From the NCBI GenBank assembly GCA_017934975.1, contig JAGBIM010000006.1, forward strand, positions 2,311 to 66,310: a stretch of DNA of 64,000 bases, given 5' to 3'. Positions 1 to 64,000 of the stretch are shown here, piece by piece. Below the pieces are notes generated by a model. It was not told the DNA's origin. It saw only the letters and a program-made list of their open reading frames with translations, and made no database searches. Each line of letters starts with the position of its first letter. Positions within the stretch are counted from its first letter, which is position 1. This DNA comes from Clostridia bacterium. GTDB taxonomy: Bacteria; Bacillota; Clostridia; Oscillospirales; UBA644. The translations under genes were made by a program, and so were the position numbers.

Positions 1-14
1 AAGGAACAGTAATT

Positions 15-707
15 ATGCGTGCACGGAAAAAGAAAAACACCGTCCCCCGTTTGGAACGGGTCTCGGACTATTTCACCCCCACCGTCCCCTCGGGCGAGAA
101 GGAAATCCGCGTGGAGGTGGGCTGCGGCAAGGGAAAATTCATCACCGCCCTGGCCAAGGATCACCCGAACGTGAACTTTTACGCCCTGGAAAAGATCCCC
201 GACGTCATCGTGATGGCGGCGGAAAAAGCGGCGCGGGAAGAGCTCGGCAACGTGAAATTTCTGCTGGCCGACGCCAAGGATCTGACCGAGGGCATCGACG
301 TGAAATTCATGGGTCTGGACGAAAACCGCAAGCCCATTCTGGAAAAGGTCACCCACGAGGCCCTCTGCCCCTCCCACGCCGTTTCGGTTCTCTATCTCAA
401 CTTTTCCGACCCCCTGCCCAACGCCAAGCACGCACCCCGTCGCCTGACCCACGCGGGATTTTTGGCGAAATATCGGGAAATTTTAAAGGAAGACGGCCAC
501 GTCGAATTCAAGACCGACAACCGTCCCCTTTTTGAGTTTTCCGTGGAGCAGTTCCGGGAAAGCGGCTATGAAATCTACGATTATACGGAAGATCTGCACC
601 ACTCCCACATTCCCAACCCCTACCACACGGAATACGAGACCCGCTTCTCCGAAATGGGGATGCCCATCTATTCCCTGAAGGCCCGCCCGCCGAAGGAGGC
701 AAAATGA
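15..707 (+). CDS. trmB: tRNA (guanine-N7)-methyltransferase
   Basis: [12 protein letters not shown] motif, YLNFSDP, RRLTH, FKTDN and TEYETRF motifs. Confidence 0.95.
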
Positions 708-1183
708 TGCACATCGGAGAAGGATACGACGTTCACCGCCTGGTGGAAGGCAGAAAATGCATCATCGGCGGCGTGGAGATTCCCCATGAAAAAGGGCTTT
801 TGGGCCATTCCGACGCGGACGTGCTGCTTCACGCGATCACCGACGCCATTCTGGGGGCCGCAGGGGAGGGGGACATCGGTCGCCGCTACCCCGACACCGA
901 CGAGAAATGGAAGGGCGCGGACAGTCTGGCTCTTCTGACCGAAACCGCCGCGTTTTTGGCTTCCAAGGGCTGGAAGACGGTCAACGTGGACGCCACCGTC
1001 ATCTGCCAGCGGCCGAAAATCACCCCCCACGCGGAGCAGATGCGGCAAAATATCGCCTCCGCTCTGGGCATTTCCGCCGATTGCGTCAATATCAAGGGTA
1101 AGACCGAGGAAGGGCTCGGCTTTACGGGGGAAGGTCTTGGAATCGCCGCCCGTGCCGTGGCTCTGATTGAAAAAGGAGAATAA
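704..1183 (+). CDS. ispF: 2-C-methyl-D-erythritol 2,4-cyclodiphosphate synthase
   Basis: [31 protein letters not shown]; ATGA overlap with trmB. Confidence 0.97.
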
Positions 1184-1186
1184 AAT

Positions 1187-2743
1187 ATGAAACTTATTTC
1201 CGCCGTTTTCCCCGTGGTTCCGGGGGATCCCGAACAAAACGTCAACGCCATGATTTCGGTCATGGAGGAGAATCCTGCCGACCTCTATCTGTTCCCCGCT
1301 TTGGCGGTGACGGGGGTCACCTGCGGCATGCAATTTGCCTATAAATCCTTCATCGAGGCCTCCGATCGGGCGCTGGATCGCCTCTGCGATTACACCGCCG
1401 AAAAGGGCGTGACCCTGGTCACCTCCGCCGATCAGATCGGCAATCTTTATATCAAAAAAGGGGAGCTTGGCCGCAAAAACGAGTTTGAGCTGGATGGGCG
1501 CACCGTGGTCATTTCCGCCGACGGAAGCGGGGAGGGGGATCTGATTCTTCTGCCCACCGCCATGGCGGGGTACCCCTGCCTTTCCGCCGACGTGACCGAG
1601 CTTTGCCAAAAGATCTCCGCGGCGAAAAACTGTCTGGTGGCCGTGGCCAATCCCGGCTTCGGCGAGGCGGTTTCCGACGGGGTTTATCAGGGCTTCTGCG
1701 GGGTTTACCGCAACGGCCGCACGGTGGATTTTGCCCTGCAATCCAACCCCGACGTGATCCTTTCGGTCTACGACGAGGCCAACCCCTCCGAGGGCTGGGA
1801 GTCCACCCGACGCCCCCACGCGGACCTGCGGATCCCCTATTACGGCAAGAACGATCCGAAGAAATATCTGGGCGAGCTGTTCCGTCTGCAGGTGCAGGCT
1901 CTCTATACGCGGATCAAATCCTCCAATATGCAATATGTTGCAATCAACGTTTCGGGAGGCTTGGATTCCACCCTGGCTTTGATGGTGGCTTACGAGGCTA
2001 TGAAGCTGGCGAAATTGCCTGCCGATCACCTCATCACCCTCACTCTTCCCTGCTTCGGAACGGGGAAGCGCACCTACACCAACGCCCACGTCCTGATGAA
2101 GGAAGTGGGAGCAACGGTCTATGAAATCGACATCAAGGACGCGGTGACTCAACACTTGATTTCCATTGGACACGACGGGAAAACCGCCGACGTGACCTAT
2201 GAAAACGCTCAGGCGCGCATGCGGACCCAGATCCTCTTCGATATGGCCAACCGTTATAACGCTCTGGTGGTGGGCACGGGGGATCTTTCCGAATTGGCGC
2301 TGGGCTTCTGCACCTTTGCGGGGGACACCTTGAGCCACTATAACGTGAACGCGTCCATCCCCAAAACCCTGATCAAGGATCTTGTCAATTTGTTGTCTAA
2401 ACGCTACGGCGGAGCCTTGGGAGAATCCCTGGCGGACGTGGCGGCCACGGACATTTCTCCCGAGTTGAAGGAGGCCCAGAAGACCGAGGATATTTTGGGG
2501 CCCTACCTGCTGCACGACTTCATTATTTATTATTATTCCAAGCATCGCCTGGAGCGGGACGAGCTGTTCCAGTACATGATGGCCACCTTCGACGAATACG
2601 ACGAGGAGACCATCGTCAAGACTCTGGACACCTTCTTCCGCCGCTTCTCCATCGCCCGCTTCAAGCGGAATTCCGCTGGGGAAGGGGCGCAGATTCTGGG
2701 CTTCCAACTGCCCTACGTGCCCACCGACGCCGTGATGCGTTGA
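1187..2743 (+). CDS. nadE: NAD+ synthetase with shortened, degenerate N-terminal nitrilase (glutaminase) domain
   Basis: SGGLDST, ENAQARMR, GTGDLSELALG, SPEL motifs; nitrilase-like N-terminus with FPALAVTG. Confidence 0.9.
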   Translation: MKLISAVFPVVPGDPEQNVNAMISVMEENPADLYLFPALAVTGVTCGMQFAYKSFIEASDRALDRLCDYTAEKGVTLVTSADQIGNLYIKKGELGRKNEFELDGRTVVISADGSGEGDLILLPTAMAGYPCLSADVTELCQKISAAKNCLVAVANPGFGEAVSDGVYQGFCGVYRNGRTVDFALQSNPDVILSVYDEANPSEGWESTRRPHADLRIPYYGKNDPKKYLGELFRLQVQALYTRIKSSNMQYVAINVSGGLDSTLALMVAYEAMKLAKLPADHLITLTLPCFGTGKRTYTNAHVLMKEVGATVYEIDIKDAVTQHLISIGHDGKTADVTYENAQARMRTQILFDMANRYNALVVGTGDLSELALGFCTFAGDTLSHYNVNASIPKTLIKDLVNLLSKRYGGALGESLADVAATDISPELKEAQKTEDILGPYLLHDFIIYYYSKHRLERDELFQYMMATFDEYDEETIVKTLDTFFRRFSIARFKRNSAGEGAQILGFQLPYVPTDAVMR

Positions 2744-2755
2744 GGGGACGGAAGT

Positions 2756-3410
2756 GTTCTTCTTTTTCTTTTCCCGAGAAAAGAAAAAGAAGAACCAAGA
2801 AAAAGAAAAGCGTGCTCCGACGGATTCCATCCGTCGGGGGGTTCGAAAAAAACTGAATTTGCGGCTTCCCTGTAAATTCAACTTTACTCTCCCGTTCCTC
2901 TTGAACGATGTGAAAGAAATGAGCGATGCGCAAGGGTAAGCCTCCCCTGTGTAAGGGGAGGGGGACCGCGAAGCGGTGGAAGGGTTGTTCGGGTCATAAA
3001 GTAACATTTTCCGTGTCAATCCCCTCAGTCATCTGTGATGACAGCTCCCCTTACTAAGGGGAGCCATGCCGATGTGCCGTGCCTTGCGTTTGTTCCCCTT
3101 TCCGAGAGAACCTCTCTGTGAAATTAGGTTCGGCGTACCGTGCACCCGAGTTTGCCGTCCACTTTCCCGCCATGGGAAAGGGGAAGGGGGACCGCCGCGT
3201 CGCCGTAGTGCGGCGTGGGGGTGGAAGGGGTTTTTGCACGTCTCTTGAACGGTGGGCAATCGGCAAGCGCTGCGCTGACGTATGCCTCCCCTTGCTAAGG
3301 GGGACTTGACGATGTGCCGCGCCTCTTATCACCCTCCTCGCCGCAAGAATTGCGGCGCCATAACGCTTTTCTTTGGTTCTTTTTTTTCTCGTGAAAAAAA
3401 GTGAGACCCG
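2756..3410. repeat. mosaic intergenic repeat cluster (triplex-type module, CCGACGGA palindrome, G-rich CCCCT/AGGGG modules)
   Basis: Modules recur at 7.1, 11.3-11.7, 21.4-21.9, 24.1-24.7 and 27.5-28.0 kb; about 2940-3190 resembles about 11430-11705. Confidence 0.85.
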
Positions 3411-3592
3411 AAAAATGCAAGCCGAAGGCGAAGATTTTTCGATGGTCGATACTTTTGCAGTAGCTGAAAGAACACCGCTTCCTTGCCCCCTCGAATCCCG
3501 TCGAATCAACCTTATTATATAGCGAATTTTCCCATATCTGCAAAATCCCTGCGACAAATTTGTTACGAGAAATTGAAAATCGCAAAAACCTC

Positions 3593-3621
3593 TTGAAAAA
3601 CAGCCCCCATTATGCTATAAT
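3593..3621 (+). promoter_or_regulatory. sigmaA-type promoter
   Basis: TTGAAA-17 nt-TATAAT with extended -10 TG, upstream of the GGAG RBS of CDS 3674. Confidence 0.7.
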
Positions 3622-3673
3622 TATACCATAATAATGCGGCTCTGTCGCCGCAAATAAAAAAAGGAGAGATACC

Positions 3674-6600
3674 ATGAAAAAGACACTCGCGATCCTCATT
3701 TCTGCGATCCTTGTTGTCGCTGCGGTTTGTGCGTTCACCCTCACCTCCGGTGCGGCTGCTGCGCCTTCCGTAACCGTGTACGTTGACGGCGGAGCCGCCA
3801 CCGAACTCAATGCGACCACAACGACCGTAACGCATGCAGGAACCGGTACGTTCGCTTTTGACGCTGCAACCGGTACCCTGACCCTCAACAACTTCAACGG
3901 CAACCTCCGTGTTTTGAACAAAACCGGCGACTTGACCGTGAAGCTCGTCGGCACCAACGTTATTAACACCGGTACTGCCGGCAACGTCTTCGTGATCAAC
4001 AACACCGCTGAAGGTGCTGCTACGAAGATCACCTTCACCGGCGCTGCCGCTACGGACACCCTGACGGTTAAGTCCACCGGCGATTTCCTGTTCAACTTGA
4101 GCGGTAAGGGTGAAATGGTCTTCAAAGACAAGGCCAATGTCACTATCGAATCCATCAAAGACCCCATCCACTTTGCTGGTGCTTGTGTGGGCGGCGGTCT
4201 TCGTATGCAGAACGACGCCAGCCTGTACGTGAACTTCACCGGTACCGGCACCCGCGTTATCGGTTGCAACAACGATGCCAACGCTACCCTCTGGATGGAA
4301 GGCGGTACCATTAAGGTAGACGCTCTCTCCGTGGGCAGCTGGGGTGTTGGACTGGATGTCCACAACCTGGAAATGACCGCCGGTAAGATCGATCTCAACG
4401 TCAAGACCACCGGCCAGGCCGTTGTCGGTCTGCGTGTTGGCGCAGCCGCTGACGGCAAGCCCGCTTCCGGCAAGGGTATCGGTAACTTCGAGGGCGGTAC
4501 CGTTGAAATCGACGTGGAATCTACCCACACTCCCACCGCTGTTTGGAATGGCGGCGCCCGTGTGTACGGTATTTTCCTGCTCCGCGCCGATGCCCTGAAC
4601 TTTGACGGCACCACCGTCACCATCAACGGCAAGATGAACAAGCACGCCGATGCCAACACCGCTTACTGGACCGGCTCCGGCAACCTGATCGGTTCTCAGT
4701 ATTCCAAGAGCATCAACGTCAACGCCGGTACCATCACGCTGAACGGCGCTAACTCCGACGGCGCTTTCGGTATGGAACAGTACGCTGCCGGCCAGGGCGA
4801 CCTGAACCTCAACGGCGGTACCATTAAGGGTACGGCTCAGACCCTCATCCGTATGTGGGGTACCAACAACAACGTTGTTGACTTCGATCCCGATAAGGTT
4901 GACATCTCCGGCTTCACCTGGACCGAACGTATGGTCGGTCTCGGCGCCGGTAAGGCCAATCCCGAAGACAGCGCATCCTTCGGCAACACCATGCTGGGCT
5001 ACAAGAAGTACCCCCTGGCTGCCAAGGTTACCATTACCTCCGCTTCCGGCGCTACCTACGTTCTGAACTCTGCTGATACCAAACTGCCCGCCGCTGCTCT
5101 GACCGATCTCGGTTGCGCTGCCGACGCAGTTTCCTTCGAATTCTACAACAAGACCTACAAGGCTCCCGTTCTGACCCTGAACGGAACCACCGATAAGTTC
5201 GCCAAGATTGACGTCGGCGGCGCTTGCGTCATCGAAGTCAAGGGTGCGAACGTGGTGACCGATCCCGCTGTCAACGGCGGCACCAAGGTTACCAACCAGT
5301 TCGAACTGAGAGGTCCCGCCCTGTTCGTGGGTGTCGGTACCAATCCCACCGTCACCGTGAACGGTTCTTCCGTCGGCGGCTACAACGTCTGTGTCCGTCG
5401 TTACTTTGAAGTCAAAGACGTGAACTTCACCATCAACTCTGAAAACGGCGACGCAATCCACATGGCTCGCCTCGGCTACACCAATACCAACGAAGCAGAT
5501 CCCAACGAATTCGTTCTGACCGGCAAGACCGTGATGAACGTCAACGCTTACGGCAACGGTATGCGTAACGTGGGCGGTAACCAGATCTTCACCATGAAGG
5601 ACGATGCCAAGTTGACCATTAAGCCTGTCGCAAAGCGCGGCGGTGTTGATAACACCGTTCTCGGCAACGGCTTCCAATTGATTGCGGACCGTGACGACGG
5701 TACCGGTACCATGTACCTCACCATGACCCTCTCCGACAACGCCGAACTCAAGATTGAAGGCAAGGGCGTGGAATGCACCCGTCTTAACGTTGCCCGCTAT
5801 GCCGATACCGACGCTGACACCAAGAAACAACTTCAGTCTACCACCAAGGTTATCACCACCTTCACCCTCGAAGACAACTCCAAGTTCGACGTGGAAGGCA
5901 ACGGCCAGGCTCTGTACTTCGCCGTCGGCGGCACCGGATCCGTTACCAACTTCGTCGTGAAGGACAACGCTTCCTTCAAGGCTCTCGCCAACGACAGACC
6001 CGAAACCCATCTGGAACACAACATCGGTAACTATCAGTCCGCGGTTCAGTTCAACGCACTCAAGGTTGACATGGACATTCTGGGCGGCACCTTCTCTGCA
6101 GAAGGCGAACGTATCGGTTGGACTCACGGCGCCCTCGCTTTCCAGGGTTCTACCGATATCGACATCTTCGTAAAGGATGCGAAGTTTGACGTAGTCAGCC
6201 GCAACAACACCAAGGCTGAATATCTCAAGACCCCCAACGACACCACTCCCACCAAGGTGAACAACAACCACATCAACAACGCCATCATCATGCCCGAAGG
6301 CGCGAAGACCGCGACGATCACCTTCGCAGGAAAGGCCGTTGCAAACCTGTCTGCCACCAACGACACCCAGGATAACCGCGGTCACGCTCTGTGGCTCCAG
6401 GACGGTCAGAAGCTGATCGTTCAGGACGAAGCGGTTGTGAACGCCACCGCCGGCGGTACCGCTAAGGCCAACACCGCTGCCGGTATCCATTCCAAGGGCG
6501 GCGACATCCTGGTTAAGGATAAGGCTACGCTGAACGCTTCCGTCACCGGTACGGGCACTGCTGCTCTGACCCTTGAGAAAGACGCTACCCTCACCGTTCA

Positions 6601-6997
6601 GGGCGACGCTAAGGTCAATCTGGACGGCGGCAAGACCGGTGTCGGCGCTCGGAACTACAACGCTTCCTCTGCCGGTTCCATCACCGTGAAGGACAACGCC
6701 GTTCTGATCGCAACCGGTAAGACTGCTATCTCTGATGCAGGCAAGAAGGTTGCCATCTCCGCGAAGACCATCGACGCCGGTGCTGATGCCAAGACTGCGG
6801 AAATCGACGTAGACGCTCCCACCTTCAAGGAAGGCTACATCAAGTTGTACGCAGGCTCCGCTACTCAGGGCGGACAGCAGGGTGGCTCCACCACCAACCC
6901 CGGCACTTCCGACGTGAACGTAGCTCTCTTCGCAGTGGTTGCTCTTGCGACCGTTGCCGTTGCTGCAGCTGTTGTTCTCCGTAAGAAGAGCATCTGA
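3674..6997 (+). CDS. secreted, sortase-anchored beta-helix-type surface protein (Cthe_2159-like carbohydrate-binding)
   Basis: Signal peptide; Gly/Thr/Asn-rich beta-strand repeats (TLTLNN, GGTI, LTVxD); C-terminal NPGTS, hydrophobic helix and RKKSI tail. Confidence 0.75.
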   Translation: MKKTLAILISAILVVAAVCAFTLTSGAAAAPSVTVYVDGGAATELNATTTTVTHAGTGTFAFDAATGTLTLNNFNGNLRVLNKTGDLTVKLVGTNVINTGTAGNVFVINNTAEGAATKITFTGAAATDTLTVKSTGDFLFNLSGKGEMVFKDKANVTIESIKDPIHFAGACVGGGLRMQNDASLYVNFTGTGTRVIGCNNDANATLWMEGGTIKVDALSVGSWGVGLDVHNLEMTAGKIDLNVKTTGQAVVGLRVGAAADGKPASGKGIGNFEGGTVEIDVESTHTPTAVWNGGARVYGIFLLRADALNFDGTTVTINGKMNKHADANTAYWTGSGNLIGSQYSKSINVNAGTITLNGANSDGAFGMEQYAAGQGDLNLNGGTIKGTAQTLIRMWGTNNNVVDFDPDKVDISGFTWTERMVGLGAGKANPEDSASFGNTMLGYKKYPLAAKVTITSASGATYVLNSADTKLPAAALTDLGCAADAVSFEFYNKTYKAPVLTLNGTTDKFAKIDVGGACVIEVKGANVVTDPAVNGGTKVTNQFELRGPALFVGVGTNPTVTVNGSSVGGYNVCVRRYFEVKDVNFTINSENGDAIHMARLGYTNTNEADPNEFVLTGKTVMNVNAYGNGMRNVGGNQIFTMKDDAKLTIKPVAKRGGVDNTVLGNGFQLIADRDDGTGTMYLTMTLSDNAELKIEGKGVECTRLNVARYADTDADTKKQLQSTTKVITTFTLEDNSKFDVEGNGQALYFAVGGTGSVTNFVVKDNASFKALANDRPETHLEHNIGNYQSAVQFNALKVDMDILGGTFSAEGERIGWTHGALAFQGSTDIDIFVKDAKFDVVSRNNTKAEYLKTPNDTTPTKVNNNHINNAIIMPEGAKTATITFAGKAVANLSATNDTQDNRGHALWLQDGQKLIVQDEAVVNATAGGTAKANTAAGIHSKGGDILVKDKATLNASVTGTGTAALTLEKDATLTVQGDAKVNLDGGKTGVGARNYNASSAGSITVKDNAVLIATGKTAISDAGKKVAISAKTIDAGADAKTAEIDVDAPTFKEGYIKLYAGSATQGGQQGGSTTNPGTSDVNVALFAVVALATVAVAAAVVLRKKSI

Positions 6998-7023
6998 GTA
7001 ATCTCTCCTGATTAACGCAATTT

Positions 7024-7053
7024 GGGCCCACGGGTTTTCCCGTGGGCCCTTTT
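7024..7053 (+). terminator. rho-independent terminator
   Basis: GGGCCCACGGG-TTTT-CCCGTGGGCCC followed by TTTT. Confidence 0.8.
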
Positions 7054-7071
7054 GTATGCGTTGGGGGGGGT

Positions 7072-7479
7072 GTTCTTTTTCTTTTTTCACGAGAAAAAAG
7101 AAAAAGAACCAAAAAGAAAAAAGCGTGATCCGACGGATTCCATCCGTCGGGGGGAAGATAAATTATAAAGTGCAAGACCGAGAGGAGGTTTCTTCTCGGT
7201 CCTTTTTGCGGACGGGGGGGTGTACTTCTCTTTCCTTTCGGGAAAGGAAAGAGAAGTACCAAGAGAAAGGAAAGCGTGATCCGACGGATTCCATCCGTCG
7301 GGGGAAAGGGAATGTTTTGTTGCAAGACCGAGAGGAGTTTCTTCTCGGTCTTTTCTCTTGAACGGTGCGAAAGAAGTGGGCGATGCACAAACGCAAGCTC
7401 CCCCTTTTTCCGTTGCAAGGATTGCAACGGACTTCGCTTTTCTTTTGGTTCTTTTCTTTTCACGAGAAAAGAAAAGAAC
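7072..7479. repeat. two ~151-bp repeat units plus one inverted triplex-type module
   Basis: CCGACGGA-N5-TCCGTCGG at 7130 and 7281; Y/R/mirror-R modules at 7072, 7222 and (minus strand) 7437-7479. Confidence 0.9.
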
Positions 7480-7491
7480 ACTCTCCCCGTT

Positions 7492-8550
7492 TCACCGCTT
7501 TTTGAGATATTTCCGCATGTCGATGGCGCAGGCAAGGAGGATAATCAGCCCCTTGATCACGTACTGCAGGTTGGCGTCGATGCTCAAGAAGGTCAGCCCC
7601 ACGAAGATGATCCGCAGCAGCACCACGCCCAAAATCACTCCGCGGATCTTTCCGATGCCGCCCACGAAGGACACGCCCCCGATGACGCATGCGGCGATGG
7701 CGTCCAGCTCGTAGTTCAGCCCCGTGGCGGCGGAGTTGGAGCCGATGCGGGCCGCTTCGATGAAGCCCGTCACCCCGTACAGAACCCCTGCCAGCACGAA
7801 AACTCCGATGATGGTGGCGGTCACGTTCACCCCCGACACCCGCGCCGCCTCCTCGTTGGAGCCCACGGCAAACATGTTTTTCCCGAAAACCGTTTTATTC
7901 CACACGAACCAGATCACCGCCGTAATGGCGATGGAATAAAAAACGTAATTGGGGATGGCCGTGCCTCCGATTTTCAGAAAACTCCCCGTGATCCATTGGG
8001 TATAGGAAGGGTCCAGCCCCGACAGGGATTGGCCGTTGTTGTTCCCGTTCATCAGATACATCAGCAGGATGCCGAACAAGATCAGCTGGGTTGCCAGGGT
8101 GACGATGAAGGGGTGGAGGCGGAACTTTGCCACGCAAAATCCGTTCACCAGCCCGATCAGCCCCCCGATGGCCAGAGCGATGAGCAGGACCACGGGCAGG
8201 GGCAACACCCCCAGGGAGGGGAACATTTTGTTGGGGTAGCCCGCCATTTGCAGGAGGGAGGCGGACACGCAGGCGATGAGCCCCACCGCCCGTCCCGCCG
8301 AAAGGTCGGTTCCCGACAGAATGATGGCCCCCGCGATGCCCAGGGCCAGAGGCAGATTGGCCGCCGAAAGGGACAGAATGTTCACGATGGAGGCGGTGGA
8401 AAGGAAGCGGGGATCGTAGATGACGATGCCAACGATGGCGGCGATGAGAAAGAAATAGAGGGAATTGTTGATGAAAAATTCTTTGCGGCGCAACGTTTTT
8501 TGTTCGGGGGTCATTTCGTCGCGTTGCCGCGTGCGGGTCATGGATTTCAT
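7492..8550 (-). CDS. mglC: galactoside ABC transporter permease
   Basis: GTDLSAGR, NYELDAIAACVIGGVSFVGG; multiple transmembrane helices. Confidence 0.9.
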   Translation of the reverse strand: MKSMTRTRQRDEMTPEQKTLRRKEFFINNSLYFFLIAAIVGIVIYDPRFLSTASIVNILSLSAANLPLALGIAGAIILSGTDLSAGRAVGLIACVSASLLQMAGYPNKMFPSLGVLPLPVVLLIALAIGGLIGLVNGFCVAKFRLHPFIVTLATQLILFGILLMYLMNGNNNGQSLSGLDPSYTQWITGSFLKIGGTAIPNYVFYSIAITAVIWFVWNKTVFGKNMFAVGSNEEAARVSGVNVTATIIGVFVLAGVLYGVTGFIEAARIGSNSAATGLNYELDAIAACVIGGVSFVGGIGKIRGVILGVVLLRIIFVGLTFLSIDANLQYVIKGLIILLACAIDMRKYLKKR

Positions 8551-8563
8551 GGGTTCTCCTTTG

Positions 8564-10054
8564 TTACACGAATTTGGCCGCGAGGCTCATGATCTCTTCC
8601 TGGGTGGTTTCGTCCGCTTGGACGATCCCCGCCGCCCGCCCTGCGGACAGCACCAGGATTCGGTGGCAGACCCCCAACAGCTCGGGCATTTCCCCCGAAA
8701 CGAGGATCACGCCCCGCCCTTGCTTGGCCAGATCGGCTATAATTTTGTAAATTTCGTATTTCGCCCCCACGTCGATGCCGCGGGTGGGCTCGTCCAGAAG
8801 CAGGATCTTCGGATTGGTCAGAAGCCACCGTCCCAGAATCACCTTTTGCTGATTTCCCCCCGAAAGCACGCGGATGGGGGTATGGCGGGAGGGGGTTTTG
8901 ACTTTCAGGGATTGCACCACCGAATCCACGTCCCGTTTCATGGCCTTTTCCTGCAGAAATCCGAATTTTCGGTAGGCGGAAAGGCGGGAAACGACGGTGT
9001 TTTCCTGCACGCTTCGCCCCGGGAAGATCCCCGTGGCGCGGCGCTCCTCCGTCAGGAGGGCAAAGCCGTTGCGAATGGCGGCTCGCGGGGAGGAATTGCG
9101 GATTTCCCGCCCCTCCAGCGTGACCGTTCCTCTTTCCTTGGCGGCAAGTCCGAAGAGCAGCTCCAACAGCTCCGTCCGTCCCGCGCCGTCCAGCCCCGCC
9201 ACCCCCAAAACCTCCCCCTTCCGCAGATCGAAGGAGACCTCCCGCAGGGGAGCGTAGCGCCCCGTAAGGTCCCGCACCGAGAGCAGATTTTCTTGGGTTG
9301 CGGGGGCTTTTTCGGGAAAGCGTTGGGTCAACTCCCGCCCCACCATCAGACGGATGATCTCTTCCATCGTCAACTCCGCCGCAGGGCGGGTGGCCACGGT
9401 TTTGCCGTCCCGCATCACCGTCACCTCGTCGGAGATTCGCAGAATTTCTTCCATTTTATGGGAAATATACACGATGCCGCACCCCTTGTCCCGCAGAGTC
9501 TTGATGATGCGGAACAACCCCTCCGTTTCCTGCTCCGTCAAGGACGAGGTGGGCTCGTCGAAGACGATGATCTTCGCATCGTAGGACACGGCCTTGGCAA
9601 TTTCGATCATTTGGCGGCGGGACACGGACAGGGTCCCTGCCACGGCGTCGGGATTCTGGGAAAAGCCCAAGGATTCGAAAAGGTCCAGGGTGTCCTTCCG
9701 CATTTTCCCCTTGCGCACCACGCCAACCCGGGCGGGATAGCGCCCCAGCCACAGATTGTCCGCCACCGTGCGGGAGAGGGCCTGGTTCAACTCCTGATGC
9801 ACCATGGCGACCCCCTGCTCCAGCGCCTCCTTGGAGGAGGCAAATTCCACGGGGCGCCCCTCCAGAAAAATCTCGCCCTTGTCTTTTGCGTAGATGCCGA
9901 AGAGACACTTCATCAGGGTGGATTTCCCCGCGCCGTTTTCCCCCATCAGCGCGTGAACCGTCCCCCGTTTTACCGTCAGGTTTGCGTTGTCCAGCGCCTT
10001 CACCCCGGGGAAGGATTTGCAGATTCCCCGCATCTGAAGCAGAATTTCTTCCAT
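8564..10054 (-). CDS. mglA: sugar ABC transporter ATP-binding protein (two ATPase domains)
   Basis: GENGAGKST, FDEPTSSL, LSGGNQQKV, LDEPTRGIDVGAK. Confidence 0.9.
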   Translation of the reverse strand: MEEILLQMRGICKSFPGVKALDNANLTVKRGTVHALMGENGAGKSTLMKCLFGIYAKDKGEIFLEGRPVEFASSKEALEQGVAMVHQELNQALSRTVADNLWLGRYPARVGVVRKGKMRKDTLDLFESLGFSQNPDAVAGTLSVSRRQMIEIAKAVSYDAKIIVFDEPTSSLTEQETEGLFRIIKTLRDKGCGIVYISHKMEEILRISDEVTVMRDGKTVATRPAAELTMEEIIRLMVGRELTQRFPEKAPATQENLLSVRDLTGRYAPLREVSFDLRKGEVLGVAGLDGAGRTELLELLFGLAAKERGTVTLEGREIRNSSPRAAIRNGFALLTEERRATGIFPGRSVQENTVVSRLSAYRKFGFLQEKAMKRDVDSVVQSLKVKTPSRHTPIRVLSGGNQQKVILGRWLLTNPKILLLDEPTRGIDVGAKYEIYKIIADLAKQGRGVILVSGEMPELLGVCHRILVLSAGRAAGIVQADETTQEEIMSLAAKFV

Positions 10055-10055
10055 A

Positions 10056-11123
10056 TTATTCTCCCGTGTAGACTCCGTAATGGATGCGCACCTTGGCCAC
10101 CCCTTCGTCCACGGTATAATCCCCCATGTTCGCCGTCAGCGCTTCTCCGTTTTGGGCGTTTTGCACGCCGCGCAGAAGACAATCCGCCATGGCGTTGCCG
10201 TCTTGGGTCACGGTTCCTGCCATTTTGCCCGTGCGGATCAGCTCCTTGGCCGCGTCAATGGCGTCCACCCCGAAAACGGGGATGGTGGTGCCCGTGCCGT
10301 TGTTAAATCCCGCGCCCTGCAGGGCGGTGATGGCACCCTCCGCCATGTTGTCGTTGTTGCAGATGATCAACTCGATCATGTTTCCGTTGGCGGTGCTGTA
10401 CCCCGCAAGGGCGGTGGTCATGGCCTCGTTGGCCGCCTGCGCGGACCATTTCCCCTCTCGGTCGGCAATATAGCCGTCCCCGTTGGAGGGATCGTAGAAT
10501 TTCAGCGGGGGTTTTCCGCCCTGCTGCAGCTTTGCGTTGGCGTTTTCCACGGAATAGCGGGTGCGGTAGATGGCCTCGCTGTTTCCCTTTTCCCCCATGA
10601 AGAGAAGATAGGAAATGACGCCGTCCTTGTTCAGGTCGGTTTTTTCATAATTTTTCAGCAGATAGTCGCCGATCATGTCTCCCTGCAGTTTCCCCGCTTC
10701 CGTGGCGTCGGTGCCCACGAACATGCATTTTTCATAGCTCTTTACCACCGCGTCGGAGACCTCGCGGTTGAAGAAAATCACGGGGATCCCCGCATTTTTT
10801 GCCAGATTGACGATGCCCATGGCCGCGTCGTCGGAGCCGGTGGTCACCACGTTGACCAGCAGCAGCTTTGCCCCCTTGGTGATGGCGGTCTGCACCTGCT
10901 CGGTCTGGGTGGTCTGACTGTTGTTGGAGTCGTAGTCCTGATAAGAAATGCCCGCCTGATGCAGTTTTTTGTCCAGAGCACTGCGGACGGTGGAGACGTA
11001 GGCGTCACTGTAGGTGTAATAAAAAACGTGGACGTCGGCGCTTCCGCGGCCCATGCCGCAGGCGGAAAGAAGAGGAATGGTGAGACAGAATATCATGAGA
11101 AAAATCAAAATTTTGCGTTTCAT
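10056..11123 (-). CDS. mglB: galactose/glucose ABC transporter substrate-binding lipoprotein
   Basis: Lipobox LSAC; VIFFNRE, NNDNMAEGA, PVFGVDA. Confidence 0.88.
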   Translation of the reverse strand: MKRKILIFLMIFCLTIPLLSACGMGRGSADVHVFYYTYSDAYVSTVRSALDKKLHQAGISYQDYDSNNSQTTQTEQVQTAITKGAKLLLVNVVTTGSDDAAMGIVNLAKNAGIPVIFFNREVSDAVVKSYEKCMFVGTDATEAGKLQGDMIGDYLLKNYEKTDLNKDGVISYLLFMGEKGNSEAIYRTRYSVENANAKLQQGGKPPLKFYDPSNGDGYIADREGKWSAQAANEAMTTALAGYSTANGNMIELIICNNDNMAEGAITALQGAGFNNGTGTTIPVFGVDAIDAAKELIRTGKMAGTVTQDGNAMADCLLRGVQNAQNGEALTANMGDYTVDEGVAKVRIHYGVYTGE

Positions 11124-11284
11124 AATCGTCCTCCGTGGATGGTTTTTTCCATAGTATATCCGTTGCGGGCAAAAAAATGCGACGGAAAAAATTTTCCGTC
11201 GGAATCGTATATATTATAGGTAGAGGAGATCTGTTTTTTTTGCACGAAAAGAAAAAAACGGTTTGAACAAGATCTCGCGCGCAG

Positions 11285-11705
11285 GGGCCCTTCCGCATTT
11301 TCTCCCGAAAATGCTCCGCCCCTCGCCGCTTCGCGGCAAGGGGCGGCCCGCGGCGGACGCCGCGGGGGAAGGGGTTTTTGCACGACTCTTGAACGGTGCG
11401 CAATCCGTGAGCGAGGCGCTGACGTAAGCCTTCCCTTAGTAAGGGAAGGGGGACCGCGAAGCGGGGGAAGGGATTGTCCCGCGCGACGCAGTCGCAGATC
11501 CCTTTTTACTTGAATCGTAACATTTTCCGAGTCAATCCCCTCAGTCATCTACGATGACAGCTCCCCTTACTAAGGGGAGCCAAACCGATGTGCCGTGTCT
11601 TGCGTTTGTTCCCCTTTCCGAGAGAACCTCTCTGTGAAATCAGGTTCGGCGCCCTGTGCACCCGAGCTTGCCGCCTCCTTTCCCGCCACGGGAAAGGGAA
11701 GGGGT
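11285..11705. repeat. mosaic intergenic repeat cluster
   Basis: Inverted copy of the GC-rich module at 24590-24678, and a direct copy of about 2940-3190. Confidence 0.85.
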
Positions 11706-11773
11706 TTGTTTGCGCAAAGAGTGTGCTTATCACGGACAACAAAACAAAAACAAACGCAGCACTTTGCGGACAC

Positions 11774-11805
11774 AAAAAAACTGCCCGAAGTTCGAGCAGT
11801 TTTTT
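11774..11805 (-). terminator. bidirectional-type terminator after the SDR gene
   Basis: AAAAAAACTGCCCGAA-G-TTCGAGCAGTTTTTT. Confidence 0.65.
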
Positions 11806-11810
11806 AATCT

Positions 11811-12884
11811 TTAACTCAACATAATTTGTCCGCCGGTGACGGGGATGGCTTGTCCCGTTTCGTAGGCCTGTTCCACGCAGTAGTAGACGGCGCGGACCAC
11901 GTCGGCGGCTTCACACCCACGACCCAGGGGGACCTTCGATTCGTAATAGGCCCGAACCTCCTCCACGGTGGTGGCTCCGGGCACCTTGCCCGCCTTGAGA
12001 TATTGGACGAACAGACCCTTTTCCGGGTCCGACCACAAAGGCCCGTTCAGATAATTCCCCGGGCAGACCGCGTTGACCTTGATGCCGTAGGGGGCCAATT
12101 CCAGAGCGAAGGATTTGGTCAGCCCGATCCCCCCCGCCTTGCTGCCCGCGTAGGCAAAGTTTTTGTTGGAGCCTTCCAGCCCCGATTTGGAATTGATCTG
12201 CACGATATCGAACAGGTCCCGGGGACGGAACCGCTTTTGCAGCTTCATCACCGCCGAAACGGCCTGAACCCCCAGGAAATAGGCGGTATAATTCACCTTC
12301 ATCGACAGTTCGAAGTCCCCTTCGGTCATGGTTTCCAGGGAACCCGACCGCACGATGCCCGCGTTGTTCACAAACACGTCGATCCCGCCGTAGGTGCGCA
12401 CCGTCTCGGCCACGGCGGCGGAAACGTCCTCCTGCGAACCCACGTTACAACGGAGCCCCAACGCCGCGTCCTTGCCCCATTTGGTGCACAATTCTTCCGC
12501 CAAAGCCTCGGCACCCGCACCGTTCTGGTCGGCACAGACCACCTTCGCCCCGTCGGCGGCCATTTGGGCGGCAATGTCCTTCCCAAGCCCCTGTGCGGCC
12601 CCCGTGACCAGGACGATTTTCCCTTCCATTCTGCGGTTTTTCGCGGAATCGAAGGGCGTGTAATGAAAAGAGCCAAGCCCCTTGACGGTGACGCAGGCGG
12701 GAGGATTTTCCATCCCCTGCAACCCCTCGGAAAGGGCGGCGTATAACCCTTCGGGCTCCCCGTTTTCCAAGGTCAGCCCCTCGGATTCTTGAGGATCAAA
12801 CCGCAACGTCCCCATCCGTTCATCCTGAGCCAGTATGGCACGGAAAGCGGGGGCGATTTGCAGGATTTTTTCAAAATCAGCCAT
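11811..12884 (-). CDS. srlD: sorbitol-6-phosphate dehydrogenase-like SDR with N-terminal extension
   Basis: TGAAQGLG, NNAGI, QINSKSG, YAGSK, LFVQYL, YYESKVPLGRGC. Confidence 0.75.
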   Translation of the reverse strand: MADFEKILQIAPAFRAILAQDERMGTLRFDPQESEGLTLENGEPEGLYAALSEGLQGMENPPACVTVKGLGSFHYTPFDSAKNRRMEGKIVLVTGAAQGLGKDIAAQMAADGAKVVCADQNGAGAEALAEELCTKWGKDAALGLRCNVGSQEDVSAAVAETVRTYGGIDVFVNNAGIVRSGSLETMTEGDFELSMKVNYTAYFLGVQAVSAVMKLQKRFRPRDLFDIVQINSKSGLEGSNKNFAYAGSKAGGIGLTKSFALELAPYGIKVNAVCPGNYLNGPLWSDPEKGLFVQYLKAGKVPGATTVEEVRAYYESKVPLGRGCEAADVVRAVYYCVEQAYETGQAIPVTGGQIMLS

Positions 12885-12892
12885 AAAATTCC

Positions 12893-13567
12893 TCAGTTGA
12901 GCATGGTTTTGCCTTCGCCGAAGGCTTTTTCAAAATCCGCCACGAAAGCGTCTACCGCCGCGGTAACGGTGGGATTCTTCAAAAGTCCCTCGATGATGTC
13001 GGGAGCGGCGGTGGCGGCCCCCACGCCGTATTCGCAAAGAGACAGCACCTGTTGGGAGTTCTTGAAGCTGGCGGCAAGGATTTCCGTGGGAAGATCGTTG
13101 TTTTCCAGAATATTCTGAATGGTCTTGGCGGTTTCCACCCCGTCGGCTCCCAGATTGTCGATACGGTTGATGTAGGGCGCCACGTAATCGGCCCCCGCTT
13201 TGGCGGCCAGATAAGCCTGCTGGGCGGTGTAAATGGCGGTGGCGGTGATGTTGAAGCCCTTCTCCTTCAGCATCTTCATGGCCTTGATGCCTTCGGGGAC
13301 GGAGGGAACCTTGATATAGGTGTTTTTGCCGAGAATTTCCGTGATTTTTTCCGCCTCGATGACCATTTCCTCCGCGGTGAGGGAGACCACCTGCACGTGC
13401 AGTTCCATGTCGTTTCCGATGAGGGAGCGGATGGCCTTCAGCTGAGCGTAGGGCTCTTTCCCTTCCTTGGCGAGGATGGAGGGGTTGGTGGTGACCCCGT
13501 CGCAGGGGTAGTATTCCATCATTTTGCCGATCTTTTCCAGATTGGCGTCGTCGATCAAGAGTTTCAT
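12893..13567 (-). CDS. fsa: fructose-6-phosphate aldolase / transaldolase family protein
   Basis: GVTTNPSI, YIKVP, YVAPYINR, LAASFKN; start set at the ATG after the AGGAG RBS. Confidence 0.88.
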   Translation of the reverse strand: MKLLIDDANLEKIGKMMEYYPCDGVTTNPSILAKEGKEPYAQLKAIRSLIGNDMELHVQVVSLTAEEMVIEAEKITEILGKNTYIKVPSVPEGIKAMKMLKEKGFNITATAIYTAQQAYLAAKAGADYVAPYINRIDNLGADGVETAKTIQNILENNDLPTEILAASFKNSQQVLSLCEYGVGAATAAPDIIEGLLKNPTVTAAVDAFVADFEKAFGEGKTMLN

Positions 13568-13725
13568 AAGGTGATCTCCTTTTTTATATTTTACGGGTTC
13601 AGTATAGCACAAAACGCGAAAAAAGTAAAGAGGGAACGCAATTTTTTTTAAAATCCGCTGAATTTGTAACAATTTCTTCTTATTTCTGTGATAAGATGAA
13701 AAAAAACCTTGGGAGGTAACGGATT

Positions 13726-14928
13726 ATGTTACGGAAAAAATGGTTGGAACAATATAAAAACACCGTCTCGGAACGGGACTATCGGATTCTGGACAAGGCG
13801 TCCCGCATCCTGACCCAAAACGTGGTTCCCCACGAAGAAGGAACTCTCTGGAAGCCTTATCGGGCCATCTGCCCCTCTTATACGAAAAAAATGACCAAGA
13901 ACGGCCTGCGCAGCTGCTTCCCCGGCATCTGGAACTGGGACAGCGCCTTCCACACGGTGGGGGTCGCCCGCTTTGACAAGGAACTGGCCCAGGAACAGAT
14001 GGAGGCCTTTTTCCTCTTCCAGAAAGAGGACGGATTTTTGCCCGACGTGATTTTCACCCCCGAGCAGAACAACGTGATTCGGGACGAATACGGCAAGCCC
14101 CCCGTTTGGGCCTGGGCCATGGAACGCCTCGACCGCACCTGCCCCGACGACGAATTCTTAAAGAAAATGTACCCCAAACTGGTGAAAAACGAGAATTTCT
14201 GGCGCACCCGGCGGTATAACGAGCAGGACGGGCTGTTCTTCTACTCCACCTCGGAGCAGGGGAAAATGCGCCTGACCTACATCGGCTGGGAATCGGGTCT
14301 GGACGATTCCATCCGCTTTGACGACGGGGCTATTGAGTATATGTACCCCATCGACCTGAACTGCTTTATGGTCTCCTTCTACAAATCCATGCAATATCTG
14401 GCCTGCCGTCTGGGGCTTGCCGCCGACGCGGAAGCGTGGTATGCGAAGGAAAAAGAACTGACCGGGCGGATTCAGACCGCACTGTGGAGCGAGGAGGATC
14501 AGTGCTTCTGGGATTGGAATTTCAAGGAAAAGGATTTCGCGCGGGTTCTGACCCCTGCCGCCTTTATGCCCCTGTGGGTGGGCATCGCCACCCCCGCCCA
14601 GGCCGCCGCCTTGGAAAAGCTGGCCGCCGATCCCGCAAAGCTCTATCCCTGTATGCCCACCGTATCCCTGGACCATCCCAAGATGAACCCCGTGGGCTAT
14701 TGGCGGGGCTCCGTGTGGATGAACGTGGCCTATTTCGCCATTAAGGGGCTCTACGATTACGGCTTCCGCAAGACCGCCATGGGCATCCGCAACACCCTTC
14801 TGGACTGGATGGATCGGGACGAAAGCATCCATGAAAACTACAACCCCCTCACGGGAGAAGGAAAATGCGCCCCCGACTTTTCCTGGTCCTGCGTGTTCGC
14901 CATGGAAATGGTTCTGGAAATGAAATAA
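13726..14928 (+). CDS. GH63/trehalase-like (alpha/alpha)6 glycoside hydrolase
   Basis: WNWDSAF, KPPVWAWA, WESGLDDS, YWRGSVW, ENYNP, FSWS. Confidence 0.85.
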   Translation: MLRKKWLEQYKNTVSERDYRILDKASRILTQNVVPHEEGTLWKPYRAICPSYTKKMTKNGLRSCFPGIWNWDSAFHTVGVARFDKELAQEQMEAFFLFQKEDGFLPDVIFTPEQNNVIRDEYGKPPVWAWAMERLDRTCPDDEFLKKMYPKLVKNENFWRTRRYNEQDGLFFYSTSEQGKMRLTYIGWESGLDDSIRFDDGAIEYMYPIDLNCFMVSFYKSMQYLACRLGLAADAEAWYAKEKELTGRIQTALWSEEDQCFWDWNFKEKDFARVLTPAAFMPLWVGIATPAQAAALEKLAADPAKLYPCMPTVSLDHPKMNPVGYWRGSVWMNVAYFAIKGLYDYGFRKTAMGIRNTLLDWMDRDESIHENYNPLTGEGKCAPDFSWSCVFAMEMVLEMK

Positions 14929-14943
14929 TTCGGAGGGTTTGTA

Positions 14944-15747
14944 ATGAGCAACCTGATTCCCAACAAAATCGAATTTCATCTCGGATTGAAAAAGCCCATT
15001 CGGATTCTGCAACTGACCGACGCCCACGTGGCGTTGGCCGACGAGCGGAACGAGAACATGATCGAATATTCCCAGCGGGCAAGACGGGTCTTTTTTGAGG
15101 AGGCAAAGTGCCCCGAGCGGGACCCCATCGGCTATCTGGAAGAGGCCATGGAGTATTCCAAGGAATTTGACTGCACCGTTATGACGGGGGATATGGCAGA
15201 CTTCAACACCGAGAAGGTTTACGACACCCTCAAGGCCATTCTGGCGGGAAAGGACTATCTGTTCTGCGCGGGGAATCACGAATTCACCCCCAAACCGGGC
15301 ATTGATTCCTACGAGTTGAAGGCAAACACGGCGGAGTTCGTTCAATCCCATTTCCGCGGCAATCTGTTTTTTGAAAGCCGCATCGTGGGCGGGGTAAACG
15401 TCGTTGCGGCAGACAACGGATATTACGTCTGGACGCAGGAACAGTTCGATCGTCTGAAGGCCGAGGCCGCCAAGGGCTTGCCCATTCTTCTGTTCACCCA
15501 CGTGCCGGTGCATCCCCACCTGAAGGAGGCGGATTGGTTCCGTCAGCACGCCCGGATTCCCGGCGCGACGGAGGAGCTTTTCGAGCTGTCCGCCAAGGTG
15601 ACGCGGTATCTGTCGGAGGAACCCTTGTTCAAGGGCTTCTGCTCGGGCCATTGGCACAACAACGCCTTCATCGACTTCGACGGCAAGCCCAGCTACGTTC
15701 TGGGGGGCCTGTTCAAGGGCATCGTGGGGGAAATCACGGTAGATTGA
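14944..15747 (+). CDS. calcineurin-like metallophosphoesterase
   Basis: TDAH, TGDM, GNHE, THVP, SGHWH. Confidence 0.88.
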   Translation: MSNLIPNKIEFHLGLKKPIRILQLTDAHVALADERNENMIEYSQRARRVFFEEAKCPERDPIGYLEEAMEYSKEFDCTVMTGDMADFNTEKVYDTLKAILAGKDYLFCAGNHEFTPKPGIDSYELKANTAEFVQSHFRGNLFFESRIVGGVNVVAADNGYYVWTQEQFDRLKAEAAKGLPILLFTHVPVHPHLKEADWFRQHARIPGATEELFELSAKVTRYLSEEPLFKGFCSGHWHNNAFIDFDGKPSYVLGGLFKGIVGEITVD

Positions 15748-15816
15748 CGCGTTTTTCCGTGTACGGCGGCTCTGCCGTGGAAGTTTTTTATAAAGCCACA
15801 CAGGAGGAGAAATCTC

Positions 15817-18144
15817 ATGTCTACGAAGCTGTTCTACAACCGTTTCGTCAACGATTGGATGCACGCTCTGCCCTTGGGCAACGGGCGCATCGGAGCCATG
15901 GTGTTCGGAAATCCCGCCCGGGAGACCATTGAGATCAACGAGGAATCTCTGTGGAGCGGGCGGCAGATCGAAGAGAAGAACCACGCCACCCCCGAGGCTC
16001 TGGCGCAGATCCGCAAATATCTTGCGGAAGAGCGGTTGCAGGAGGCCTCGGCCTTGGGAGCCGAAACCTTTCTGACCGATCCGCCGCGGGTGCGGTTTTT
16101 CGAATCCTTCGGAGAGATTCTGTTGCAATTTCCCGATTGGGGCGAGGTTACCGACTACCGAAAAACTCTGGAGTTGAAGGACGCGCTGGCCACGGTGGAA
16201 TGGACCCGGGACGGGCGGAAATTCCGCAGTGAAAGCCTGGTCAGCGAAGCCTACGACGTGTTTGCCTATCGGGTTTCGGCCAGCGGAACCTTCCCCGCAA
16301 GCGTCACCGTGAAGCGGGGGCAGGACGCTTATACGGCGACCCTCTCCGCGGACACCCTCTTCCTGAACGGGCGGGTAACCTGGGGGGACGAGGAATTCTT
16401 CGGTCCCCGTGGAGAAGGGATGTCCTTCGGCGCCCGCATCAAGGTGGAAACCGACGGGCAAGCCAAGGCGACCCACGATACGATTTTCATCGAAAACGCC
16501 ACCTATATCACTCTTTACGCCGCCTTTGCCACCAACTACAACGTGGAAAAATACGATATAGACGAAAGCATCGACTATCGGGCAAGGCTGGAGGAGACGC
16601 TTTCCGCTCTGGAGGGGATTTCCTTTGAATCGGTTCTGGATCGGAATATTCGGGATCATCGGGCGAAGTACGAACGTCTTTCCCTGACTCTGGCGGGGCC
16701 CGACAAAACGCACCTGCCCACCGACCGTCGGCTGAAGGAGGTTTCCCGCGGCGCGTCGGACCCGGATCTGTGCGCACTGTATTATAATTTCGGCCGCTAT
16801 CTGTTGCTGGAAAGCTCGGGCAAGCGCTCCACCCTCCCCGCCAACCTGCAGGGCATCTGGAGCCACGGATTCCGTCCCGCCTGGGGTGCCGATTACCACA
16901 CGAACATCAACGTGCAGATGAATTATTGGCCCGCCGAGGCAGGGAACCTGTCCCACACGGTGGAGAGCTTGACCCATTTTGTGAAGATGCTGTCGAAATT
17001 CGGCGAAAAAACCGCCAAAGACCTCTTCAACGCCAAGGGCTGGGCCATCAACCACACCACGGATATTTTCGGCCGCACGGGGGTTCACGACCACGTGGGC
17101 TGCGGATTCTTCCCCATGGCGGGCCCCTGGATGTGCCTGTCCTTGTGGGAGCATTACGAATATTCCGACGATTTGGACTATCTGAAGGAAATCTGGCCCA
17201 TCCTGCGGGGCTCCTGCGAGTTCGTCTGCGATTATCTGACCGAGGACGAAAACGGAAACCTCATCACCGCGCCCTCCAACTCCCCCGAAAACTGGTTCTG
17301 GTACGATCATCCCGACGGCACCCGCAAAAAGGAGACCCTGACCCGTGGGGCAACCTTCGATTTTGAGGTGATCTACGCTCTGTTCACCCGCACGGTCTAC
17401 GCCTGCAAGATGCTGGGCGAGGAGGAAGAATTCGGGGAAAAACTTCGGAAAACCCTGAAAAAGCTGCCGCCCCTGCGGATTTCGGAGCGGTACGGCACCC
17501 TCTGCGAATGGATTCGGGACTACGAGGAGGTGGAGCCGGGGCATCGGCACATTTCCCATCTGTTCGGCCTCCATCCCGCAGACCAGATCACCGAAGCCGA
17601 CCCCGTTCTTTTCGAAGGCGCAAAAAAGACCATCGCCCGCCGTCTGAGCCACGGGGGCGGTCACACGGGCTGGTCCCGCGCCTGGACCGTCAACTTCTAC
17701 GCCCGCTTCCGGGAAGGGGACGAGGCGTTGCGGCATCTTTACGCCCTTTTTGCCACCAATACGGAGGCCAACCTCTTTGACCTGCATCCCCCTCATATTT
17801 TCCAGATTGACGGAAATCTGGGGGCCACGGCGGGGATCAACGAAATGCTGCTCCAAAGCCATTTGGGCGAAGCGGGAAGCCGCATCGTACAGCTGTTGCC
17901 CGCCCTGCCCGCGGAATGGGAAAAAGGCGCGGTAAAGGGGCTGAAGGCCCGTGGCAATTTCACCTTTGATTTTGCCTGGGAACAGGGCAAGCTGACCGCC
18001 GTTTCCGTATCCTGCCCCGAAGAAAAGGTTCTTCGGTGGAAGATCGGAGACCAAAAGCCCGCGTCCTCGGCGGAATATACCGTAAAAGACGGAATTCTGT
18101 ACTGCACCCTGCCTGCGGGACGACCCGTAACCTTTACCTTTTAA
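15817..18144 (+). CDS. GH95 alpha-L-fucosidase-like glycoside hydrolase
   Basis: ALPLGNGRIGAMV, FGRYLL, PANLQGIW, YHTNINVQMNYW, HRHISHL, FQIDGN. Confidence 0.93.
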   Translation: MSTKLFYNRFVNDWMHALPLGNGRIGAMVFGNPARETIEINEESLWSGRQIEEKNHATPEALAQIRKYLAEERLQEASALGAETFLTDPPRVRFFESFGEILLQFPDWGEVTDYRKTLELKDALATVEWTRDGRKFRSESLVSEAYDVFAYRVSASGTFPASVTVKRGQDAYTATLSADTLFLNGRVTWGDEEFFGPRGEGMSFGARIKVETDGQAKATHDTIFIENATYITLYAAFATNYNVEKYDIDESIDYRARLEETLSALEGISFESVLDRNIRDHRAKYERLSLTLAGPDKTHLPTDRRLKEVSRGASDPDLCALYYNFGRYLLLESSGKRSTLPANLQGIWSHGFRPAWGADYHTNINVQMNYWPAEAGNLSHTVESLTHFVKMLSKFGEKTAKDLFNAKGWAINHTTDIFGRTGVHDHVGCGFFPMAGPWMCLSLWEHYEYSDDLDYLKEIWPILRGSCEFVCDYLTEDENGNLITAPSNSPENWFWYDHPDGTRKKETLTRGATFDFEVIYALFTRTVYACKMLGEEEEFGEKLRKTLKKLPPLRISERYGTLCEWIRDYEEVEPGHRHISHLFGLHPADQITEADPVLFEGAKKTIARRLSHGGGHTGWSRAWTVNFYARFREGDEALRHLYALFATNTEANLFDLHPPHIFQIDGNLGATAGINEMLLQSHLGEAGSRIVQLLPALPAEWEKGAVKGLKARGNFTFDFAWEQGKLTAVSVSCPEEKVLRWKIGDQKPASSAEYTVKDGILYCTLPAGRPVTFTF

Positions 18145-18153
18145 GGAGACCGT

Positions 18154-18699
18154 ATGATGAAATGGATGATTGCGTCGGATATTCACGGCTCGGCGAAATA
18201 TTGCAAAGAGCTGCTGAACGCCTTTGACCAAGAAGGGGCCCACCGTCTGCTTCTGTTGGGGGATCTTTTGTATCACGGCCCCCGAAACGATCTGCCCGAG
18301 GGCTACGCCCCCAAGGAGGTCATCGCCCTTTTGAATGCCCGCAAGGACGTTTTGTTCTGCGTGCGGGGCAACTGCGAGGCGGAGGTGGATCAGATGGTGC
18401 TGGACTTTCCCGTTCTGGGCGATTATATGCTCCTCTGGGCGGAAAACCGTATGATCTACGCCACCCACGGCCATCACTGCGGGGAGCAGAATCCGCCCCC
18501 CTTCGCCAAGGGAAGCGTGCTTCTGAACGGACACACCCACGTGCCTGCCTGCGTGGATCACGGGGACTGGCTCTATCTCAATCCGGGCTCGGTCTCCATT
18601 CCCAAGGAAAATTCTCCACGGGGCTATATGACCCTGGAGGGGACCCGCCTGGCGTGGAAAACCCTGGCGGGGGAAATTTGGAAAACCTACGAACTGTGA
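18154..18699 (+). CDS. yfcE: phosphodiesterase YfcE family
   Basis: SDIHGS, GDLLYHGPRN, RGNCEAEVDQ, GHTHVP, NPGS. Confidence 0.9.
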   Translation: MMKWMIASDIHGSAKYCKELLNAFDQEGAHRLLLLGDLLYHGPRNDLPEGYAPKEVIALLNARKDVLFCVRGNCEAEVDQMVLDFPVLGDYMLLWAENRMIYATHGHHCGEQNPPPFAKGSVLLNGHTHVPACVDHGDWLYLNPGSVSIPKENSPRGYMTLEGTRLAWKTLAGEIWKTYEL

Positions 18700-18708
18700 G
18701 GGATTGCG

Positions 18709-19656
18709 ATGAAACTGTCGAAGCAACAACTGGAATCGGTGCTTTTCGGTGCCGAGGAACTTCAATGGAACGAAGAAATTCTCACCCCCTATAAAGTTTC
18801 CAAGCCCACCCGCGACGCGTGGTTTGCTCTGGAGGAGGGGTTGGGACTGCGGGCGGAGGTTCCCACGGGATGCCGTCTGGACTTTGTCACCGACAGCGGG
18901 GAGGTCACCTTTACCCTGACGGGCACCCCCTACGATTGTCTGGTGGACGGCCTTCTCACCGACCGCTTTGAGGGGAGCGATTCCCCCGAGGCCTTTTCCG
19001 TCACTTTGGACGGTCAGCCCCACCGCGTGACCCTGATTTTCCCCTCTCACAACGGGATTATTCCCCGCATCCACGGGGTGGAGGTCTGTGACGGCGCTTC
19101 GGTCACTCCCCACGAATACGGAGAAAAATTCCTCTTTTTGGGGGATTCCATTACCCAGGGCTGGAATTCGGGCATTGATTCTCTGTCCTACGCCTGGCGC
19201 ACGAGCCTGTTTTTTAACGCGGACTGCCGCATTTACGGGGTAGGGGGCGCATGCTTCTATCCCTCCACCTTCGAAAAGCCCGCGAAATTTGATCCGGATC
19301 GGGTCTTCGTGGCCTTCGGGACCAACGATTTCGGTCATTTCAAGACCTTGGAAGACCTGCATACCGCCGCGTCGGATTATCTGGACCTGGTCTGCGGGGC
19401 CTTCGGAGGCAAAAAGATCTACGGCATTACCCCCATCTGGCGGTACGATACCTGGATCAAGCCCATGGGCACCTTCGACGAATGCATCGACGTGATTCGG
19501 GAAGAATACGAAAAGCGGAGCATTCCCGTCATCGACGGGCTGGATCTGGTGCCTCACAACAAAACCTTCTTCGCCGACGCTCTGCATCCCAACGCGCTGG
19601 GCTTCAGTCTGTACGCGGAAAATCTCATCCGCTTTTTGCAGGAGGAAGAGGCATGA
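18709..19656 (+). CDS. SGNH/GDSL hydrolase
   Basis: GDSITQG, FGTND, DALHPN. Confidence 0.9.
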   Translation: MKLSKQQLESVLFGAEELQWNEEILTPYKVSKPTRDAWFALEEGLGLRAEVPTGCRLDFVTDSGEVTFTLTGTPYDCLVDGLLTDRFEGSDSPEAFSVTLDGQPHRVTLIFPSHNGIIPRIHGVEVCDGASVTPHEYGEKFLFLGDSITQGWNSGIDSLSYAWRTSLFFNADCRIYGVGGACFYPSTFEKPAKFDPDRVFVAFGTNDFGHFKTLEDLHTAASDYLDLVCGAFGGKKIYGITPIWRYDTWIKPMGTFDECIDVIREEYEKRSIPVIDGLDLVPHNKTFFADALHPNALGFSLYAENLIRFLQEEEA

Positions 19657-20582
19657 CCCTGCGGGAAATCCGAAAATTTCTCTTCGGCGCCGTGGAAACG
19701 CGGGAAGAAAAAGGGGGCCTTCGCGCCTTCCCCATTCCCGAAAAAATCCGCAGAATCTGGGGAGAAAAGGCCGATTGGCTGGAGACCCACGCCTCCTTCC
19801 CCACGGGGGTGCGCCTCGATCTGCACACCGACGCCCCCACCGTCTGCTTCACCCTTTCGGGGGGCACCTTTACGGTGGCGTTGGACGGACTGTTTGCGGG
19901 AAAATGGGAGGCAATGGAGAAAACAACCTTCTCTCTGTCCCTGCCTGCGGGGGACCATCGGGTAACCATGTGGTATCCCCTGCACGAGAACGGCATCGTC
20001 CACGACCTGACCCTGCCCGAAGGATATTCCGCCACGCCCCACGCCTACGATTGCAGTTTTCTGTTTCTGGGCGATTCCATCACCCAAGGCTTTTGTGCGG
20101 AACACGACACCTGCGCCTTTGCCCTGCAGGTTTCGGCGGCCTGCAACGCGGATTGTCTGATCCAAGGGGTGGGCGGCGCGTATTTTAATCCCGACGCCTT
20201 TGAAAAGCCCGAGTATTTCGATCCCCATCGGGTCATCGTGGCCTTCGGCACCAACGACCCCACCTGGGGCTTTGACGGAGAAACTTTGCGAAAGCAGACG
20301 GGGGACTATCTGGAAAAGCTGGTTGCCGCCTTCGGGCCCGCAAAGGTGCTCTGCATCCTGCCCATCTGGCGGAGCGAAAACTCTCTGAAAGAAGAGATCC
20401 GCGGATTTTACGGGGAATGTATGGCCATGATTCGGCAGGAAGCGGAAAAGCGGGATATTCCCGTTGTGGACGGATTGACCTTGGTGCCCCATCATCCCGA
20501 TTATTTCGCGGCGGATTGCCTGCATCCCAACGATCGGGGCTTCGGGGCCTACGCCTGCAATCTGTTGCCCTATTTGTTTTGA
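19653..20582 (+). CDS. SGNH/GDSL hydrolase (tandem paralog)
   Basis: GDSITQG, FGTND, DCLHPN; ATGA overlap with the previous gene. Confidence 0.88.
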   Translation: MTLREIRKFLFGAVETREEKGGLRAFPIPEKIRRIWGEKADWLETHASFPTGVRLDLHTDAPTVCFTLSGGTFTVALDGLFAGKWEAMEKTTFSLSLPAGDHRVTMWYPLHENGIVHDLTLPEGYSATPHAYDCSFLFLGDSITQGFCAEHDTCAFALQVSAACNADCLIQGVGGAYFNPDAFEKPEYFDPHRVIVAFGTNDPTWGFDGETLRKQTGDYLEKLVAAFGPAKVLCILPIWRSENSLKEEIRGFYGECMAMIRQEAEKRDIPVVDGLTLVPHHPDYFAADCLHPNDRGFGAYACNLLPYLF

Positions 20583-20673
20583 CACATTTCGACAAATTCC
20601 CAAAAGTCCTTAACAAGATTGTAACAATCATATTCTATAATAGTACAAAGATTTCGGGAAAGGAGGACTTCTT

Positions 20674-21288
20674 ATGGCTCTTGAACTGTCGGTCAGCGCT
20701 CTTTTGGGGTATCTGATCGGAAATATTATTCCCGCCGCCCTTTTGGATAAGATCAAAAAAGCGGGTCTGCGGAAAAAAGGCACGAGGAATTTAGGTGCCA
20801 CCAACACTCTTTTGGTGCTGGGCAAAAAATGGGGAGTTCTCGTTTTGATCTTCGATATGCTGAAGGCCTTCTTCGCCGTATATCTGGCTCAGTGGATCTT
20901 CCCCCTGCAACCTTTGTCGGGCATGGTCAGCGGAACCTGTGCCGTGCTGGGCCACGTGTTCCCCTTCTATATGGGATTTCGGGGCGGCAAGGGCCTTGCG
21001 GCCTTCGGCGGATTGGTGCTGGCGGTGGATTGGCGTCTGTTCCTGCTTCTGTTAGGTGTGGACGCGGTGCTGGTGCTTCTGACCGACGTGTGGGTGGTCA
21101 CCCCCTTCTTTGCGGGGATCTTCTTCCCCCTGCTCTACGGAATTTTCTTCCACGATCTGTGGGGTGCTCTCGTGGCGGCTCTGGCAGGTGCCGTTCTGAT
21201 CTATAAAAACGTGGAAGGCCTGCGCCGTGCCCTGCGGGGAGAAGACAAAAGCGTGCGGCAGACCCTGTTTAAGAAAAGAGAGAAATAA
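20674..21288 (+). CDS. plsY: glycerol-3-phosphate acyltransferase
   Basis: NLGATN, DMLKA, GHVFP, FRGGKG; transmembrane helices. Confidence 0.88.
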   Translation: MALELSVSALLGYLIGNIIPAALLDKIKKAGLRKKGTRNLGATNTLLVLGKKWGVLVLIFDMLKAFFAVYLAQWIFPLQPLSGMVSGTCAVLGHVFPFYMGFRGGKGLAAFGGLVLAVDWRLFLLLLGVDAVLVLLTDVWVVTPFFAGIFFPLLYGIFFHDLWGALVAALAGAVLIYKNVEGLRRALRGEDKSVRQTLFKKREK

Positions 21289-21302
21289 TCAAATGGAAAA
21301 AC

Positions 21303-21337
21303 AAGCCCCGACGAAATGTTTCCGTCGGGGCTTTTTT
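21303..21337 (+). terminator. rho-independent terminator
   Basis: AAGCCCCGACG...CGTCGGGGCTT followed by a T-run. Confidence 0.75.
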
Positions 21338-21371
21338 ATATTTCGGGTGTGAGAATCTTTGTGACCCAAAC

Positions 21372-21884
21372 AACCCTTCCACCGCTTCGCGGTCCCCCTC
21401 CCCTTACTAAGGGGAGGCTTACGATTGCGCATCGTTTATCGATTGCACACCGTTCAAGAGACGTGCAAAAACCCCTTCCACCACCACGCCGCACTACGGC
21501 AGGCGCGGCGGTCCCCCTTCCCCTTCCTTTGGCAAGGAAGTGGACGGCGAGGACAGAGGGCGAGCCTTGCCAAGGGGCGTTAAGAGAGATGTTCCTTAAA
21601 AAGTTTTGCAATAGAATTGCGCGGCAGGGGAATTCAATAAAACCTTTCCCCCGACGGATGAAATCCGTCGGATCACGCTTTCCTTTCTCTTGGTACTTCT
21701 CTTTCCTTTCCCGAAAGGAAAGAGAAGTACACCCCCCCCGTCCGCAAAAAAAAGACCGAGAAGAAACTCCTCTCGGTCTTGCATAAAAAAATTCGTTTTT
21801 CCCCCGACGGATGGAAATCCGTCGGATTTCGCTTTTCTTTCTTTTGGTACTTTTCTTTCTTTTCTCGAAAAGAAAGAAAAGTAC
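21372..21884. repeat. mosaic repeat cluster in inverted orientation
   Basis: CCGACGGA palindromes at 21651 and 21804; triplex-type modules at 21678-21730 and 21832-21884; G-rich modules at 21372-21545. Confidence 0.88.
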
Positions 21885-21908
21885 ACGTTCCCCATCCCCT
21901 CAACCCAA

Positions 21909-23231
21909 TCAGTGGTACTTGGGCAGGTAATCGCCGTGGGCCACGATCAGATCGTCCACCATCTTCTTGATGGTGTCGATGTCCAGTTCGCTGGCGGTGT
22001 GGGGATCCAGCATGGCGGCCTGATAGATATGCTCCAGCTTCTTGGTGTGAGCCGCTTCGATGGTCAACAACTGCACGTTGATATTGGTCATGTTCATGGC
22101 GGCACACTGCACGGGGAGGGCGCCCACGTGGCAACCGTGGATGCCGTACGCGTCTACCAAGCAGGGCACTTCCACGCAGGCTTCCGCGGGCAGGTTGGTG
22201 ATCAGCCCGTTGTTCAGCACGTTTCCGCCGATCTTATAGGGGTTGCCCGTAACCATGGATTCCATGATGTGGGAGGCGTATTCCCGGGAGCGCTTGTGCT
22301 CCTTCACGCCGTTCTGCAACAGTTCCTGACATTCCTTCTTCCAGCCGTTGATCTGGTTCACACAGCGGCGGGGATATTCGTCCAGAGGAATGTTGTATTT
22401 TTCGATGAGCTCGGGATACTTGCTCTTGATGTAGAACATATTGTATTCCGCGTTATGCTCGCTGGATTCGGTGCAGTAGTAGCCGAAATTTTTGATATAT
22501 TCCAGACGGACTTTATTGTTACATTCGGGATCGGCGATCTTCGCGTCGATGAGGGACTTGATTTCGGGATACAGATCCACCCCGTTCTTGTCCTTCAGCT
22601 CCAGCAGCCAAGCCATGTGGTTGATGCCGGCGATGAGCTCCTTTGCCCCTTCCAGACGGGCGGTGTCCAGTCCGAGGGTCTTGAACAGGGATTCGGAGCA
22701 GACCTGAACGCTGTGGCAGAGACCCACGGTCTTCACGCCGGTGTAACGCTGCATATAGCCGGTGAGCATGGCCATGGGATTGGTGTAGTTCAAGAACCAT
22801 GCGTCGGGGCAGACTTCTTCCATGTCACGGGCAAAATCCTCCATGACGGGAATGGTGCGCAGGGCACGCATAATGCCCCCGATGCCCAGGGTGTCGGCGA
22901 TGGTCTGACGCAGGCCGTATTTCTTGGGAACCTCAAAGTCGATGATGGTGCAGGGATCGTAGAGCCCCACCTGAATGGCGTTGACCACGAAATCCGCGCC
23001 GCGCAGAGCGTCCTTACGGTTTTCCACGCCCAGATAGCTTTCAATCTTGGCGTTGCTGCCCAGAGTTTTGCGCATGGCCTCCAGAATGGTGGCGCTTTCC
23101 TTCAGCCGATCCCCGTCGATGTCGTAGAGGGCAAAGGTGCTGTCCTTCAAAGATTCGGAGCACATGCAGTCTCCGATGACGTTACGGGCAAAAACGGTAC
23201 TTCCCGCGCCCATAAAAGTAATTTTAGCCAT
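21909..23231 (-). CDS. melA: GH4 alpha-galactosidase/alpha-glucosidase
   Basis: KITFMGAGS, QTIADTLGIGG, NYTNPM, GLCHSVQ, AGINHMAW, TESSEH. Confidence 0.92.
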   Translation of the reverse strand: MAKITFMGAGSTVFARNVIGDCMCSESLKDSTFALYDIDGDRLKESATILEAMRKTLGSNAKIESYLGVENRKDALRGADFVVNAIQVGLYDPCTIIDFEVPKKYGLRQTIADTLGIGGIMRALRTIPVMEDFARDMEEVCPDAWFLNYTNPMAMLTGYMQRYTGVKTVGLCHSVQVCSESLFKTLGLDTARLEGAKELIAGINHMAWLLELKDKNGVDLYPEIKSLIDAKIADPECNNKVRLEYIKNFGYYCTESSEHNAEYNMFYIKSKYPELIEKYNIPLDEYPRRCVNQINGWKKECQELLQNGVKEHKRSREYASHIMESMVTGNPYKIGGNVLNNGLITNLPAEACVEVPCLVDAYGIHGCHVGALPVQCAAMNMTNINVQLLTIEAAHTKKLEHIYQAAMLDPHTASELDIDTIKKMVDDLIVAHGDYLPKYH

Positions 23232-23340
23232 ATCAAATCCTCCTTGCGGTTTTTTCTTTATTGTAGCAAAGAATTCACAAATATTCCATTGATATTCGTG
23301 GCAAAAACTTGTATAATTGTTAGATATAGGGGGGGATTGT

Positions 23341-24111
23341 ATGACACACAGTGAAATTGTCATCAACGAAAACTACGGAGGGTTGAATCCCGTGCAGTAC
23401 GGACGGGAAACCTGCGCGCCCCTCCATTCCTACGGGCCTGCGGTGCGGACCCATTGGCTTTTGCATTACGTCAAGTCGGGGAAGGGAGTTTTCGTGCGGG
23501 AGGGGGAAACCTTTCCGGTCAAGAAGGGGGAAGTCTTTGTGATTCCGCCCTATAAAGAGACCTTTTATCAGGCCGACGAGGAGGACCCGTGGGATTACGT
23601 CTGGATCGGCTTTACGGTCAACGGAGCCGCTCCCGAATGTTTTTCCAAGGCGGTGTTGCACGTGCCCGAGGCGGAGGGGGTTTTCGAGGAAATGCGAAGA
23701 TGCAAGGAATACGAGGGCGGACGGAGCGCCTTTCTGACCTCCTGTCTTTGGAAATTGGTTGGATTTTTGCTGGAATCCGAAACCAAAAAGCCCGACTACG
23801 TGGACAAGGCGCTGAGTTATATTCACGCGGAATACGCCAATCCCATCAACGTGCAGACCATCGCCGACGGGCTGAATCTGGACCGCAGTTATTTTTCCAC
23901 CCTCTTCACGCAAAAGGTTGGGATGCCGCCCCGGGATTATCTGCGGGCCTATCGTCTGAATCGGGCGGCGGAGCTGATGGTGCGGTACGGAGAGCGTCCC
24001 TCTACGGCGGCCCTGTCCGTGGGATACGAGGATCTGTTCCACTTTTCCAAGTCCTTCAAGCAGTTTTTCGGACTCTCTCCCCGGGCTTACGTCAAGGCGA
24101 AGAAGGAGTGA
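23341..24111 (+). CDS. AraC family transcriptional regulator
   Basis: Cupin N-terminus and C-terminal VGYEDLFHFSKSFKQFFGLSP; divergent from melA. Confidence 0.92.
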   Translation: MTHSEIVINENYGGLNPVQYGRETCAPLHSYGPAVRTHWLLHYVKSGKGVFVREGETFPVKKGEVFVIPPYKETFYQADEEDPWDYVWIGFTVNGAAPECFSKAVLHVPEAEGVFEEMRRCKEYEGGRSAFLTSCLWKLVGFLLESETKKPDYVDKALSYIHAEYANPINVQTIADGLNLDRSYFSTLFTQKVGMPPRDYLRAYRLNRAAELMVRYGERPSTAALSVGYEDLFHFSKSFKQFFGLSPRAYVKAKKE

Positions 24112-24133
24112 CGGCGGGGACGGGAGTGGGGGT

Positions 24134-24678
24134 GTTCTTTTCTTTCTTTTCGGGAAAAGAAAGAAAAGAACCAAAAGAAAGAAAAGCGTGATCCGACGGA
24201 TTCTATCCGTCGGGGGAAAGATAAATTACGAAGTGCAAGCCCGAGCGGAGTTTTTCCTCTCGGGTTTTTTTCGATGGGGGTGTTCTTCTTTTTCTTTTCT
24301 CGGGAAAAGAAAAAGAAGAACCAAGAAAAAGAAAAGCGTGATCCGACGGATTCCATCCGTCGGGGGAAAGATAAATTACGAAGTGCAAGACCGAGAGGAA
24401 TTTTCTTCTCGGTCTTTTTTTGTCGACGGGGGTGTCCTTCTCTTTCCTTTCGAGAAAGGAAAGAGAAGGACCAAGAGAAAGGAAAGCGAAGCCGACGGAT
24501 TGTATCCGTCGGGGGAAGGAGAAAAACGGAATTTGCCGCAAGGCGAACAGATCGAATCGCGGAGCGATCTATCGCCCTTTGCCCCGCCCTTCCCCCGCGG
24601 CCCCCGCCGCGGGCCGCCCCCGCGCCGCGAAGCGGCGGGGGCGGAGCATTTTCTCCCGAAAATGCGGAAGGGCCCCCT
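24134..24678 (+). repeat. three tandem ~150-bp units plus a GC-rich tail
   Basis: Palindromes at 24193, 24343 and 24492; near-duplicate at 27489-28035. Confidence 0.92.
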
Positions 24679-24787
24679 GCAAAAGTTTTATTATTTTTAA
24701 CAAATGGAATCTTGCGTAGATCCCTTACGATATGATATAATGAAAAAAAGGAGTCTTTTTGTAAATCCTTTTCAGGAGGTCGATTTG

Positions 24788-27475
24788 ATGAAGCAAATTT
24801 GGAAAAACCACAAACTCCTCGCATCGGTTCTTGCAGCTGTTTTGGTTCTTGCTCTCGGGGTCGCTGTGCTGATCCCCCTCCTCGCACCCGATCAAGACGA
24901 GCCTGCCGACGAAGGACTGACTCGCGGTTCATGGGCAGCGCTTCTCGGCGAAACCTTTGGCTATTACGAAAGCTCCAAAAAAGAGCCCTATTATTCCGAC
25001 GTCCCCTCCGACCACCCTCTCTTTTCTACGGTCCAGGCCTTGAAAGAGGATGGGATTCTGGAATACGAAGGGGCCTTCGAAGCCGATAACCCCGTCCTTT
25101 TCGACGAAATGCTTGCGGACGGCGTAAAGATTTACGGCGAAACCTATTTGACAAATCGTCTGAAGAAAGCCGACCCCACGGCGGAGGATTTCAAGGACTA
25201 CATCCGAACTGCCGTCACCCTTTCCGCCCAATATCAAGGCGACAGTCGCCTTACGCAGATCCAGGCCTCCCAATGGCTGACCCAACTGCACGACGGATGG
25301 CTGAACCGGGAATTCGGCAACTCTTTCGTTTCCGAGAAGCAGGAGTCCGTGAAGGAAAATTTGGAAGAAACCGAATATACCCTGACGGAAAACACTCTGA
25401 CTCTGGAAACCGAAGCCCCCGTTCAGGTGGGCGAGATCCTCCTGCTGGGTCCCACGAAGGACTATCCCAACGGTGTGGCCCGCAAGGTGGAGGCGATTGT
25501 CGACGGAGATGGGGACGGCTACGTTCTGACCGTTTCCACCCCCGCTCTGGAAGAAATTTTCGAGAATTTCACTCTGGAATTTTCTCAAACCCCCGAACCG
25601 GGTGATTTCATCCCCGCGGAAGGCATCACCGTGGAACAAACCGCGGAGGGAGAAGATCTGCTGGTCAGCATCAACCCCTCCATCTTCGGCGGGTCGGATC
25701 AAATTTTGCCCCCGGGGACCCCTGCGGCAGGCACGGTAAAACCTCTTGGTGGATTTTCCTCCGGAATTTCCGGAACCTTCTTTGACCGCAGTATCACCGT
25801 TTCCTCCGAGGATCTTCCTTTCGGGAACAAGACCCCTTTGACCGTGAACCCCGACTTTCCCGGAGGCTCCTTCAATGGAGCGGACAATCGGGCGGACGGG
25901 ATCTTTTTGGACGAAAACAACAACAAAAAGAGCAAATTTGACGCAGGCTTCGAGTTGGAATGCGGCCTGCGGTTGAGCGATTTCCGCATCAGCGGCGCTC
26001 TGAATTGGAAGGGCTTGATCTATGCCTCCGAATTCAGCGTAAGCACGTCTCTGAAGGTGACCCCCTATTTCCGCCTGCGGGGCAACGCCCAACAGTCCTT
26101 CAAACTGGGCTCCATCCCTCTGCAGTTGGGCTACGGCTTTTCCGCACGGGTGGATCTGTACGTGGTCATTTCCATCGACGGCGAAGTTTCCGTAGAACCC
26201 ACCATTTATTGCCGCGGCTCCGTTCAGAAAGCCTCCGGCTCTTATTTGCCGCGGGTTTCGGGCTCTGCCGCCTGCAACACGGAAATCTCCGTCAGCGCCA
26301 ATCTGGGCGTTCAGATCGGACCGGATATTACCCTCTCCTTCCTGGACGTGGTGGATTTCGTGGATGCCTACATTCTGGTGGGCGTGGGTGCTTCCGCAAC
26401 CTGGAACAGCAATACCCCCGACGATCTCAGCGTGGAAATTTATCTGCCCACCCTGCACGTGGGCATCGGCATGAACGAGGATACCCTTCTTTCGGTCTTG
26501 CTGGACGTCTTTGGAGATGCACGGCACGATTGGGCGATTTTAGACAACAACGGCGGCACCTGGCGTTGCCCCCTTTCCTTCACCCGCACCTTCCGGCTGG
26601 TGAAAGCGGAACCCCTGGTCTGGGATTTCAAGGACGGCGTTCTCTCCGTTTCGGGAACGATCCCCGATTATATCGGAGAAGACACGGGTGAGTTTATGCC
26701 TCCCTGGTTCCGAGGGACCCAGGAAGATCCCGGTACGGAGGAGGAACCCAATTCCGCGAACGTGGAGATTAAGAAAGTCATCGTTGCCGAAGGGGTGACC
26801 CATATCGGCGCGGGGGCCTTCAGCGCTTTGTCGGGCTTGGAAGAGGTGGTGTTGCCCTCCAGCCTGCAGACCATTGGGCAGGACGCCTTCAGCGGATGTG
26901 AAGAACTGAAATCCATTACCATCCCCGACGGAGTAACCGAAATCGGCAAATGCGCCTTTGGATTCTGTCCGAATCTGGAGCAGGTGAATCTGGGCAAGGG
27001 GCTGACGAAACTGGGGGCGGAGACCTTCTACGGTTGCTCGGCTCTGAAGGAAGTCGTCCTTCCCGATTCGCTGAAAACCATTGGAATGAGCGCGTTTTAT
27101 CAATGCACCTCTCTGAAAACCGTCACCTTCGGCAAGGGCCTTGAGAAGATGGGGCTGGAGGTTTTTTACGGTTGCTCCGCGCTGGAAGAGCTCGCTTTGC
27201 CCGAGGGCCTGGAACGGATTCCCCCCAAGGCGTTCTACGATTGCACGGCGCTGAAAAAGGCGGTTCTCCCCGCGTCTCTTCGCGAAATCGGGATGCTGGC
27301 CTTCGGAAACTGCCGCGCGCTGACCGAGTGTAACCGGGCTTCCGACCTGCATTCGGATAACACAGCCTTTTACAACTGCGTGGGCTTGGGCGAACACGAT
27401 TACGGGAATTCGCAGGTTTGGGAAGACGCCTACGCACAGCGGTACGAGCATTTTGTCTCGGATAGGATTGAGTAA
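24788..27475 (+). CDS. membrane-anchored surface protein with SLH-like N-terminus and BspA-type leucine-rich repeats
   Basis: N-terminal transmembrane helix; LTRGSWA/YSDVP SLH-like segment; C-terminal LPxSLxxIGxxAFxGC repeats. Confidence 0.85.
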   Translation: MKQIWKNHKLLASVLAAVLVLALGVAVLIPLLAPDQDEPADEGLTRGSWAALLGETFGYYESSKKEPYYSDVPSDHPLFSTVQALKEDGILEYEGAFEADNPVLFDEMLADGVKIYGETYLTNRLKKADPTAEDFKDYIRTAVTLSAQYQGDSRLTQIQASQWLTQLHDGWLNREFGNSFVSEKQESVKENLEETEYTLTENTLTLETEAPVQVGEILLLGPTKDYPNGVARKVEAIVDGDGDGYVLTVSTPALEEIFENFTLEFSQTPEPGDFIPAEGITVEQTAEGEDLLVSINPSIFGGSDQILPPGTPAAGTVKPLGGFSSGISGTFFDRSITVSSEDLPFGNKTPLTVNPDFPGGSFNGADNRADGIFLDENNNKKSKFDAGFELECGLRLSDFRISGALNWKGLIYASEFSVSTSLKVTPYFRLRGNAQQSFKLGSIPLQLGYGFSARVDLYVVISIDGEVSVEPTIYCRGSVQKASGSYLPRVSGSAACNTEISVSANLGVQIGPDITLSFLDVVDFVDAYILVGVGASATWNSNTPDDLSVEIYLPTLHVGIGMNEDTLLSVLLDVFGDARHDWAILDNNGGTWRCPLSFTRTFRLVKAEPLVWDFKDGVLSVSGTIPDYIGEDTGEFMPPWFRGTQEDPGTEEEPNSANVEIKKVIVAEGVTHIGAGAFSALSGLEEVVLPSSLQTIGQDAFSGCEELKSITIPDGVTEIGKCAFGFCPNLEQVNLGKGLTKLGAETFYGCSALKEVVLPDSLKTIGMSAFYQCTSLKTVTFGKGLEKMGLEVFYGCSALEELALPEGLERIPPKAFYDCTALKKAVLPASLREIGMLAFGNCRALTECNRASDLHSDNTAFYNCVGLGEHDYGNSQVWEDAYAQRYEHFVSDRIE

Positions 27476-27488
27476 GAGCGAGGTGCGT

Positions 27489-28035
27489 GTACTTCTCTTT
27501 CCTTTCGAGAAAGGAAAGAGAAGGACCAAGAGAAAGGAAAGCGAAGCCGACGGATTTCATCCGTCGGGGGAAAGATAAATTACGAAGTGCAAGACCGAGA
27601 GGAGTTTTCTTCTCGGTCTTTTTTTGTCGACGGGGGTGTTCTTCTTTTTCTTTTCTCGGGAAAAGAAAAAGAAGAACCAAGAAAAAGAAAAGCGTGATCC
27701 GACGGATTGTATCCGTCGGGGGAAAGATAAATTACGAAGTGCAAGACCGAGAGGAGTTTTTCCTCTCGGGTTTTTTCGATGGGGGTGTACTTTTCTTTCT
27801 TTTCACGGGAAAAGAAAGAAAAGTACCAAAAGAAAGAAAAGCGAAGCCGACGGATTGTATCCGTCGGGGGAAGGTGAAAAAACGGAATTTGCCGCAAGGC
27901 GAACAGATCGAATCGCGGAGCGATCTATCGCCCTTTGCCCCTCCCTTCCCCCGCGGCTCCCGCCGCGGGCCGCCCCCGCGCCGCGAAGCGGCGGGGGCGG
28001 AGCATTTTCTCCCGAAAATGCGGAAGGGCCCCCTG
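27489..28035 (+). repeat. three tandem ~150-bp units plus a GC-rich tail
   Basis: Palindromes at 27547, 27699 and 27847; tail nearly identical to 24520-24678. Confidence 0.92.
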
Positions 28036-28090
28036 CGCGTGAATTCTTTCCCAAACCCCGCATATTTAAGAAAAATTTCACAATCCCCCC

Positions 28091-28119
28091 TTGCAAAACG
28101 CTTCGATTTGTGGTATAAT
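28091..28119 (+). promoter_or_regulatory. sigmaA promoter of tRNA-Trp
   Basis: TTGCAA-17 nt-TATAAT with extended TG. Confidence 0.75.
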
Positions 28120-28156
28120 AGAACCCTGTCGAAGAGATTCGACCTTAACGAAATAC

Positions 28157-28232
28157 AGGGGTATAGCTCAGCCGGTAGAGCAGCGGTCTCCAAAACCGCG
28201 TGTCCTGGGTTCGATCCCTAGTGCCCCTGCCA
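28157..28232 (+). tRNA. tRNA-Trp (CCA)
   Basis: 76-nt cloverleaf; anticodon arm GCGGT-CTCCAAA-ACCGC; GGTTCGATCC T-loop; encoded 3' CCA. Confidence 0.97.
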
Positions 28233-28235
28233 AGT

Positions 28236-28285
28236 AAAAATCCCGCAAACCGTTGCAAATCAACAGGTTGCGGGATTTTTCTTTT
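28236..28285 (+). terminator. hairpin/terminator after the tRNA
   Basis: AAAATCCCGCAA...TTGCGGGATTTT. Confidence 0.65.
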
Positions 28286-28377
28286 TATGCCATTTTGCAG
28301 GCTGACAAATCTTTTCATGTCATTTGACAAATGTTTTCCTGTTTTTTCCTTACTTTTCCGCCCTTTTCGGGCACAAA

Positions 28378-28397
28378 ATTTGTCAAAACATTTGTCA
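28378..28397 (+). repeat. putative integrase arm-type site (left)
   Basis: ATTTGTCAAAACATTTGTCA, identical at 47776-47795; inverted TGACAAAT at 28303 and 28325. Confidence 0.65.
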
Positions 28398-28742
28398 GAT
28401 TTTTTAATCCGAGATAATTTCATTCAATAATGTTATATACAAAATATTTGTGGAAATTGTAAATATGTTAAAAAACAAATACAACGGTGAGAAGTATACA
28501 CAAAACTATTTTCGTCCGAAGTCATTTGGCGAAAGTCCAGATTGGACCAGTTCGCCGAACGGAAGGTTCTGTAAAAATTAGACATAATTTTTTTCCTTTC
28601 TTTTTTGAATTATTTTATTGTTTTCGTTATAAGTATGAGCAACGAAAAAATTAAAAAGTTGTTTTTGAATAAAAATTTTCGACATTTTTTCTATCCGAAA
28701 ATAAAAACAGACGCCATCGTAACACCTCCTTTCAGGCATAAG

Positions 28743-28982
28743 AAAAAGCCGCTATACATACGCACTAATCCCTTGGTTGGGATTAATAAAAATATGTATA
28801 GCGGCTCTTTTGAGCCTAAATGGGCGCTACGCGGCGTCCTATGTGCGCTTAAGAAAACTCTCAAGCAGCTTGTCTTGGGAACCAATCCGTCGACATATGT
28901 TTATGTATGTGAGTGGCGGATGCAATGGCATACGCGGAACACTTTACAATATACTTTTACCATAAAATCTAACATTTGTCAA
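28743..28982 (-). promoter_or_regulatory. promoter plus structured leader/terminator
   Basis: TTGACA (28982-28977)-17 nt-TAAAAG; 14-bp stem 28747-28760/28793-28806 with U-run; AAAGGAGGT RBS beyond it. Confidence 0.45.
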
Positions 28983-29223
28983 CAGGATGTCTGGTTATTT
29001 TACAATTCCAGCAAGTTTTGCACTTTTTCCTCTTCGTTCTTGCGGGTGTTCCGGCGTGCTCCTCCGCATCTGTCATGGCGGCATGGAAGGGGAACGGGCA
29101 GCGGAGCAGGCCTGCGGGCCTGGAGACATAGATAAAAATAAATATAAATATAAATATATAGAATAGCAATGTTTCCCATAAGACAAGGAAAGACTCTCTG
29201 CATATAAACAGAGAGTCTATATC

Positions 29224-29415
29224 TTATCCTTTTACCTTTAAGTACTGTTCATATAATTCCTTATCCGAAGGAAGGACGGATTGCTCAAAAACTTTGCATG
29301 CCACACTATGAGCTACTTTCCATTGCACACACCTCGCATCCGCAAGAATGCATCTGCCCCCTACATAATTGCAACAGTGTCGCACGTTCTTTCTTATTCG
29401 ATTTGGGTCAATCAT
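29224..29415 (-). CDS. cysteine-rich VLP domain protein
   Basis: CCNY...C...CVQ...ACKVFEQSVLP pattern typical of Firmicute mobile elements. Confidence 0.75.
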   Translation of the reverse strand: MIDPNRIRKNVRHCCNYVGGRCILADARCVQWKVAHSVACKVFEQSVLPSDKELYEQYLKVKG

Positions 29416-29520
29416 TGATTACCACCGCCCTTCCACAATAAGTATGTAAGATGGGGGATGGTGATAATTTTCATAAAAAGACCGAAAGCCTTAAACTCTC
29501 GGTCTTCTTCGAATACTATG

Positions 29521-29844
29521 TTATACCCCGGGGTGTGTGGAAACGATTCCCGACGTTTTCGGAAAAGACGGATCTTTTTGCGTCATTGCCAACAGCCGAC
29601 AGGCCGCCCCTTCCGGATGATTTCGTCCGGACTCCCACGCTTCTACCGTTTTTACCGAAACTCCCATATATTTTGCAAAAAGCATCTGCGTTAATCCGGT
29701 GTTTTTACGAATCGTTCGAATTTCTTCGGGCTTAAATTTTTCTACGGGCTCCACGGTCAGAGTTGTGGTTTTTGCCTTTAATTTCCCTTTTTCGTAATCA
29801 ATTGCCTGTCCGAGTCCGGTTTTAATATCGTCAAAAATGCTCAT
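29521..29844 (-). CDS. XRE/HigA-like HTH antitoxin
   Basis: IRKNTGLTQMLFAKYMGVSVKTVEAWESG. Confidence 0.88.
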   Translation of the reverse strand: MSIFDDIKTGLGQAIDYEKGKLKAKTTTLTVEPVEKFKPEEIRTIRKNTGLTQMLFAKYMGVSVKTVEAWESGRNHPEGAACRLLAMTQKDPSFPKTSGIVSTHPGV

Positions 29845-29857
29845 AAAAACAACTCCT

Positions 29858-30205
29858 TCACCCTTCGTTTTCTTGCAGTTGACGCTCCAAGGCTTGAATC
29901 ATTTGTTTAATCTCAGCCCGCTCCGCATCTGTTAAATTATCCTTTTCATTTTTAGGATATGCAGTTATCAAAAATATTTTCTCGTAAACCTCAAAATCCA
30001 CATAAATGACACGTATGCTGCCGCTTTTCCCTCTTTGTTCAAAAGCAAACCGCATTTTTCGCACGCCGCCGGTGCCGCGCATTACCGCACCAACCGTTGG
30101 ATCTGCCAACAATTCTTCCTGTAAGCGTCGAAGGTCTGCATCGTTTAATCCGATTTTCTTCCACCTTGTGCGAAAGTGCGGAAGCTCTACAAACGTTCTG
30201 GTCAT
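29858..30205 (-). CDS. RelE/HigB-like type II toxin
   Basis: GTGGVRKMR, GKSGSIRVIY, AYPKNEKDNL; toxin precedes antitoxin. Confidence 0.88.
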   Translation of the reverse strand: MTRTFVELPHFRTRWKKIGLNDADLRRLQEELLADPTVGAVMRGTGGVRKMRFAFEQRGKSGSIRVIYVDFEVYEKIFLITAYPKNEKDNLTDAERAEIKQMIQALERQLQENEG

Positions 30206-30236
30206 AAATCTGCTCCTATATCACGATTGTATTTAT

Positions 30237-30266
30237 ATTATACCCTATTTAATAGGGTTTTGTCAA
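30237..30266 (-). promoter_or_regulatory. TA promoter with palindromic operator
   Basis: TTGACA-18 nt-TATAAT with ACCCTATT-T-AATAGGGT (30242-30258) across the spacer. Confidence 0.7.
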
Positions 30267-30437
30267 GGGCTTTTTTGTAAAATTCATAAATTTCATCGTT
30301 TTGTTTCTTTTAATCTTATTGTATGAATCAAAACATTTATCCGACATCGTTTTCTTCCATACTGTTTTTAGAGTGTAAACACAATCTTGGAGATTCACGT
30401 TTGCACAACCAAAAAAACAAAAGATAGGAGATTAAAA

Positions 30438-31034
30438 ATGAGTAAATTACATGCAATCATCAAAACAAGCAGCGGGCGAACCGCGGAGGTGGACTTCCCC
30501 ATCGCCCGCCCCGAATTCAAAAAACTGATTCGGGAGTTGACTATGGACGACCCCGATGGACGGTGGTCCTTTGACGGATTTCTGGTCTGTTCCGCCGCCG
30601 AAGGTCGAGCTCTCGAACGATGCAAGAATTTGTCCGAAATCAATTATTACGGGCATATTGTTTCCCGGTTTTCCGACGAGGATTGGCGACGGTATCAATT
30701 CTTGCTTGACGCCGGCGTGGCGGAATGGGAGACCGTGAGAAACCTGATCAACATTGCCGCAAATGTCAACCATTACTGTTGTTTCAAGATCGCATCGTAC
30801 GCAGAACTGGGAAGATTTCTGCGAGAAGGAAATCCAAATTATCCTACATTTGCGGATCCGAGCGAAAAAACGTTGCGTAATGCGGGAAAGCAGTACGCAA
30901 AGCAAAAGCACGGAAAATTTTACGACGGGTATTATGTGGAACAAAATGATCTTTGGAACTCCATCTATAACGGGGACCCAAAAACGATCCCCGAACAATA
31001 TCAACTTCGGATCGAAGAAAGTGAGGAAAGATGA
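30438..31034 (+). CDS. ArdA-like (antirestriction-related) protein
   Basis: NLSEINYY...LINIAANV...ELG...GKFYDGYYVE pattern; AGGAG RBS. Confidence 0.55.
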   Translation: MSKLHAIIKTSSGRTAEVDFPIARPEFKKLIRELTMDDPDGRWSFDGFLVCSAAEGRALERCKNLSEINYYGHIVSRFSDEDWRRYQFLLDAGVAEWETVRNLINIAANVNHYCCFKIASYAELGRFLREGNPNYPTFADPSEKTLRNAGKQYAKQKHGKFYDGYYVEQNDLWNSIYNGDPKTIPEQYQLRIEESEER

Positions 31035-31642
31035 TGACCGAATACAAAATGACCGGAATCTTAAAATCGGAACACACGGGAAAGGGTGCGAAAATTCAAT
31101 TCCCCACGACGGAAAAAGCATTTAAGGAACTGTTGTACGATCTGTCCGACGGGCATCCAGATACCCCGTGGGGAATATCCGGAATCTGTGTTCAAAACGA
31201 AGAAGAGGCCTTTGCGATTGCTGCGTGCAAGAATTTGTCGGCGATAAATTATTATGCCGCTCTAGCACAAAATTTCACGCGGGACGAATATGCCTTGTAT
31301 CAATTTTTGTTGCGAGCAGGGGTTTGCGTAAAGTACACGATGGATACCATCATAAATCTCGCGTTGAACGTCCATAATTTTACGGTGTGCGCGGAGATCC
31401 CGGATGCATACGCTTTGGGCAAGATGATTTTGGACACAAGCACCGAGGAGGAAGGGAAAGCACCCGAAGGATTTGAAAATGCTTCCAAGGATAAAATTGC
31501 GATGCTGGGCGAAATGATCTGCATCAAATCCGGCGGAACGTTTTACAACGGCTTTTATATCGAACCCAACGACAACTACCAACTGTTATACGACAGCCCC
31601 GCCGATGTCCCAGAATTCTTTCGCATTTCCATCCCCGTATGA
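31031..31642 (+). CDS. ArdA-like protein, tandem paralog
   Basis: NLSAINYY...IINLALNV...ALG...GTFYNGFYIE; ATGA overlap. Confidence 0.55.
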   Translation: MMTEYKMTGILKSEHTGKGAKIQFPTTEKAFKELLYDLSDGHPDTPWGISGICVQNEEEAFAIAACKNLSAINYYAALAQNFTRDEYALYQFLLRAGVCVKYTMDTIINLALNVHNFTVCAEIPDAYALGKMILDTSTEEEGKAPEGFENASKDKIAMLGEMICIKSGGTFYNGFYIEPNDNYQLLYDSPADVPEFFRISIPV

Positions 31643-31676
31643 GACAACAACGAAAAATAAATACCGTGCAAACGCA

Positions 31677-31716
31677 ATCAGCCCCCGAAGAAATCATCGG
31701 GGGCTGGTTGTTTTTT
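31677..31716 (+). terminator. rho-independent terminator
   Basis: CAGCCCCCGA...TCGGGGGCTG followed by a T-run. Confidence 0.7.
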
Positions 31717-31749
31717 AGGAAAACGTTAATGGTCGCGTTACTGCAGTTA

Positions 31750-32298
31750 AGGGGATTCTTTTCGCTGTGGAAAAATAGGTTGTGCCCAACGGAGCTATTG
31801 GCGTCAAGCACAGGGGCGGGGCTGATGAAGCGGCACCAGTAGGGGTTGTAATAGCGGGCGTTGAGGTAGTACATCCCGCTTTCGACATCGTAGTAATAAC
31901 CACGATAACGGAAGGGATTGTAATGACCGAGGGTGGTTGCCAGGGTTCCCGTAACGCCCAGATTGCAGCCCCAGGCATCGTAGGAATAGCGGACGACCAG
32001 CGTGCCCGAGGAATTGAAAATCCCCAGAACATCGCCGAAGATGTTTTTGTAATAGTAATAATCCTGTCCGTTCCAGTTCAGACCGACGGGGGAACCGTTC
32101 TCGTCGTAGTAATAATAGAGCTGATGGGTTACGGTGCCGTATTCGTCCTTGCGGGTTTCTGCGACGATGGTGCTGCCGTCCAGCACGTAGTGAACGGTTT
32201 CGGTAATTTGTCCGTATTCTTCCCGAACCTTATCCGTGCGGATGCCGTCGGAGTTGTAGGAATAGTTGTGGAGAACGTCGCTGCTGAAGTAAGAAGTT
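31750..32298 (-). pseudogene. orphan Rhs core fragment with no start and no intact toxin tip
   Basis: NPFRYRGYYYD...YYLNARYYNP core homologous to 37110-37625; preceded by an in-frame TAA; DPxG motif decayed. Confidence 0.8.
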
Positions 32299-32323
32299 TA
32301 CCTGCAGTTGCGAAATTAGGTTT

Positions 32324-32923
32324 TTAAATATTTGCAGGGAAAATAATAACTTTTCCCATCTGTTCCAAGGTCTTGATCGTATGCTTTAAGCGGATTTGAA
32401 AGTAATCCACAAGTTTTTGACTGAACCATGGAAAACAGAACCATTCCATTCCGTACGCAACTCCGATTGCCGCCATGGCTTGGTATCGCTCGTTTCCGAC
32501 CTGGGACAAGGGCCGTTCAAACCGTTGGTCATCCAGGCCAAACAATTCCTTCAGCCCTTCCGAAGTGAAATCGGACTTGCTTTTTTTGATTCCTTGTTCG
32601 ATCAGTTTTCGGACACTCTTTCGTTTGGAAAACAATGGGAAGGACGGATCCATATAACAAGACTTTTCCATAATTTCTTCCATGATTTCTTCCGATTCTC
32701 CAAGGATTTTCGGTTGTTCAAAAAGAAGAAAATCCTTTTTTCGACAATGGTACATGGACAACAAATAAGAAATTGCCCACGCCCCGGAATCAATATCACC
32801 ATTCAGAATATTGCGTCCTTTTCGAAACTCGTACGCCTCGGATTGAAAACCGTCATGAGCTTCAAAAAAGGCGGAGTGGCATTTCACAAGTCCATCGCAA
32901 GATATTATATACTCTTTCTTCAT
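32324..32923 (-). CDS. putative immunity protein with degenerate ABC-ATPase-like fold
   Basis: ATGA overlap with the upstream toxin cassette; GDIDSGAW and RPLSQVGNERYQA resemble Walker A and the ABC signature. Confidence 0.6.
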   Translation of the reverse strand: MKKEYIISCDGLVKCHSAFFEAHDGFQSEAYEFRKGRNILNGDIDSGAWAISYLLSMYHCRKKDFLLFEQPKILGESEEIMEEIMEKSCYMDPSFPLFSKRKSVRKLIEQGIKKSKSDFTSEGLKELFGLDDQRFERPLSQVGNERYQAMAAIGVAYGMEWFCFPWFSQKLVDYFQIRLKHTIKTLEQMGKVIIFPANI

Positions 32924-33954
32924 CCTGTAAACCTCACAAATTTTATGTCCCAAATGGGAATTGGCCCTGGCATAACAGACACTACGGGCTTATCAAGTTG
33001 CACTATAAAATTCTTGATTCCGTTATCCCTAGCGAAAGGAGCAATTGTTTTAAAAGAAATCACAACACCAAGGTGCGCTCCAGAACGTGCTATTGAATAA
33101 TCACTAGGGGAATGCTTCCAAGCAAACACATAATCACCTTCCCAGGGACTCCCTCGCAACTTTCCTTCTGTTTGTATTTTTTTTAGTGCATCCAGCGAGG
33201 TAACGTGATAATACGTTTCTCCAAATTCATATTTCTTTTTCTTAGGTATAGCAATATCTTTTGCTAATTCTTTCGTTATTTTTTTGGAATCTGATTTTGG
33301 AATGGAAGCTGACGGCGCTGTCACCGGAGGATTTTGTGTAATTGAGTCTGCTATACTATAACCTGCAATAGCACAGCCGACAAGATAGATGATTTCTCCA
33401 AAAGGCAAGACTCCATCAGCACCGCAAAGCCACCACATAGACGCTGCCCACCCTGCTGCGGCAGGGCTGCACCCTGTAGGATCGATGCGGTTAATAGGAT
33501 CATTTCCGCAATATGTAAAGAGGTTGCAGCCTACGGCACTGCCCGTGTCGATGACGGGGTCGGGGCTGATGAAGCGGCACCAGTAGGGGTTGTAATACCG
33601 TGCGTTGAGGTAGTACATTCCGGTTTCGTTATCGTAGTAATAACCGCGATAACGGAAGGGGTTGTAGCGGCCGAGGGTGGTTGCCATGGTTCCCGTAACG
33701 CCCAGATTGCAGCCCCAGGCATCGTAGGAATAGCGGACGACCAGCGTGCCCGAGGAATTGAAAATACCGAGGATATCACCAAAAATGTTCTTGTAATAGT
33801 AATAATCCTGCCCGTTCCAGTTCAGGCCGATGGGGGCACCGTTCTCATCGTAGTAATAATAGAACTGATGGGTTACGGTGCCGTATTCGTCCTTGCGGGT
33901 TTCTGCGACGATGGTGCTGCCGTCCAGGACGTAGTGCACCGTATCCGTAATCAT
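32920..33954 (-). CDS. orphan Rhs core plus C-terminal toxin (ADP-ribosyltransferase-like)
   Basis: Rhs core ending PINRIDPTG; tip with YYHVTS...I...G.L...YVF. Confidence 0.75.
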   Translation of the reverse strand: MITDTVHYVLDGSTIVAETRKDEYGTVTHQFYYYYDENGAPIGLNWNGQDYYYYKNIFGDILGIFNSSGTLVVRYSYDAWGCNLGVTGTMATTLGRYNPFRYRGYYYDNETGMYYLNARYYNPYWCRFISPDPVIDTGSAVGCNLFTYCGNDPINRIDPTGCSPAAAGWAASMWWLCGADGVLPFGEIIYLVGCAIAGYSIADSITQNPPVTAPSASIPKSDSKKITKELAKDIAIPKKKKYEFGETYYHVTSLDALKKIQTEGKLRGSPWEGDYVFAWKHSPSDYSIARSGAHLGVVISFKTIAPFARDNGIKNFIVQLDKPVVSVMPGPIPIWDIKFVRFTG

Positions 33955-34006
33955 GCCCGCATTCTCAATAACCTTATCGGTGCGGCAAGGAGAGTGCCGG
34001 GAACTT

Positions 34007-34429
34007 CTACTTTATGTATTCTGCGATGAGTTGTTCAAACTCTTCTTTATCAAAAAAGAAATATCCGGAATTGTTTTTATTGGAACGTGTAAATGATTGA
34101 GAATCGTGATAGATGAAATCATAGTCTCCGTTGTAATATTCAATTCGGACAACGACGTATCCCTCATCAATGGAAAGCGGGGGGCCCCAACTTTTACTCT
34201 GTTTTATTTCGTTGAGTTTTTTGAGAAATCCGTTACGGTCTGCTATTTCGTGCAGCACCGTATATTCGAACTCATACTCTGCTTCGATATACCGATCAAG
34301 ACGGACGATTTGGACCGACTTTACGTTGTCGGGATTGCAGATATATCTTGAAGGCCCAAAGAAACCACAACTACATAATGAGAAAAGAAGAACAAAAACC
34401 ACTACAAAAACAGCAATTTTCTTAGTCAT
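34007..34429 (-). CDS. putative immunity lipoprotein
   Basis: Lipobox LCSC; GAGGAG RBS directly after the toxin stop. Confidence 0.7.
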   Translation of the reverse strand: MTKKIAVFVVVFVLLFSLCSCGFFGPSRYICNPDNVKSVQIVRLDRYIEAEYEFEYTVLHEIADRNGFLKKLNEIKQSKSWGPPLSIDEGYVVVRIEYYNGDYDFIYHDSQSFTRSNKNNSGYFFFDKEEFEQLIAEYIK

Positions 34430-34440
34430 ATAAATTCTCC

Positions 34441-35493
34441 TCACTTGAAAAACAACGGAATTAAACTCCAGTATGAGGTGTATTGTCCGGGAGGGAGAGA
34501 CGGTTTTCTGCGTTGTGTCAACGTTGAGTTCCCCAGCCGGTTTGCTTCTGCTTCCCACGGATAAGAATAATAGTCGTAAGGCAATTTCCCATTTTGGTCT
34601 AAAATACTAATAGTAACAGAAGGAATTGCAACCTCAAAAGTAAAGTTAATAATTCCTTTTTCTCTAAACTGTAAAACATGTCCGTATTCATGGTTTAGCG
34701 TGTTTGCGTTTTGCTGTGATTTGCTTAAACCAATAATTCCGAATGAAAAGGATGTATCAAGAGGTGTTTTTATTACAAGAGCGCCTTTATATCCGGAAAT
34801 ATAATTTGATTCAAAAACAGTATCTTCACTTTGATTATCGATATCAAAATTTTTGACATCTTCAACTATGTCTTCGCAAAATTCGACAACAGGATCAATA
34901 ATATTTTCTTTAACCCAACCAACGGCTTTTTTTATCCATTTCGGCCAATTTCCGGTATAGTCTGCATAGTTGACGGGATCATTGAAGCAATAGCAAAACA
35001 AATTATAGCCAACAGCAAGCCCGTCGGCCCCCAAGTATTGAGGCTCGTCAGCACTGATAAAGCGGCACCAGGAGGGGCGGTAGTAGCGGGCGTTGAGGTA
35101 GTACATTCCGCTTTCGGTGTCGTAGTAATAGCCACGGTAACGGAAGGGATTGTAGCGGCCGAGGGTGGTTGCCATGGTTCCCGTAACGCCCAGATTGCAG
35201 CCCCAGGCATCGTAGGAATAGCGGACGACCAGCGTGCCCGAGGAATTGAAAATCCCCAGAATATCGCCGAAGATGTTCTTGTAATAGTAATAATCCTGCC
35301 CATTCCAGTTCAGGCCGATGGGGGCACCGTTCTCATCGTAGTAATAATAGAGCTGATGGGTTACGGTGCCGTATTCGTCCTTGCGGGTTTCTGCGACGAT
35401 GGTGCTGCCGTCCAGCACGTAGTGACGGTTTCCATCGTTACCCCATAGTACGGATTCCGATAAGAAATTCCCGCGCTGGTGCTTTGTTTTCAT
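34441..35493 (-). CDS. orphan Rhs core plus HExxH metallopeptidase-like tip
   Basis: Rhs core ending PVNYADYTG; HEYGH and PWEAEA; start codon uncertain. Confidence 0.78.
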   Translation of the reverse strand: MKTKHQRGNFLSESVLWGNDGNRHYVLDGSTIVAETRKDEYGTVTHQLYYYYDENGAPIGLNWNGQDYYYYKNIFGDILGIFNSSGTLVVRYSYDAWGCNLGVTGTMATTLGRYNPFRYRGYYYDTESGMYYLNARYYRPSWCRFISADEPQYLGADGLAVGYNLFCYCFNDPVNYADYTGNWPKWIKKAVGWVKENIIDPVVEFCEDIVEDVKNFDIDNQSEDTVFESNYISGYKGALVIKTPLDTSFSFGIIGLSKSQQNANTLNHEYGHVLQFREKGIINFTFEVAIPSVTISILDQNGKLPYDYYSYPWEAEANRLGNSTLTQRRKPSLPPGQYTSYWSLIPLFFK

Positions 35494-35501
35494 CTGCTGC
35501 T

Positions 35502-36503
35502 TTACTCTTTCGTTACGATAAAGGTTTTCAAATCAACTGAATAGAGTTCTTGCAGTGGCGTTATTCCGAACAAATGAGAATCCGTTACGAAGAGACTGTC
35601 AAATGTTTTTTCGGAAATCCGTTTCTTTTCTCCGCTTTCAAGATCAATGCACCATAAGCCGTTTGTTTCCAGATCTGAAACATTCCAAACAACGGACCCG
35701 GATGAGTTTCTTTTTTGAAAAGATAAATACAAATATTTATCATTAACCGCAATCCTAATGTGATTTTGGTCTGGAATGGGTTCCCCAAACAACGAAATAT
35801 CTTTTTCTTGGAAACTATTCAGATTAAGAATATTGATGGAATCTGAAATGTCATCAAAATGAACAACTGTATCCTCATAAAAATAGAGATCATCGTAATA
35901 TGGGTTAACTGTATACGAAGTGTTAAAACTGTCTACAACACCGGTATTTAAAGAATATACGACTAATTCTCTGTTGGTCTCTCCTACATAGTATATAAGG
36001 TCTCCGTTTACCCAAAAACAATAAACATCTTCTGCGATTTCTTTTTTCTGACCTGTTGAGAAGTTCTGAAATAAAAATCTTCCCTCTACACCAGAAATAT
36101 ATACAAGATTATTATTATGAACATAAAAATCATAAACGGGATCCATTACAACATCCGAAGCCCCGGTATCTATAGACATGCGGTAAAGGCTATTTCCGTC
36201 GAGGTAATACAAATATCCGTTGTCAAGCATAAACTTGTTTACGCCGTACACGGTTCTTCGGGCACCATCTTTTTCCCACACAGTAATACAAGGAATGAAT
36301 AGCCTTGTGTTCCAAATCGCGACACAGTCATCGCTCTTGTCCAAGAAATTTTCATTTCTGATATAATTATTTGAATTGGTTTTCGAATAATTGGAAGAAA
36401 TCAACACATTCGGAATTTTTCGAGGAACAAAGAACCATAGAAGCACAACAACGAAGAGGAGAAAAAGGATTACACCCAAAGAGATCAAAAAAAACTTTTT
36501 CAT
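35502..36503 (-). CDS. membrane-anchored beta-propeller-like protein (DUF5050-like), putative immunity
   Basis: N-terminal transmembrane helix; GYLYY/NLVYI/DLIYY repeats; ATGA overlap with the Rhs stop. Confidence 0.65.
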   Translation of the reverse strand: MKKFFLISLGVILFLLFVVVLLWFFVPRKIPNVLISSNYSKTNSNNYIRNENFLDKSDDCVAIWNTRLFIPCITVWEKDGARRTVYGVNKFMLDNGYLYYLDGNSLYRMSIDTGASDVVMDPVYDFYVHNNNLVYISGVEGRFLFQNFSTGQKKEIAEDVYCFWVNGDLIYYVGETNRELVVYSLNTGVVDSFNTSYTVNPYYDDLYFYEDTVVHFDDISDSINILNLNSFQEKDISLFGEPIPDQNHIRIAVNDKYLYLSFQKRNSSGSVVWNVSDLETNGLWCIDLESGEKKRISEKTFDSLFVTDSHLFGITPLQELYSVDLKTFIVTKE

Positions 36504-39500
36504 GAAAACAGGCCTCCTATCAATTTTGTTGCAATCCGCTTACCTGCAGCGCGACTTACGTAAAAAAGAAATTCTGCTGTTCTTAATTTTATGACCTCGG
36601 AATTTACATGATTAAAATAAAGATTGGGTATAAGTGCATTGTCCTCTTTTAGTATCTTTTTATAAAAAAAGTCATATTTCTTAAAATTTCCTCGTAACAA
36701 AGCTCTTTTGGTAACTTGTACACAGTTACGATATAATAAGTCGTAAGAAAAATTTTTGCGTTGAAGATCGTATATATAAGAAATACTTCCAGAAAAATCT
36801 CCTTCAAAATATATCATTTTCTCATATCCTTTTTCAGGATCGTTTGCCGAATAATGCTTGTTTATACCCTCAAAAGATAAGTCGCCACCATACGGCTCTA
36901 AAAATTCATAGGAGCCAGTTTTTCCCGAAAAACCGCCTCGATTGCTTCCCCAATAGAAATGAAGCCATTGTCCATTTTCGTCTTGAAGTAACAGGCCTGA
37001 ATGCCCTAATCCGCCAACGGCATCTTTATCTTGCAACCAAATTGCATCTTCTCCGGTGAGATCAAAATAACACACGGGAGAATTATTGCAGTAAACAAAC
37101 AAATTGCATCCTACGGCGTTGCTGGCGTCAAGCACAGGATCCGGGCTGATGAAGCGGCACCAATAGGGGTTATAATAGCGGGCGTTGAGGTAGTACATTC
37201 CAGTTTCGTTATCGTAGTAATAACCGCGATAACGGAAGGGGTTGTAGATTCCCAGTGTGTTTGCCATGGAGCCGGATCGGGAAATGCTATTCCCCCAGGC
37301 GTCATAGGAATAACGAACCACCAAAGTCCCTGCGGAATTGAAAATGCCGAGGATATCACCAAAAATGTTCTTGTAATAGTAATAATCCTGCCCGTTCCAG
37401 TTCAACCCGATGGGTGCACCGTTTTCATCGTAATAGTAGTAGAATTGGTGCGTTACCGTATCATAGCCGTCTTTGCGCGTCTCGGAAACGATGGTACTGC
37501 CATCCAGTACGTAGTGAACGGTTTCGGTAATCTGTCCGTATTCTTCCCGAACCTTGTCGGTTCGAATTCCGTCGGAATTGTAGGAATAGTAGTGGAGAAC
37601 GTCACTGCTGAAGTAAGAAGTCAGTTCTCGGCCGTTCCAGGTGTAGGAGGTGTCGAAGTCCCAGGTAACGTTCCCCATGGCATCGTAGTAGAAGGAGCTG
37701 CTGCGCTCCCCGATGCCATAGAAATTGATACCGATATAATTCCATTCTTTTGCGGTGTACTCAATTTCTTCACCCAGATCGCCCACGGTGAAAGAATAGG
37801 ATCTGCGGGAGAGAATATTGCCGACCGTATCGTAGGTGTAGGTATAGGAAATCCCCGCATCGGCGTTGTCTTCCCGAATGAGGAACCCGGTGACGCTATC
37901 GTAGGTATACTTGTTGATCAGTTGGCCGTTGCGCAGAACCCGAATGACCCGACCGACGGAATCGTATTCGTAGGACAAGGTTTCGTTCAGTGCGGAGTTC
38001 GTTTCCGCGTTCACCACGTCCGAAGAATAGCCGGTAGTGCCGTTCCAACCCGGACGGAAGGAGTATGTCGTTTTGAAAAGCTCCGTTCCTCCGGCGTTGC
38101 GCAGGCTGACGTTGTTCAAACGGTGGAGATAATCGTAATTCAACGCGCGGGTCAGGCGATTGGTAATGCTCCAGTTTTCCAGACGGTCCGCTTCACCGTA
38201 GGTGGGGACGTAGGAAAGGGAGGTGGACCCCAAGGTATAATTAAGACCGGAGGTGCGATTTTCCGCATCGTAAGTGACGGCGGTGGTCATTTCGGGGACG
38301 TTTGCCGCCGTATAGTGAGTGTAACCCGTGACGCGGGAAAGGGTATCGTAGGAGTAGTCGGTATAATACCCCTTCAGATTGTTCTGATTCCGTAGAAGAT
38401 TTCCGTTGTCGTCGTAGGAGAAGACGAAGGAGGGCGTGACGGCTCCGTTGCGGTAGATTGCGGAAAGGAGATTTTGGGCATTGTAGCCGTATTGCTCCGA
38501 ATAACCGTTGGCATAGGTCATGGAAGCAAGCTTCCCGTAGCCCTGCTGATAGGTATAGGTGACGAGATTCGTGTTGCCCGATCTCAGAGAAATCAGGTTT
38601 CCGAAGGCATTCCGAGAGAAGGTAAAGCTGTTTTTGGTGGTGGAAACCTTTTCCAAGAGAAGGGCATCGTACTCGTTGTAGGTGTAGGTTACAGGAGCAT
38701 TCGAGGAAAGGACGCCGTCGCTTGTTTCGATGCCGCCGATGTAGGTTCTTGCCAAGGTTTCGTTGGGATTGTATTCGTAATTGGTAAGGATTCCGTTTGC
38801 GTTGCAGGAGGAAATCAGCTGATTTGCGTAGTAGTAGCTTGCAGAGGTGTTCCCCGTGGTATCGTAGGTTTTGAAAACGAATCCCTCGGAAGTGTAGGTC
38901 TGTTCCGTGCGGAAGGCCGACGAATCGGTAACGCCTTCGGCGGTACTCGTGATTTCCGAAGAACGGACCTGGCCGTAGCCGTTATAGGTATACTCCGTGT
39001 GCAGGTCCAGAGGCAGATCTGCAGAGGTGATATTGCGATTGAAGAACCCCGAACTATAAGAATAAGATGCACTTTCAGAGGTTCCGTCCGCCTTGTTTCG
39101 GGATGCGGAGACGAGGCGGTTCTCGTTATCGTAGGAATAAGAACGGTCGCTTCCTACGGAAGAGCGTGTGGCGGTCACATTGCCTTTGTTATCGTAATCG
39201 ACGTTTTGATAAACTCCCGCCGTGAGGGTTACTCCGTCAAAGTATGCCGTATTGACGTTGTTCTCGTAAACGCATTCCACGGTGATGGACTCGATGGAGG
39301 TGATTTCGATATCCGGTTTTGACTCCACTATGAAAGAGCCTGCTACGTATTGCCATTCGTCGCAGAGCCATTGGAAGGGGATGTCTACGGTACGGGTGAA
39401 GGTTTCGGGAGCCGTCCCGGAAAGGGAAGCGTTATACGTGATCTTGGCTCGGAGTGCAAAGGCGGCACCCGTATCGGCGGTGTTCATGGAGTCCGCCTTC

Positions 39501-42208
39501 GCCCACCCGGAAATCAGAAACACTTTGGGCTTTCCTTGGTAGGTGGCACCCGTGTAGGTCTGGCTTGCCTTTCCGTTTGCCGTGATCTTCAGGGAATTCG
39601 TTCCGTATTTCGCCTGCTCGGACGTTCTTTGGGCTGCCGTGAGCGTCCAGGATCCGTCCGTTTCAAAGGAAGAATCGGACAGAAGGTTTTGTTCTACGGA
39701 ACCACTCGTCTGATTGGCGGAATAGAAGGTGTTTGCGCCGCCGTAAACGGAAGAATACAGCTTGTGGCGCTTGTAATTAACCGCACTTCCCGTGGGGGCG
39801 GTGTATTCGTAAGACGAGGCGTTGAATACTTTTCCGTTGTTGTCTCGGGAGTAGGATGCGGTGGTGCGTCCGTACTGATCGTAGATATAGGACGTAAACA
39901 GGTCGTCGGCGTTGTTGTAAATATCATCTGCGCCGCCCGTGCGAACGGTGGTAAAGCCGGGCTGATATTCAAATCCGACGGTCGCACCTGCGGTATTGGA
40001 GAGATTAACCCGGCCGTAATTCTGCACCGAGGAGACGCGATCGTTCGCATAGGTCAGATTATAACGGGATGCGTCGTTGTAGATGGCAGAAAGGCGGCCG
40101 TCGGCATACTGGAATCGGGTAGTGCCGATTACCCCGGTAGAAGATCCGATCACGGAAAGATTTACGATGGCGAACAACTCTCCGGCGGAATTGTAATTGA
40201 GATTGGTTTGATAGCGCGTTCCGCTCACGGAATGATAAATCCGATACGGCGTCCCGTTGCTGTTGTAGGAAAACGCAACGGATTCAACGGAATCTTCGTA
40301 GATGCCGTATTCATCCACACCGGTAGTCAATGCGGTAATTTCGTAAATGCGTACTTTGTCCCCGCTTTGATTATAGGAATACTGTAGGCTTTGACCGGCG
40401 GGGGAACGTTCGGATTGCAGGTAATAATAATGGGAGTTTTCATCTGCGCCCGAGCGATTGAAAATTTTGACGTAATCCTCTTTGCTTGTAATTGTGGCAG
40501 AGAGATTGTAAGAATCAACGGTCAGGGTCAATCCGAGACCGTCTTCGTCATAATAGCCACCGGAACCGTCTCCCGTGAAATAGTGGGCCGTTCCATCGCC
40601 GTCCAAATAAATATATGAACCGCTTTTGTAAACGAGGTATTCGTAATTCGAGAAGGACCAGCCGTTTCCGGGCAATCCGTAGAAATACTGTTCAGGATCG
40701 TATTCTTCGGCGATATCGGTATTATAAACGGCAGAAACGGTTACGATGGAAAGGGGTTTTGTTGGGGTAAGGCAACTTACGACCGCCGTCGCCTGTCCCG
40801 TTGCATGCTTTACGAACAAAGACGCGGAGGAAAGATCGAATTCCGAATAAGTGAAATATTCTTCCAAGCCCACGGAATCGTAATAAAAAATTTGTACCTT
40901 TGGACGGTAGCTGTAATCCGCGCTTAGATCGTACACGCTCATTTCGCAAGAGCCTGCCGTGTATTGCGTCTGGCTCAAGCGAACCGACCTTACACCGGAC
41001 TCATGCCAATCCTTTGCAAGGGCCGTGACGTCGAGCTTCATGAAAGTTGAAATCGAAGACACGTCGGCCTTGCTTGCCAGGGCGGAATTCACTTCTCCGT
41101 TTACGATTTCACGGGCTCCTACCGTGACGTTAGCCTGTGGTGCCGTTTTTATGGGGAAGATCAATTCTGCTTTGCTGATCAGCGCGCGGGAAGGCACGCC
41201 AATCTCACTCAGGGGCTTAACCGTTACGTCAATGGTATCGGTTTCTCCGCTGAGGTAATAGCTGTTAACACCGGCACGCGTTCCGACAAAGGAGGCAATT
41301 CCGGCAGATCCTTGTTTTAAAATATTGGGGTCAATGACTACGGGAAATTTCGCGGACTGCACCCATTCGGAAGAAAGGGTTACGGTCAGCGTATAATTGT
41401 CGCTGTTGCCTTTTTGAGCAAGCGTATAGAAGACGTCTGTCGTTTCGGTCCCATCCGCATCGTATGCAAACGGTGCGGGCATGAACCACAAAATATCCTC
41501 CCCGTCTTTGAGCGCAATTCCTCCGTCTTCCTGCAGTTCTGCAGAGAGATTCTGCAACTTGAGATCAAAGGCAAAGGTGTAAGATTCCAGAGGTTCTTTG
41601 ATAATAATATTTTCTTTGATGCGGGTTCCGATCAGCTGATATTCAAGATCAACGTGATCCAAAACCTCAGGATAATACACGCCGGAGACAAGCTTGATCA
41701 AATGGGTCTTGTCGTTGTTGTTCCCCGGATTTACAACCGTTCCGACCGAGCTTTTTGCGGAAGAAGAAAGCCCGAAACGAACGTTGTAATCATCTTTATG
41801 TAATTCTACCAGTTTATGGGTGTTCCCGTTTTCCGCAAAACGAATCGTAACGTCGTTTTGGGAAACGTATTCGCCTTCCGACGGATTGAGCGTATTGTCG
41901 ATATCCGTCCAGGTTCCGTCCTTTTCATAGTGGACGGGCATTGCATAATCCGCAGCCAAAATCATACCATCAGGCATACGGAAATGCTTGGTTGTTTCGG
42001 TTCGCTTTGCAACGATTTCCTCCGGCTCACGCGGGAGATCGGAGAATTCGATGTTCTCATCTGCAGGGGCGACAACCTGCTGGTCCGTTTCCTGCGTCAA
42101 CGCTTCTGTCGCAAAAGACCGCAGTACGGTTTGCGGTAAAATTTGAAGACAGAACGCAAGCACAAGAAACACGGCGAAAAACTTCAGGGTTATAGAAATG
42201 TGTTTCAT
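36500..42208 (-). CDS. WapA-like secreted Rhs/YD-repeat polymorphic toxin
   Basis: Signal peptide; KRTETTKHF, IKENIII, FPVVIDP; CBM-like NLLSDSSFE; YD repeats; core ending PVCYFDLTG; variable tip. Confidence 0.9.
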   Translation of the reverse strand: MKHISITLKFFAVFLVLAFCLQILPQTVLRSFATEALTQETDQQVVAPADENIEFSDLPREPEEIVAKRTETTKHFRMPDGMILAADYAMPVHYEKDGTWTDIDNTLNPSEGEYVSQNDVTIRFAENGNTHKLVELHKDDYNVRFGLSSSAKSSVGTVVNPGNNNDKTHLIKLVSGVYYPEVLDHVDLEYQLIGTRIKENIIIKEPLESYTFAFDLKLQNLSAELQEDGGIALKDGEDILWFMPAPFAYDADGTETTDVFYTLAQKGNSDNYTLTVTLSSEWVQSAKFPVVIDPNILKQGSAGIASFVGTRAGVNSYYLSGETDTIDVTVKPLSEIGVPSRALISKAELIFPIKTAPQANVTVGAREIVNGEVNSALASKADVSSISTFMKLDVTALAKDWHESGVRSVRLSQTQYTAGSCEMSVYDLSADYSYRPKVQIFYYDSVGLEEYFTYSEFDLSSASLFVKHATGQATAVVSCLTPTKPLSIVTVSAVYNTDIAEEYDPEQYFYGLPGNGWSFSNYEYLVYKSGSYIYLDGDGTAHYFTGDGSGGYYDEDGLGLTLTVDSYNLSATITSKEDYVKIFNRSGADENSHYYYLQSERSPAGQSLQYSYNQSGDKVRIYEITALTTGVDEYGIYEDSVESVAFSYNSNGTPYRIYHSVSGTRYQTNLNYNSAGELFAIVNLSVIGSSTGVIGTTRFQYADGRLSAIYNDASRYNLTYANDRVSSVQNYGRVNLSNTAGATVGFEYQPGFTTVRTGGADDIYNNADDLFTSYIYDQYGRTTASYSRDNNGKVFNASSYEYTAPTGSAVNYKRHKLYSSVYGGANTFYSANQTSGSVEQNLLSDSSFETDGSWTLTAAQRTSEQAKYGTNSLKITANGKASQTYTGATYQGKPKVFLISGWAKADSMNTADTGAAFALRAKITYNASLSGTAPETFTRTVDIPFQWLCDEWQYVAGSFIVESKPDIEITSIESITVECVYENNVNTAYFDGVTLTAGVYQNVDYDNKGNVTATRSSVGSDRSYSYDNENRLVSASRNKADGTSESASYSYSSGFFNRNITSADLPLDLHTEYTYNGYGQVRSSEITSTAEGVTDSSAFRTEQTYTSEGFVFKTYDTTGNTSASYYYANQLISSCNANGILTNYEYNPNETLARTYIGGIETSDGVLSSNAPVTYTYNEYDALLLEKVSTTKNSFTFSRNAFGNLISLRSGNTNLVTYTYQQGYGKLASMTYANGYSEQYGYNAQNLLSAIYRNGAVTPSFVFSYDDNGNLLRNQNNLKGYYTDYSYDTLSRVTGYTHYTAANVPEMTTAVTYDAENRTSGLNYTLGSTSLSYVPTYGEADRLENWSITNRLTRALNYDYLHRLNNVSLRNAGGTELFKTTYSFRPGWNGTTGYSSDVVNAETNSALNETLSYEYDSVGRVIRVLRNGQLINKYTYDSVTGFLIREDNADAGISYTYTYDTVGNILSRRSYSFTVGDLGEEIEYTAKEWNYIGINFYGIGERSSSFYYDAMGNVTWDFDTSYTWNGRELTSYFSSDVLHYYSYNSDGIRTDKVREEYGQITETVHYVLDGSTIVSETRKDGYDTVTHQFYYYYDENGAPIGLNWNGQDYYYYKNIFGDILGIFNSAGTLVVRYSYDAWGNSISRSGSMANTLGIYNPFRYRGYYYDNETGMYYLNARYYNPYWCRFISPDPVLDASNAVGCNLFVYCNNSPVCYFDLTGEDAIWLQDKDAVGGLGHSGLLLQDENGQWLHFYWGSNRGGFSGKTGSYEFLEPYGGDLSFEGINKHYSANDPEKGYEKMIYFEGDFSGSISYIYDLQRKNFSYDLLYRNCVQVTKRALLRGNFKKYDFFYKKILKEDNALIPNLYFNHVNSEVIKLRTAEFLFYVSRAAGKRIATKLIGGLFS

Positions 42209-42368
42209 CTGGGATTCTCCTTTTCTGATTTTTTTGTATGTCAACGGCAAAGCCGCAATACCCAAAAACAAAAAAATGGTTGTATCCTGTCTTGACGATA
42301 TTTAATTGTATATGCAAAATTCGACTTGCTTCAGAATTTTCAGAACCAAAAAAGCTTTTGTTGATTAA

Positions 42369-42397
42369 AGTATAGCACAAATTTTGTCTCGTGTCAA
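42369..42397 (-). promoter_or_regulatory. sigmaA promoter upstream of the Rhs gene
   Basis: TTGACA-17 nt-TATACT with extended TG. Confidence 0.65.
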
Positions 42398-42979
42398 TAG
42401 CATATTTTCGTTTGTTTCTTATCAAAAAAAGGCCGTTTTTACAGTATTTTTTTGATATTTGTCGAATCGTGTTGAAGAATGACTTTCACAACTGCAAAAA
42501 GGCGGCATTGTCACAAAAAGTTAAGATTTTTCGAAAAATGGGTTAACGATTATCCTCAATATTTTTTATTAATAAAACACTCCAAGCCTTGTTGACTTGG
42601 AGTGTTTACGAATATTGCCGCAGAGAACGGGTTCGACGGAACATCTTTTTTCAGGAGTATGATTATATATTCCAACAATCGGGTGATGCGTTTGGTTTTG
42701 TGAATAAAGGCTAATTTTATGAGGATTTATGCAAAAGTTACTCTTTGTATAAAGTTAATTAAGATTACACCCTCTTAATTATTTTTGATATATTGCAAAC
42801 ATAAAAATACTCAACAAACTTATAGCAACATCTATAGGTACTGCTCCAACTGTTATTTTCCTTAGGTTCTTGTATAATAATGGAGAAGGAGGATACTTCT
42901 TTGGAATTTTGAGAAACCTCCTGCAGAATTGCTCCGCAGGAGGTCACTTTTACGTATAAGAAAACTGTTTCAGCGTAAC

Positions 42980-44272
42980 TTACGCCCCAGCAGGAACTGG
43001 AATTACGCGAATGTCTTCATATGTATACTCATAGGTTGTAACAGTTCCCCGAGAATCTGTTCTGTCTTCTTTTATTTTATTTCCGTATTTATCGTAGGTG
43101 ATTTCAAAAGGACCACCCTCGAATCCATGCCCGATTTCTTTTAACAAATGGCCGTTTTCGTCATAAGCATATTCTTCGATAACAGAAACCTCACCGCGCT
43201 TATTTGACGTTTTTTTTATGAGATTTCCGTTGTTATCATAGATATACGCGAGCTCCCAGCTATCAGTACTATTATGATTAGTCTCCTTTAAGATGTTACC
43301 GCAATCATCATAGACATACAATGTTACGCTACGGAATCCGTAAGAATTTGTTGTGATTTTTTTTACGAGATTACCATTGTCGTCATAGGTGTTTTCCGTG
43401 GTCGTTGTTGTAGTGGTGGAGCCTTCTCCGTAACAATTTGTTTTAACTTGCTTCAATAAATTTCCATTATTATCGTAGGTGTTCTCAGTTGTATCGACGC
43501 GTCCTTCGGAATTTGTATAATTTTCCTTTAGCAAGTTTCCGTTGCTATCATACGTGTACTCTCGAATCCCCTCATATCCGGTTCCGTCGTCTTTCATGTC
43601 AAGTTTCTTTAGCAGGTTCCCTTTCTCGTCATAAGTATATTTTGTAACGCTCGAAACTCCGGTATAACCTAAGAAATGGTCTTCTAACAATTTCCCGTAT
43701 TCGTCATAGGTATATTCTATGAGTGAAGAAAACTTATCGGATTCGATCCTATGTTCCTTTAATAGGTTTCCGTTGTTGTCGTAGGTAAACTCATTGGCAA
43801 TAACATATCCGTCGGCGCGAGTGAGGGTTTCGCTTAATAGGTTACCATGATTGTCATAAGTATTTTCGGTAGTATCAAAACCTCCTTCGTAATTTGATTC
43901 CAGTTCTTTTAACACATTCCCGTTTTGATTGTACTCACGGACATAAATCAATTCTCCGTTTTTATAGGTCTGCTTTTTTGTGTATAAAATTTTATAGCCT
44001 TCTCCACAGGAGCATTTGTATAAAAGATAACCTGCTCCGCAGGGGCCTTCATGTATCGATCCAAGCCTCTCACAACTATGAAAAACGTATTCCCTCGTCG
44101 AACACTGCGGGGGGACAATCGTTTTGACATATTTGTGAACGTGGTCGCTAATTTGTGAATCAGAATTGATGATAACATTGGAATTGCTTGACGTCTCCTC
44201 CCCACAGGCTGCAAGGCAGAATAACATACAAACAAGAATTGAAAGAGAAAAAAACTTTTTCACAAAAAACAC
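42980..44272 (-). CDS. lipoprotein with Cys/His motif and about 12 YD-like repeats
   Basis: Lipobox LAAC; repeated TYDxxGNLLKE. Confidence 0.8.
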   Translation of the reverse strand: MFFVKKFFSLSILVCMLFCLAACGEETSSNSNVIINSDSQISDHVHKYVKTIVPPQCSTREYVFHSCERLGSIHEGPCGAGYLLYKCSCGEGYKILYTKKQTYKNGELIYVREYNQNGNVLKELESNYEGGFDTTENTYDNHGNLLSETLTRADGYVIANEFTYDNNGNLLKEHRIESDKFSSLIEYTYDEYGKLLEDHFLGYTGVSSVTKYTYDEKGNLLKKLDMKDDGTGYEGIREYTYDSNGNLLKENYTNSEGRVDTTENTYDNNGNLLKQVKTNCYGEGSTTTTTTTENTYDDNGNLVKKITTNSYGFRSVTLYVYDDCGNILKETNHNSTDSWELAYIYDNNGNLIKKTSNKRGEVSVIEEYAYDENGHLLKEIGHGFEGGPFEITYDKYGNKIKEDRTDSRGTVTTYEYTYEDIRVIPVPAGA

Positions 44273-44278
44273 CCTTCC

Positions 44279-45010
44279 TTAGTCAAACATCTTAAAGATT
44301 TTGCTGACATCAAAGCCCGTCATGCTTTCGAACAAAGCGTTGTACAAAGCTTCTCCAATCAAAACGACCAAAACGATCAGGACCGTCGTCATGAGGGCAA
44401 AGCCCCAGACGGGGTCGCGGTTTTCTACCTCAATGGCCTGCAATTTCTGCCACAGAGAGGCGACGAGATAAACAAGTCCGAACAGAATAACCAGGATGAT
44501 GCCGTCCGCCCAGAACAGCCCCAACAGCATGCTGAACAGATATGCGCACGTGAGGGGGACGAGGGACGCTGCGAGCGCGTTCGACGTCTGGCAAAAGTTG
44601 GCGAAGGTTTGATGGTGAATGCAATGCAGCAGCCAATAACCCACGGCGAAAAGTACGAAGGAAATCAATCCGACCAGAAGGGACATTCCGAAGATTTCAC
44701 CAAAAGGCGGACGGACATATTTTGAAGCGAAGAGTTCTTGCATTAACACCGCAACGAAAAAGCCGTAGACAAGGATGGAAAATATCCCAAAACCCAGCCA
44801 CCCAAACCCGGTTCCCATTTGGGATGCTCCCGTTCTCGCCGGAAGTTTCCATTTTGTTTGAGGGGCGCTTTGAGAGGCGGCAACCGTTGTGACGGGCGGA
44901 ATAAAGACCCCCGTGCCGCCTTCGCTGGTTGCGGATTCCACAGGTTTCCCGCAATGGAGGCAAAATTTCGATTCAGTGCTGATTTCTTTCCCACATTTCA
45001 TACAGAACAT
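44279..45010 (-). CDS. zinc-ribbon membrane protein
   Basis: MFCMKCG...FCLHCG followed by about five transmembrane helices. Confidence 0.82.
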   Translation of the reverse strand: MFCMKCGKEISTESKFCLHCGKPVESATSEGGTGVFIPPVTTVAASQSAPQTKWKLPARTGASQMGTGFGWLGFGIFSILVYGFFVAVLMQELFASKYVRPPFGEIFGMSLLVGLISFVLFAVGYWLLHCIHHQTFANFCQTSNALAASLVPLTCAYLFSMLLGLFWADGIILVILFGLVYLVASLWQKLQAIEVENRDPVWGFALMTTVLIVLVVLIGEALYNALFESMTGFDVSKIFKMFD

Positions 45011-45035
45011 AACAGTTTCTCCTCTCGGTTTTTGA

Positions 45036-46292
45036 TTATTGATAATATTGTTTTATAATGTAATCCGGGAGCTCGGTAGACATATACCAATCTCCGTCAA
45101 TTTTACGCAGACAGACCGCCCACGGGCCTCCCTCGTCTATATCGAACAGGGAGGTGGAGATTTCGCAATTGGTTTTCACTACGGCGTAATCGTCCCCGTA
45201 ATAGACGCATTCTCCGATATCCAGATCAAATTCAAAGCCTGCCAGATCCTTCACGAAGCCCACGGCGTCGGCAAAGGGAATTCGCAATCCGATCTTGGAA
45301 AGAAGCCCGTCCCAATCCTCTTCGTTCTTGTCAAGCTGTACCACGATTTCGGGATCGATGCAGCTCATCAGGTCGTCGTAATCCCAATCGTCAATGGAAT
45401 CTTCGAATTTTTGTACCACTTGAACGGGGTCTGGGGTAATAATGCCGAGAAAATCGATGGGGTATAACAGTTCCGGTTCAACGGCCGCAATTGCTCCCGT
45501 TGCGACTACCCCTGCGCCGATGATCCCCGCAATTACTTTTCCTGCGACACCGAGCCCCCCTGCGGTTGCCCCGACTTTCCCTGCCGTAACGGCGGCGGTT
45601 GTTGCGGTCCCCGCTGCCGTGGCTGCCGAGGTTGCGCTGGAAACTCCTTGAACAACGGCGGAAACCGCTTCTGCCGTCGGTTGCGCCGCAGAGGAGCTTT
45701 GGATCCACCGCAACAATCCGAGAATGGCGATGGGGCCGAGGCTATGCAGGCGGATGTTGTTTTTCTTTTCGTAGTCCGATACGAGCTCTTCCATCTTTTT
45801 TCGCCCGTACCGTACCCGACTTTTCACCGTACTTTCCGGAATCCCGAGAGCGCCCGCCGCATCGGCCGAGGTCATTTCCGCACCGTCCACCATGAGCAGA
45901 CAGATTCTTTGCTCTTCGGGCAGTTGTTCCATCAAGGTTTGTACAATTCTGGCCGTTTCTTCCCGATCGGCCACCGCCTCGGGGGAAAAGATTGTGGCGG
46001 TGTCCTCAAACTCAAGGGGGGTGTCTTCTTCGGGCGCTTCCAAATCGGTAAACAGCGTGGGCTGTTTCTTTTTAAAAAGGTCTTTGCAGCGGTTTGAAAC
46101 GATCTGCTTCATCCACACGTCGAACTTGGAAGGATCCTGGATCCGTTCCAGATTCAAAAACGCGGAAATATAGGCTTCCTGCACCAAATCTTCCGCGTCC
46201 TGTGCGTTTCGCAACAGGCGGAAGGCAAGGGCGTAAGTTTTGGCGTAGGTTTCGGTAAACAGTTGCTCCGTTGCCTTTGCGTTTCCGTTCAT
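45036..46292 (-). CDS. ECF sigma factor fused to a transmembrane helix and an extracellular domain
   Basis: DAEDLVQEAY (region 2), LPEEQR...GIPESTVKSR (region 4), Ala/Gly-rich linker and transmembrane helix; start uncertain. Confidence 0.85.
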   Translation of the reverse strand: MNGNAKATEQLFTETYAKTYALAFRLLRNAQDAEDLVQEAYISAFLNLERIQDPSKFDVWMKQIVSNRCKDLFKKKQPTLFTDLEAPEEDTPLEFEDTATIFSPEAVADREETARIVQTLMEQLPEEQRICLLMVDGAEMTSADAAGALGIPESTVKSRVRYGRKKMEELVSDYEKKNNIRLHSLGPIAILGLLRWIQSSSAAQPTAEAVSAVVQGVSSATSAATAAGTATTAAVTAGKVGATAGGLGVAGKVIAGIIGAGVVATGAIAAVEPELLYPIDFLGIITPDPVQVVQKFEDSIDDWDYDDLMSCIDPEIVVQLDKNEEDWDGLLSKIGLRIPFADAVGFVKDLAGFEFDLDIGECVYYGDDYAVVKTNCEISTSLFDIDEGGPWAVCLRKIDGDWYMSTELPDYIIKQYYQ

Positions 46293-46628
46293 CGCCTGCT
46301 GAACAAGCTTTGATCCATCATGCGTTATCGCCTCCGAAGGAAAAAATATCGTTTGGGAAAAGACGCCCTGGGAAGACCTCCCTTGATGTTTCTCCACAGG
46401 ACGTTCGCCCGCTGTTTGGACAAAACCGAACCGGAAACGAAGTCCCGGATTAACTTTGAAATCCGACGGTAATCTTCCATTTCTGCCGCCTCCTTTCGCG
46501 TCTTTCACAGGTAAGACGACGACGGCGGGCAAAAAGATTTAATTTTTTTGAGAGTTCACATTTTGTTTACAATTTCAATAAAAGGCAGAGGGATAACAAG
46601 CGATAGTCGCCTATTATCCCACGAATTA

Positions 46629-47345
46629 TTAATCCAAAAGGTCCGACCAGACCAAAAATTTGACGTCACCTTGAATGGAGCACAGCATTTCATATTGCAT
46701 CTGCTGATTTTTCAGAATTTGTTTTTGCCCTTCTTCCATTGCCCAGCGGTATTTTTGCTCGTCAAACATTTTCAAGGCTTCTCGCATGGTATCTACCCGA
46801 TCGGTCTCAAAGAGTCTTGCAATGTATTCGGTGGCCAGCGGATAACAATATTCAAAGGGGAGGATCGAAAGAATCTCTGCATTATCCGACAAAATATTAA
46901 CACCTTCCTGATGCACAGATTCTCCCTCTTTTTGCAAGGCCGTTCCCTTCCGCCTGGGCAAAAAGATAAAAAGAATGTAAATCAAGGTAAAAGGAATGAT
47001 CGCGTAAAGTGCAAAGATTCCAGCGTTAAGAGCAATTAAGATAGGGCGAAACCCAAAAACAAGGATTGGGACAAGAAGGATAATTCCCAAGGTCAAAAAG
47101 AGCAACCTGTAGAATCGAGTTTTGAGTGGTGCGAGCCGTTCTTCTGCTTCAGAACACAACTCATTTCCTTTTTGAATCCGCTCGTAGGCCTGTACGCAAA
47201 TGTCATGCGCATGGTGCAGGCGCTCAACCGCCATTCTTCTTTTTTCCGGACTCAACGCAATGGTTTTTACTTCTGCGGACGCCCCACAAAACCCGCAGAA
47301 CCGCTGTCCTTCCGGAATTTCTTTACCGCATTTTTCACAAGTCAT
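46629..47345 (-). CDS. zinc-ribbon membrane protein
   Basis: MTCEKCG...FCGFCG, two transmembrane helices, GGAGG RBS. Confidence 0.8.
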   Translation of the reverse strand: MTCEKCGKEIPEGQRFCGFCGASAEVKTIALSPEKRRMAVERLHHAHDICVQAYERIQKGNELCSEAEERLAPLKTRFYRLLFLTLGIILLVPILVFGFRPILIALNAGIFALYAIIPFTLIYILFIFLPRRKGTALQKEGESVHQEGVNILSDNAEILSILPFEYCYPLATEYIARLFETDRVDTMREALKMFDEQKYRWAMEEGQKQILKNQQMQYEMLCSIQGDVKFLVWSDLLD

Positions 47346-47514
47346 AGCTGTAAATCCTCCCCTTTGTATGAATAAGTTTATAGTAAGATAAAAATAAAGA
47401 ACTGATTTTCTGTACACCGCTTTTGGCGTGTTCACTTATAAGACGATCCGGAACGAAAAAAAGATTTAAACAATTTTTAATTTCACATTTTCTTAACAAG
47501 TCATTTTTGAATAT

Positions 47515-47668
47515 AAAAAAAGGTGTGCCTCAACAAGAGACACACCTAAAAAGAGCTTCCCTCATTGCTGCTAGACAATCCTTACCCTTAGAGAGCAACG
47601 GAAAAGAGAGAAAGCACCTTTTCTCAAGGTGATTTCTCTAAGGGCAAATTATAAGATTGTCTAGCAAC
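47515..47668 (-). ncRNA. candidate ~150-nt structured RNA
   Basis: Perfect TTGACA-17-TATAAT at 47700-47672, long nested stem, intrinsic terminator at 47547-47515. Confidence 0.6.
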
Positions 47669-47775
47669 CATATTATAATACAAATGTCGAAATCTGTCAA
47701 CAAGAGGCAATAAAAATAGTACATCAAAAAAAGAGTGAATCAAAGCACCGGTAAAAATGTAAAAAGTACGTTTGG

Positions 47776-47795
47776 ATTTGTCAAAACATTTGTCA
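47776..47795 (+). repeat. putative integrase arm-type site (right)
   Basis: Identical to 28378-28397. Confidence 0.65.
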
Positions 47796-47853
47796 AGAGC
47801 TTTTTTAAAGCATAAAAACCTTGGGAAATCTGGATTTTTTAGAGAGTCTGTGT

Positions 47854-47904
47854 GCGGTCTCCAAAACCGCGTGTCCTGGGTTCGATCCCTAGTGCCCCTG
47901 CCAA
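47854..47904 (+). repeat. attR: duplicated 3' part of tRNA-Trp
   Basis: 51 bp identical to 28183-28233; lacks the 5' acceptor strand and D arm. Confidence 0.93.
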
Positions 47905-47945
47905 CAAAAAACGCACTTTTGTCGATAGACAAAGGTGCGTTTTTT
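47905..47945 (+). terminator. terminator after attR (likely the original tRNA terminator)
   Basis: AAAAAACGCAC...GTGCGTTTTTT. Confidence 0.7.
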
Positions 47946-47947
47946 GC

Positions 47948-48116
47948 ATGATGTTTGCCTTCGGCAAATGATGACGGTTTCGCCGAATGATGCTCGCTTT
48001 GCGAATGATGTGTGCCTTGAGGCACGTTAGGCAAACATCGCATCATTGCGACCAACGGGAGCAACATCATTTTGAGCGAAGCGAAAAACATCATATCGCC
48101 GCAGGCGATGCATCAT
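47948..48116. repeat. ATGATG/CATCAT nested multi-hairpin element
   Basis: Four ATGATG then four CATCAT, separated by short, mostly hairpin-forming spacers. Confidence 0.8.
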
Positions 48117-48145
48117 TTGACAAACAACTGATTTTGTAGTATAAT
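48117..48145 (+). promoter_or_regulatory. sigmaA promoter
   Basis: TTGACA-17 nt-TATAAT. Confidence 0.75.
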
Positions 48146-48173
48146 AGCGGTGAAAGGAGGCGTCTGCCTTATA

Positions 48174-48704
48174 ATGAAAAAATTCAGACCCAACAAGATG
48201 ACCACCTTTTTGTTTGCCATGCTTGAAATGATGCCCGCCATTGGGATCGGAATTCCCGTCATGGGGTTTTTTATGGGAGAGGAATATCGGTTCTCGGCAC
48301 GGGAAATTTTCGGGATAATCCCCGTCTTCTTTTTGCTTTGTGCTCTGATTCTTGTCTTCTGTTGCTTGTTGAATCTCGTTACGTATCCTTTTACCAAGCA
48401 TACCGTGTTTCTTTTTGACGATTCTTTTTCCCGCGGAGAGACCACGGTACGATACGATGACGTCACCAAAATAGAATTTGATAGCGGAGCGGTACGTCGG
48501 TTCGGCTCCAACGATCCGTGCTGCTTGGACTGTTATGCGGGGGACGAACTGCGGATCTCCATAGAACATCCTTCGCTTTTGATGTGTTTTTATCTGTTTC
48601 GGAACTGTAAAAACGCAAAGTTTCGATACAAACGGATGAAAAGGTTTCTGTCCTTGAGCGGGTTCTTTTTGCTTCTCTGCGTTGCGCTGGGATTATTGGG
48701 ATAA
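48174..48704 (+). CDS. hypothetical membrane protein
   Basis: Two transmembrane helices, a small beta domain and a C-terminal helix; AAAGGAGG upstream. Confidence 0.65.
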   Translation: MKKFRPNKMTTFLFAMLEMMPAIGIGIPVMGFFMGEEYRFSAREIFGIIPVFFLLCALILVFCCLLNLVTYPFTKHTVFLFDDSFSRGETTVRYDDVTKIEFDSGAVRRFGSNDPCCLDCYAGDELRISIEHPSLLMCFYLFRNCKNAKFRYKRMKRFLSLSGFFLLLCVALGLLG

Positions 48705-48722
48705 TTTCAAAGGAGGTTGTTT

Positions 48723-49295
48723 ATGAGACCGGAAGAGTTGGAAGAGGTTCGTGGGATCAAGATCCGACGGCAGTTTTTCAACAAGCCCTTGTTGTTGGTT
48801 TTTGCCTGTTTTCTGTTCTTCTTTTTCGGTGCCTGCGTCCTTGGCCTTGCGGATCCGGAAATAACGCTGGGAGAAAGCATACGTGATTTCAGGGCTCCCT
48901 TGCGGATTTTCCTGTGGCTTCTCGTCGGTTTTGCCTTTTTCTCGTTTTTCAATCTTTTTCAATGGGGCGAGGTGGTGTGCGTTTTAACCAAGGAGGGCCT
49001 CGTTTATGCCGGGGGCTGCATCCCTTGGGAAGAGATTCGGCAAATGGACTACAGAGCCCCGTTCTGTTTGTGGTGGTGGAAAAAGGGCGATGACGACGCG
49101 TACTGTTCCTCCGTGGTATTTACGGAAAAAGAGCAGATTCTGTTGCTTTACGCTCCCTTTTTTCTGTTGCTTTTGGTAAAGTGTTACAACAAAAAAATAA
49201 AACTCTGTCTTCATTCCGACACCAAAAGTTGGATTTCCTATTTTGCGTCCTTTGTTGTTCTGATCCCCCTGTTGGCGATGTTTTTGGCTTTTTGA
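48723..49295 (+). CDS. hypothetical membrane protein
   Basis: Same topology as the previous ORF; AAAGGAGG RBS. Confidence 0.65.
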   Translation: MRPEELEEVRGIKIRRQFFNKPLLLVFACFLFFFFGACVLGLADPEITLGESIRDFRAPLRIFLWLLVGFAFFSFFNLFQWGEVVCVLTKEGLVYAGGCIPWEEIRQMDYRAPFCLWWWKKGDDDAYCSSVVFTEKEQILLLYAPFFLLLLVKCYNKKIKLCLHSDTKSWISYFASFVVLIPLLAMFLAF

Positions 49296-49467
49296 CGGCT
49301 TGGAAAGAAGATTTTTACCAAGAAAGGACCCGAAACGATGTAAAAAACCGTTTTCCGGGAAGTGTCCCGTGTTTCAGTATTTTATGCCCCTGCAGGAAGA
49401 ATAAGGGTGTTGAGCCCTTGCTTAACCCCCGCAAATCGGATTTGTGAAGAGAGGAGGCGTTTGCAGA

Positions 49468-50133
49468 ATGATCGTTAAAGTGTCGCAAACGGAGTCAAAC
49501 CTGAAACAAACCTATGACGTAAAAACCGAAAACGGATATTATCACGGGGAAACGGGCCGTGTAAGTCGCCTGCAAACCATAACCCTGTCCAATCAAGAAA
49601 CCACGGTAAAGGGCGTTTTCTCCTTATCCAAGTGGGGAAACTACGTCCCCTTCAGGTGGCTTTTCGGCAGGGCGAATCTTACGCGTGTATTTCACCTGTA
49701 CCGCGAGGAACGTCCCTACGGAAACATCGTTTTTTCGAAGCACGGATTCTATAAAAGTTGCTACGTGATCACCTTGGATGGGGGAGAGGTTTTTCATTGC
49801 TACGCGCGGTCGAAAGGGTCTTTTGACTACGTTTCCATCTACCAAGGGGACCGACAAATCGGTCTGGTCGAAACATACCTGAATACGAGTAATTACAAAT
49901 ATACGCACAAGCTGTATCTTTTGGAAGAATTTGATCCCTTTGCAGAAACCTTTTCCCTTTTCGTTTTGTATTACGCCAGTTATAACTTTGCACAAAGATT
50001 TCATATGTCGGCAGGATCGCATTACGAAAAATCGTGGAGCATTTCGCGCTATAACCACAAGTACGACGAAACGTGGCGAGAAACACATTTCCCCAACGAG
50101 AACTATTGGGGGAAAATAAATCTTTTCCGTTGA
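49468..50133 (+). CDS. hypothetical protein
   Basis: GAGGAGG RBS; aromatic beta-rich ORF ending at a terminator. Confidence 0.7.
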   Translation: MIVKVSQTESNLKQTYDVKTENGYYHGETGRVSRLQTITLSNQETTVKGVFSLSKWGNYVPFRWLFGRANLTRVFHLYREERPYGNIVFSKHGFYKSCYVITLDGGEVFHCYARSKGSFDYVSIYQGDRQIGLVETYLNTSNYKYTHKLYLLEEFDPFAETFSLFVLYYASYNFAQRFHMSAGSHYEKSWSISRYNHKYDETWRETHFPNENYWGKINLFR

Positions 50134-50145
50134 CGAAAAACCGTA

Positions 50146-50186
50146 AAAAATACTCCCGCTTCGCAAGAAGCGGGAGTTTCGTTTTG
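50146..50186. terminator. bidirectional terminator
   Basis: ACTCCCGCTTC-GCAA-GAAGCGGGAGT between convergent genes. Confidence 0.7.
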
Positions 50187-50191
50187 AGGGA

Positions 50192-52768
50192 TTATTCCAG
50201 CGGGGGCTTGTTGGTTTGGGCGTCGGAGGCACCCGAGCCCGATTCGGCGTCTTCTTCCCCTTCCACGTAGGTGAAGTCCATGACGTTGACCCCGTCCTCG
50301 ATTTCTCCGCTTTCCGTGGCGGAGACGGTGAGGTAGTTGCCCTCGATTCCTTCAAAGACCGCCGAGGCGGGCAGAAGGTTTCCGTTGAGGGTGACGGTGC
50401 CTGCGGTGGCGGCGGCGTGGAAGGCGGGGGTTTTGTTCCACACGCAACCCATCACGTTGGTTTCGCCTCCTGCGGATTGAAGGGTGACGGGCATTTCGGC
50501 GGAGAAGAGGGAGGCGGCAAGGACGGTGTTGCCTGCTGCGGAGTACAGAACGTTCCCTTGATCCGCTCCGCGGCAGATCATGCCCTGGACGGTGAGGGAT
50601 CCTCCCCCGTTATACAAAAAGGCGGAGGCGGCGGTTCCCCGTCCCGATACGCCCAGAGCAGACAGGGTCACTTGGGCGGAATCGGCGGTGAGGATTCCCG
50701 TTGCCACGTCTTCCAAAGACAGCAACGTCCCCGTTACCTGCGCCGTTCCCGTGGCGGTCAGGGCGTTGGAGAGAGATTTTGCGGTAATGCCCGACAGGGT
50801 CACCCTTCCGTCCGCACAGAGAATTCCTTTTCCGTTGGCGGCAGGATCGGTCAGGGTGATGCGGCGCAGATTTGCGTCGGCCTTCTGCAGGAAAATTCCT
50901 TGGGCGGAGGCCTGCAGGTTCACCTGCTCCACGGTGATCTTTTCGCCCTTTTCCAGGAAAATCCCGCGGGGGGCGCGAATCGAAAGATTCCGAATCACCG
51001 CATTGGATGCGGAGCAGGCTACGGCGTAAAGGTCGGAGCCGTTCCAGGCCTGAAGCACCTCCAGATTTTCCAGAGACGCCCCTTCCTCCAGACGGATCAT
51101 GCATCCTTCTCCGTTGGCGGCGGAGTGGAAGGTAAAGGTGGTCTTGTAGGTCCCCGTGTGCCCGACTCCCGTCAGATGCAGGTTCTTCGGCAACAGGATG
51201 GCTTCGGTGAAGTTATATTCCCCTTCGGGGATGAACAAAAGGGCTTTCTTTTGCAGGGCGGCGTCCACGGCCTTTTTCAGGGCCTCGGAGTTGTTGGCCG
51301 CTTCCTTGGACATTCCGTAGTCCAGCCCGTTGATTATTTCCGTGGGAAGCACCCGCGATGCGTCGGACAGGGCAAAAATCCGTTCAAAGGCCGAGGGCTT
51401 TGCATCGTCCTTCGAGACGGCGAAGAGCAATTCCGCCGCATCCTCGTCTCCCTCCCCTCCGTAGAGAAGACCGAAGGCGTTTTTGCCCAGAGCGGCCTTG
51501 TCCTCGTGGGTTCGGAAGGTGGGGGCGACGGCAAGGAAGGTGGAATCGGACAGATCAAAGCAGGTGTTCCACCAGGTTCCGAAATCGCAATGATAGAAGG
51601 ATAGGAAGGAGGGGTTGTGACCGTGTACCACGGATTTCGGCGTTCCCGCAAAGGTGCAACCCGCAAAAATTACGGGTGCCGTTGCTCCTTCGCTCAGGGC
51701 TACGGTGTCCGATCCCGTATCGCCCGTGGGACGGAAGGTGGAGTTGGAGAAGGAAACGCCGCAGGCGGGCAGGGATTGCAGATAGAGGGGACGGTTGGTG
51801 GAGGTGACGGATAATTCCGTTGCCAGCAAAAGACCGTCGGATTCTGCGGGCACGTTGAGCAAAAGCCCCACGTAAGCGCTCTCTACGTTGTAGCGGTTCA
51901 GGGCCACGTCGGCCACCTTTTCCAAGATCATGCCGTGGAGATGCTCGTGAAGGTATCGGGTCAGAATTTCATAGGTTCCCTTTTCTGTAAACCGATCGGG
52001 AACGGTGTTCAGCCAATAGGTGGGGGAGACGGAGATGTTCTCCAGATAGGCGGAGGCGTCGTTTTCGGTGATGAGGATTCCGTAATCCAAGGGGGACATC
52101 CAGACGCCCTGCACCGTCACGTCCCCCGATCCGGTGATGCAGATGCCGTGATAGGGGTTGATGAGGGCCAGGCTTTGTACCGTCGCGGTTCCCGTGCAGT
52201 AGACCGAGGCGGGATAGGCTATGACGGCTTCGGGGGTCTGTTTTTCGTAATAAAGGGTAATTCCCACCAGATTCGCCGTATCTTCCAGGGTGATCAGCGG
52301 ATCCTTCCGCAGGATTTCGTTGTCTCCCGCCATGAGGACGGTTCGGTCGTTGGACACCGCGTCGGGGGAGGAGAATTCCCCCCGCAGGGTCACGCCGGCC
52401 GGGAGAATCAGAGGCTCGGTGATGCGATAAACGCCACGGGGAAGATAGACCGTTCCTCCCGTCTGCTTTGCCAGCTCCAGGGCCAGCTTAACGGGGGCGG
52501 TATCGTCGGCAATTCCGTCCCCCTTCGCCCCCAGAAGGGTGGGGAAATAGTTGGCGGCAAAAACCTCGTTGGCGTTTTTCAGCAGCATGGTTTTTCCTTG
52601 CTCTGCGCCCAAAAGAGTTTGCACCTTCTTGCCCGTATCCAAGGGGGGCGGCGCGACGGGCTCTTGCACCGAGGCGGCAAAGAGGGCAAAAACGGCGCAG
52701 AGGGCAACGAGTAAAATCGCTCCCCCCAAAGAGAGTCGTGCCGAGGTGGATAAAGATCGTAGTTTCAT
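50192..52768 (-). CDS. membrane-anchored double beta-helix protein (pectate lyase superfamily/GH55-like)
   Basis: GAKGDGIADDT...GGTVYLPRGVY...GVTLRG and a second NGLDYG...LFIPEGEY...LTGVG. Confidence 0.8.
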   Translation of the reverse strand: MKLRSLSTSARLSLGGAILLVALCAVFALFAASVQEPVAPPPLDTGKKVQTLLGAEQGKTMLLKNANEVFAANYFPTLLGAKGDGIADDTAPVKLALELAKQTGGTVYLPRGVYRITEPLILPAGVTLRGEFSSPDAVSNDRTVLMAGDNEILRKDPLITLEDTANLVGITLYYEKQTPEAVIAYPASVYCTGTATVQSLALINPYHGICITGSGDVTVQGVWMSPLDYGILITENDASAYLENISVSPTYWLNTVPDRFTEKGTYEILTRYLHEHLHGMILEKVADVALNRYNVESAYVGLLLNVPAESDGLLLATELSVTSTNRPLYLQSLPACGVSFSNSTFRPTGDTGSDTVALSEGATAPVIFAGCTFAGTPKSVVHGHNPSFLSFYHCDFGTWWNTCFDLSDSTFLAVAPTFRTHEDKAALGKNAFGLLYGGEGDEDAAELLFAVSKDDAKPSAFERIFALSDASRVLPTEIINGLDYGMSKEAANNSEALKKAVDAALQKKALLFIPEGEYNFTEAILLPKNLHLTGVGHTGTYKTTFTFHSAANGEGCMIRLEEGASLENLEVLQAWNGSDLYAVACSASNAVIRNLSIRAPRGIFLEKGEKITVEQVNLQASAQGIFLQKADANLRRITLTDPAANGKGILCADGRVTLSGITAKSLSNALTATGTAQVTGTLLSLEDVATGILTADSAQVTLSALGVSGRGTAASAFLYNGGGSLTVQGMICRGADQGNVLYSAAGNTVLAASLFSAEMPVTLQSAGGETNVMGCVWNKTPAFHAAATAGTVTLNGNLLPASAVFEGIEGNYLTVSATESGEIEDGVNVMDFTYVEGEEDAESGSGASDAQTNKPPLE

Positions 52769-52777
52769 AACGTCTCC

Positions 52778-54055
52778 TCAACGGATGGATAGATCGGTGG
52801 CCAGCCGCAGAGCGGCTCCTTTTTTACGGAATGCGCGCAATAAATTCCCCAGAATCTCTGCCGCGGGGGCCTTGCCCACGGTGATAAGGGGTCGGTCCAA
52901 CAGAAGCAGGTCGCCTTTGCGGGTGTCCCGATACAGGGCGGCAAGGGCGGCGATCTCTTCCTCCGTGGTCTTTCCCTCGGAGGAATAGACGCAGACCCGT
53001 TGCTCGGGGCAGAAGAGCACCTGCTCTGCCGCAAGGGGAAGTCCTGCGGCGGCAAAGATTTGTACGCGGGCGAGGATCTTCAGAATCTCCGATCCCCGAT
53101 CTCCGTCAAAGCTCTCCGTTTCCCGCGCCGTGCAGGTGATGGGCGGCCGATAAATTCCGTCCCGAAATTCCGCAAAATCGCGGATTCCCCGTCCCACGGG
53201 ACCGGGCTCGTTGACGGGGGTGGCAAAGCACCAGGCGTGTCCCCGACTGCGGGCCCACTCCGTAAGGGAGAGGGCGAAGCGGTAAAAGATCATGCCTTCT
53301 TCCAACGCCGAAAACCGAAGGCGGATCCCCGCGGTAATGCGGCAGAAGCCGTCACAGAGGTTGATCAGCCCTTGTGCGGTCAGCGCTTCTGCCCGTTCCT
53401 TGGGCACGGTCAGGGAGAGATCCTCCCGTTTTACGGGATGCTTCTTGCGATATTTTTCCTCGTCGGGCCCCAGATAGGCAACCTGTCCGTCGGCGCATCG
53501 GCCGTAGCGGTCCAGAGAAAGATGCAACACGCATTTTGCCGATTCTTTCCGCAGGAGAGGGTATCCCGCGATCTGCTCCGTGAGGGCCTTGACGGCAGGA
53601 GAGGTTCCGTGGAGGCGGAGGTATTCCGCAAAGGCGAAAAGCCCACCCGATTCGGGGGTCTGCTTCGCCGTTTCCTCGTGGGCAAGACGCAAAAAACGCA
53701 GATGCTCCATCAGACTGCGGGTGTTTTCCTGCAGGGCGGAGAAGGCTTCCTCCCAAGAGGCGTCCTGTGGGGGGATTACTTCCCGTTTCGCGGCTTCTTC
53801 CAGCCCTTCCAGTCGGCGCAGAATGCCTTCAATCTTGGTCAGAAGGGTGGGGTTTTGCAGAAAATCTTCTAAAATTTCCTTGCGGAACTGCAGATCCTTG
53901 CGGGAGGTTTTCCAAGAAAGAATTCGTTGCAGCTTTTCGGGAGTTTCCCCGCCGAGGGGACCGAGAAAGCCGAAGACTTCGGCCGAATACCCTTCTTCTT
54001 TGGGGGTGTCGGGATCGGCGAACAGAAGGCTGAAACGGGGAAAACGGTCAGGCAC
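52778..54055 (-). CDS. MutS-domain-V-like protein, degenerate ATPase
   Basis: FRKEILEDF; QIFAAAGLPLAA; LLLLDRP; LATDL. Confidence 0.6.
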   Translation of the reverse strand: MPDRFPRFSLLFADPDTPKEEGYSAEVFGFLGPLGGETPEKLQRILSWKTSRKDLQFRKEILEDFLQNPTLLTKIEGILRRLEGLEEAAKREVIPPQDASWEEAFSALQENTRSLMEHLRFLRLAHEETAKQTPESGGLFAFAEYLRLHGTSPAVKALTEQIAGYPLLRKESAKCVLHLSLDRYGRCADGQVAYLGPDEEKYRKKHPVKREDLSLTVPKERAEALTAQGLINLCDGFCRITAGIRLRFSALEEGMIFYRFALSLTEWARSRGHAWCFATPVNEPGPVGRGIRDFAEFRDGIYRPPITCTARETESFDGDRGSEILKILARVQIFAAAGLPLAAEQVLFCPEQRVCVYSSEGKTTEEEIAALAALYRDTRKGDLLLLDRPLITVGKAPAAEILGNLLRAFRKKGAALRLATDLSIR

Positions 54056-55436
54056 GGCTCGATCCCTCCAATTCTTCCGCCGTCAGACTGTGCTCCTTGA
54101 GCAGGTCCTCCAGCGTTCGGTCGGTGCCCACCTGCAGAAGGACGCAGGGGGGCAGGGTTTTTTCCTGAATACGGCGTTGCAGCGCCGCCAGATTGCTTTT
54201 ACTGCGGATGCGGATCACGCCGCGGGCAGAGCCTTCCGCCAGGGGGCGGATCACCTCTCCCACCGCCGCCTCTTCCTGTCGGGGAAGCATGGCGTCGAAG
54301 AGGTTGCGGCAAAGGCAGAGACTGTGCTCGTTGAGCCCTTCCGTGGAGACCTGTCCCTCCCGATCGGTGACCAGACGGTTGATGGGGGAAATTTCTCCCT
54401 CTTCGGCGAAGATCAGCCCCCCGAAGGAGCCGATCACGTGGGCAAGGGCGATTGCGTGGAGAAAGTCCTGCGAGTCGGGGCCGCAGAGCACGGTGACGGG
54501 CTCCATGGGGGAGGACCGATAATCGGTGCGTCCCACCGTTTCTTCCTGCGAGGGATGGCAAAGCCCCTTGATTTGGGTATAAAAGCCCATGGGACGGAAG
54601 CGGGGCAGGCAGAGGGAATAGCCCCGACGGAGCCCTTCTCCGTAGAGGCGGTTCAATGCCGTATAAAAGGCGGCCTCCCGGGAAAGACGCAGCAGATCTT
54701 CCGTTCCGCAGGCGGCGGAGAGAGCAAAAAATTCTTCCAGACGGCGGGTGAGCTCCTTCGATCCGCGGATGACGCTCGTCAGAACGGCCCGCTCCACGGG
54801 GGTGTATTCCCGCGCCAAGGGGGCAGGCGCTTCCTTTTTCGGCAGATCGAATTCCCGCAGAACCGCTTCCGTCAGGGCAAAGACCCCGTCGGAATCCTCG
54901 GCGCGGAAGAGGCGGGCGGAGCCCTCTTCGTCGGGGCGTCCCACGGCGTAGCAGATCCCTTCGTCAAAGCCGAAGGCCTCCACCAGCTCCGCCGCTTTGT
55001 GCTTCAGTTCTTTGTATTCGTAGCTTTCCGCGTATCGCTTCAGGAAGCGGAAACAGCGTCGGAACCCTTCGCTTTCGGGAATCACGTCCCCCAAAATGCG
55101 GCAGAAGGCGTCGAATTCCCGGGAGAACCGTTCGAACCGCGCAACGCGGCGAAGCTGATCGGTTTCGTTGCCCTGCGTGGTCGGGTCCCAATTCCGTCCC
55201 AAGGCGGCAAAGGCGGTAAAAATTTTCTGCAACGGAACCGAGGCCGCCAACTCCGCCCCCATTTGTCCGCGATATTGCAACACGGCGGGGTCGGAGGAAA
55301 AGCGTCCCAGATATTCGGTTAAAATCCTTCGATCCTCCGAGGAAACGCCCTGCTTTTCCAGCAGACCGTCCACCGCCTCGGAGCCGATCATTCTCCCGTC
55401 CTCGGCGGGGGCGGGAAAAAACAAACTTGCGTACAT
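54048..55436 (-). CDS. MutS-domain-V-like protein, degenerate ATPase
   Basis: YSLCLP...IKGLCHP; VLCGPDSQDFL; GGLIFAEEGEISP. Confidence 0.6.
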   Translation of the reverse strand: MYASLFFPAPAEDGRMIGSEAVDGLLEKQGVSSEDRRILTEYLGRFSSDPAVLQYRGQMGAELAASVPLQKIFTAFAALGRNWDPTTQGNETDQLRRVARFERFSREFDAFCRILGDVIPESEGFRRCFRFLKRYAESYEYKELKHKAAELVEAFGFDEGICYAVGRPDEEGSARLFRAEDSDGVFALTEAVLREFDLPKKEAPAPLAREYTPVERAVLTSVIRGSKELTRRLEEFFALSAACGTEDLLRLSREAAFYTALNRLYGEGLRRGYSLCLPRFRPMGFYTQIKGLCHPSQEETVGRTDYRSSPMEPVTVLCGPDSQDFLHAIALAHVIGSFGGLIFAEEGEISPINRLVTDREGQVSTEGLNEHSLCLCRNLFDAMLPRQEEAAVGEVIRPLAEGSARGVIRIRSKSNLAALQRRIQEKTLPPCVLLQVGTDRTLEDLLKEHSLTAEELEGSSRA

Positions 55437-55466
55437 GGAGGAAAACCTCGCTTGCGTTTTTTGGAA

Positions 55467-56510
55467 TTACACCGTTCCTGCGGGAGGCGCCAGATCCACG
55501 ATGGTCTGACAGAGGGTGTCGTAGTCGATGCCCGCCGCCCGCGCTTCCTGAGGCAGAAGGCTGTTGGGGGTCATGCCGGGAAGGGTGTTGGCCTCCAGAC
55601 AGTAGAAGTCCCCTTCGTCCCGATGAAGAATAAAATCAATACGGCAATAGGTGCCAAGCCGCAGAACCTTCGCCGCCTTTTCCGCCAATTCGGCAAGGCG
55701 GGCGTTTTGAGCGTCGGTCAGTTGGGCGGGACAGATTTCCTCCGTAGCACCCGACTGATATTTGTTCTTATAATCGTAAAATCCTTGTTTGGGAATGATT
55801 TCAATGGGGGGCAGGGCCTTTCCGTCCAGAATCCCCACGGAAAATTCCCGTCCGGGAATGGTCTGCTCCACCAGAATCAGATTCTCGTATTTGCGGGCCT
55901 CTTCCAGAGCGGCCTGCAGTTCTTCCTCGCTTTGCACCATGGAAATGCCCACGCTGGACCCGCAGGAGCAGGGTTTGACCACGCAGGGCATGGGATGGTC
56001 CGCGGGAAGGGTTTCTTTGCTTAAATCAAGGGTAATGCCCTTGGCCACGGGAATCCCCGCGGCGGCCAGCAACTTCTTGGTAATATCTTTGTCCATGGCA
56101 AGCACGCACCCCACGTGGGTGGAGCCGGTGAAGCGGATATTCTCCGCCTCCAGAATGGCCTGCATCTGCCCGTTTTCCCCCATGGCGCCGTGCAGAGCCA
56201 GGAAGACGATGTCCGCCCCGTGGCAGAGGCGCAACACGTTTTTGCCCACCAGGGAGCCGTTGGGGGAGGCTTTTTTCAACTCCTCCAGGTCGGGGGCGAT
56301 TTCGGGAATGGTGTAGGAATAATCCCCGTCTCCTTCCTTACGGAAGAGGGAATCGGGGCAGACCCCTTCGGGAATCTCCATCCCCAGAAAGGCGTCCACC
56401 AAAAGGACCCGATGGCCCGAGCGCATCAGGGAATTGGCAATCAGGCTTCCCGAAGAGAGGGAAACGTCACGTTCGGGGGAATAGCCCCCCGCAAGAACTA
56501 CGATTTTCAT
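55467..56510 (-). CDS. ddl: D-alanine--D-alanine ligase
   Basis: GGYSPERDVSL, LHGAMGENG, GSSVGI, FYDYKNKY, EANTLPGMT. Confidence 0.95.
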   Translation of the reverse strand: MKIVVLAGGYSPERDVSLSSGSLIANSLMRSGHRVLLVDAFLGMEIPEGVCPDSLFRKEGDGDYSYTIPEIAPDLEELKKASPNGSLVGKNVLRLCHGADIVFLALHGAMGENGQMQAILEAENIRFTGSTHVGCVLAMDKDITKKLLAAAGIPVAKGITLDLSKETLPADHPMPCVVKPCSCGSSVGISMVQSEEELQAALEEARKYENLILVEQTIPGREFSVGILDGKALPPIEIIPKQGFYDYKNKYQSGATEEICPAQLTDAQNARLAELAEKAAKVLRLGTYCRIDFILHRDEGDFYCLEANTLPGMTPNSLLPQEARAAGIDYDTLCQTIVDLAPPAGTV

Positions 56511-56524
56511 CGGACAAAATCTCC

Positions 56525-57697
56525 TTATTTCAGTTTGACGAAGCCGTATTCTTCGCCGTTGCGCACCCGCGCGATGCCTTCTGCGGAAAAGTCTCCCGCA
56601 TCGTCCCAGAGTCCGTCGCACAGCTCCGTTCCTTGGGCGTTGACGAAGAACCATCTCCCCGAATTTGCCACGGCGGCGGCCCCGTTGTAGAAGTCGCGGG
56701 CGGCGTCGTATTTCAGAGAAACGGTTTCCTCTCCGTTTTGATTGATAAAGCCGAAATCCCAGCCCGTGCCTGCGGATTTTGCCACCCGCGCAAAGCCCGA
56801 TTCGGTGAAGGAATAGGCCTTTTCGTAGGTTTGGCTGACGACGGCGCCCGTTTTGTCGATAAAGCGGTATCCGTTTTTATCGTGCACCGCCGCGCGACCG
56901 CCGGAGAAGGATTCCACCGCGTCCCATTCCCCTTCGATGACCTTTTTTCCCGTTTGGTCGATAAAGCCCCAGGGGGTGGTGAAGGCTTTGTCCTGTACGG
57001 CGCAGAGCCCTTCGGAAAAGTCCTTGGTGTCGTACCAGGTGGGGGCGAGGACCTCTTTTCCCGTAAGATCGAGAAATCCGGTCTTCAAAGATTCGGTTCC
57101 CGCGTCGGAGAAGACCGCCACCAGCCCTTCGGAGGCCTTGGACGATTCGCCGTAGACGATTTCGGTCAGCAGGTTTCCGTCTTGATCCAAAAATCCGTAA
57201 GAAGAATCCTGCCGCACGCAGGCGATGCCCTCCCGATAGGGGGAGGCTTCGCTGTAAAGGGCGTCGGTGATTTTCTTGCCCGTCTTGTCGATATAGCCGT
57301 AATACAATCCCTCTTGGTAGACCGCCCGATCCTCGGAGAAGGATTGAACCGACTGATAGAGGAAGGGGATGACGGTTTTCCCCTCTTTGTCGATAAAGCC
57401 CCACCGACCCGACTGCCGCACGGCGGCAAGGCCTTGGGAGAAGGAGAAGGCCCCGTCGTATTTCGCGTCCACGACCAGGTTCCCTTCCGTATCGATAAAG
57501 CCCCACTTTTCGTCCTTCTGCACGGCGGCAAGCCCTTCGGAAAAGTCCTTGGCGCCCTCCCACTCCCCTTCCAGGGTGGTCAGATACTCGTTTTCAACCC
57601 GCTTCAGCCCTCCGTCGGCCAGATTCCACAGAAGAATCCCCGCGGCGAAGAGGACGAGCAGGCTGCATAAAATGACGGTAAAACGCTTTTTGCTCAT
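56525..57697 (-). CDS. WG-repeat membrane-anchored protein
   Basis: Repeated FSEGLAAV...WGFIDxxG. Confidence 0.9.
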   Translation of the reverse strand: MSKKRFTVILCSLLVLFAAGILLWNLADGGLKRVENEYLTTLEGEWEGAKDFSEGLAAVQKDEKWGFIDTEGNLVVDAKYDGAFSFSQGLAAVRQSGRWGFIDKEGKTVIPFLYQSVQSFSEDRAVYQEGLYYGYIDKTGKKITDALYSEASPYREGIACVRQDSSYGFLDQDGNLLTEIVYGESSKASEGLVAVFSDAGTESLKTGFLDLTGKEVLAPTWYDTKDFSEGLCAVQDKAFTTPWGFIDQTGKKVIEGEWDAVESFSGGRAAVHDKNGYRFIDKTGAVVSQTYEKAYSFTESGFARVAKSAGTGWDFGFINQNGEETVSLKYDAARDFYNGAAAVANSGRWFFVNAQGTELCDGLWDDAGDFSAEGIARVRNGEEYGFVKLK

Positions 57698-57848
57698 GAA
57701 AGTCTCCTTAAGAGATAATTATACAGTATAATAATACCATAAAATTACGCAAAAAGCAAGTACATTTTTTCGGAAAGCACAGATTTGTGCATATTTTTTG
57801 CGGCAACGGGCAAAAATAGAGCCAAAAAAAGGAAAAGGTGGCATTCCA

Positions 57849-59195
57849 ATGTATGTAAAAATCCGAAAAAGTACACTTATTCTTCGTTCGGTTCTGTTTG
57901 CGCTTCTTATTTTGGGGCTCTGCGGTGCCGTTCTCGGGATGGACGGACTTCGGTCGGGGGATCGGAGCCGATACGAGGGGGAGGTGGCGGCAGGCTGGCG
58001 GTTGAGCGTGGCGGAGTTGTCCGACGCTCTTCAGCGCATGGAGACCGATCTGCAAAAGGGGACCTTCGCCTCGGGGGAATATCAGGCGGTATCCTGGGCG
58101 GCGCAGGTCTTTGCCGAGGCGGGCGCCGCCCGCACGGCGTTGGAGGAGCTTCCCTTATACGAATCTCGTCTGGAAAATACCGAAACCTTTCTGAATCAGG
58201 TGGGGGAATTCACGTTGGAAATGGCCCGCAAGCAGATGCGGGGCGAGACCTTGGAGGAGGAAGAGAAGCAATCCTTGAAAACGCTGGCCTTGCGGTCGCG
58301 TCAGCTGGCGGACGAGGTGCTGTCTCTTTCGGAATCCGTAGCGGACGAGAATCCGGATTTTGCCGCCATGCAGGAGCTGCTTTCTCCCTCCGAGGAAGGG
58401 GAAGATCCTTCCCGCTTTGAGGCGTTGGAGGGGATTTTTGCCGAGGACGAGCCCTTGATCTACGACGGGGATTATTCCGCCTGGTACGGTCAGCGCACCT
58501 CCTCCTGGCTGGAGAGTCTGCCCGAAGCCGACGGGAACACCTTCGCCCCCCGCGTGGGGGAGATTTTGGGGATTTCCGCAGAATCTCTGAAGACGTCCGA
58601 GCCCTACGGAAAGCCCTTTCCCTATCGGATTTGTGAGTCCGAAAACGCCGTAGCGGCGCTTTCCGTGCGAGGGGGGATTCTCTTCGCTCTGGAGATCGAT
58701 CGGGTGCCCACGGAATCGAAGCTGTCCGTGGATCTGACCCTTTCCAACGGGACGAAGGCTTTGGAAAAATTGGGATTCCCCGCCATGGAGGTTTTGGCGT
58801 GGCGGCGGGAAGAAAATATCCTCAGTGCCGTCTTCGTGCCCCGTCAGCAGGGGGTTTTGATCTACGGGGATCGGGTGACGGTCTCTTTTGCGCTGGACAA
58901 CGGGGAGATTCTGGCCCTCAACGCCACGGAATATCTTCTGTCCCATAATCCCGACCGTGCCTTTACCCCCTCGGTGACCGCCAAGGAGGCGTCGGCGATT
59001 CTGCGGGAGGGATTGCAGGTGACCGACACGGATCTTGCGGCTCTGGCGGGGGGAGACGGGACGGAGGTTCTCTGCTGGCAGTTTACCGTTTCCGACGGAG
59101 ACGGACAGGCGGTGATTTTCGTGGACGCCAAAACCAAAACCGAGCGGGAAATCCTCCTGCTCCTGCAGGACGAGGATTTTCTGCGGTTGATTTGA
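57849..59195 (+). CDS. ypeB: spore germination protein YpeB-like (PepSY)
   Basis: LENTETFLNQVGEF, LIYDGDYS, ALDNGEI, C-terminal VDAKT. Confidence 0.75.
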   Translation: MYVKIRKSTLILRSVLFALLILGLCGAVLGMDGLRSGDRSRYEGEVAAGWRLSVAELSDALQRMETDLQKGTFASGEYQAVSWAAQVFAEAGAARTALEELPLYESRLENTETFLNQVGEFTLEMARKQMRGETLEEEEKQSLKTLALRSRQLADEVLSLSESVADENPDFAAMQELLSPSEEGEDPSRFEALEGIFAEDEPLIYDGDYSAWYGQRTSSWLESLPEADGNTFAPRVGEILGISAESLKTSEPYGKPFPYRICESENAVAALSVRGGILFALEIDRVPTESKLSVDLTLSNGTKALEKLGFPAMEVLAWRREENILSAVFVPRQQGVLIYGDRVTVSFALDNGEILALNATEYLLSHNPDRAFTPSVTAKEASAILREGLQVTDTDLAALAGGDGTEVLCWQFTVSDGDGQAVIFVDAKTKTEREILLLLQDEDFLRLI

Positions 59196-59204
59196 GGGTG
59201 CAGG

Positions 59205-59290
59205 CCGCCCCTTCCGCAATTTCTCCCGAAAATGCACCGCTCCCGCCGTGGGCGGGAGCGGCCCGCGGCGGAGCCGCGGGGGAAGGGGCA
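59205..59290 (-). repeat. GC-rich repeat module
   Basis: CCCTTCCGCAATTTCTCCCGAAAATGC...CCGCGGGGGAAGGGG, related to 11285-11375 and 24590-24678. Confidence 0.7.
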
Positions 59291-59360
59291 CGCCCCGCAG
59301 GATTCCTGCAAAAAAACAAAAAACGACCCCTCTGCGGTTGATCCGCAGAGGGGCTCGGTT

Positions 59361-59630
59361 TTATTCTTCTTCGTCTTCTTCGTCAAATTCGTCCGCGTCG
59401 GGGTCGGTGGAGTAGAATTCCTCCGCCTCCTCGGCGGCTTCTTTTTCCTTGCGGCGCTTTTTCAGCTTGCGCACCAGCAACACGATGCCTACGGCGAGCA
59501 AAATCACGCCCAGAATTACGGCAACGAGAATCAGAATCTTCTTTCGCTTTTGGGCTTTGTCTTCGTTTTCCTGTTTTTTGAACAGATCGAAAATGTCTTT
59601 GAATTTGGTCATGGTTTGGGCAAGTTTCAT
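59361..59630 (-). CDS. small single-pass membrane protein
   Basis: GGAGG RBS; one transmembrane helix; basic then acidic tail. Confidence 0.7.
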   Translation of the reverse strand: MKLAQTMTKFKDIFDLFKKQENEDKAQKRKKILILVAVILGVILLAVGIVLLVRKLKKRRKEKEAAEEAEEFYSTDPDADEFDEEDEEE

Positions 59631-59792
59631 CCCGAGGCCTCCTTTGTGTGTTTGTGTTTCGACGGATTCCGTCTTGTTCTGATTTTATTATATCGGATTT
59701 TTTTCCCCGACGCAAGACCTTTCACAAAAATTTGCGATTTTTTGCGGCACGGTCCGGCAAGAATTTTTTTGCTTTATTTTCTCTTTGCCCCC

Positions 59793-59821
59793 TTGCAAAA
59801 AGCCGAAAAGTATGTTATAAT
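59793..59821 (+). promoter_or_regulatory. sigmaA promoter of ruvCAB
   Basis: TTGCAA-17 nt-TATAAT with extended TG. Confidence 0.7.
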
Positions 59822-59861
59822 ATAAAATGAGTTATTATTGAGTAGACCAAGGAGGCAGATC

Positions 59862-60365
59862 ATGACGGTTCTCGGCATTGACCCCGGCGTGGCTACCGTG
59901 GGGTGGGGGTTCGTTCATTACGACGGATACCGCTTTTCCAACCCCGAATACGGAGCCTTGATCACCCCGCCCAAAATCCCTCTGGAGCGGCGGCTGGAGA
60001 TGATTTACGACGATCTGACCAAGCTCATCGACCGTCTCAAGCCCGATTGCGTCTCCATTGAAGAGTTGTTTTTCTCCAAAAACATTACCACCGGCATCGC
60101 CGTGGCCCACGCTCGCGGCGTGATTATGCTGGCCTGTCAGAAGGCGGGGTTGCCCTGCTACGAGTTCAAGCCCCCTCAGGTCAAGCAGGCGGTGGTGGGA
60201 TACGGCAACGCGGAGAAAAAGCAGGTGATGCTCATGACCCAGATGCTTCTGAATCTCAAGGAATTGCCCCGCCCCGACGATGCGGCGGACGGCCTTGCCC
60301 TGGCCGTGTGCTGTGCTCATTCTCTCGGCATGGCGCGGCTGAATGCGAAACTGCAAAACCGATAA
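59862..60365 (+). CDS. ruvC: Holliday junction resolvase
   Basis: LGIDPG, IEELFF, GYGNAEKKQV, PDDAADGLA. Confidence 0.96.
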   Translation: MTVLGIDPGVATVGWGFVHYDGYRFSNPEYGALITPPKIPLERRLEMIYDDLTKLIDRLKPDCVSIEELFFSKNITTGIAVAHARGVIMLACQKAGLPCYEFKPPQVKQAVVGYGNAEKKQVMLMTQMLLNLKELPRPDDAADGLALAVCCAHSLGMARLNAKLQNR

Positions 60366-60380
60366 GAAAGAGGGTTTTTT

Positions 60381-60971
60381 ATGTACGATTATCTGCGGGG
60401 CGAGCTGGCCCGTTGCGATCAGCAGACCGCCGTTATTGATTGCGGCGGAGTCGGCTATCTTTGCAATATTTCCACCAATACCTATCACGAAATCAGCGGA
60501 AAAACTCACGTGAAGCTGCATACCTATCTCCACGTGAAGGAAGACGCCATGACCCTCTACGGCTTTGCGGACGAGCAGGAAAAGCAGTTTTTTACGCTTT
60601 TGATCTCCATCAGCGGCGTGGGCCCCAAGGGAGCCCTTTCGGTTCTGTCCGAAATGCTGCCCGAAACCTTTGCCGCCGCCGTTCTGACGGGGGATTACCG
60701 CCAGATTTCCAAGGCAAACGGGGTGGGCCCCAAATTGGCGCAACGGATTTGTCTGGAATTGAAGGATAAGCTGGCCAAGGCCGACGTGAAGGTCTCCGAG
60801 GAACGGGCAGCTGCCGCCGTGGCGGATAAAGCGGCCTTCGAGGACGCCGCCGCCGTGTTGGCCTCCTTCGGGTATCACAAAAACGATATTGCAAAGGCTC
60901 TGGAAAAATGCACCGCCGACAACAGCCAGGATCTGGTTCGTCAGGCCTTGCGGATGCTTTCCAACGTATAA
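60381..60971 (+). CDS. ruvA: Holliday junction branch migration protein
   Basis: GGVGY, LYGF, SGVGPK, GVGPKLAQRICLELK. Confidence 0.95.
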   Translation: MYDYLRGELARCDQQTAVIDCGGVGYLCNISTNTYHEISGKTHVKLHTYLHVKEDAMTLYGFADEQEKQFFTLLISISGVGPKGALSVLSEMLPETFAAAVLTGDYRQISKANGVGPKLAQRICLELKDKLAKADVKVSEERAAAAVADKAAFEDAAAVLASFGYHKNDIAKALEKCTADNSQDLVRQALRMLSNV

Positions 60972-60983
60972 AGGAGGGGACCT

Positions 60984-61985
60984 ATGGAATTTGATGAACG
61001 CTTAGTTTCCACCCGCGCCGTCGAGGCCAACGACGATCCGGAAAATCTCCGTCCCCAGCGGCTGGACGATTACGTGGGGCAGGTGCAGGCCAAGGAAAAC
61101 CTGCGGGTCTTTATCGAGGCGGCAAAGAAGCGCAACGACGCGCTGGATCACGTGCTTTTCTTCGGTCCTCCGGGGTTGGGAAAAACCACCCTTGCCAACA
61201 TCGTGGCCGCCGAAATGGGGGTCTCCATCCGCATCACCAGCGGCCCTGCTCTGGAAAAAGCAGGGGATATCGTAGCCCTTCTGACCAATCTTCAGCAGGG
61301 GGATATTCTTTTTATCGACGAAATTCACCGTCTTTCCCGCACGGTGGAGGAAATTCTTTATCCCGCCATGGAGGATTACGAATTCGACGTGATTCTCGGC
61401 AAAGGTCCCTCCGCCCGCTCCATTCGCTTTGACCTGCCCAAATTCACCCTCATCGGCGCTACTACCCGTTCGGGCCAGCTGGCCTCCCCCTTCCGGGACC
61501 GCTTCGGGGTTCTTCTTCGGCTGGAGCTGTATCAGGTGCAGGAGCTGGAGCAGATCGTCAAGCGCTCCGCCTCCATTCTGAACATTGACATTACCGATGC
61601 GGGGGCCCACGAGATCGCCTCCCGTTCCCGGGGCACGCCCCGTATTGCCAACCGCCTGCTCAAGCGGGTGCGGGACTTTGCTCAGGTGTTGGGAGACGGG
61701 GTGATCACCGACTCCATTGCCGACGAGGCTCTGCGCCGTCTGGACATTGACAAGCTGGGGCTGGACGCCATGGACCGCAAGATGCTCACCGCCGTGGTGC
61801 AGCAGTTCCGCGGAGGACCCGTGGGACTGGAAACGCTGGCGGCCATGATCGGGGAAGAGGCGGTGACGGTGGAAGACGTGTACGAGCCTTATCTGATGCA
61901 GATCGGCTTCTTGATCCGCACCCAACGGGGCCGTTGCGTCACCGAAGCGGCCTGCCGCCATCTGGGCCTGGAGTTTCCCAAATGA
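60984..61985 (+). CDS. ruvB: Holliday junction branch migration helicase
   Basis: [27 protein letters not shown]. Confidence 0.97.
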
Positions 61986-62770
61986 GTTTGCGTAAAGACC
62001 GCATTTTTGAACTGGATTTTCTGCGGGGGCTTGCCCTGACGATGATGTGTCTGGACCATTTTGCCTACGATCTGGTCTACGCGCCCCTTTGGTTTTCCGA
62101 CGCCAACACCACGGCCATCTATACCATGAAGGAAATCGGGGAAAGCATCGTCTTTTCCGATTGGCGCTTTGCCCTGCATTATATCTTCGCCACCCTCTTT
62201 TTTCTTCTGGCGGGCATCGGGTCCGCCCTGACCAAGCATCACGGAAAACGGATTTTACAGATTGGCTCCGCCGCGCTTATCATCACCTTTGCCACGGTGG
62301 TGCTGGATCTTCTGTTCCGCATGAAATCCACCATCCTCTTTGGGGTTCTCTCGGTGATGGCGGTGGGGGCGGTGCTTTGTTGGATCGCCTCCCTCTTCGG
62401 CGAAAAACGGGGGAAATGGATCGCCCTCGGAGTGGGCGTTTTGTTCGTGGTCATCGGGTTTTGCCTGCGGTGGTACGAGGCCCCCACGCTGAAGTATTTC
62501 GGCTGGGAGGATTTCTTCTCCGTGGCCTTCGGAACGCTTCGTTACGGGGCCGATTGGTTCCCGATTTTCCCCTGCGCAGGGGTGATCCTCATCGGCTATT
62601 TTCTCGGAAAAACCCTTTATCAAAACAAGCAGTCTCTCTTTCCCGCCCTGCGGGGAAAGAAGGATTACGTCTTCGGCCCCATCGGCCGCAAATCCCTTTG
62701 GATCTATCTGTTCCACCAGCCCGTTCTGTACGGAATTCTGTGGGTTGTGGTTCGTTGTTTGGAGAAATAA
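61982..62770 (+). CDS. DUF1624/HGSNAT-like membrane acyltransferase
   Basis: [30 protein letters not shown]. Confidence 0.85.
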
Positions 62771-62775
62771 ATCTT

Positions 62776-63486
62776 ATGTTCGGCGTATTCGTAAACGTGC
62801 TGACGGTGCTCGTCGGCAGTTCCTGCGGTCTTTTGTTCCGCAAAGCCCTTCCGCGGAGTATTTCCGATAAGGTCATGGTGGCCTTAGGGCTCTGCACCGT
62901 GTTTTTGGGGGTAGACGGCATGATCGATCCCGATTACGGCGGCGCTCTGCCCTTGATCATCATCGTTGCCATGGTGTTGGGGACGTTTGTGGGTGCCCTT
63001 CTGCGCATCGACGACGGCATTTCCCGCCTGGGTACGTGGGTGGAGGGGAAATTTTCCCGCGCCCAAAAGGGCACCGTTGCCCAAGGCTTCGTCACCGCAT
63101 CTCTGGTCTTTTGCGTGGGCTCCATGACGGTGGTGGGCTCTCTGCAGGCGGGGCTGGAAGGGGATTACACCCTCCTTCTGACCAAATCCCTTTTAGACCT
63201 CGTCTCCTCCTCCATGCTGGCCGCCTCTTTGGGGATCGGGGTTTTGTTCTCCGCCCTGTTCGTACTGGTGTTTCAGGGAGGCTTGGTGCTTTTGTCGGGG
63301 GTGCTCCAGCCCGTGCTGACGGCAGGGGCCGTGGACGCCATGGTCTGTGCGGGTGCGCTGATGATGGTGGCGCTGGGGTTGAACCTCGTGGGTGCCACCA
63401 AGCTGAAGGTGGCGGATTATCTTCCCGCGCTGGTGTTTGCTCCCGCCCTCTGGTGGTTGTGGAACTGGATCTCTCCCATGCTTTAA
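62776..63486 (+). CDS. DUF554 membrane protein
   Basis: GFVTASLVFCVGSM, KSLLD, LGIGV. Confidence 0.88.
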   Translation: MFGVFVNVLTVLVGSSCGLLFRKALPRSISDKVMVALGLCTVFLGVDGMIDPDYGGALPLIIIVAMVLGTFVGALLRIDDGISRLGTWVEGKFSRAQKGTVAQGFVTASLVFCVGSMTVVGSLQAGLEGDYTLLLTKSLLDLVSSSMLAASLGIGVLFSALFVLVFQGGLVLLSGVLQPVLTAGAVDAMVCAGALMMVALGLNLVGATKLKVADYLPALVFAPALWWLWNWISPML

Positions 63487-63519
63487 TTTCGTTTTTACGT
63501 AGAAGAAAGGACGTATGCT

Positions 63520-64000
63520 ATGTACCGTTTTGCCTGTGATTATCAAGAAGGATGCCATCCCCGCATTCTCAAAGCCCTCACCCAAACCAACCTGGAGCAG
63601 ACCGTGGGATACGGTTGCGACCCCTATTGCGAAAAAGCACGGGAATTGCTGCGGCAGGTGGCCAAGGCTCCCGATGCGGACGTTCATTTTCTGGTGGGCG
63701 GCACCCAGACCAACGCCACCGTCATCGCCTCTCTGCTCCGTCCCCATCAAGGGGTTCTGAGTGCCGATTCGGGGCACATCAACGCCCACGAAACGGGGGC
63801 TGTGGAGGCAACGGGGCATAAGGTTCTGCCCCTTCCCGCCGTGGACGGAAAAATCACCGCCAAGCAGGTGGAGGATTACGTCAACGCCCATTACGCTGAC
63901 GGCAGTCACGAGCACATCGTCCAGCCGGGCATGGTCTATATTTCCCATCCCACGGAAAACGGCACCCTCTACAGCCGACAGGAGCTTTACGACCTGTCCC
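63520..64000 (+). CDS. low-specificity L-threonine aldolase (partial, runs off the window)
   Basis: MYRFACDYQEGCHP, GYGCDPYC, GGTQTN, HETGAVEATGHKV. Confidence 0.9.
   Translation, partial: MYRFACDYQEGCHPRILKALTQTNLEQTVGYGCDPYCEKARELLRQVAKAPDADVHFLVGGTQTNATVIASLLRPHQGVLSADSGHINAHETGAVEATGHKVLPLPAVDGKITAKQVEDYVNAHYADGSHEHIVQPGMVYISHPTENGTLYSRQELYDLS

Follow-up and report, generated by a model that had tools for sequence, protein, structure and literature searches.

The window, by which we mean the whole 64-kb stretch of DNA that was analysed, carries 12 intact copies of a structured repeat and one decayed copy (minus strand, about 3327-3401), all at the places where an earlier note on this DNA had put them. 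Read on the coding strand, the element consists of a G-rich lead-in, a perfect A/T-rich pyrimidine/purine hairpin of 13 to 18 bp with the pyrimidine arm leading (P1), 5 nt, a third (purine) tract of 9 to 14 nt that mirrors the loop-proximal purine arm, a spacer of 5 to 7 nt, and a G+C hairpin of 8 to 10 bp with a TNC loop (P2). The copies and the terminator-like hairpins beside them are listed below.

2756-2837, plus strand: element copy, 12 nt past the stop of an NAD synthase gene (1187-2743); P1 2756-2795, mirror tract 2797-2810 (AAGAAAAAGAAAAG), P2 2817-2837
3327-3401, minus strand: decayed copy (nhmmer score, 49.8); third tract AAAGAAAAG retained, both P1 arms altered, P2-like hairpin GCCGCAA..TTGCGGC
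7072-7150, plus strand: element copy, unit 1 of a 2-unit array downstream of a 1107-aa ORF (3674-6997) and that ORF's terminator; mirror tract 7111-7123 (AAAAAGAAAAAAG)
7222-7301, plus strand: element copy, unit 2 of the 2-unit array; mirror tract 7261-7274 (AAGAGAAAGGAAAG)
7409-7479, minus strand: element copy, 12 nt past the stop of a minus-strand mglC-like permease gene (7492-8550); mirror tract 7437-7446 (AAAAGAAAAG), P2 CCGTTGCAA..TTGCAACGG
21651-21730, minus strand: element copy, unit 2 of a minus-strand array; mirror tract 21678-21691
21804-21884, minus strand: element copy, 24 nt past the stop of a minus-strand alpha-galactosidase gene (21909-23366); mirror tract 21832-21845
24134-24213, plus strand: element copy, unit 1 of 3 (units of about 150 bp), 22 nt past the stop of an AraC-type regulator gene (23317-24111); mirror tract 24173-24186
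24282-24363, plus strand: element copy, unit 2 of 3; mirror tract 24323-24336
24387-24426, plus strand: intrinsic-terminator-like hairpin and T run (AAGACCGAGAGGA..TCTTCTCGGTCTT TTTTT), closing array unit 2
24434-24512, plus strand: element copy, unit 3 of 3; closing pairs GTCC/GGAC, mirror tract 24473-24486
27489-27567, plus strand: element copy, unit 1 of an array, 13 nt past the stop of a 923-aa leucine-rich-repeat protein gene (24704-27475); closing pairs mismatched (GTAC/GGAC), mirror tract 27528-27541
27638-27719, plus strand: element copy, unit 2 after the leucine-rich-repeat gene; mirror tract 27679-27692
27787-27867, plus strand: element copy, unit 3 after the leucine-rich-repeat gene; mirror tract 27828-27841
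27591-27630, plus strand, and 21780-21743, minus strand: terminator-like hairpin identical to that at 24387, with a variant at 27747-27779 (plus strand)

The build described in the earlier note (pyrimidine arm, loop, complement, 5 nt, mirror) is that of all 12 copies, with a loop of 2 to 4 nt, a 5-nt stretch reading GAACC, GTACC or GGACC, and a mirror covering the loop-proximal 10 to 14 nt. Its five purine variants were recovered, as were its closing pairs GTTC/GAAC, GTAC/GTAC and GTCC/GGAC and the single mismatched copy at 27489. Two features had been overlooked: P2, which stands 5 to 7 nt farther on in every window copy, and orientation, every window copy being co-oriented with the gene that ends just upstream. 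Copies of both orientations occur on either side of the window's GC-skew sign change. Rfam 15, run over the window at gathering scores, matched a tRNA (28157-28229) and no element; for one array, E values up to 1 gave only sub-threshold look-alikes of miRNA hairpins (at most 29 bits, against cut-offs of 70 to 98).

Covariation of the three tracts

The survey covered the whole 1.83-Mb assembly and 842 kb from eight sister species (nine genomes), the sister-species loci being picked around BLAST matches of one unit from this genome. Elements were kept only if P2 was present and the first hairpin was intact (10 bp or more, with no more than 2 mismatches); this removed 43 of 199 hairpin-plus-purine-tract matches, mostly unrelated sequences, and left 156 elements. 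Together they give good support to a cis element of 80 to 95 nt in an uncultured genus of gut Clostridia. The element is abundant in that single genus, where the pattern R8-GWACC-R9 matched 46, 49, 28, 27, 25, 19, 18, and 13 times in eight species and 1, 3, and 3 times in G003, G005, and G011, respectively; other families of the order (G110, G144, and G122) hold a few copies of the same build.

The 5-nt linker supplies four bases to the closing pairs of the stem, and its fifth base is C. Closing pairs covary (pair 2: TA, 98; AT, 33; CG, 7; GC, 2), and three positions of P2 vary among three to four types of Watson-Crick pair. Among the non-Watson-Crick pairs, G·U types are not in excess either in P1 (T·G, 8; C·A, 10) or within P2 (G·T, 1; A·C or C·A, 4). 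In 73 of 155 elements, the stem called as P2 has next to it a T·G pair, which would be U·G in sense RNA. The P1 loop is of the NNGA type, and the P2 loop is TNC in 113/151. Purine tracts are about 77% A and 23% G, with G residues seldom adjacent (3 GG steps where 12.5 would be expected; P = 0.0002).

Exact mirrors account for 49 of the 52 intact copies in this assembly, which use 11 different tracts. The earlier note had proposed looking genome-wide for third tracts that vary independently of the stem; over 36 tract types in nine species (28 with an exact instance), the tract follows the stem exactly in 132 of 156 elements, with one mismatch in 19 and with more in 5, copy counts that overstate independent events because the copies share descent. 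Of 82 distinct combinations of arm and tract, 60 are exact. T-A·A or C-G·G triplets occupy 1783 of 1864 positions (95.7%), and positions 6, 10, and 12 alternate between the two with few mixed cases. In a fixed register, 128/156 elements are exact, against a mean of 46 and a maximum of 60 when third tracts were shuffled 2000 times inside their length classes; a chance origin of the mirror relation is excluded. Most exact tract types (24 of 28) are not mirror symmetric, so that a direct-repeat reading leaves at least one to two mismatches and a mirror reading none. The commonest tract, AAAAGAAAGAAAAG (29 copies), is mirror symmetric save for its last G, so that in it mirror and direct repeat are indistinguishable.

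Orthologous loci form 18 clusters, whose 48 elements stand at comparable distances beyond the stop. Species differ in tract type at 15 of the 18, and the third tract still follows the stem. The iPGM locus carries an intact element in G011 and G005 and a decayed one in G003; in another genus the element is absent, and a plain terminator follows the stop.

The three tracts thus co-evolve as T-A·A and C-G·G, which argues that selection preserves triple-helix potential. To our knowledge, no templated DNA process yields reversed, uncomplemented (mirror) copies, and twofold-symmetric proteins recognise inverted or direct repeats, not mirror repeats, so a triple helix would be the only known interaction that fits. 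Judged from sequence, it is well supported that the ability to form a triple helix is kept by selection, and the covariation, including that at the 15 differing orthologous loci, upholds the earlier note's proposal that selection acts on a triple helix rather than on sequence. Equally well supported is a predicted class II (purine motif) potential of the coding strand and a class IV (T·A-T, C+·G-C) potential of the template strand, in keeping with the hairpin-plus-mirror geometry pointed out earlier and with the published classes (PMC4666352). Dozens of repeats with covariation in the style of a triple helix are unusually clear evolutionary evidence for a selected three-stranded structure.

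Gene context and likeness to known elements

A sense ORF stops at most 40 nt upstream in 105 of 156 elements and a convergent ORF in 26 of 156 (29/57 versus 5/57 in this genome alone). The upstream genes, among them those for MetH, DnaA, iPGM, IDH, and a sigma factor, have no common function. Placement between the stop codon and terminator of ordinary genes, in gene orientation, is well supported. A separate sense-strand terminator-like hairpin lies downstream in 45/151 elements by a strict rule and in 61/154 by a relaxed rule, which found 53/154 on the opposite strand. P2 itself was rejected as an intrinsic (Rho-independent) terminator, a G+C hairpin directly followed by a U run being present in only 7/151. 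With Watson-Crick pairs alone modelled, the predicted fold of the sense RNA comprises P1, P2, and the terminator (-56.6 kcal/mol; z = -3.3), and antisense RNA also folds (-51.9 kcal/mol; z = -5.5). A search for promoter-like sites reading into elements from downstream found none.

The family is an A/T-rich, orientation-locked, and previously undescribed variant among bacterial intrastrand-triplex repeats, which include PIT elements, BoxC, and TMECO (Holder et al. 2015, PMC4666352; Hoyne et al. 2000, as cited there). It shares with these the order pyrimidine block, loop, purine block, short loop, purine block (class II; complement, class IV), and it is likewise intergenic, multi-copy, and lineage restricted, with copy numbers diverging among close relatives. 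The ITxF rule for classes II and IV describes consecutive Y, R, and reverse-Hoogsteen R tracts on one strand, with stems of 6 to 15 nt, at most one mismatched triplet, and loops of 1 to 6 nt (PMC4666352), and the present elements fit it: blocks measure 9 to 14 nt, loop 1 measures 2 to 4 nt, loop 2 measures 5 nt (137/143), and 151/156 elements have at most one mismatch. TMECO is G/C rich, with mirror-symmetric, near-invariant 9-nt blocks and without strand bias or a fixed gene relation (PMC4666352), whereas the present A-rich family has blocks of varying length, at least 28 covarying tract types, four covarying closing pairs, an obligatory P2, and a lock to the gene's 3' end and orientation. 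Identity with TMECO/BoxC was rejected, since the consensus CCCTCNCCC N3-6 GGGNGAGGG N3 GGGNGAGGG (PMC4666352) is unmatched by such A-rich tracts.

H-DNA and GAA·TTC repeats are likewise homopurine-homopyrimidine mirror repeats with a short centre and a coding-strand purine run, but the arms here are short, and an extra upstream complementary arm brings all three strands onto one strand. With ENE/MALAT1 and H-type pseudoknots (telomerase RNA, SAM-II, and preQ1-II), the element shares long A/U-rich triple-helix potential, isolated G-C triplets, and a position near the transcript 3' end. An ENE/MALAT1-type triplex in the sense transcript, which needs a pair of U-rich strands around an A-rich one (U·A-U), was rejected, as that strand has one pyrimidine and two purine tracts and only the antisense composition fits; the sense transcript allows only the disputed purine motif, lacks a U-rich internal loop, and, unlike ENE/MALAT1, belongs to a bacterial, multi-copy element. 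REP/BIME repeats resemble it as short, structured intergenic repeats just past genes, single or arrayed and of variable copy number, but the hairpin here is perfect and A/T rich, and the mirrored third tract has no REP counterpart. A REP/RAYT system was rejected on the lack of a cognate Y1 transposase (RAYT, PF01797), with 0 matches in this 71%-complete assembly and positive controls in 6 of 14 reference genomes.

Candidate folding molecules and roles

Our preference, a tentative one, is for a transcription-coupled DNA triplex near the terminator, acting as a 3'-end and insulation module. R-GAACC-R' (an exact mirror in 132/156), with its purine run in the coding strand, is a textbook H-palindrome, and P1 is perfectly palindromic; as RNA polymerase passes, the negative supercoiling in its wake could extrude hairpin and triplex in the DNA. 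The resulting three-stranded block, possibly with an R-loop, would impede polymerases at the gene end and, with P2 and the downstream terminator, make up a joint module. From the observed anatomy, covariation, placement, orientation, and orthologous-locus conservation, we infer triplex formation itself, DNA as the folding molecule, and an effect on transcription. Transcription-driven triplexes are known at GAA·TTC repeats. The introduction of PMC4538819 describes H-DNA that arises behind RNA polymerase and blocks polymerase downstream of an H-palindrome, with blockage favouring purine runs in the coding strand. The linker length is what a fold-back loop or the centre of an H-palindrome would call for, and the absence of a G·U excess is a pointer to DNA over RNA.

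Several observations count against the DNA triplex. Within the purine motif the weak triplets are A·A-T, and with tracts of about 23% G the template-strand pyrimidine motif would be the chemically better triplex; isolated G residues likewise suit C+·G-C spacing on the other strand. P2 and the strand-specific loops have no role under a DNA model, and both look like transcript features. The T·G pair flanking P2, the covariation of the closing pairs, and the small share of elements with a sense terminator-like hairpin (by the relaxed rule 61/154, against 53/154 on the opposite strand) also speak against it. An RNA:DNA hybrid would be weak over an A/U-rich stretch, making an R-loop unlikely.

Formation of the triple helix in RNA, as a sense purine motif of 9 to 14 layers or as a MALAT1-like antisense helix (U·A-U/C+·G-C), is possible but rather doubtful. 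If real, it would be the first bacterial mRNA 3'-end triple helix, in the sense form a purine-motif RNA triplex, whose existence is disputed; on either strand, the more than 28 natural triple-compensatory variants would make a ready mutational series.

The sense form, which we regard as fairly unlikely, is a 3'-UTR structure of P1, the A-rich tract (A·A-U, G·G-C), and P2, a natural purine-motif RNA triple helix that would shield the transcript from 3'-to-5' decay or keep ribosomes off the terminator. It agrees with the sense orientation between stop and terminator, the predicted sense fold, the strand-specific loops, the Watson-Crick covariation of P2 and the U·G-type pair beside it, and the functionally unrelated upstream genes, as for a general mRNA-end element. 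Isolated major-groove triples of the A·A-U and G·G-C types are found in tRNA, and a helix of poly(A·A·U) was reportedly described in 1987; RNA-strand purine-motif triplexes are, however, disputed or reported as non-forming, and neither P1 nor the interior of P2 shows a G·U excess. On the coding strand, four closing pairs and an in-register third strand after a 1-nt linker seem sterically incompatible, which would make the geometry problematic.

A repeat akin to REP or MITE elements, selfish or once mobile, whose folded single strand (hairpin plus triplex) an enzyme would recognise to copy or move it, with no gain to the host and placement by target choice, is unlikely. Strongly variable copy number within the genus (13 to 49; 1, 3, and 3), tandem arrays, same-build copies in other families, and tract types common to several loci, which suggest copying or conversion between copies, speak for it; the persistence of elements at the same loci in different species, mirror included, speaks against it, as does the missing PF01797 transposase in the 71%-complete assembly, and no terminal inverted repeats or target duplications were noticed in passing.

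Improbable as well is a class IV (pyrimidine-motif) fold on the opposite strand, 5'-P2'-Y3-G-GUUC-Y1-loop-R, either as antisense RNA, in the manner of MALAT1 or telomerase RNA (U·A-U with isolated C+·G-C), or as template-strand DNA, although its chemistry is the best of the options, given A/T-rich tracts with isolated G residues. Pyrimidine-type intrastrand triplexes are known to form in RNA, and known RNA triple helices run in the order Hoogsteen strand, Watson-Crick pyrimidine strand, purine strand, which is also that of the antisense strand here. The antisense RNA folds well, P2' with the U-rich tract scores as terminator-like in 4 window copies, and the four untripled closing pairs with the 1-nt linker may resemble loop 1 of H-type pseudoknots, which crosses the deep groove. 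Such a fold accounts neither for elements being locked to the orientation of the upstream gene nor for the terminators on the sense strand, no promoter-like site leads into the elements from downstream, and A·C against T·G pairs (14 versus 9) show no clear excess.

That the mirror is a side effect of A/G sequence of low complexity, or the work of a process or protein not yet known, with no triple helix involved, is very improbable: the near-symmetry of AAAAGAAAGAAAAG and the non-independence of copies lend it something, but no templated process is known to us that gives mirror copies, an alternative hairpin between third tract and pyrimidine arm is possible for symmetric tracts alone, and the asymmetric exact tract types fit a mirror only, in step with the exactness of most distinct arm-and-tract combinations.

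Structure of the repeat and covariation of its three tracts

An earlier note on this DNA had claimed 12 copies of a repeat, and each was found where it had been placed when the window sequence was read. On its own strand, the element (80 to 95 nt, after stop codons) starts with a G-rich lead-in ending in T, then GTTC (or GTAC, GTCC), a 10- to 14-nt pyrimidine tract, a 2- to 4-nt loop, and the exact complement including GAAC (or GTAC, GGAC), which together make up an A/T-rich hairpin (P1). One C follows, and then a purine tract (the third tract) that is the purine arm of P1 in reverse reading. Two parts were absent from the earlier note. A second, G+C-rich hairpin (P2) lies 5 to 7 nt 3' of the third tract in every copy (usual form, CCGACGGAT-TCC-ATCCGTCGG; at 7409-7431, CCGTTGCAA..TTGCAACGG), and the array unit of ~150 bp closes with a terminator-like hairpin and a T run. 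Coordinates of P1, third tract, and P2 were determined for the 12 window copies. Array units run in the order P1, mirror tract, P2, A-rich spacer, and terminator-like hairpin (GACCGAGAGGA..TCTTCTCGGTC plus T run), with different tract variants in adjacent units.

Tandem arrays and post-array stretches in the window (arrays of 2 to 3 units each; period, 148 to 154 bp)
7072-7350: tandem array
21651-21884: tandem array
24134-24530: tandem array
27489-27880: tandem array
~24513-24650: ~130-nt stretch after the last unit of a plus-strand array
~27868-28000: ~130-nt stretch, near-identical to the preceding one, after the last unit of a plus-strand array

The ~130-nt stretches consist of AAAACGGAATTTGCCGCAAGGCGAACAGATCGAATCGCGGAGCGATCTATCGCC and then a G+C-rich palindromic part; AAAACGGAATTTGCGGC-like starts also occur 3' of other genomic copies. 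Some variants of the element (loci L072, L074-L076, and L078 [G008] and G000:C4:197286) carry a near-loop inverted pair, ..CCGTTC ga GAACGG.. or ..TTGTTC ga GAACAA.., which forms the GTTC/GAAC closing motif anew in the tip of the hairpin; opposite the inverted pair, the third tract retains G or A.

The assembly (1.83 Mb, 34 contigs, 53% G+C, 71% complete; the window is contig 17) was scanned for pyrimidine-arm/purine-arm hairpins of at least 11 bp with at most one mismatch that had a C and then a purine tract on their 3' side. This gave 52 elements (49 exact mirrors, 11 different third tracts), and a profile search of the genome, with the profile built from these 52, gave 57 full-length copies. 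For covariation, the comparison set was the whole genome plus 60 stretches (842 kb) around matches in eight sister species, and the scan asked for hairpins only, with no mirror required. A purine tract lay just 3' in 199 of the 631 hairpin views, and 146 of the 199 were exact mirrors (no mirror mismatches), in a set whose sister loci had been picked around matches to one unit. Those with P2 as well numbered 156 (a set conditional on intact P1 and P2) and carried 36 different third tracts; mirror mismatches were absent in 132, single in 19, and more numerous in 5, which upholds, across the genome and the eight sister species, the claim that stem and third tract change together.

Counted by position (n = 1864), triplets were T-A·A in 1387 cases and C-G·G in 396; position 10 was split 62 versus 63 across these two states, with 9 mixed. 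Exact matches at fixed register numbered 128, against a mean of 46 and a maximum of 60 when third tracts were permuted within length classes. Of the 28 tract types with an exact instance, 24 are asymmetric; these 24 rule out the third tract as a direct repeat, and an alternative hairpin of third tract and pyrimidine arm is possible for symmetric tracts only. Covariation of the closing pairs at the base of P1 had also been claimed and was recovered at pair 2 (TA, 98; AT, 33; CG, 7; GC, 2; mismatch, 2). P2 covaries too (pairs 1, 3, and 6 counted from the loop), and the distance from purine arm to third tract is exactly 5 nt in 137 of 143 elements.

Gene ends, orthologous loci, and relatives

Gene ends were assessed by stop-codon proximity. 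In 105 of the 156 elements, the stop codon of a sense open reading frame (ORF; at least 80 codons) lies no more than 40 nt upstream of P1, and in 26 a convergent ORF ends no more than 40 nt past P2; elements with no nearby ORF stop are mostly second or third array units. The upstream ORF products identified (NAD synthase [gene supported by NCBIfam], MglC, alpha-galactosidase, AraC-type regulator, MetH, DnaA, isocitrate/isopropylmalate dehydrogenase, iPGM, PyrI, SpoIIE, sigma factor, and others) share no common theme. Window copies lie in both orientations, each that of its gene. An orientation set by replication is unlikely, because both orientations occur on either side of a weak GC-skew sign change in the window.

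When elements were paired on the last 150 residues encoded by the upstream ORF, 48 of them fell into 18 cross-species clusters with similar stop-to-element distances; 15 of the 18 held more than one tract type, and most elements there were exact mirrors. Intact elements, of three tract types, occur at the iPGM locus in genomes G000, G001, G004, G005, G008, G009, and G011. In G003, a species with almost no copies, the element there is present in decayed form (locus L130, contig C79), which is consistent with loss in that lineage of a factor maintaining the family. A terminator hairpin lies 3' of the element at this locus in G011 and G005 and is kept in G003; one genome from a different genus has the terminator immediately after the stop codon. 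Retention at orthologous loci and the iPGM comparison together indicate that the element is old and retained and probably falls within the transcribed 3' part of the gene.

By BLAST with one unit, the family is present in 10 of the 11 other congeneric genomes searched (no match in G003), with only weak matches (E of ~0.001 or weaker) in four other genera. Animal-gut MAGs with the titles Eubacteriales or Clostridia bacterium came up in an exact-pattern scan of the genome collection. In a scan of 401 genomes of the order for the pattern R8-GWACC-R9, with a reversed-pattern control, counts were 3 to 49 per genome within the genus and 0 to 3 outside it, about the control level, with the exception of G144 (7 matches; G110 had 3). 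The other members of the genus had 27, 18, and 25 (G001, G002, and G007) but only 1 and 3 in G003 and G005. A few elements of the same build, including a GAAC-C or GTAC-C linker, occur in G110, G144, and G122, which belong to other families of the order. Contigs from four short-read DNA runs end at the repeats and were uninformative about the element. Separately, 5.5- to 6.8-kb contigs in four MAGs from three families of the order (L138-L141: G163:C9, G220:C8, G361:C10, and G233:C5) are identical over the ~140 nt compared, which include a purine mirror repeat that lacks any hairpin arm; the explanation is either a mobile element shared by the four or bin cross-contamination.

A probable triple helix and the candidate folding strands

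The element is real, and the observation is much stronger than was visible to the reader who wrote the earlier note. To our knowledge, no templated process makes a backward copy without complementing it, and twofold-symmetric proteins recognise inverted or direct repeats rather than mirror repeats. A triple helix is the one known interaction that demands the observed mirror relation, and on the three-tract covariation the triplex proposed earlier is the best available reading. In the published terms, as set out in PMC4666352, the coding strand falls in class II (purine-motif one-strand triplex motifs) and the template strand in class IV (pyrimidine-motif ones). One-strand triplex repeats of bacteria have been catalogued for 25 years with no function assigned; the best studied, BoxC/TMECO, hardly varies, and comparative evidence for its structure is lacking for that reason. 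TMECO/BoxC has the same block order as the element but, unlike it, is rich in G/C, varies very little, and shows no bias of strand or gene (PMC4666352).

The present family is a new A/T-rich, orientation-locked, covarying variant of such repeats. It supplies the missing comparative evidence in dozens of natural triple-compensatory variants, in cross-species retention at orthologous gene ends, and in a strict tie to transcription direction, and it opens the old question of whether bacterial cells use extended triple helices to direct tests, for which short oligonucleotides and a simple reporter would do. No Rfam family matched the element, and no promoter-like sites were found in or beside the elements on either strand; P2 was itself terminator-like in only 7 of 151 cases and so is not a terminator. 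Our literature search found no description of the family; the ITxF lists of PMC4666352, outside that search, may include A/T-rich motifs of such build.

We tentatively favour a DNA triplex coupled to transcription at the gene end. P1 is a perfect palindrome, which would count toward a DNA fold, and R-GAACC-R' is an H-palindrome whose purine run lies on the coding strand; according to PMC4538819, H-DNA arises behind RNA polymerase and blocks polymerase downstream. A fold in the sense RNA is possible and somewhat less probable. A transcript-level role is suggested by the placement and orientation at gene 3' ends, the presence of P2, strand-specific P1 loops (ACGA, 21; GA, 21; AGGA, 20; GGGA, 11) whose reverse-complement forms are rare (TCGT, 2; TCCT, 0), a TNC loop of P2 in 113 of 151, and a pair of U·G type next to P2 (73 of 155 elements). 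Against a sense-RNA triplex, it is disputed whether RNA strands form the purine motif (PMC7583470 and PMC4666352), and G·U is not in excess among the mismatches (T·G or G·T, 9, versus C·A or A·C, 14); wobble asymmetry gave no clear signal for RNA versus DNA or for strand. If it is RNA that folds, the family would bear on whether the disputed purine-motif RNA triplexes exist, or would give the ENE/MALAT1 helices of transcript 3' ends a counterpart in bacteria.

That the element is simply a selfish repeat seems unlikely; no Y1 transposase or RAYT was found in the 71%-complete assembly. We also doubt, to a similar degree, a class IV fold of the other strand. Its A/T-rich composition and dispersed G residues speak for it, and the 1-nt linker and four untripled closing pairs would suit a Hoogsteen strand connected to the pyrimidine arm at its 5' end, to judge by pseudoknot geometry, and would be ill-suited to a purine strand that leaves the purine arm at its 3' end and folds back. 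The loop-1 rule of pseudoknots is the background here; for the sense-RNA fold the background is tRNA base triples and a reported poly(A·A·U) helix, and for the DNA reading it is reported work on GAA·TTC transcription. That no triplex forms at all is very improbable. A triplex of nascent RNA with the DNA duplex in cis ranks low, since the RNA hairpin would first sequester the U-rich arm and the fixed 5-nt linker would be left unexplained.

Neighbouring features

Other features in the window
3158-3238, plus strand: copy of a second, G-rich repeat family
~21519-21545: copy of the G-rich repeat family
28157-28229: tRNA gene
~28000-48000: low-G+C stretch (43 to 49%, versus 54 to 58% in the remaining window)

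The G-rich repeat family, which also lies on many other contigs and came up dozens of times when the genome was scanned for hairpins, has a hairpin with a conserved stem mismatch (TCCACTTTCCC-GCCAT-GGGAAAGGGGA). Next come AGGGGGACC and a GC hairpin resembling GCCGCG..CGCGGC, and the repeat continues with GGTGGAAGGGG and a T run. It too is a pyrimidine-arm/purine-arm hairpin followed by purines, with a partial mirror only. The low-G+C stretch starts just after the tRNA gene and therefore may be an acquired island.

Follow-up and report, generated by a model that had tools for sequence, protein, structure and literature searches.

How does a 19.7-kb island, bounded by attachment-like repeats, come to lie behind a tRNA-Trp gene when it carries no recognizable recombinase? 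The question arises from a 64,000-nt stretch of DNA (the window, whose positions are used throughout) of an uncultured gut Clostridia bacterium, taken from the 69-kb metagenome contig JAGBIM010000006.1 of assembly GCA_017934975.1 (1,828,535 bp, 71% complete). The island spans 28183-47904 and is inserted behind the sole tRNA-Trp gene among the 37 tRNAs found by whole-genome ARAGORN (Table 1). A perfect att duplication of 51 bp had been claimed from the letters alone, and the match measured was indeed 51/51 at a spacing of 19,671 bp. Together, the two ends show the hallmark of this type of island, an intact tRNA gene accompanied by a displaced piece of its 3′ part that points the same way. The GC content changes from 0.54-0.63 in the flanks to 0.35-0.54 across 28-50 kb, and the right flank opens with a multi-copy repeat (47905-48146). 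Since the displaced fragment is complete here, whereas it has decayed in three relatives of the genus (G011, G003 and G006), either the insertion is recent or the fragment has been kept intact. No empty site was usable for comparison, as synteny around tRNA-Trp is lost within the genus. In this genome, variability extends to the upstream side of tRNA-Trp as well.

Table 1. Features of the island and its borders, in window positions
Feature	Position	Strand	Remarks
tRNA-Trp (CCA)	28157..28232	+	ARAGORN; Rfam tRNA, 61.4 bits; 3′ part is the island-supplied core copy
attL core	28183..28233	+	51-bp repeat, from 5′ arm of anticodon stem to tRNA 3′ end
Hairpin 3′ of tRNA	28236..28280	+	20-nt arms, 90% complementary; terminator-like
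Left (P′) arm block	28301..28398	+	TGACAAAT at 28303 and 28324 (inverted), pyrimidine-rich spacer, tandem 20-mer 28378-28397
Cys_rich_VLP small protein	29224..29415	-	PF14194, 3e-10
HTH_3/MqsA-like/NadS-family antitoxin-like protein	29521..29844	-	NCBIfam NF041265, 61.7 bits (cut-off 60)
RelE-family toxin-like protein	29858..30205	-	PF06296; 12-of-12 consensus promoter 30266->30237 ahead
Degenerate orphan RHS C-terminal cassette	31524..32297	-	Core fragment retained, tail scrambled
209-aa ORF downstream of orphan cassette	32324..32953	-	No family; putative immunity protein, by position only
Orphan RHS C-terminal cassette	32920..33954	-	Rhs_assc_core 3.4e-22; 175-aa tail without family
183-aa ORF downstream of orphan cassette	34007..34558	-	No family; putative immunity protein, by position only
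Orphan RHS C-terminal cassette	34441..35493	-	Rhs_assc_core 3.5e-17; tail with HEYGH
333-aa protein after main RHS gene	35502..36503	-	PQQ_2 weak, 27.3 bits (cut-off 27.6); putative immunity protein, by position
RHS/YD-repeat toxin, 1923 aa	36500..42271	-	Hydrophobic signal-like N-terminus; Rhs_assc_core 1656-1740; 180-aa C-terminal domain without family
YD/RHS-repeat protein, 430 aa	42980..44272	-	Family search
Zinc-ribbon protein, 243 aa	44279..45010	-	35% identical to 267-aa Zn-ribbon/Yip1 protein of G003
ECF-type sigma factor, 498 aa	45036..46532	-	Regions 2 and 4; 250-aa C-terminal extension without family
Zinc-ribbon protein, 268 aa	46629..47435	-	First gene of rightmost operon
12-of-12 consensus promoter, ~150-nt structured leader RNA, intrinsic terminator	47515..47700	-
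Right (P) arm	47776..47853	+	Tandem 20-mer, then 58-nt spacer to core
attR core	47854..47904	+	Displaced tRNA 3′ part, 51/51 identical to attL
Terminator hairpin opening chromosomal right flank	47905..47946	+

The ends were sought in Logan contigs of four public runs from four studies. The island was present in 4/4 runs, and the excision in trans proposed by the sequence-only reading left no usable attB or attP junction and no excision product in their contigs. The only joint near the cores, 28197->47873 in run X6, was considered as an excision product and rejected: it is off register by 4 nt, its shorter side has 24 letters and it has no shared letters. It is best read as another organism's tRNA. 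No public contig bridges the whole core, the junctions rest on one metagenome contig, and in run X1 a 196-nt unitig of the left flank has a depth of 8.6 compared with 27-32 for the island unitigs. Both points would suit an assembly artefact in which DNA of two organisms was joined at a shared tRNA sequence. However, the 69-kb contig would then have to contain two false joins that arose independently, the end sequences of the island match other genomes of the same genus, and one of these (G011) has both island ends on a single contig. A 51-bp repeat is, moreover, short compared with the usual assembly words. We regard an artefact as very improbable.

The sequences just inside the cores were examined for arm-type sites. 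The identical 20-mer described earlier inside both ends, ATTTGTCAAAACATTTGTCA, was found at 28378-28397 and 47776-47795; it starts 144 nt past the left core and ends 58 nt short of the right one. Allowing up to two mismatches, the window contains two matches and 100 shuffles contain none. The 20-mer is not common genome-wide either, as the entire assembly has exactly two copies, one inside each island end. The extra inverted copies of TGACAAAT reported on the left were located as well (28303-28310 and 28324-28331). For the shorter TTTGTCA, 6 of the 11 copies in the window are no more than 215 bp away from the two cores, but the total of 11 in 64 kb is at chance level, being attained in 39 of 100 shuffles. 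The genome has 74 copies of the 8-mer ATTTGTCA (0.04 per kb). Both ends carry non-coding, conserved blocks (left approx. 85 bp, right 80-110 bp) built on a 10-bp motif, TTGACAAATG / CATTTGTCAA. On the left it occurs as a tandem pair with one to two inverted copies, and on the right as a tandem pair at a fixed 57-58 nt from the core. Within this motif, TTGACA equals the −35 consensus hexamer, and a regulatory role is possible for single copies.

Five genomes of other species in the genus (G001, G003, G006, G009 and G011) have related end blocks, with a tandem 19-mer in G003, G009 and G011 and single-copy or degenerate forms in G001 and G006. The left block (28324-28399) is 91-92% identical to its counterpart in G011, G003 and G009 over 74-76 nt. 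The right arm reaches 74% identity to relatives over 117 nt, and its spacing from 20-mer to core equals that of five aligned relatives within one base. In the relatives, the blocks bound modules of 1.5 to approx. 18 kb with unrelated cargo, some in tandem stacks: blastp at 1e-6 found no proteins shared between islands except one zinc-ribbon protein and Cys_rich_VLP. Tandem arrays occur in G003 and G009, and right arms recur within arrays, each followed by a 12-bp core; the smallest sequence common to all junctions, GCGGTCTCCAAA, comprises the anticodon stem and loop. Two small modules were found complete on single contigs, namely a HipA_C module of 1.55 kb that two right arms enclose (G003, L019) and a 2.3-kb Big_2 module with other arm repeats (TTTGTGGCA) at both ends (G002). 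A Thg1-RtcB module of approx. 9 kb, which is without a recombinase, is shared by G009 and G011 at 94-96% identity. Chromosomal genes beside the site show 80% and 84% identity between these two genomes, which points to exchange of the module after the two species split. Judged from sequence, the conserved end blocks fit cis-acting recombination arms with putative integrase binding.

Conserved blocks around variable cargo could also mark a hotspot without any site-specific mobility. The blocks would then be regulatory or structural elements of the tRNA-Trp neighborhood, such as operators, promoters or terminators, and homologous recombination between them would exchange the cargo. The −35 hexamer in the motif agrees with this, as TTGACA is used by the consensus promoters at 30266 and 47700, and the 20-mer itself gives a 10-of-12 promoter match; the variable upstream side of tRNA-Trp agrees as well. 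Nevertheless, G011 lacks the promoter match on the 20-mer (sequence read by eye), stretches of 80-110 bp offer little length for homologous recombination, and the recurrence of right arms in arrays, with a core after each, also speaks against such swapping. Further, a displaced tRNA 3′ fragment whose identity begins exactly at the anticodon stem is a signature of site-specific integration in the part of the Islander study consulted (PMC4383910). The hotspot explanation is therefore unlikely. Of the 3919 tDNA islands counted there, 2083 are anticodon-centred, and island sequence is described as restoring the split tRNA gene (PMC4383910). The present island resembles such tDNA islands in its regenerated tRNA gene, the same-orientation displaced 3′ fragment, the anticodon-centred site and the foreign base composition. 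However, the Islander filter, as given there, demands a tyrosine integrase (PMC4383910), and none was found here.

The absence of any integrase, relaxase or replication ORF had been noticed from the open reading frames alone, and profile searches for a hidden integrase in the island came back empty. PF00589, searched in six frames across the whole assembly, had no match in the window and one on another contig (C29:7282-7779). This lone match is cut by a contig end and is 25-28% identical to an integrase group of approx. 380 aa in the genus, a group whose distribution does not follow that of the arms. Of the 289 stop-to-stop frames of at least 40 aa in 28100-50300, 282 were scanned with Pfam, as were the main ORFs, and no family of integrases, serine recombinases, transposases, relaxases or replication proteins was detected. 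Six of the seven other frames were covered as ORFs, and the seventh, 50147-51601 (+), lies outside the island. Likewise, Pfam/NCBIfam-type domain scans of frames and ORFs found no coupling-protein family in the island. No helper recombinase for the island was found in the 71%-complete assembly. A recombinase of approx. 280 aa, which is without an arm-binding domain, adjoins the core in G009 and tRNA-Trp in G006; an 87% homolog in G007 sits elsewhere, and at 29 order-level loci neither tRNA-Trp nor the core nor the tandem repeat was found within 1.5 kb. An autonomous element with these arms was not found in the genome, metagenome, viral, phage and plasmid collections searched.

As the island is without a recombinase gene, it would be non-autonomous. 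Such elements have precedents: in the sections of PMC5704250 consulted, cis-mobilizable elements (CIMEs) are defined as having kept their att sites and lost the integration and transfer genes, and CIMEs and their tandem accretion are described for ICESt1/ICESt3-related islands of Streptococcus thermophilus. Our island agrees in both respects, with attL and attR kept and no integration or transfer genes found, and in its relatives one target likewise holds tandem arrays whose junctions are chimeric. In contrast to the S. thermophilus CIMEs, the host here is an uncultured gut bacterium of the Eubacteriales and the target is the anticodon stem-loop of tRNA-Trp. Also, the collections searched yielded no ICE or IME that carries these arms and could be the parent, and several modules of unrelated cargo share arms, which is more than expected from one decayed copy.

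We favor, with moderate confidence, the view that the island is horizontally acquired, non-autonomous, CIME-like and dependent on a recombinase acting in trans. Site-specific recombination of the tyrosine recombinase type would have placed it in the only tRNA-Trp gene, with strand exchange probably in or beside the anticodon loop. The tRNA 3′ part borne by the island would then complete the gene at attL, the original 3′ part being displaced to attR, while the arm blocks at both ends would be bound by recombination proteins. Excision or onward movement, if it still takes place, would depend on a recombinase from a related element at the same site or from the host.

The competing explanation is an immobile relic: an integrase carried by the element was later deleted, the island became fixed, the arms persist because this happened recently, and nothing mobilizes it in trans. 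The presence of the island in all four runs with no usable empty-site joint and the missing helper in the assembly are in line with this, as are two hints of decay from a larger element, namely Cys_rich_VLP, which may be a leftover, and a 201-aa integrase remnant inside the G011 island, directly abutting the next module. However, the left arm block retains 91-92% identity across species, compared with 77-84% for flanking genes and unrelated cargo, and non-functional DNA is not expected to outlive all neighboring sequence. The 51/51 core repeat and recombinase-less modules common to species at 94-96% argue in the same direction. We consider a relic possible, if doubtful. The sequence-only reading, which had left open a recently crippled element or a satellite excised in trans, is supported in part: intact att cores, arm-like repeats and the absence of an integrase stand, and the arms are conserved in the genus.

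A bolder and rather unlikely reading, offered tentatively, is a genus-wide platform at tRNA-Trp, where recombinase-less modules of 1.5-20 kb are stacked and exchanged, recognized via arms of approx. 100 bp and a 12-bp anticodon-loop core, and served by a single trans-acting recombinase, perhaps a simple Xer-like enzyme using the arms as accessory sequences. Cargo at the tRNA-Trp sites of the genus includes RHS toxins, restriction-modification, a Thg1-RtcB RNA-repair set and a HipA kinase. The IMEX (CTX phage, TLC, the gonococcal island), which use the host XerCD, are also mobile elements without their own recombinase, and Xer sites such as cer and psi have accessory sequences. Long accessory sequences beside a short core would suit a simple Xer-like enzyme such as the candidate of approx. 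280 aa, but the site here is a tRNA gene rather than dif, unlike in XerC/XerD-dif systems. Integron gene cassettes are likewise recombinase-less modules arrayed at one platform, each ending in a recombination site. In contrast to these, the present modules are 1.5-20 kb long and multi-gene with their own promoters; there is neither IntI nor an attC-like folded site, and the junctions consist of tRNA-derived cores and linear arm blocks. If the platform exists, it would be an integron-like system for large modules and not a set of decayed ICEs.

As for its cargo, the island carries a gene for an RHS toxin with a signal-like N-terminus. Three orphan toxin cassettes accompany it, of which two are intact and one is degenerate; genes for an ECF-type sigma factor and for a RelE/HTH pair are also present. 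The RHS assignment is based on PF05593, TIGR03696 and TIGR01643 and on a variable C-terminal domain behind the RHS-associated core; TIGR03696 was also found in three ORFs downstream of the main gene. The end of the RHS core exists in four copies (a repeat of at least 500 nt, 73-84% identity), each continued by a different tail, and no Pfam family matched the three C-terminal domains. HEYGH in one orphan tail (34441..35493) reads as a metallopeptidase-like motif. As far as the parts of PMC3967940 and PMC4436062 consulted describe them, Rhs/WapA polymorphic toxin loci share the YD/RHS repeats, the RHS-associated core with a variable C-terminal domain, and downstream orphan cassettes repeating the core end; this is a likeness of cargo, not of mobility. 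Here, by contrast, the locus lies in an att-bounded island, an ECF-type sigma gene precedes it and the C-terminal domains are without a Pfam family. The cargo reads as a competition module of an RHS toxin and a row of spare toxin/immunity cassettes, with putative immunity functions and a presumed secretion route, to which the ECF-type sigma factor with the zinc-ribbon membrane proteins and the RelE/HTH pair would belong. This pair may stabilize the island. The leader RNA is conserved and structured and has no Rfam match. Among the remaining genes, the DNA around Cys_rich_VLP (29070-29474) has a counterpart of 73% identity in G004, located 2.7 kb downstream of tRNA-Trp, and the Zn-ribbon/Yip1 protein of G003 (L019 2350-3153) stands right of the att array.

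Dependent mobile elements of the CIME type are a known kind, and the island would be a further example. It brings an interbacterial-competition arsenal into a gut commensal on an element without an integrase. Since catalogs like Islander require an integrase, att-bounded islands without one go uncounted. In the genus, the same end sequences serve unrelated cargo, defense genes included, and the arms, with their 10-bp motif at fixed spacing, offer a handle for hunting the enzyme. If one recombinase acting in trans moves all of these modules, a large share of the accessory-gene flux in uncultured gut Clostridia would pass through non-autonomous modules.

The island is bounded by a direct repeat of 51 bp, the two copies of which are identical (51/51) and spaced 19,671 bp apart. 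Its first base coincides with that of the anticodon stem (GCGGTCTCCAAAACCGC) in the tRNA-Trp gene, and its last lies one base beyond the tRNA 3′ end. According to a whole-genome ARAGORN search, this gene is the sole tRNA-Trp copy among the 37 tRNAs of the assembly (34 contigs, 1.83 Mb, 71% complete). Inward of the cores lies a 20-mer, ATTTGTCAAAACATTTGTCA, at a distance of 144 nt from the left one and 58 nt from the right one, and TGACAAAT occurs in two more, inverted copies on the left side; the window contains no further copy of the 20-mer with up to two mismatches (0 in 100 shuffles), nor does the genome. The sequence-only reading had described the duplication with this very spacing, the 20-mer inside both ends and the extra inverted copies, all of which is confirmed, and its concern that the 20-mer might be common genome-wide is removed, as each island end carries one of only two copies. 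The GC content across 28–50 kb is 0.35–0.54, down from 0.54–0.63. Low GC extends 2.2 kb beyond attR, but this stretch could not be bounded as a second island because no additional att core was found inside or to the right of the island (up to three mismatches).

Coordinates of the island, its flanks and corresponding elements in fetched loci (L) of related genomes
Feature	Location	Strand
tRNA-Trp(CCA), single tRNA of the window (ARAGORN)	28157–28232	+
Left att core	28183–28233	
Right att core	47854–47904	
Two more inverted copies of TGACAAAT	28303 and 28324	
Metallophosphoesterase and BspA-type protein genes upstream of tRNA-Trp	18156–18638 and 24704–27475	
Tandem units upstream of tRNA-Trp	27490–27900	
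Multi-hairpin repeat	47905–48146	
Low-GC stretch beyond attR	47905–50190	
12-of-12 consensus promoter, structured leader (about 150 nt) and intrinsic terminator	island right end, 47515–47700	-
268-aa zinc-ribbon protein	next after right-end leader	-
ECF-type sigma factor, 498 aa, long C-terminal extension	after 268-aa zinc-ribbon protein	-
243-aa zinc-ribbon protein, then 430-aa YD-repeat protein	after sigma factor	-
RHS protein, 1923 aa, hydrophobic signal-like N-terminus	after YD-repeat protein	-
RelE-family/HTH_3 (MqsA/NadS-like) pair, consensus promoter ahead	left end	-
Cys_rich_VLP gene	left end	-
Leader homologs	L129 1501–1693; L130 1501–1632; L131 1501–1683; L133 1449–1656	
Conserved post-core hairpin	L019 297–345; L028 432–485; L022 about 8610–8660; L009 9920–9964	

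Directly to the right of attR lies the multi-hairpin repeat, copies of which (83–92% identity) are found in the same genome (G000; C15:104795, C4:145207, C8:19020, C8:20150) and in the related genomes G010, G002 and G005; the repeat is possibly a small REP-like or MITE-like element. A comparable hairpin-rich stretch follows tRNA-Trp and a decayed core in the relative G006. Upstream of the tRNA gene, a unit of about 150 bp is present three times in tandem; every unit contains perfect 18-bp hairpins together with a GC-rich stem (CCGACGGAT..ATCCGTCGG), and numerous copies exist in this genome and throughout the genus. The metallophosphoesterase gene is situated directly upstream of tRNA-Trp in five relatives (G001, G003, G006, G009, G011) and about 9.5 kb upstream in the window, where the intervening DNA holds the tandem repeats and the gene of a 923-aa BspA-type leucine-rich-repeat protein. 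The upstream side of tRNA-Trp is, therefore, also a variable region.

Searching all six frames for PF00589 yielded no match in the window and a single one in the whole assembly, located on C29 and truncated where this contig ends. Pfam scans of 282 of the 289 stop-to-stop frames of at least 40 aa in 28100–50300 and of the long ORFs, together with an NCBIfam run on 21 ORFs, detected no integrase, serine recombinase, transposase, relaxase or replication families. Thus, the initial statement that no integrase, relaxase or replication ORF is recognisable in the island stands, and a hidden integrase did not come to light.

All notable cargo is encoded on the minus strand. Downstream of the 1923-aa gene of the RHS toxin family, the end of the RHS core is present in three extra copies with 73–84% DNA identity, each containing TIGR03696 and each with a different tail. 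Two of these cassettes are intact (350 and 344 aa) and one is scrambled; each is followed by a family-less ORF positioned like an immunity gene. The same layout is found in Rhs/WapA polymorphic toxin loci with orphan cassettes (PMC3967940, PMC4436062). No Pfam family was assigned to the three C-terminal toxin domains, the RHS N-terminus or the sigma factor extension (E up to 1), and the cargo DNA 42300–47800 has no relatives in 45 family genomes except for the leader RNA and, in G003, a stretch of 83 nt. Within the orphan-cassette region, 32714–33380 and about 35382–36715 have next to no contig cover in three public sequencing runs (X5, X6, X8), in which the remaining island is covered and the RHS gene shows many differing sites. 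The missing cover, as weak evidence, suggests that cassette sets differ between strains.

The leader at the right end (47515–47668, minus strand) folds far better than shuffled sequences (z = −7.35) and has no Rfam match (E up to 1). Homologs with 70–87% identity were found in G001, G002, G008 and, from another genus, G012. When aligned, four of five copies, including that of the window, have a consensus promoter and all five have a terminator, and RNAalifold predicts 50 pairs, 13 of which have compensatory changes. According to this prediction, base pairing is possible between the conserved CAAUGAGGGA and the 5′ half of the terminator. Genes downstream of the copies vary (zinc-ribbon protein, DUF1538, DUF4230 and two unknowns). 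The leader looks like a riboswitch-like attenuator and is a candidate for an undescribed cis-regulatory RNA.

Related genomes share the ends of the island rather than its content. Searching 40 of them with the left junction, homology in several genomes of the genus passes the tRNA into the first 170 bp of the island and then stops. In this left block, which consists of TTGACAAATG, a pyrimidine-rich spacer and the tandem repeat, the window shares 91–92% identity with G011, G003 and G009. Six copies of the right block, from the tandem repeat to the core, align with at most one gap, and that of the window is the most diverged (74% over 117 nt). The tandem repeat is carried by G003, G009 and G011; G001 has a single-copy form and G006 a degenerate right arm. 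In the fetched loci of relatives and a tandem-repeat scan of the collections, the arm family is limited to the genus: right-arm matches occur in 3 of 401 genomes of the order, all within the genus, and the phage and plasmid collections contain no arm match. The exact 19-mer is present at 18 loci in genome_contigs, only 7 of which, from three genomes of the genus, share the arms. At its 29 loci in metagenome_contigs and one in viral_contigs at most the repeat and the nearest bases are shared, two degenerate arm patterns have no match in viral_contigs, and these metagenomic and viral matches to the repeat are chance only. Between the islands, the zinc-ribbon protein and Cys_rich_VLP are the only common proteins (blastp, 1e-6). 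The G011 island, for example, carries DUF2806, peptide deformylase, Nmad3, TipAS and a C5-methylase with Bpu10I-like nucleases, as well as a 201-aa integrase remnant and a Thg1/WYL/tRNA-Leu/DUF2828/RtcB set.

In some relatives such units form arrays. On one G003 contig (L019), a right arm is followed by GCGGTCTCCAAA, a conserved hairpin and a single HipA_C gene, and then by another right arm and a tRNA 3′ part that has decayed; the HipA_C unit represents an entire module of 1.55 kb, stacked behind a preceding one. G009 has this combination of right arm, core and hairpin on two contigs, ahead of the Thg1-RtcB set on one of them and of a 279-aa tyrosine recombinase on the other. At three array junctions, the hairpin (GGCAGACGC..GGTCGAACGAG..GCGTCTGCC) comes immediately after the 12-bp core; in G011, it abuts a truncated integrase gene. 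Modules beginning with it have no tRNA 3′ part and could, therefore, be inserted without breaking the tRNA only behind another element. In G002 (locus L013, G002:C82, 1960–4390), a 2.3-kb one-gene (Big_2) module reaches from tRNA-Trp to a 46-bp repeat; its arms are laid out as in the island, with another repeat, TTTGTGGCA, present three times at one end and twice at the opposite end, and the module appears to represent a second specificity type of this kind of element. The one sequence that all junctions share is GCGGTCTCCAAA, the 5′ anticodon stem and loop, which is why we place the putative strand exchange there. In the Islander catalogue of tDNA islands, 2083 of 3919 islands have anticodon-centred sites, more than in any other class (PMC4383910).

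Among the candidates examined, no helper recombinase was identified for the island. A recombinase of about 280 aa, with SAM-like and catalytic domains and without an arm-binding domain, adjoins the core in G009 (L028), and a 57% homolog follows tRNA-Trp in G006, the island of which also ends, on another contig, in the right arm of the family. On the other hand, an 87% homolog in G007 and the copies in G002 and G011 are all located at other places. Homologs exist in 109 of 301 genomes of the order, and at 29 other loci in the order, neither the core nor tRNA-Trp lies within 1.5 kb. This enzyme is a weak candidate. Three others were rejected: the 201-aa remnant of G011 has a single other match in 46 family genomes (32% identity); a group of integrases of about 380 aa is present in 6 of 11 other genomes of the genus without correlation to the arms; and the C29 fragment of the assembly is just 25–28% identical to this group and unrelated to it and to the 280-aa recombinase alike.

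Over about 8 kb, the recombinase-free Thg1-RtcB modules of G009 and G011 share 94–96% identity, compared with 80% and 84% for the genes flanking tRNA-Trp in these genomes. A perfect copy of the displaced tRNA fragment is found in the window and decayed ones in G011, G003 and G006. On balance, we lean slightly towards an island that is still mobilisable in trans. That it is instead a fixed relic appears less likely. Against mobility, the island is present in Logan contigs of all four runs (X1, X5, X6, X8; four studies, animal gut metagenomes), and no contig bridges a core, the search covering 4 of 24 listed runs in the form of contigs rather than raw reads; rare forms are invisible in contigs. 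One joint near the cores was rejected as an excision product, as it is off register with one side of 24 letters. Left and right flanks were also searched across the genus for an empty site, but no attB comparison is possible because gene order around tRNA-Trp is not conserved. In X1, the left-flank unitig (28045–28202) has a depth of 8.6 compared to 27–32 for the island unitigs (28204–47883). As the simplest guess, the flank varies between strains; the island may also have more than one context.

With its att sites kept and integration and transfer genes lost, the island fits the definition of a cis-mobilizable element (CIME), and the arrays in relatives match the tandem accretion of CIMEs (PMC5704250). 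It falls outside Islander, which asks for an internal integrase, and is neither a Xer-exploiting element (IMEX) nor an integron cassette. A genus-wide platform, in which recombinase-less modules would be served by one enzyme via their shared arms, is conceivable, if improbable.

Follow-up and report, generated by a model that had tools for sequence, protein, structure and literature searches.

An Rhs toxin locus with downstream orphan core-tip-partner cassettes in an uncultured Clostridia bacterium

WapA of Bacillus subtilis is a Gram-positive Rhs protein with a signal peptide, Rhs repeats, a variable C-terminal toxin, and an immunity gene. Orphan rhs-CT/rhsI modules and C-terminal displacement have been described for the enterobacterial rhs loci (Jackson 2009, PMC2935791; Poole 2011, PMC3150448; Koskiniemi 2014, PMC3967940), and in Streptococcus suis a WapA carrying the toxin CT1 is accompanied downstream by a truncated 'Rhs orphan' carrying CT2 (PMC12704120). 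Two further Rhs toxins are relevant here: Salmonella TreTu, which has an ADP-ribosyltransferase (ART) fold and ADP-ribosylates EF-Tu (PMC9825190; PDB 7zhl), and Listeria LrhA, a T7SSb-linked toxin with the membrane-anchored immunity protein LrhI, for which the authors infer a cell-envelope target (PMC10327511).

The window, a 64,000-nt stretch of contig JAGBIM010000006.1 from a metagenome-assembled Clostridia genome (GCA_017934975.1), contains an array of one Rhs gene (1902 aa) followed by three extra copies of its 3' core (~380-515 nt), all on the minus strand. This layout is already known, being textbook for Gram-negative rhs and, in the literature considered, reported with one orphan for a Gram-positive wapA locus. 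The locus leaves the understanding of Rhs systems unchanged and appears to be a clear further example of Rhs C-terminal displacement, in this case from an uncultured, very probably spore-forming gut Firmicute. As in the enterobacterial loci as described in those papers, core fragments lacking the 5' part lie downstream of a full-length gene, each with a different tip and a small gene after it, a sharp demarcation motif precedes the tip, and the GC content of the tip is below that of the core. In contrast to those loci, a Sec-type signal is predicted here where export there depends on T6SS/PAAR/VgrG, the host is a Firmicute, and the orphans are 93% alike among themselves against 78-83% to the main core. 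The features of the array are as follows.

42369..42397, minus strand: sigma-70-like promoter, TTGACA-17 nt-TATACT with extended TG, 11 of 12 consensus positions matched (a consensus match only)
36500..42208, minus strand: main rhs gene, 1902 aa from ATG 42208, with putative Sec-type signal, YD repeats, RHS core, and tip
37052..37625, minus strand: the main gene's 3' core, serving as reference repeat copy and containing both conserved Asp of the Rhs autoprotease as well as the demarcation motif
36503..37051, minus strand: tip of the main gene, 183 aa, GC 35.5%, of a family in which the His of GH[ST]G and the Cys of NC are invariant
35502..36503, minus strand: partner gene imm1, 333 aa, predicted N-terminal membrane anchor
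34441..35493, minus strand: orphan 1, 350 aa, core 34951-35432, tip 34444-34950
34007..34429, minus strand: partner gene imm2, 140 aa, lipoprotein-type signal ending in Cys
32920..33954, minus strand: orphan 2, 344 aa, core 33472-33954, tip 32923-33471
32324..32923, minus strand: partner gene imm3, 199 aa, with neither signal nor transmembrane segment predicted
31745..32298, minus strand: orphan 3, the decayed remnant of a core, without a tip
31674..31711, either strand: bidirectional terminator hairpin of a convergent plus-strand gene, at the end of the array

The core copies were identified by searching the window by BLASTN with positions 37110-37625 of the main gene, which resulted in three further matches at 79-81% identity (E 5e-138 to 5e-88).

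31786-32297, minus strand: core match in orphan 3, 81.1% over 514 nt, E 5e-138
33530-33984, minus strand: core match in orphan 2, 81.2% over 458 nt, E 4e-120
35054-35432, minus strand: core match in orphan 1, 79.1% over 382 nt, E 5e-88

The same four copies were recovered independently by a repeat search of the window. The BLASTN ranges of the three extra copies agree to within a few bases with those given in a preliminary description of the array; its wording of "highly similar" copies corresponds to the 79-81% identity to the main gene given above. Its account of unrelated tips with tightly coupled partners was likewise borne out. Three of the four copies (the main gene and two orphans) have a tip and a close-coupled downstream gene, giving three pairs, and the tips cannot be aligned with one another downstream of a common ...NLF.YC.N.P.....TG demarcation motif. 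The start codons of imm1 and imm3 overlap the stop codons of the main gene and orphan 2, respectively (ATGA), and the imm2 ATG lies 11 nt past the orphan 1 stop. Orphans 1 and 2 agree with orphan rhs-CT/immunity modules in that each is a 5'-truncated copy of the 3' core of the main gene, lacking shell and export signal, fused to a different tip. Tips and partner genes have a GC content of 35-43% versus 47-53% for the cores and gene body, and a GGAG-type ribosome-binding site precedes every partner gene (8 nt before the ATG for imm2), whereas the sites at the orphan start codons are weak. The last copy, orphan 3, is tipless as had been noted: no start codon is present until GTG 32186, a further ~110 nt of core on the upstream side are common to this copy and the main gene (89%), and the copy continues into the terminator. 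A fifth, truncated core copy is located on another contig (C28) of the same assembly.

The assignment of the array to the Rhs family with orphan core-tip-partner cassettes, also part of the preliminary description, is supported by PF05593, by TIGR03696, and by the repeat architecture. The mechanical ORF (1923 aa), which begins at a TTG, reaches 42271, and the gene as called in the database encodes 1902 aa; an AAGGAG ribosome-binding site precedes ATG 42208, and the promoter-like sequence lies ~160 nt upstream of this site and ATG. The N-terminus, with two Lys, a hydrophobic stretch (residues 1-31), and an A-x-A-like site, is a putative Sec signal. About 1000 aa of the N-terminal part contain no known domain, and YD repeats were matched by PF05593 (E 6.1e-14) and TIGR01643 (E 3.7e-6), with more repeats appearing when the protein was scanned piecewise. 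A Pfam scan of four 400-aa pieces of the main protein yielded no wall-binding domain (CWB2, LysM) at E<=1, its single match being a weak one to DUF7948 (E 0.0038). Of the features implied by "WapA-like", only the Sec-type signal is supported. The locus resembles that of S. suis WapA, as described in that paper, in its signal peptide, Rhs repeats, variable C-terminal toxin, presumed immunity gene, and downstream orphan duplication, but differs in that the search detected neither LysM nor CWB2 nor any other domain for wall binding and that no adjoining SrtB or SecF-like genes were noted here, in the size of the protein (1902 versus >3000 aa), and in having three orphan copies as opposed to one. 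Unlike LrhA, which is described without a Sec signal and from a T7SSb locus, the protein has a putative Sec-type signal, and no T7SSb context was seen.

All four core copies score above the 32.5-bit cut-off of the RHS-associated core model TIGR03696, with 69.8 bits for the main gene (aa 1656-1740 of the 1923-aa ORF) and 62.7, 78.7, and 49.1 bits for the three orphans. The RFISPDP...YFDLTG stretch of the main protein aligns with RhsP, RhsA, and TccC3, including a conserved Asp pair that we take to be catalytic in the Rhs autoprotease, a role at which the titles of PDB entries also hint. Both residues are invariant in the alignment of the main-tip family (D187 and D213). Orphans 1 and 2 retain the pair, which orphan 3 has lost. 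In a structural model of orphan 1, the core matched the C-terminal plugs of RhsA, RhsP, and Tc toxins (Z 13.2 to 9.3, with RhsA at 13.2).

None of the three tips was named by any Pfam, NCBIfam, or PDB sequence match; these nulls include Pfam and PDB sequence searches with the main tip, a Pfam search with the orphan 1 tip, and the Pfam ART families for the orphan 2 tip. In the orphan 2 tip, a hydrophobic linker is followed in the last ~100 aa by a domain predicted to adopt an ADP-ribosyltransferase fold. The AF2 model has pLDDT >90 at residues 83-183, and VIA-align placed TreTu first (PDB 7zhl; Z 9.4, rmsd 2.4, 87 of 113 residues), with Tne2 at Z 7.3 and the 50 listed rows made up mostly of ADP-ribosyltransferases and other NAD-using ART-fold enzymes; Foldseek gave a weak result (E 0.04). 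His89 in the first strand (YYH.T motif) and D149 are invariant; an H-Y-[QED]-like catalytic triad may be present. TreTu, as described, and this tip, by prediction, each form the C-terminal end of an Rhs protein and have an immunity protein located in the cytoplasm, but they are 10% identical with no sequence-level match, the first beta-strand has an invariant His here and an Arg in TreTu (PMC9825190), and no relation of imm3 (199 aa) to TriTu emerged in the comparisons made. The tip has 167 representatives at E<=0.001, in all of which it is C-terminal; 18 of the 40 scanned have RHS repeats, and two of these measure 2059 and 1440 aa. An imm3 homologue was located directly downstream of the tip homologue at all three loci concerned, in two other genomes (E 1.5e-51, 8e-32, and 1e-15).

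For the tip of the main gene, an alignment of six sequences places an invariant His (GH[ST]G, H233) before an invariant Cys (NC, C326), and an Atlas feature search returned TseH (0.96) and IcsB_M (0.95); the tip is likely a putative permuted papain-like hydrolase. Its seven foreign database matches include proteins of full length (1818 and 1434 aa) and of orphan size (326-450 aa), and an N-terminally anchored protein is encoded downstream of the homologues at three of the four loci with ORFs listed. The imm1 product may be a beta-propeller (PQQ_2, E 3.5e-6, with 27.3 bits where the cut-off is 27.6 bits). In the orphan 1 tip, an HExxH motif (H268, E269, H272) and a PWEAEA block (E314, E316) are invariant across 19 sequences, the combination of zinc-binding motif and candidate third ligand expected of a zincin. 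Further hints of a protease were weak and came only from the tip model (VgrG2b effector domain and anthrax lethal factor, each at Z 3.0), a PHROG 'protease' family (E 0.0019), and the Atlas feature eCIS_core (0.84). The tip has 19 database matches, one of them on an 1841-aa Rhs protein, and a search of 400 further genomes from the order recovered it in 10, on long frames (2110, 2178, and 2197 aa) and on short ones; a lipoprotein-type gene follows its homologues at five of the eight loci examined. Searches with imm1 and imm2 detected no sequence relatives beside the distant homologues of the main tip and the orphan 1 tip, respectively, and the position, coupling, and topology of the two genes suggest that they encode immunity proteins. 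Both products are predicted to be extracytoplasmic (membrane anchor or lipoprotein type), and in this they resemble LrhI, as reported, as partners of a Firmicute Rhs toxin.

Taken together, these features make it highly probable that the locus encodes a Sec-exported Rhs (YD-repeat) polymorphic antibacterial toxin and was shaped by C-terminal displacement. The Rhs shell would enclose the tip, the aspartyl autoprotease of the core would cut it free for delivery to neighbouring bacteria, and the partner genes would encode immunity proteins. The main tip (putative His/Cys hydrolase) and the orphan 1 tip (putative HExxH peptidase) would probably target the cell envelope, as judged from their membrane-anchored and lipoprotein partners, and the orphan 2 tip would probably act inside the target cell, given its predicted ADP-ribosyltransferase fold and cytoplasmic partner. 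Orphans would represent former or alternative tips displaced downstream by insertion of a new core-tip-immunity piece; since they lack signal and shell, they would not be exportable as they stand, while their immunity genes would probably still protect against neighbours firing those toxins. Homologous recombination in the common core could return an orphan tip to the main gene. The locus offers three directly testable toxin-partner pairs, one a predicted ART-fold toxin with a conserved partner and two putative envelope-acting enzymes without a curated family, together with sequence evidence for tract exchange among core copies.

In a 373-nt core block, the three orphans, 93% identical to one another, share 77.5%, 82.6%, and 77.7% of positions with the main copy, with longest exact runs between main and orphan cores of 58, 29, and 26 nt; at such identity and with such short runs, present-day switching would be inefficient. 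Orphan 2 carries five consecutive main-type sites among 58 orphan-type sites, and in the C28 copy 24 orphan-type sites give way to 16 main-type sites; runs this few occurred in 1 of 10,000 and 0 of 10,000 shuffles, respectively. The clustering of these mosaic tracts suggests that gene conversion has taken place between core copies. The array had been described as a switchable, contact-dependent weapon. Both terms may apply under the proposed mechanism; for switching, past exchange is supported by the mosaic tracts, but no rearranged allele joining an orphan tip to the main gene, nor any core-copy joint, was present in the public contigs of four runs, which cannot show rare variants.

This result is among those that favour the leading alternative, namely that the orphans are mere fossils of past displacement and no reserve, with only the immunity genes under selection, against neighbours. 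We regard this as possible though somewhat doubtful. Decay of orphan 3 and of the C28 copy, the modest main-orphan identity with its short exact runs, and the weak ribosome-binding sites at orphan starts compared with the good ones at partner genes all fit it, whereas orphans 1 and 2 are still open (350 and 344 aa) and retain both Asp and the invariant residues of their tip families, and the mosaic tracts indicate that main and orphan cores have exchanged sequence. A bolder extension of the displacement reading, that the tips constitute three uncurated toxin families, that the two with extracytoplasmic partners hit the neighbour's envelope from outside without import, and that gene conversion between strains sharing an animal gut still reshuffles the array, seems to us rather unlikely.

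It is improbable that the orphan toxin-partner pairs are expressed inside the producer as toxin-antitoxin-like modules, as reported for a Salmonella orphan rhs (PMC7043789): orphans 1 and 2 are open from ATG starts, no strong terminator separates the genes, and a cytoplasmic location is predicted for imm3 and the orphan 2 tip alike, but the imm2 lipoprotein and the signal-less orphan 1 would occupy different compartments, and the orphan ribosome-binding sites are weak. Public short-read contigs end within each core copy, those of run X1 in Logan included, so that in this 71%-complete metagenome-assembled genome the order of the cassettes rests on the assembly. An artefact in which strains with different tips on a single gene were chained via the common core, as the metagenomic source and the breaks in the X1 contigs might suggest, is very improbable, because the partner-to-next-orphan junctions are unique and each spanned by single X1 contigs (records 3, 5, 6, and 7), the orphan 5' ends are non-homologous or truncated and not Rhs gene body, and the long-plus-short layout also occurs on single contigs of other genomes. 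Run X1 is possibly the sample of origin, so its junction-spanning contigs are not independent support.

The displacement locus very probably belongs to a spore-forming Firmicute, as the window encodes a match to the germination protein YpeB (E 2.7e-53; 181.5 bits, below the curated cut-off of 303.55 bits). The one related locus that carries a name comes from a Lachnospiraceae MAG, and the array lies within a 22-kb low-GC stretch adjoining tRNA-Trp, all of which agrees with the clostridial island originally proposed. Among relatives, Rhs matches were identified in 21 of the 41 genomes searched, several of which encode a long frame and short core-matching frames on the same contig.

On the sequence evidence, the preliminary interpretation was right at its core: the locus encodes an Rhs polymorphic toxin and carries displaced orphan cassettes. 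All genes of the array lie on the minus strand, and they are listed here with their tips, the variable C-terminal toxin parts that follow the Rhs core:

36500-42208, minus strand: full-length rhs (main gene), tip at 36503-37051
Downstream of the main gene, minus strand: imm1, 333 aa, its ATG overlapping the main stop codon
34441-35493, minus strand: orphan 1, tip at 34444-34950
ATG at 34429, minus strand: imm2, 140 aa, with a lipoprotein-type signal and a GGAG site
32920-33954, minus strand: orphan 2, tip at 32923-33471
Overlapping the orphan 2 stop codon, minus strand: imm3, 199 aa, without a hydrophobic segment
31745-32298, minus strand: orphan 3

The mechanical ORF of the main gene (36500-42271) encodes 1923 aa; the likeliest start is the ATG at 42208, which has AAGGAG 8 nt upstream, and the gene as called in the database encodes 1902 aa. 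This was the one full-length Rhs gene found in the assembly (71% complete, 1.83 Mb). Its product matched the RHS repeats (PF05593, E 6e-14) and the RHS-associated core domain (TIGR03696, 69.8 bits with a cut-off of 32.5), the latter being found in the three short ORFs or remnants as well (62.7, 78.7, and 49.1 bits). The main core aligned with the solved RhsP, RhsA, and TccC3 over two conserved Asp residues and the motif preceding the tip, and both Asp residues are present in orphans 1 and 2 and absent from orphan 3. In an AlphaFold model of orphan 1 (mean pLDDT 77.4), the core part matched the C-terminal plug of RhsA (Z 13.2), RhsP, Tc, and teneurins. The preliminary description had called the gene WapA-like; a Sec-type signal is present at the N-terminus (hydrophobic residues 1-31), but a domain search of the first ~1000 aa found no wall-binding or other named domain, and the likeness is thus limited to the export signal.

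When positions 37110-37625 were compared with the window by BLASTN, matches were obtained at 31786-32297 (81.1% over 514 nt, E 5e-138), 33530-33984 (81.2% over 458 nt, E 4e-120), and 35054-35432 (79.1% over 382 nt, E 5e-88). A separate repeat search recovered the same four copies, in agreement with the full gene and three further core copies described preliminarily. Across a 373-nt block common to all four, identity is 93% among the three downstream copies and 77.5%, 82.6%, and 77.7% between these and the main copy, with longest exact runs to the main copy of 29, 58, and 26 nt, respectively. The description of unrelated tips with coupled partners on the full gene and two orphans held as well, since the three tips are unrelated to one another beyond the shared motif and stop/start overlaps occur at imm1 and imm3. 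The last copy, reported as tipless, is indeed a tipless stump: orphan 3 lacks any start codon ahead of the GTG at 32186, its frame opens at the TAA at 32300, and it continues into a convergent gene's terminator hairpin (31674-31711). A fifth, isolated core remnant that ends within the core was found on another contig of the same assembly (C28, locus L029, 1590-2114, minus strand). This copy is truncated and has no full-length Rhs gene beside it; the genes that precede it encode small lipoproteins, membrane proteins, and a surface protein with leucine-rich repeats.

Site-pattern analysis identified the five core copies as mosaics. Orphan 2 carries five consecutive main-type sites (main ~37349-37364) among 58 orphan-type sites, and the C28 remnant, itself a mosaic of orphan-type and main-type sequence, passes from 24 orphan-type to 16 main-type sites; runs as few were seen in 1 and 0 of 10000 shuffles, respectively, which take sites as independent and hence measure clustering rather than give a formal probability. 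The pattern fits gene conversion between core copies, and it also fits the C-terminal displacement model (Jackson et al., PMC2935791), whereby the arrival of a new core-tip piece displaces the old tip downstream. Because the main core differs most among the copies, its sequence suggests that it was the latest to arrive. GC content is 35-43% in the tips and partner genes, 52-53% in the orphan cores, 47% in the main core, 51% in the gene body, and 54-59% in the flanks, and the low-GC stretch covers the whole of 28-50 kb, starting at a tRNA-Trp. Directly after this tRNA lies a ~1.3-kb region (28233-29500) of 38% GC with no convincing ORF and no match in an Rfam search, which returned tRNA only; the tRNA-Trp is also a break point for public contigs of several runs.

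For naming, none of the three tips had a usable match in Pfam (E ≤ 10), NCBIfam, PHROGs, or PDB sequences. With the orphan 2 tip (183 aa), a word-indexed search of longer proteins returned the window's own protein only, and an exhaustive search returned 167 representatives at E ≤ 0.001, always matching at the C-terminus; RHS repeats were present in 18 of the 40 scanned (out of 150 listed), including proteins of 2059 and 1440 aa. A model built from a 40-row alignment had a pLDDT above 90 over residues 83-183 and, when compared with all PDB representatives, matched first the Salmonella Rhs toxin TreTu (Z 9.4, rmsd 2.4 over 87 residues) and second Tne2 (Z 7.3), with most of the other matches listed being ADP-ribosyltransferases or other NAD-using enzymes of the ART fold; Foldseek alone gave a weak match (E 0.04). 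Because the first strand contains an invariant His, the tip would fit an H-type triad rather than the R-S-E class in the ART clade scheme quoted in PMC9825190. Among 400 other genomes of the order, two carry the tip, at three loci in all, each with an imm3 homologue directly downstream (45%, 39%, and 26% identity; E 1.5e-51, 8e-32, and 1e-15). Complex prediction for the ART domain and imm3 scored 0.00, which is no verdict for or against pairing. The first ~60 aa of the tip (32923-33100), which separate the ART domain from the demarcation motif, form a hydrophobic, low-confidence linker that recurs in many homologues (matches to query residues 3-60) and may be an entry or membrane-interaction segment.

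The orphan 1 tip (169 aa) has 19 homologues (44-64% identity), mostly of 297-678 aa, one being a 1841-aa Rhs protein with ricin-type lectin domains. An HExxH motif and a PWEAEA block are invariant in this family, and weak hints came from two metalloprotease effectors (Z 3.0), a PHROG 'protease' family (E 0.0019), and an Atlas lead (0.84); in Foldseek and VIA-align searches with the complete orphan 1 model, matches to the Rhs core predominated and were hence uninformative on the tip fold. Ten of 400 other genomes encode the tip, on frames of 2110, 2178, and 2197 aa and on short frames. The next gene encodes a small lipoprotein-type protein in five of eight loci examined, among which tblastn and BLASTP detected no sequence similarity to imm2. 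In a related genome (G312:C3, locus L020/L028), the HExxH tips of a full-length Rhs protein (2178-aa frame) and of an orphan downstream of it (316-aa frame) closely resemble each other, and their lipoprotein partners are nearly identical, so that one tip is duplicated within that array.

The main tip (183 aa) has seven foreign homologues, on proteins of both orphan size (326-450 aa) and full length (1818 and 1434 aa). In an alignment of six sequences, a His in GH[ST]G is invariant, as is a Cys in NC ~90 residues further on. An Atlas feature search returned TseH (0.96) and the IcsB middle domain (0.95), both papain-like enzymes; this likeness is a feature-search lead, short of family membership. 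Imm1 has a single N-terminal membrane anchor and a borderline beta-propeller match. Of 400 other genomes of the order, six encode the tip, and no imm1 homologue was detectable at the six foreign loci by tblastn or BLASTP; the following gene encodes an N-terminal anchor in three of the four loci with ORFs listed, and a small multi-pass membrane protein is encoded next at a fifth.

Judging from the topology of the partner proteins, the main tip and the orphan 1 tip would act on the envelope, and the orphan 2 tip on a target in the cytoplasm; the authors of the Listeria LrhA/LrhI study (PMC10327511) likewise reasoned from immunity-protein topology to target. Ribosome-binding sites are good at the partner genes and weak at the orphan starts, no strong terminator was seen inside the array, and a promoter-like site (42369-42397) precedes the main gene, making it plausible that the array is co-transcribed with the immunities expressed and the orphans silent.

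At least part of 31500-38000 is contained in 16 public sequencing runs from 10 studies, all gut or other metagenomes (some labelled sheep gut), with no RNA runs listed. Contigs from three other studies (runs X5, X6, and X8) carry near-identical DNA over the Rhs gene body, the left flank, and the orphan 1 tip-imm2 cassette, have zero cover in the bins of the orphan 2 tip (32808-33408) and main tip (36414-37014), and have no or nearly no cover in the imm1 bin (35813-36413). No contigs of these runs bridge these gaps, and differing tips between strains are only hinted at. Contigs of run X1, possibly the sample of origin, run unbroken across every unique junction at which a partner gene meets the 5' end of the next orphan, and they stop within each core copy. 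No joints between core copies were seen in the contigs of four runs, in which rare variants are invisible; the few listed joints were disregarded, their sides being only ~20 nt.

The main protein was matched in 21 of 41 related genomes, several having one long frame and short core-matching frames on the same contig, so that long-plus-short Rhs arrays are common in this group. Earlier work describes diversification of polymorphic toxins through recombination with standalone cassettes (Zhang et al. 2012, PMC3482391) and a truncated 'Rhs orphan' in the Gram-positive wapA locus of S. suis (PMC12704120), and the present locus adds one more example to an already known kind of system. A scan of genome contigs with the main protein found a single distant locus, in a Lachnospiraceae MAG; given this related locus and a YpeB homologue in the window (E 2.7e-53, under the curated cut-off), the host is very probably a spore-forming gut Firmicute.

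Beyond the end of the array, two overlapping paralogous genes (30387-31034 and 31031-31642, plus strand; about 32% identity) without Pfam, NCBIfam, or PHROG matches are convergent with it and end at the shared terminator. At 29521-30205 (minus strand), a RelE/HigB-like toxin (PF06296, E 1e-10) is paired with an HTH/MqsA-like antitoxin, and there is a perfect TTGACA-18-TATAAT promoter-like site at 30237-30266. Directly upstream of the main gene is a 430-aa lipoprotein of YD/RHS-type repeats (42980-44272, minus strand; PF05593, E 9e-21) with neither core domain nor tip, and similar short YD proteins are encoded on two other contigs of the assembly (C20 and C34). At 44279-46532 (minus strand), a zinc-ribbon protein with five membrane segments adjoins an ECF-type sigma factor fused to a membrane segment and a long C-terminal domain, and these two proteins possibly regulate the Rhs locus.
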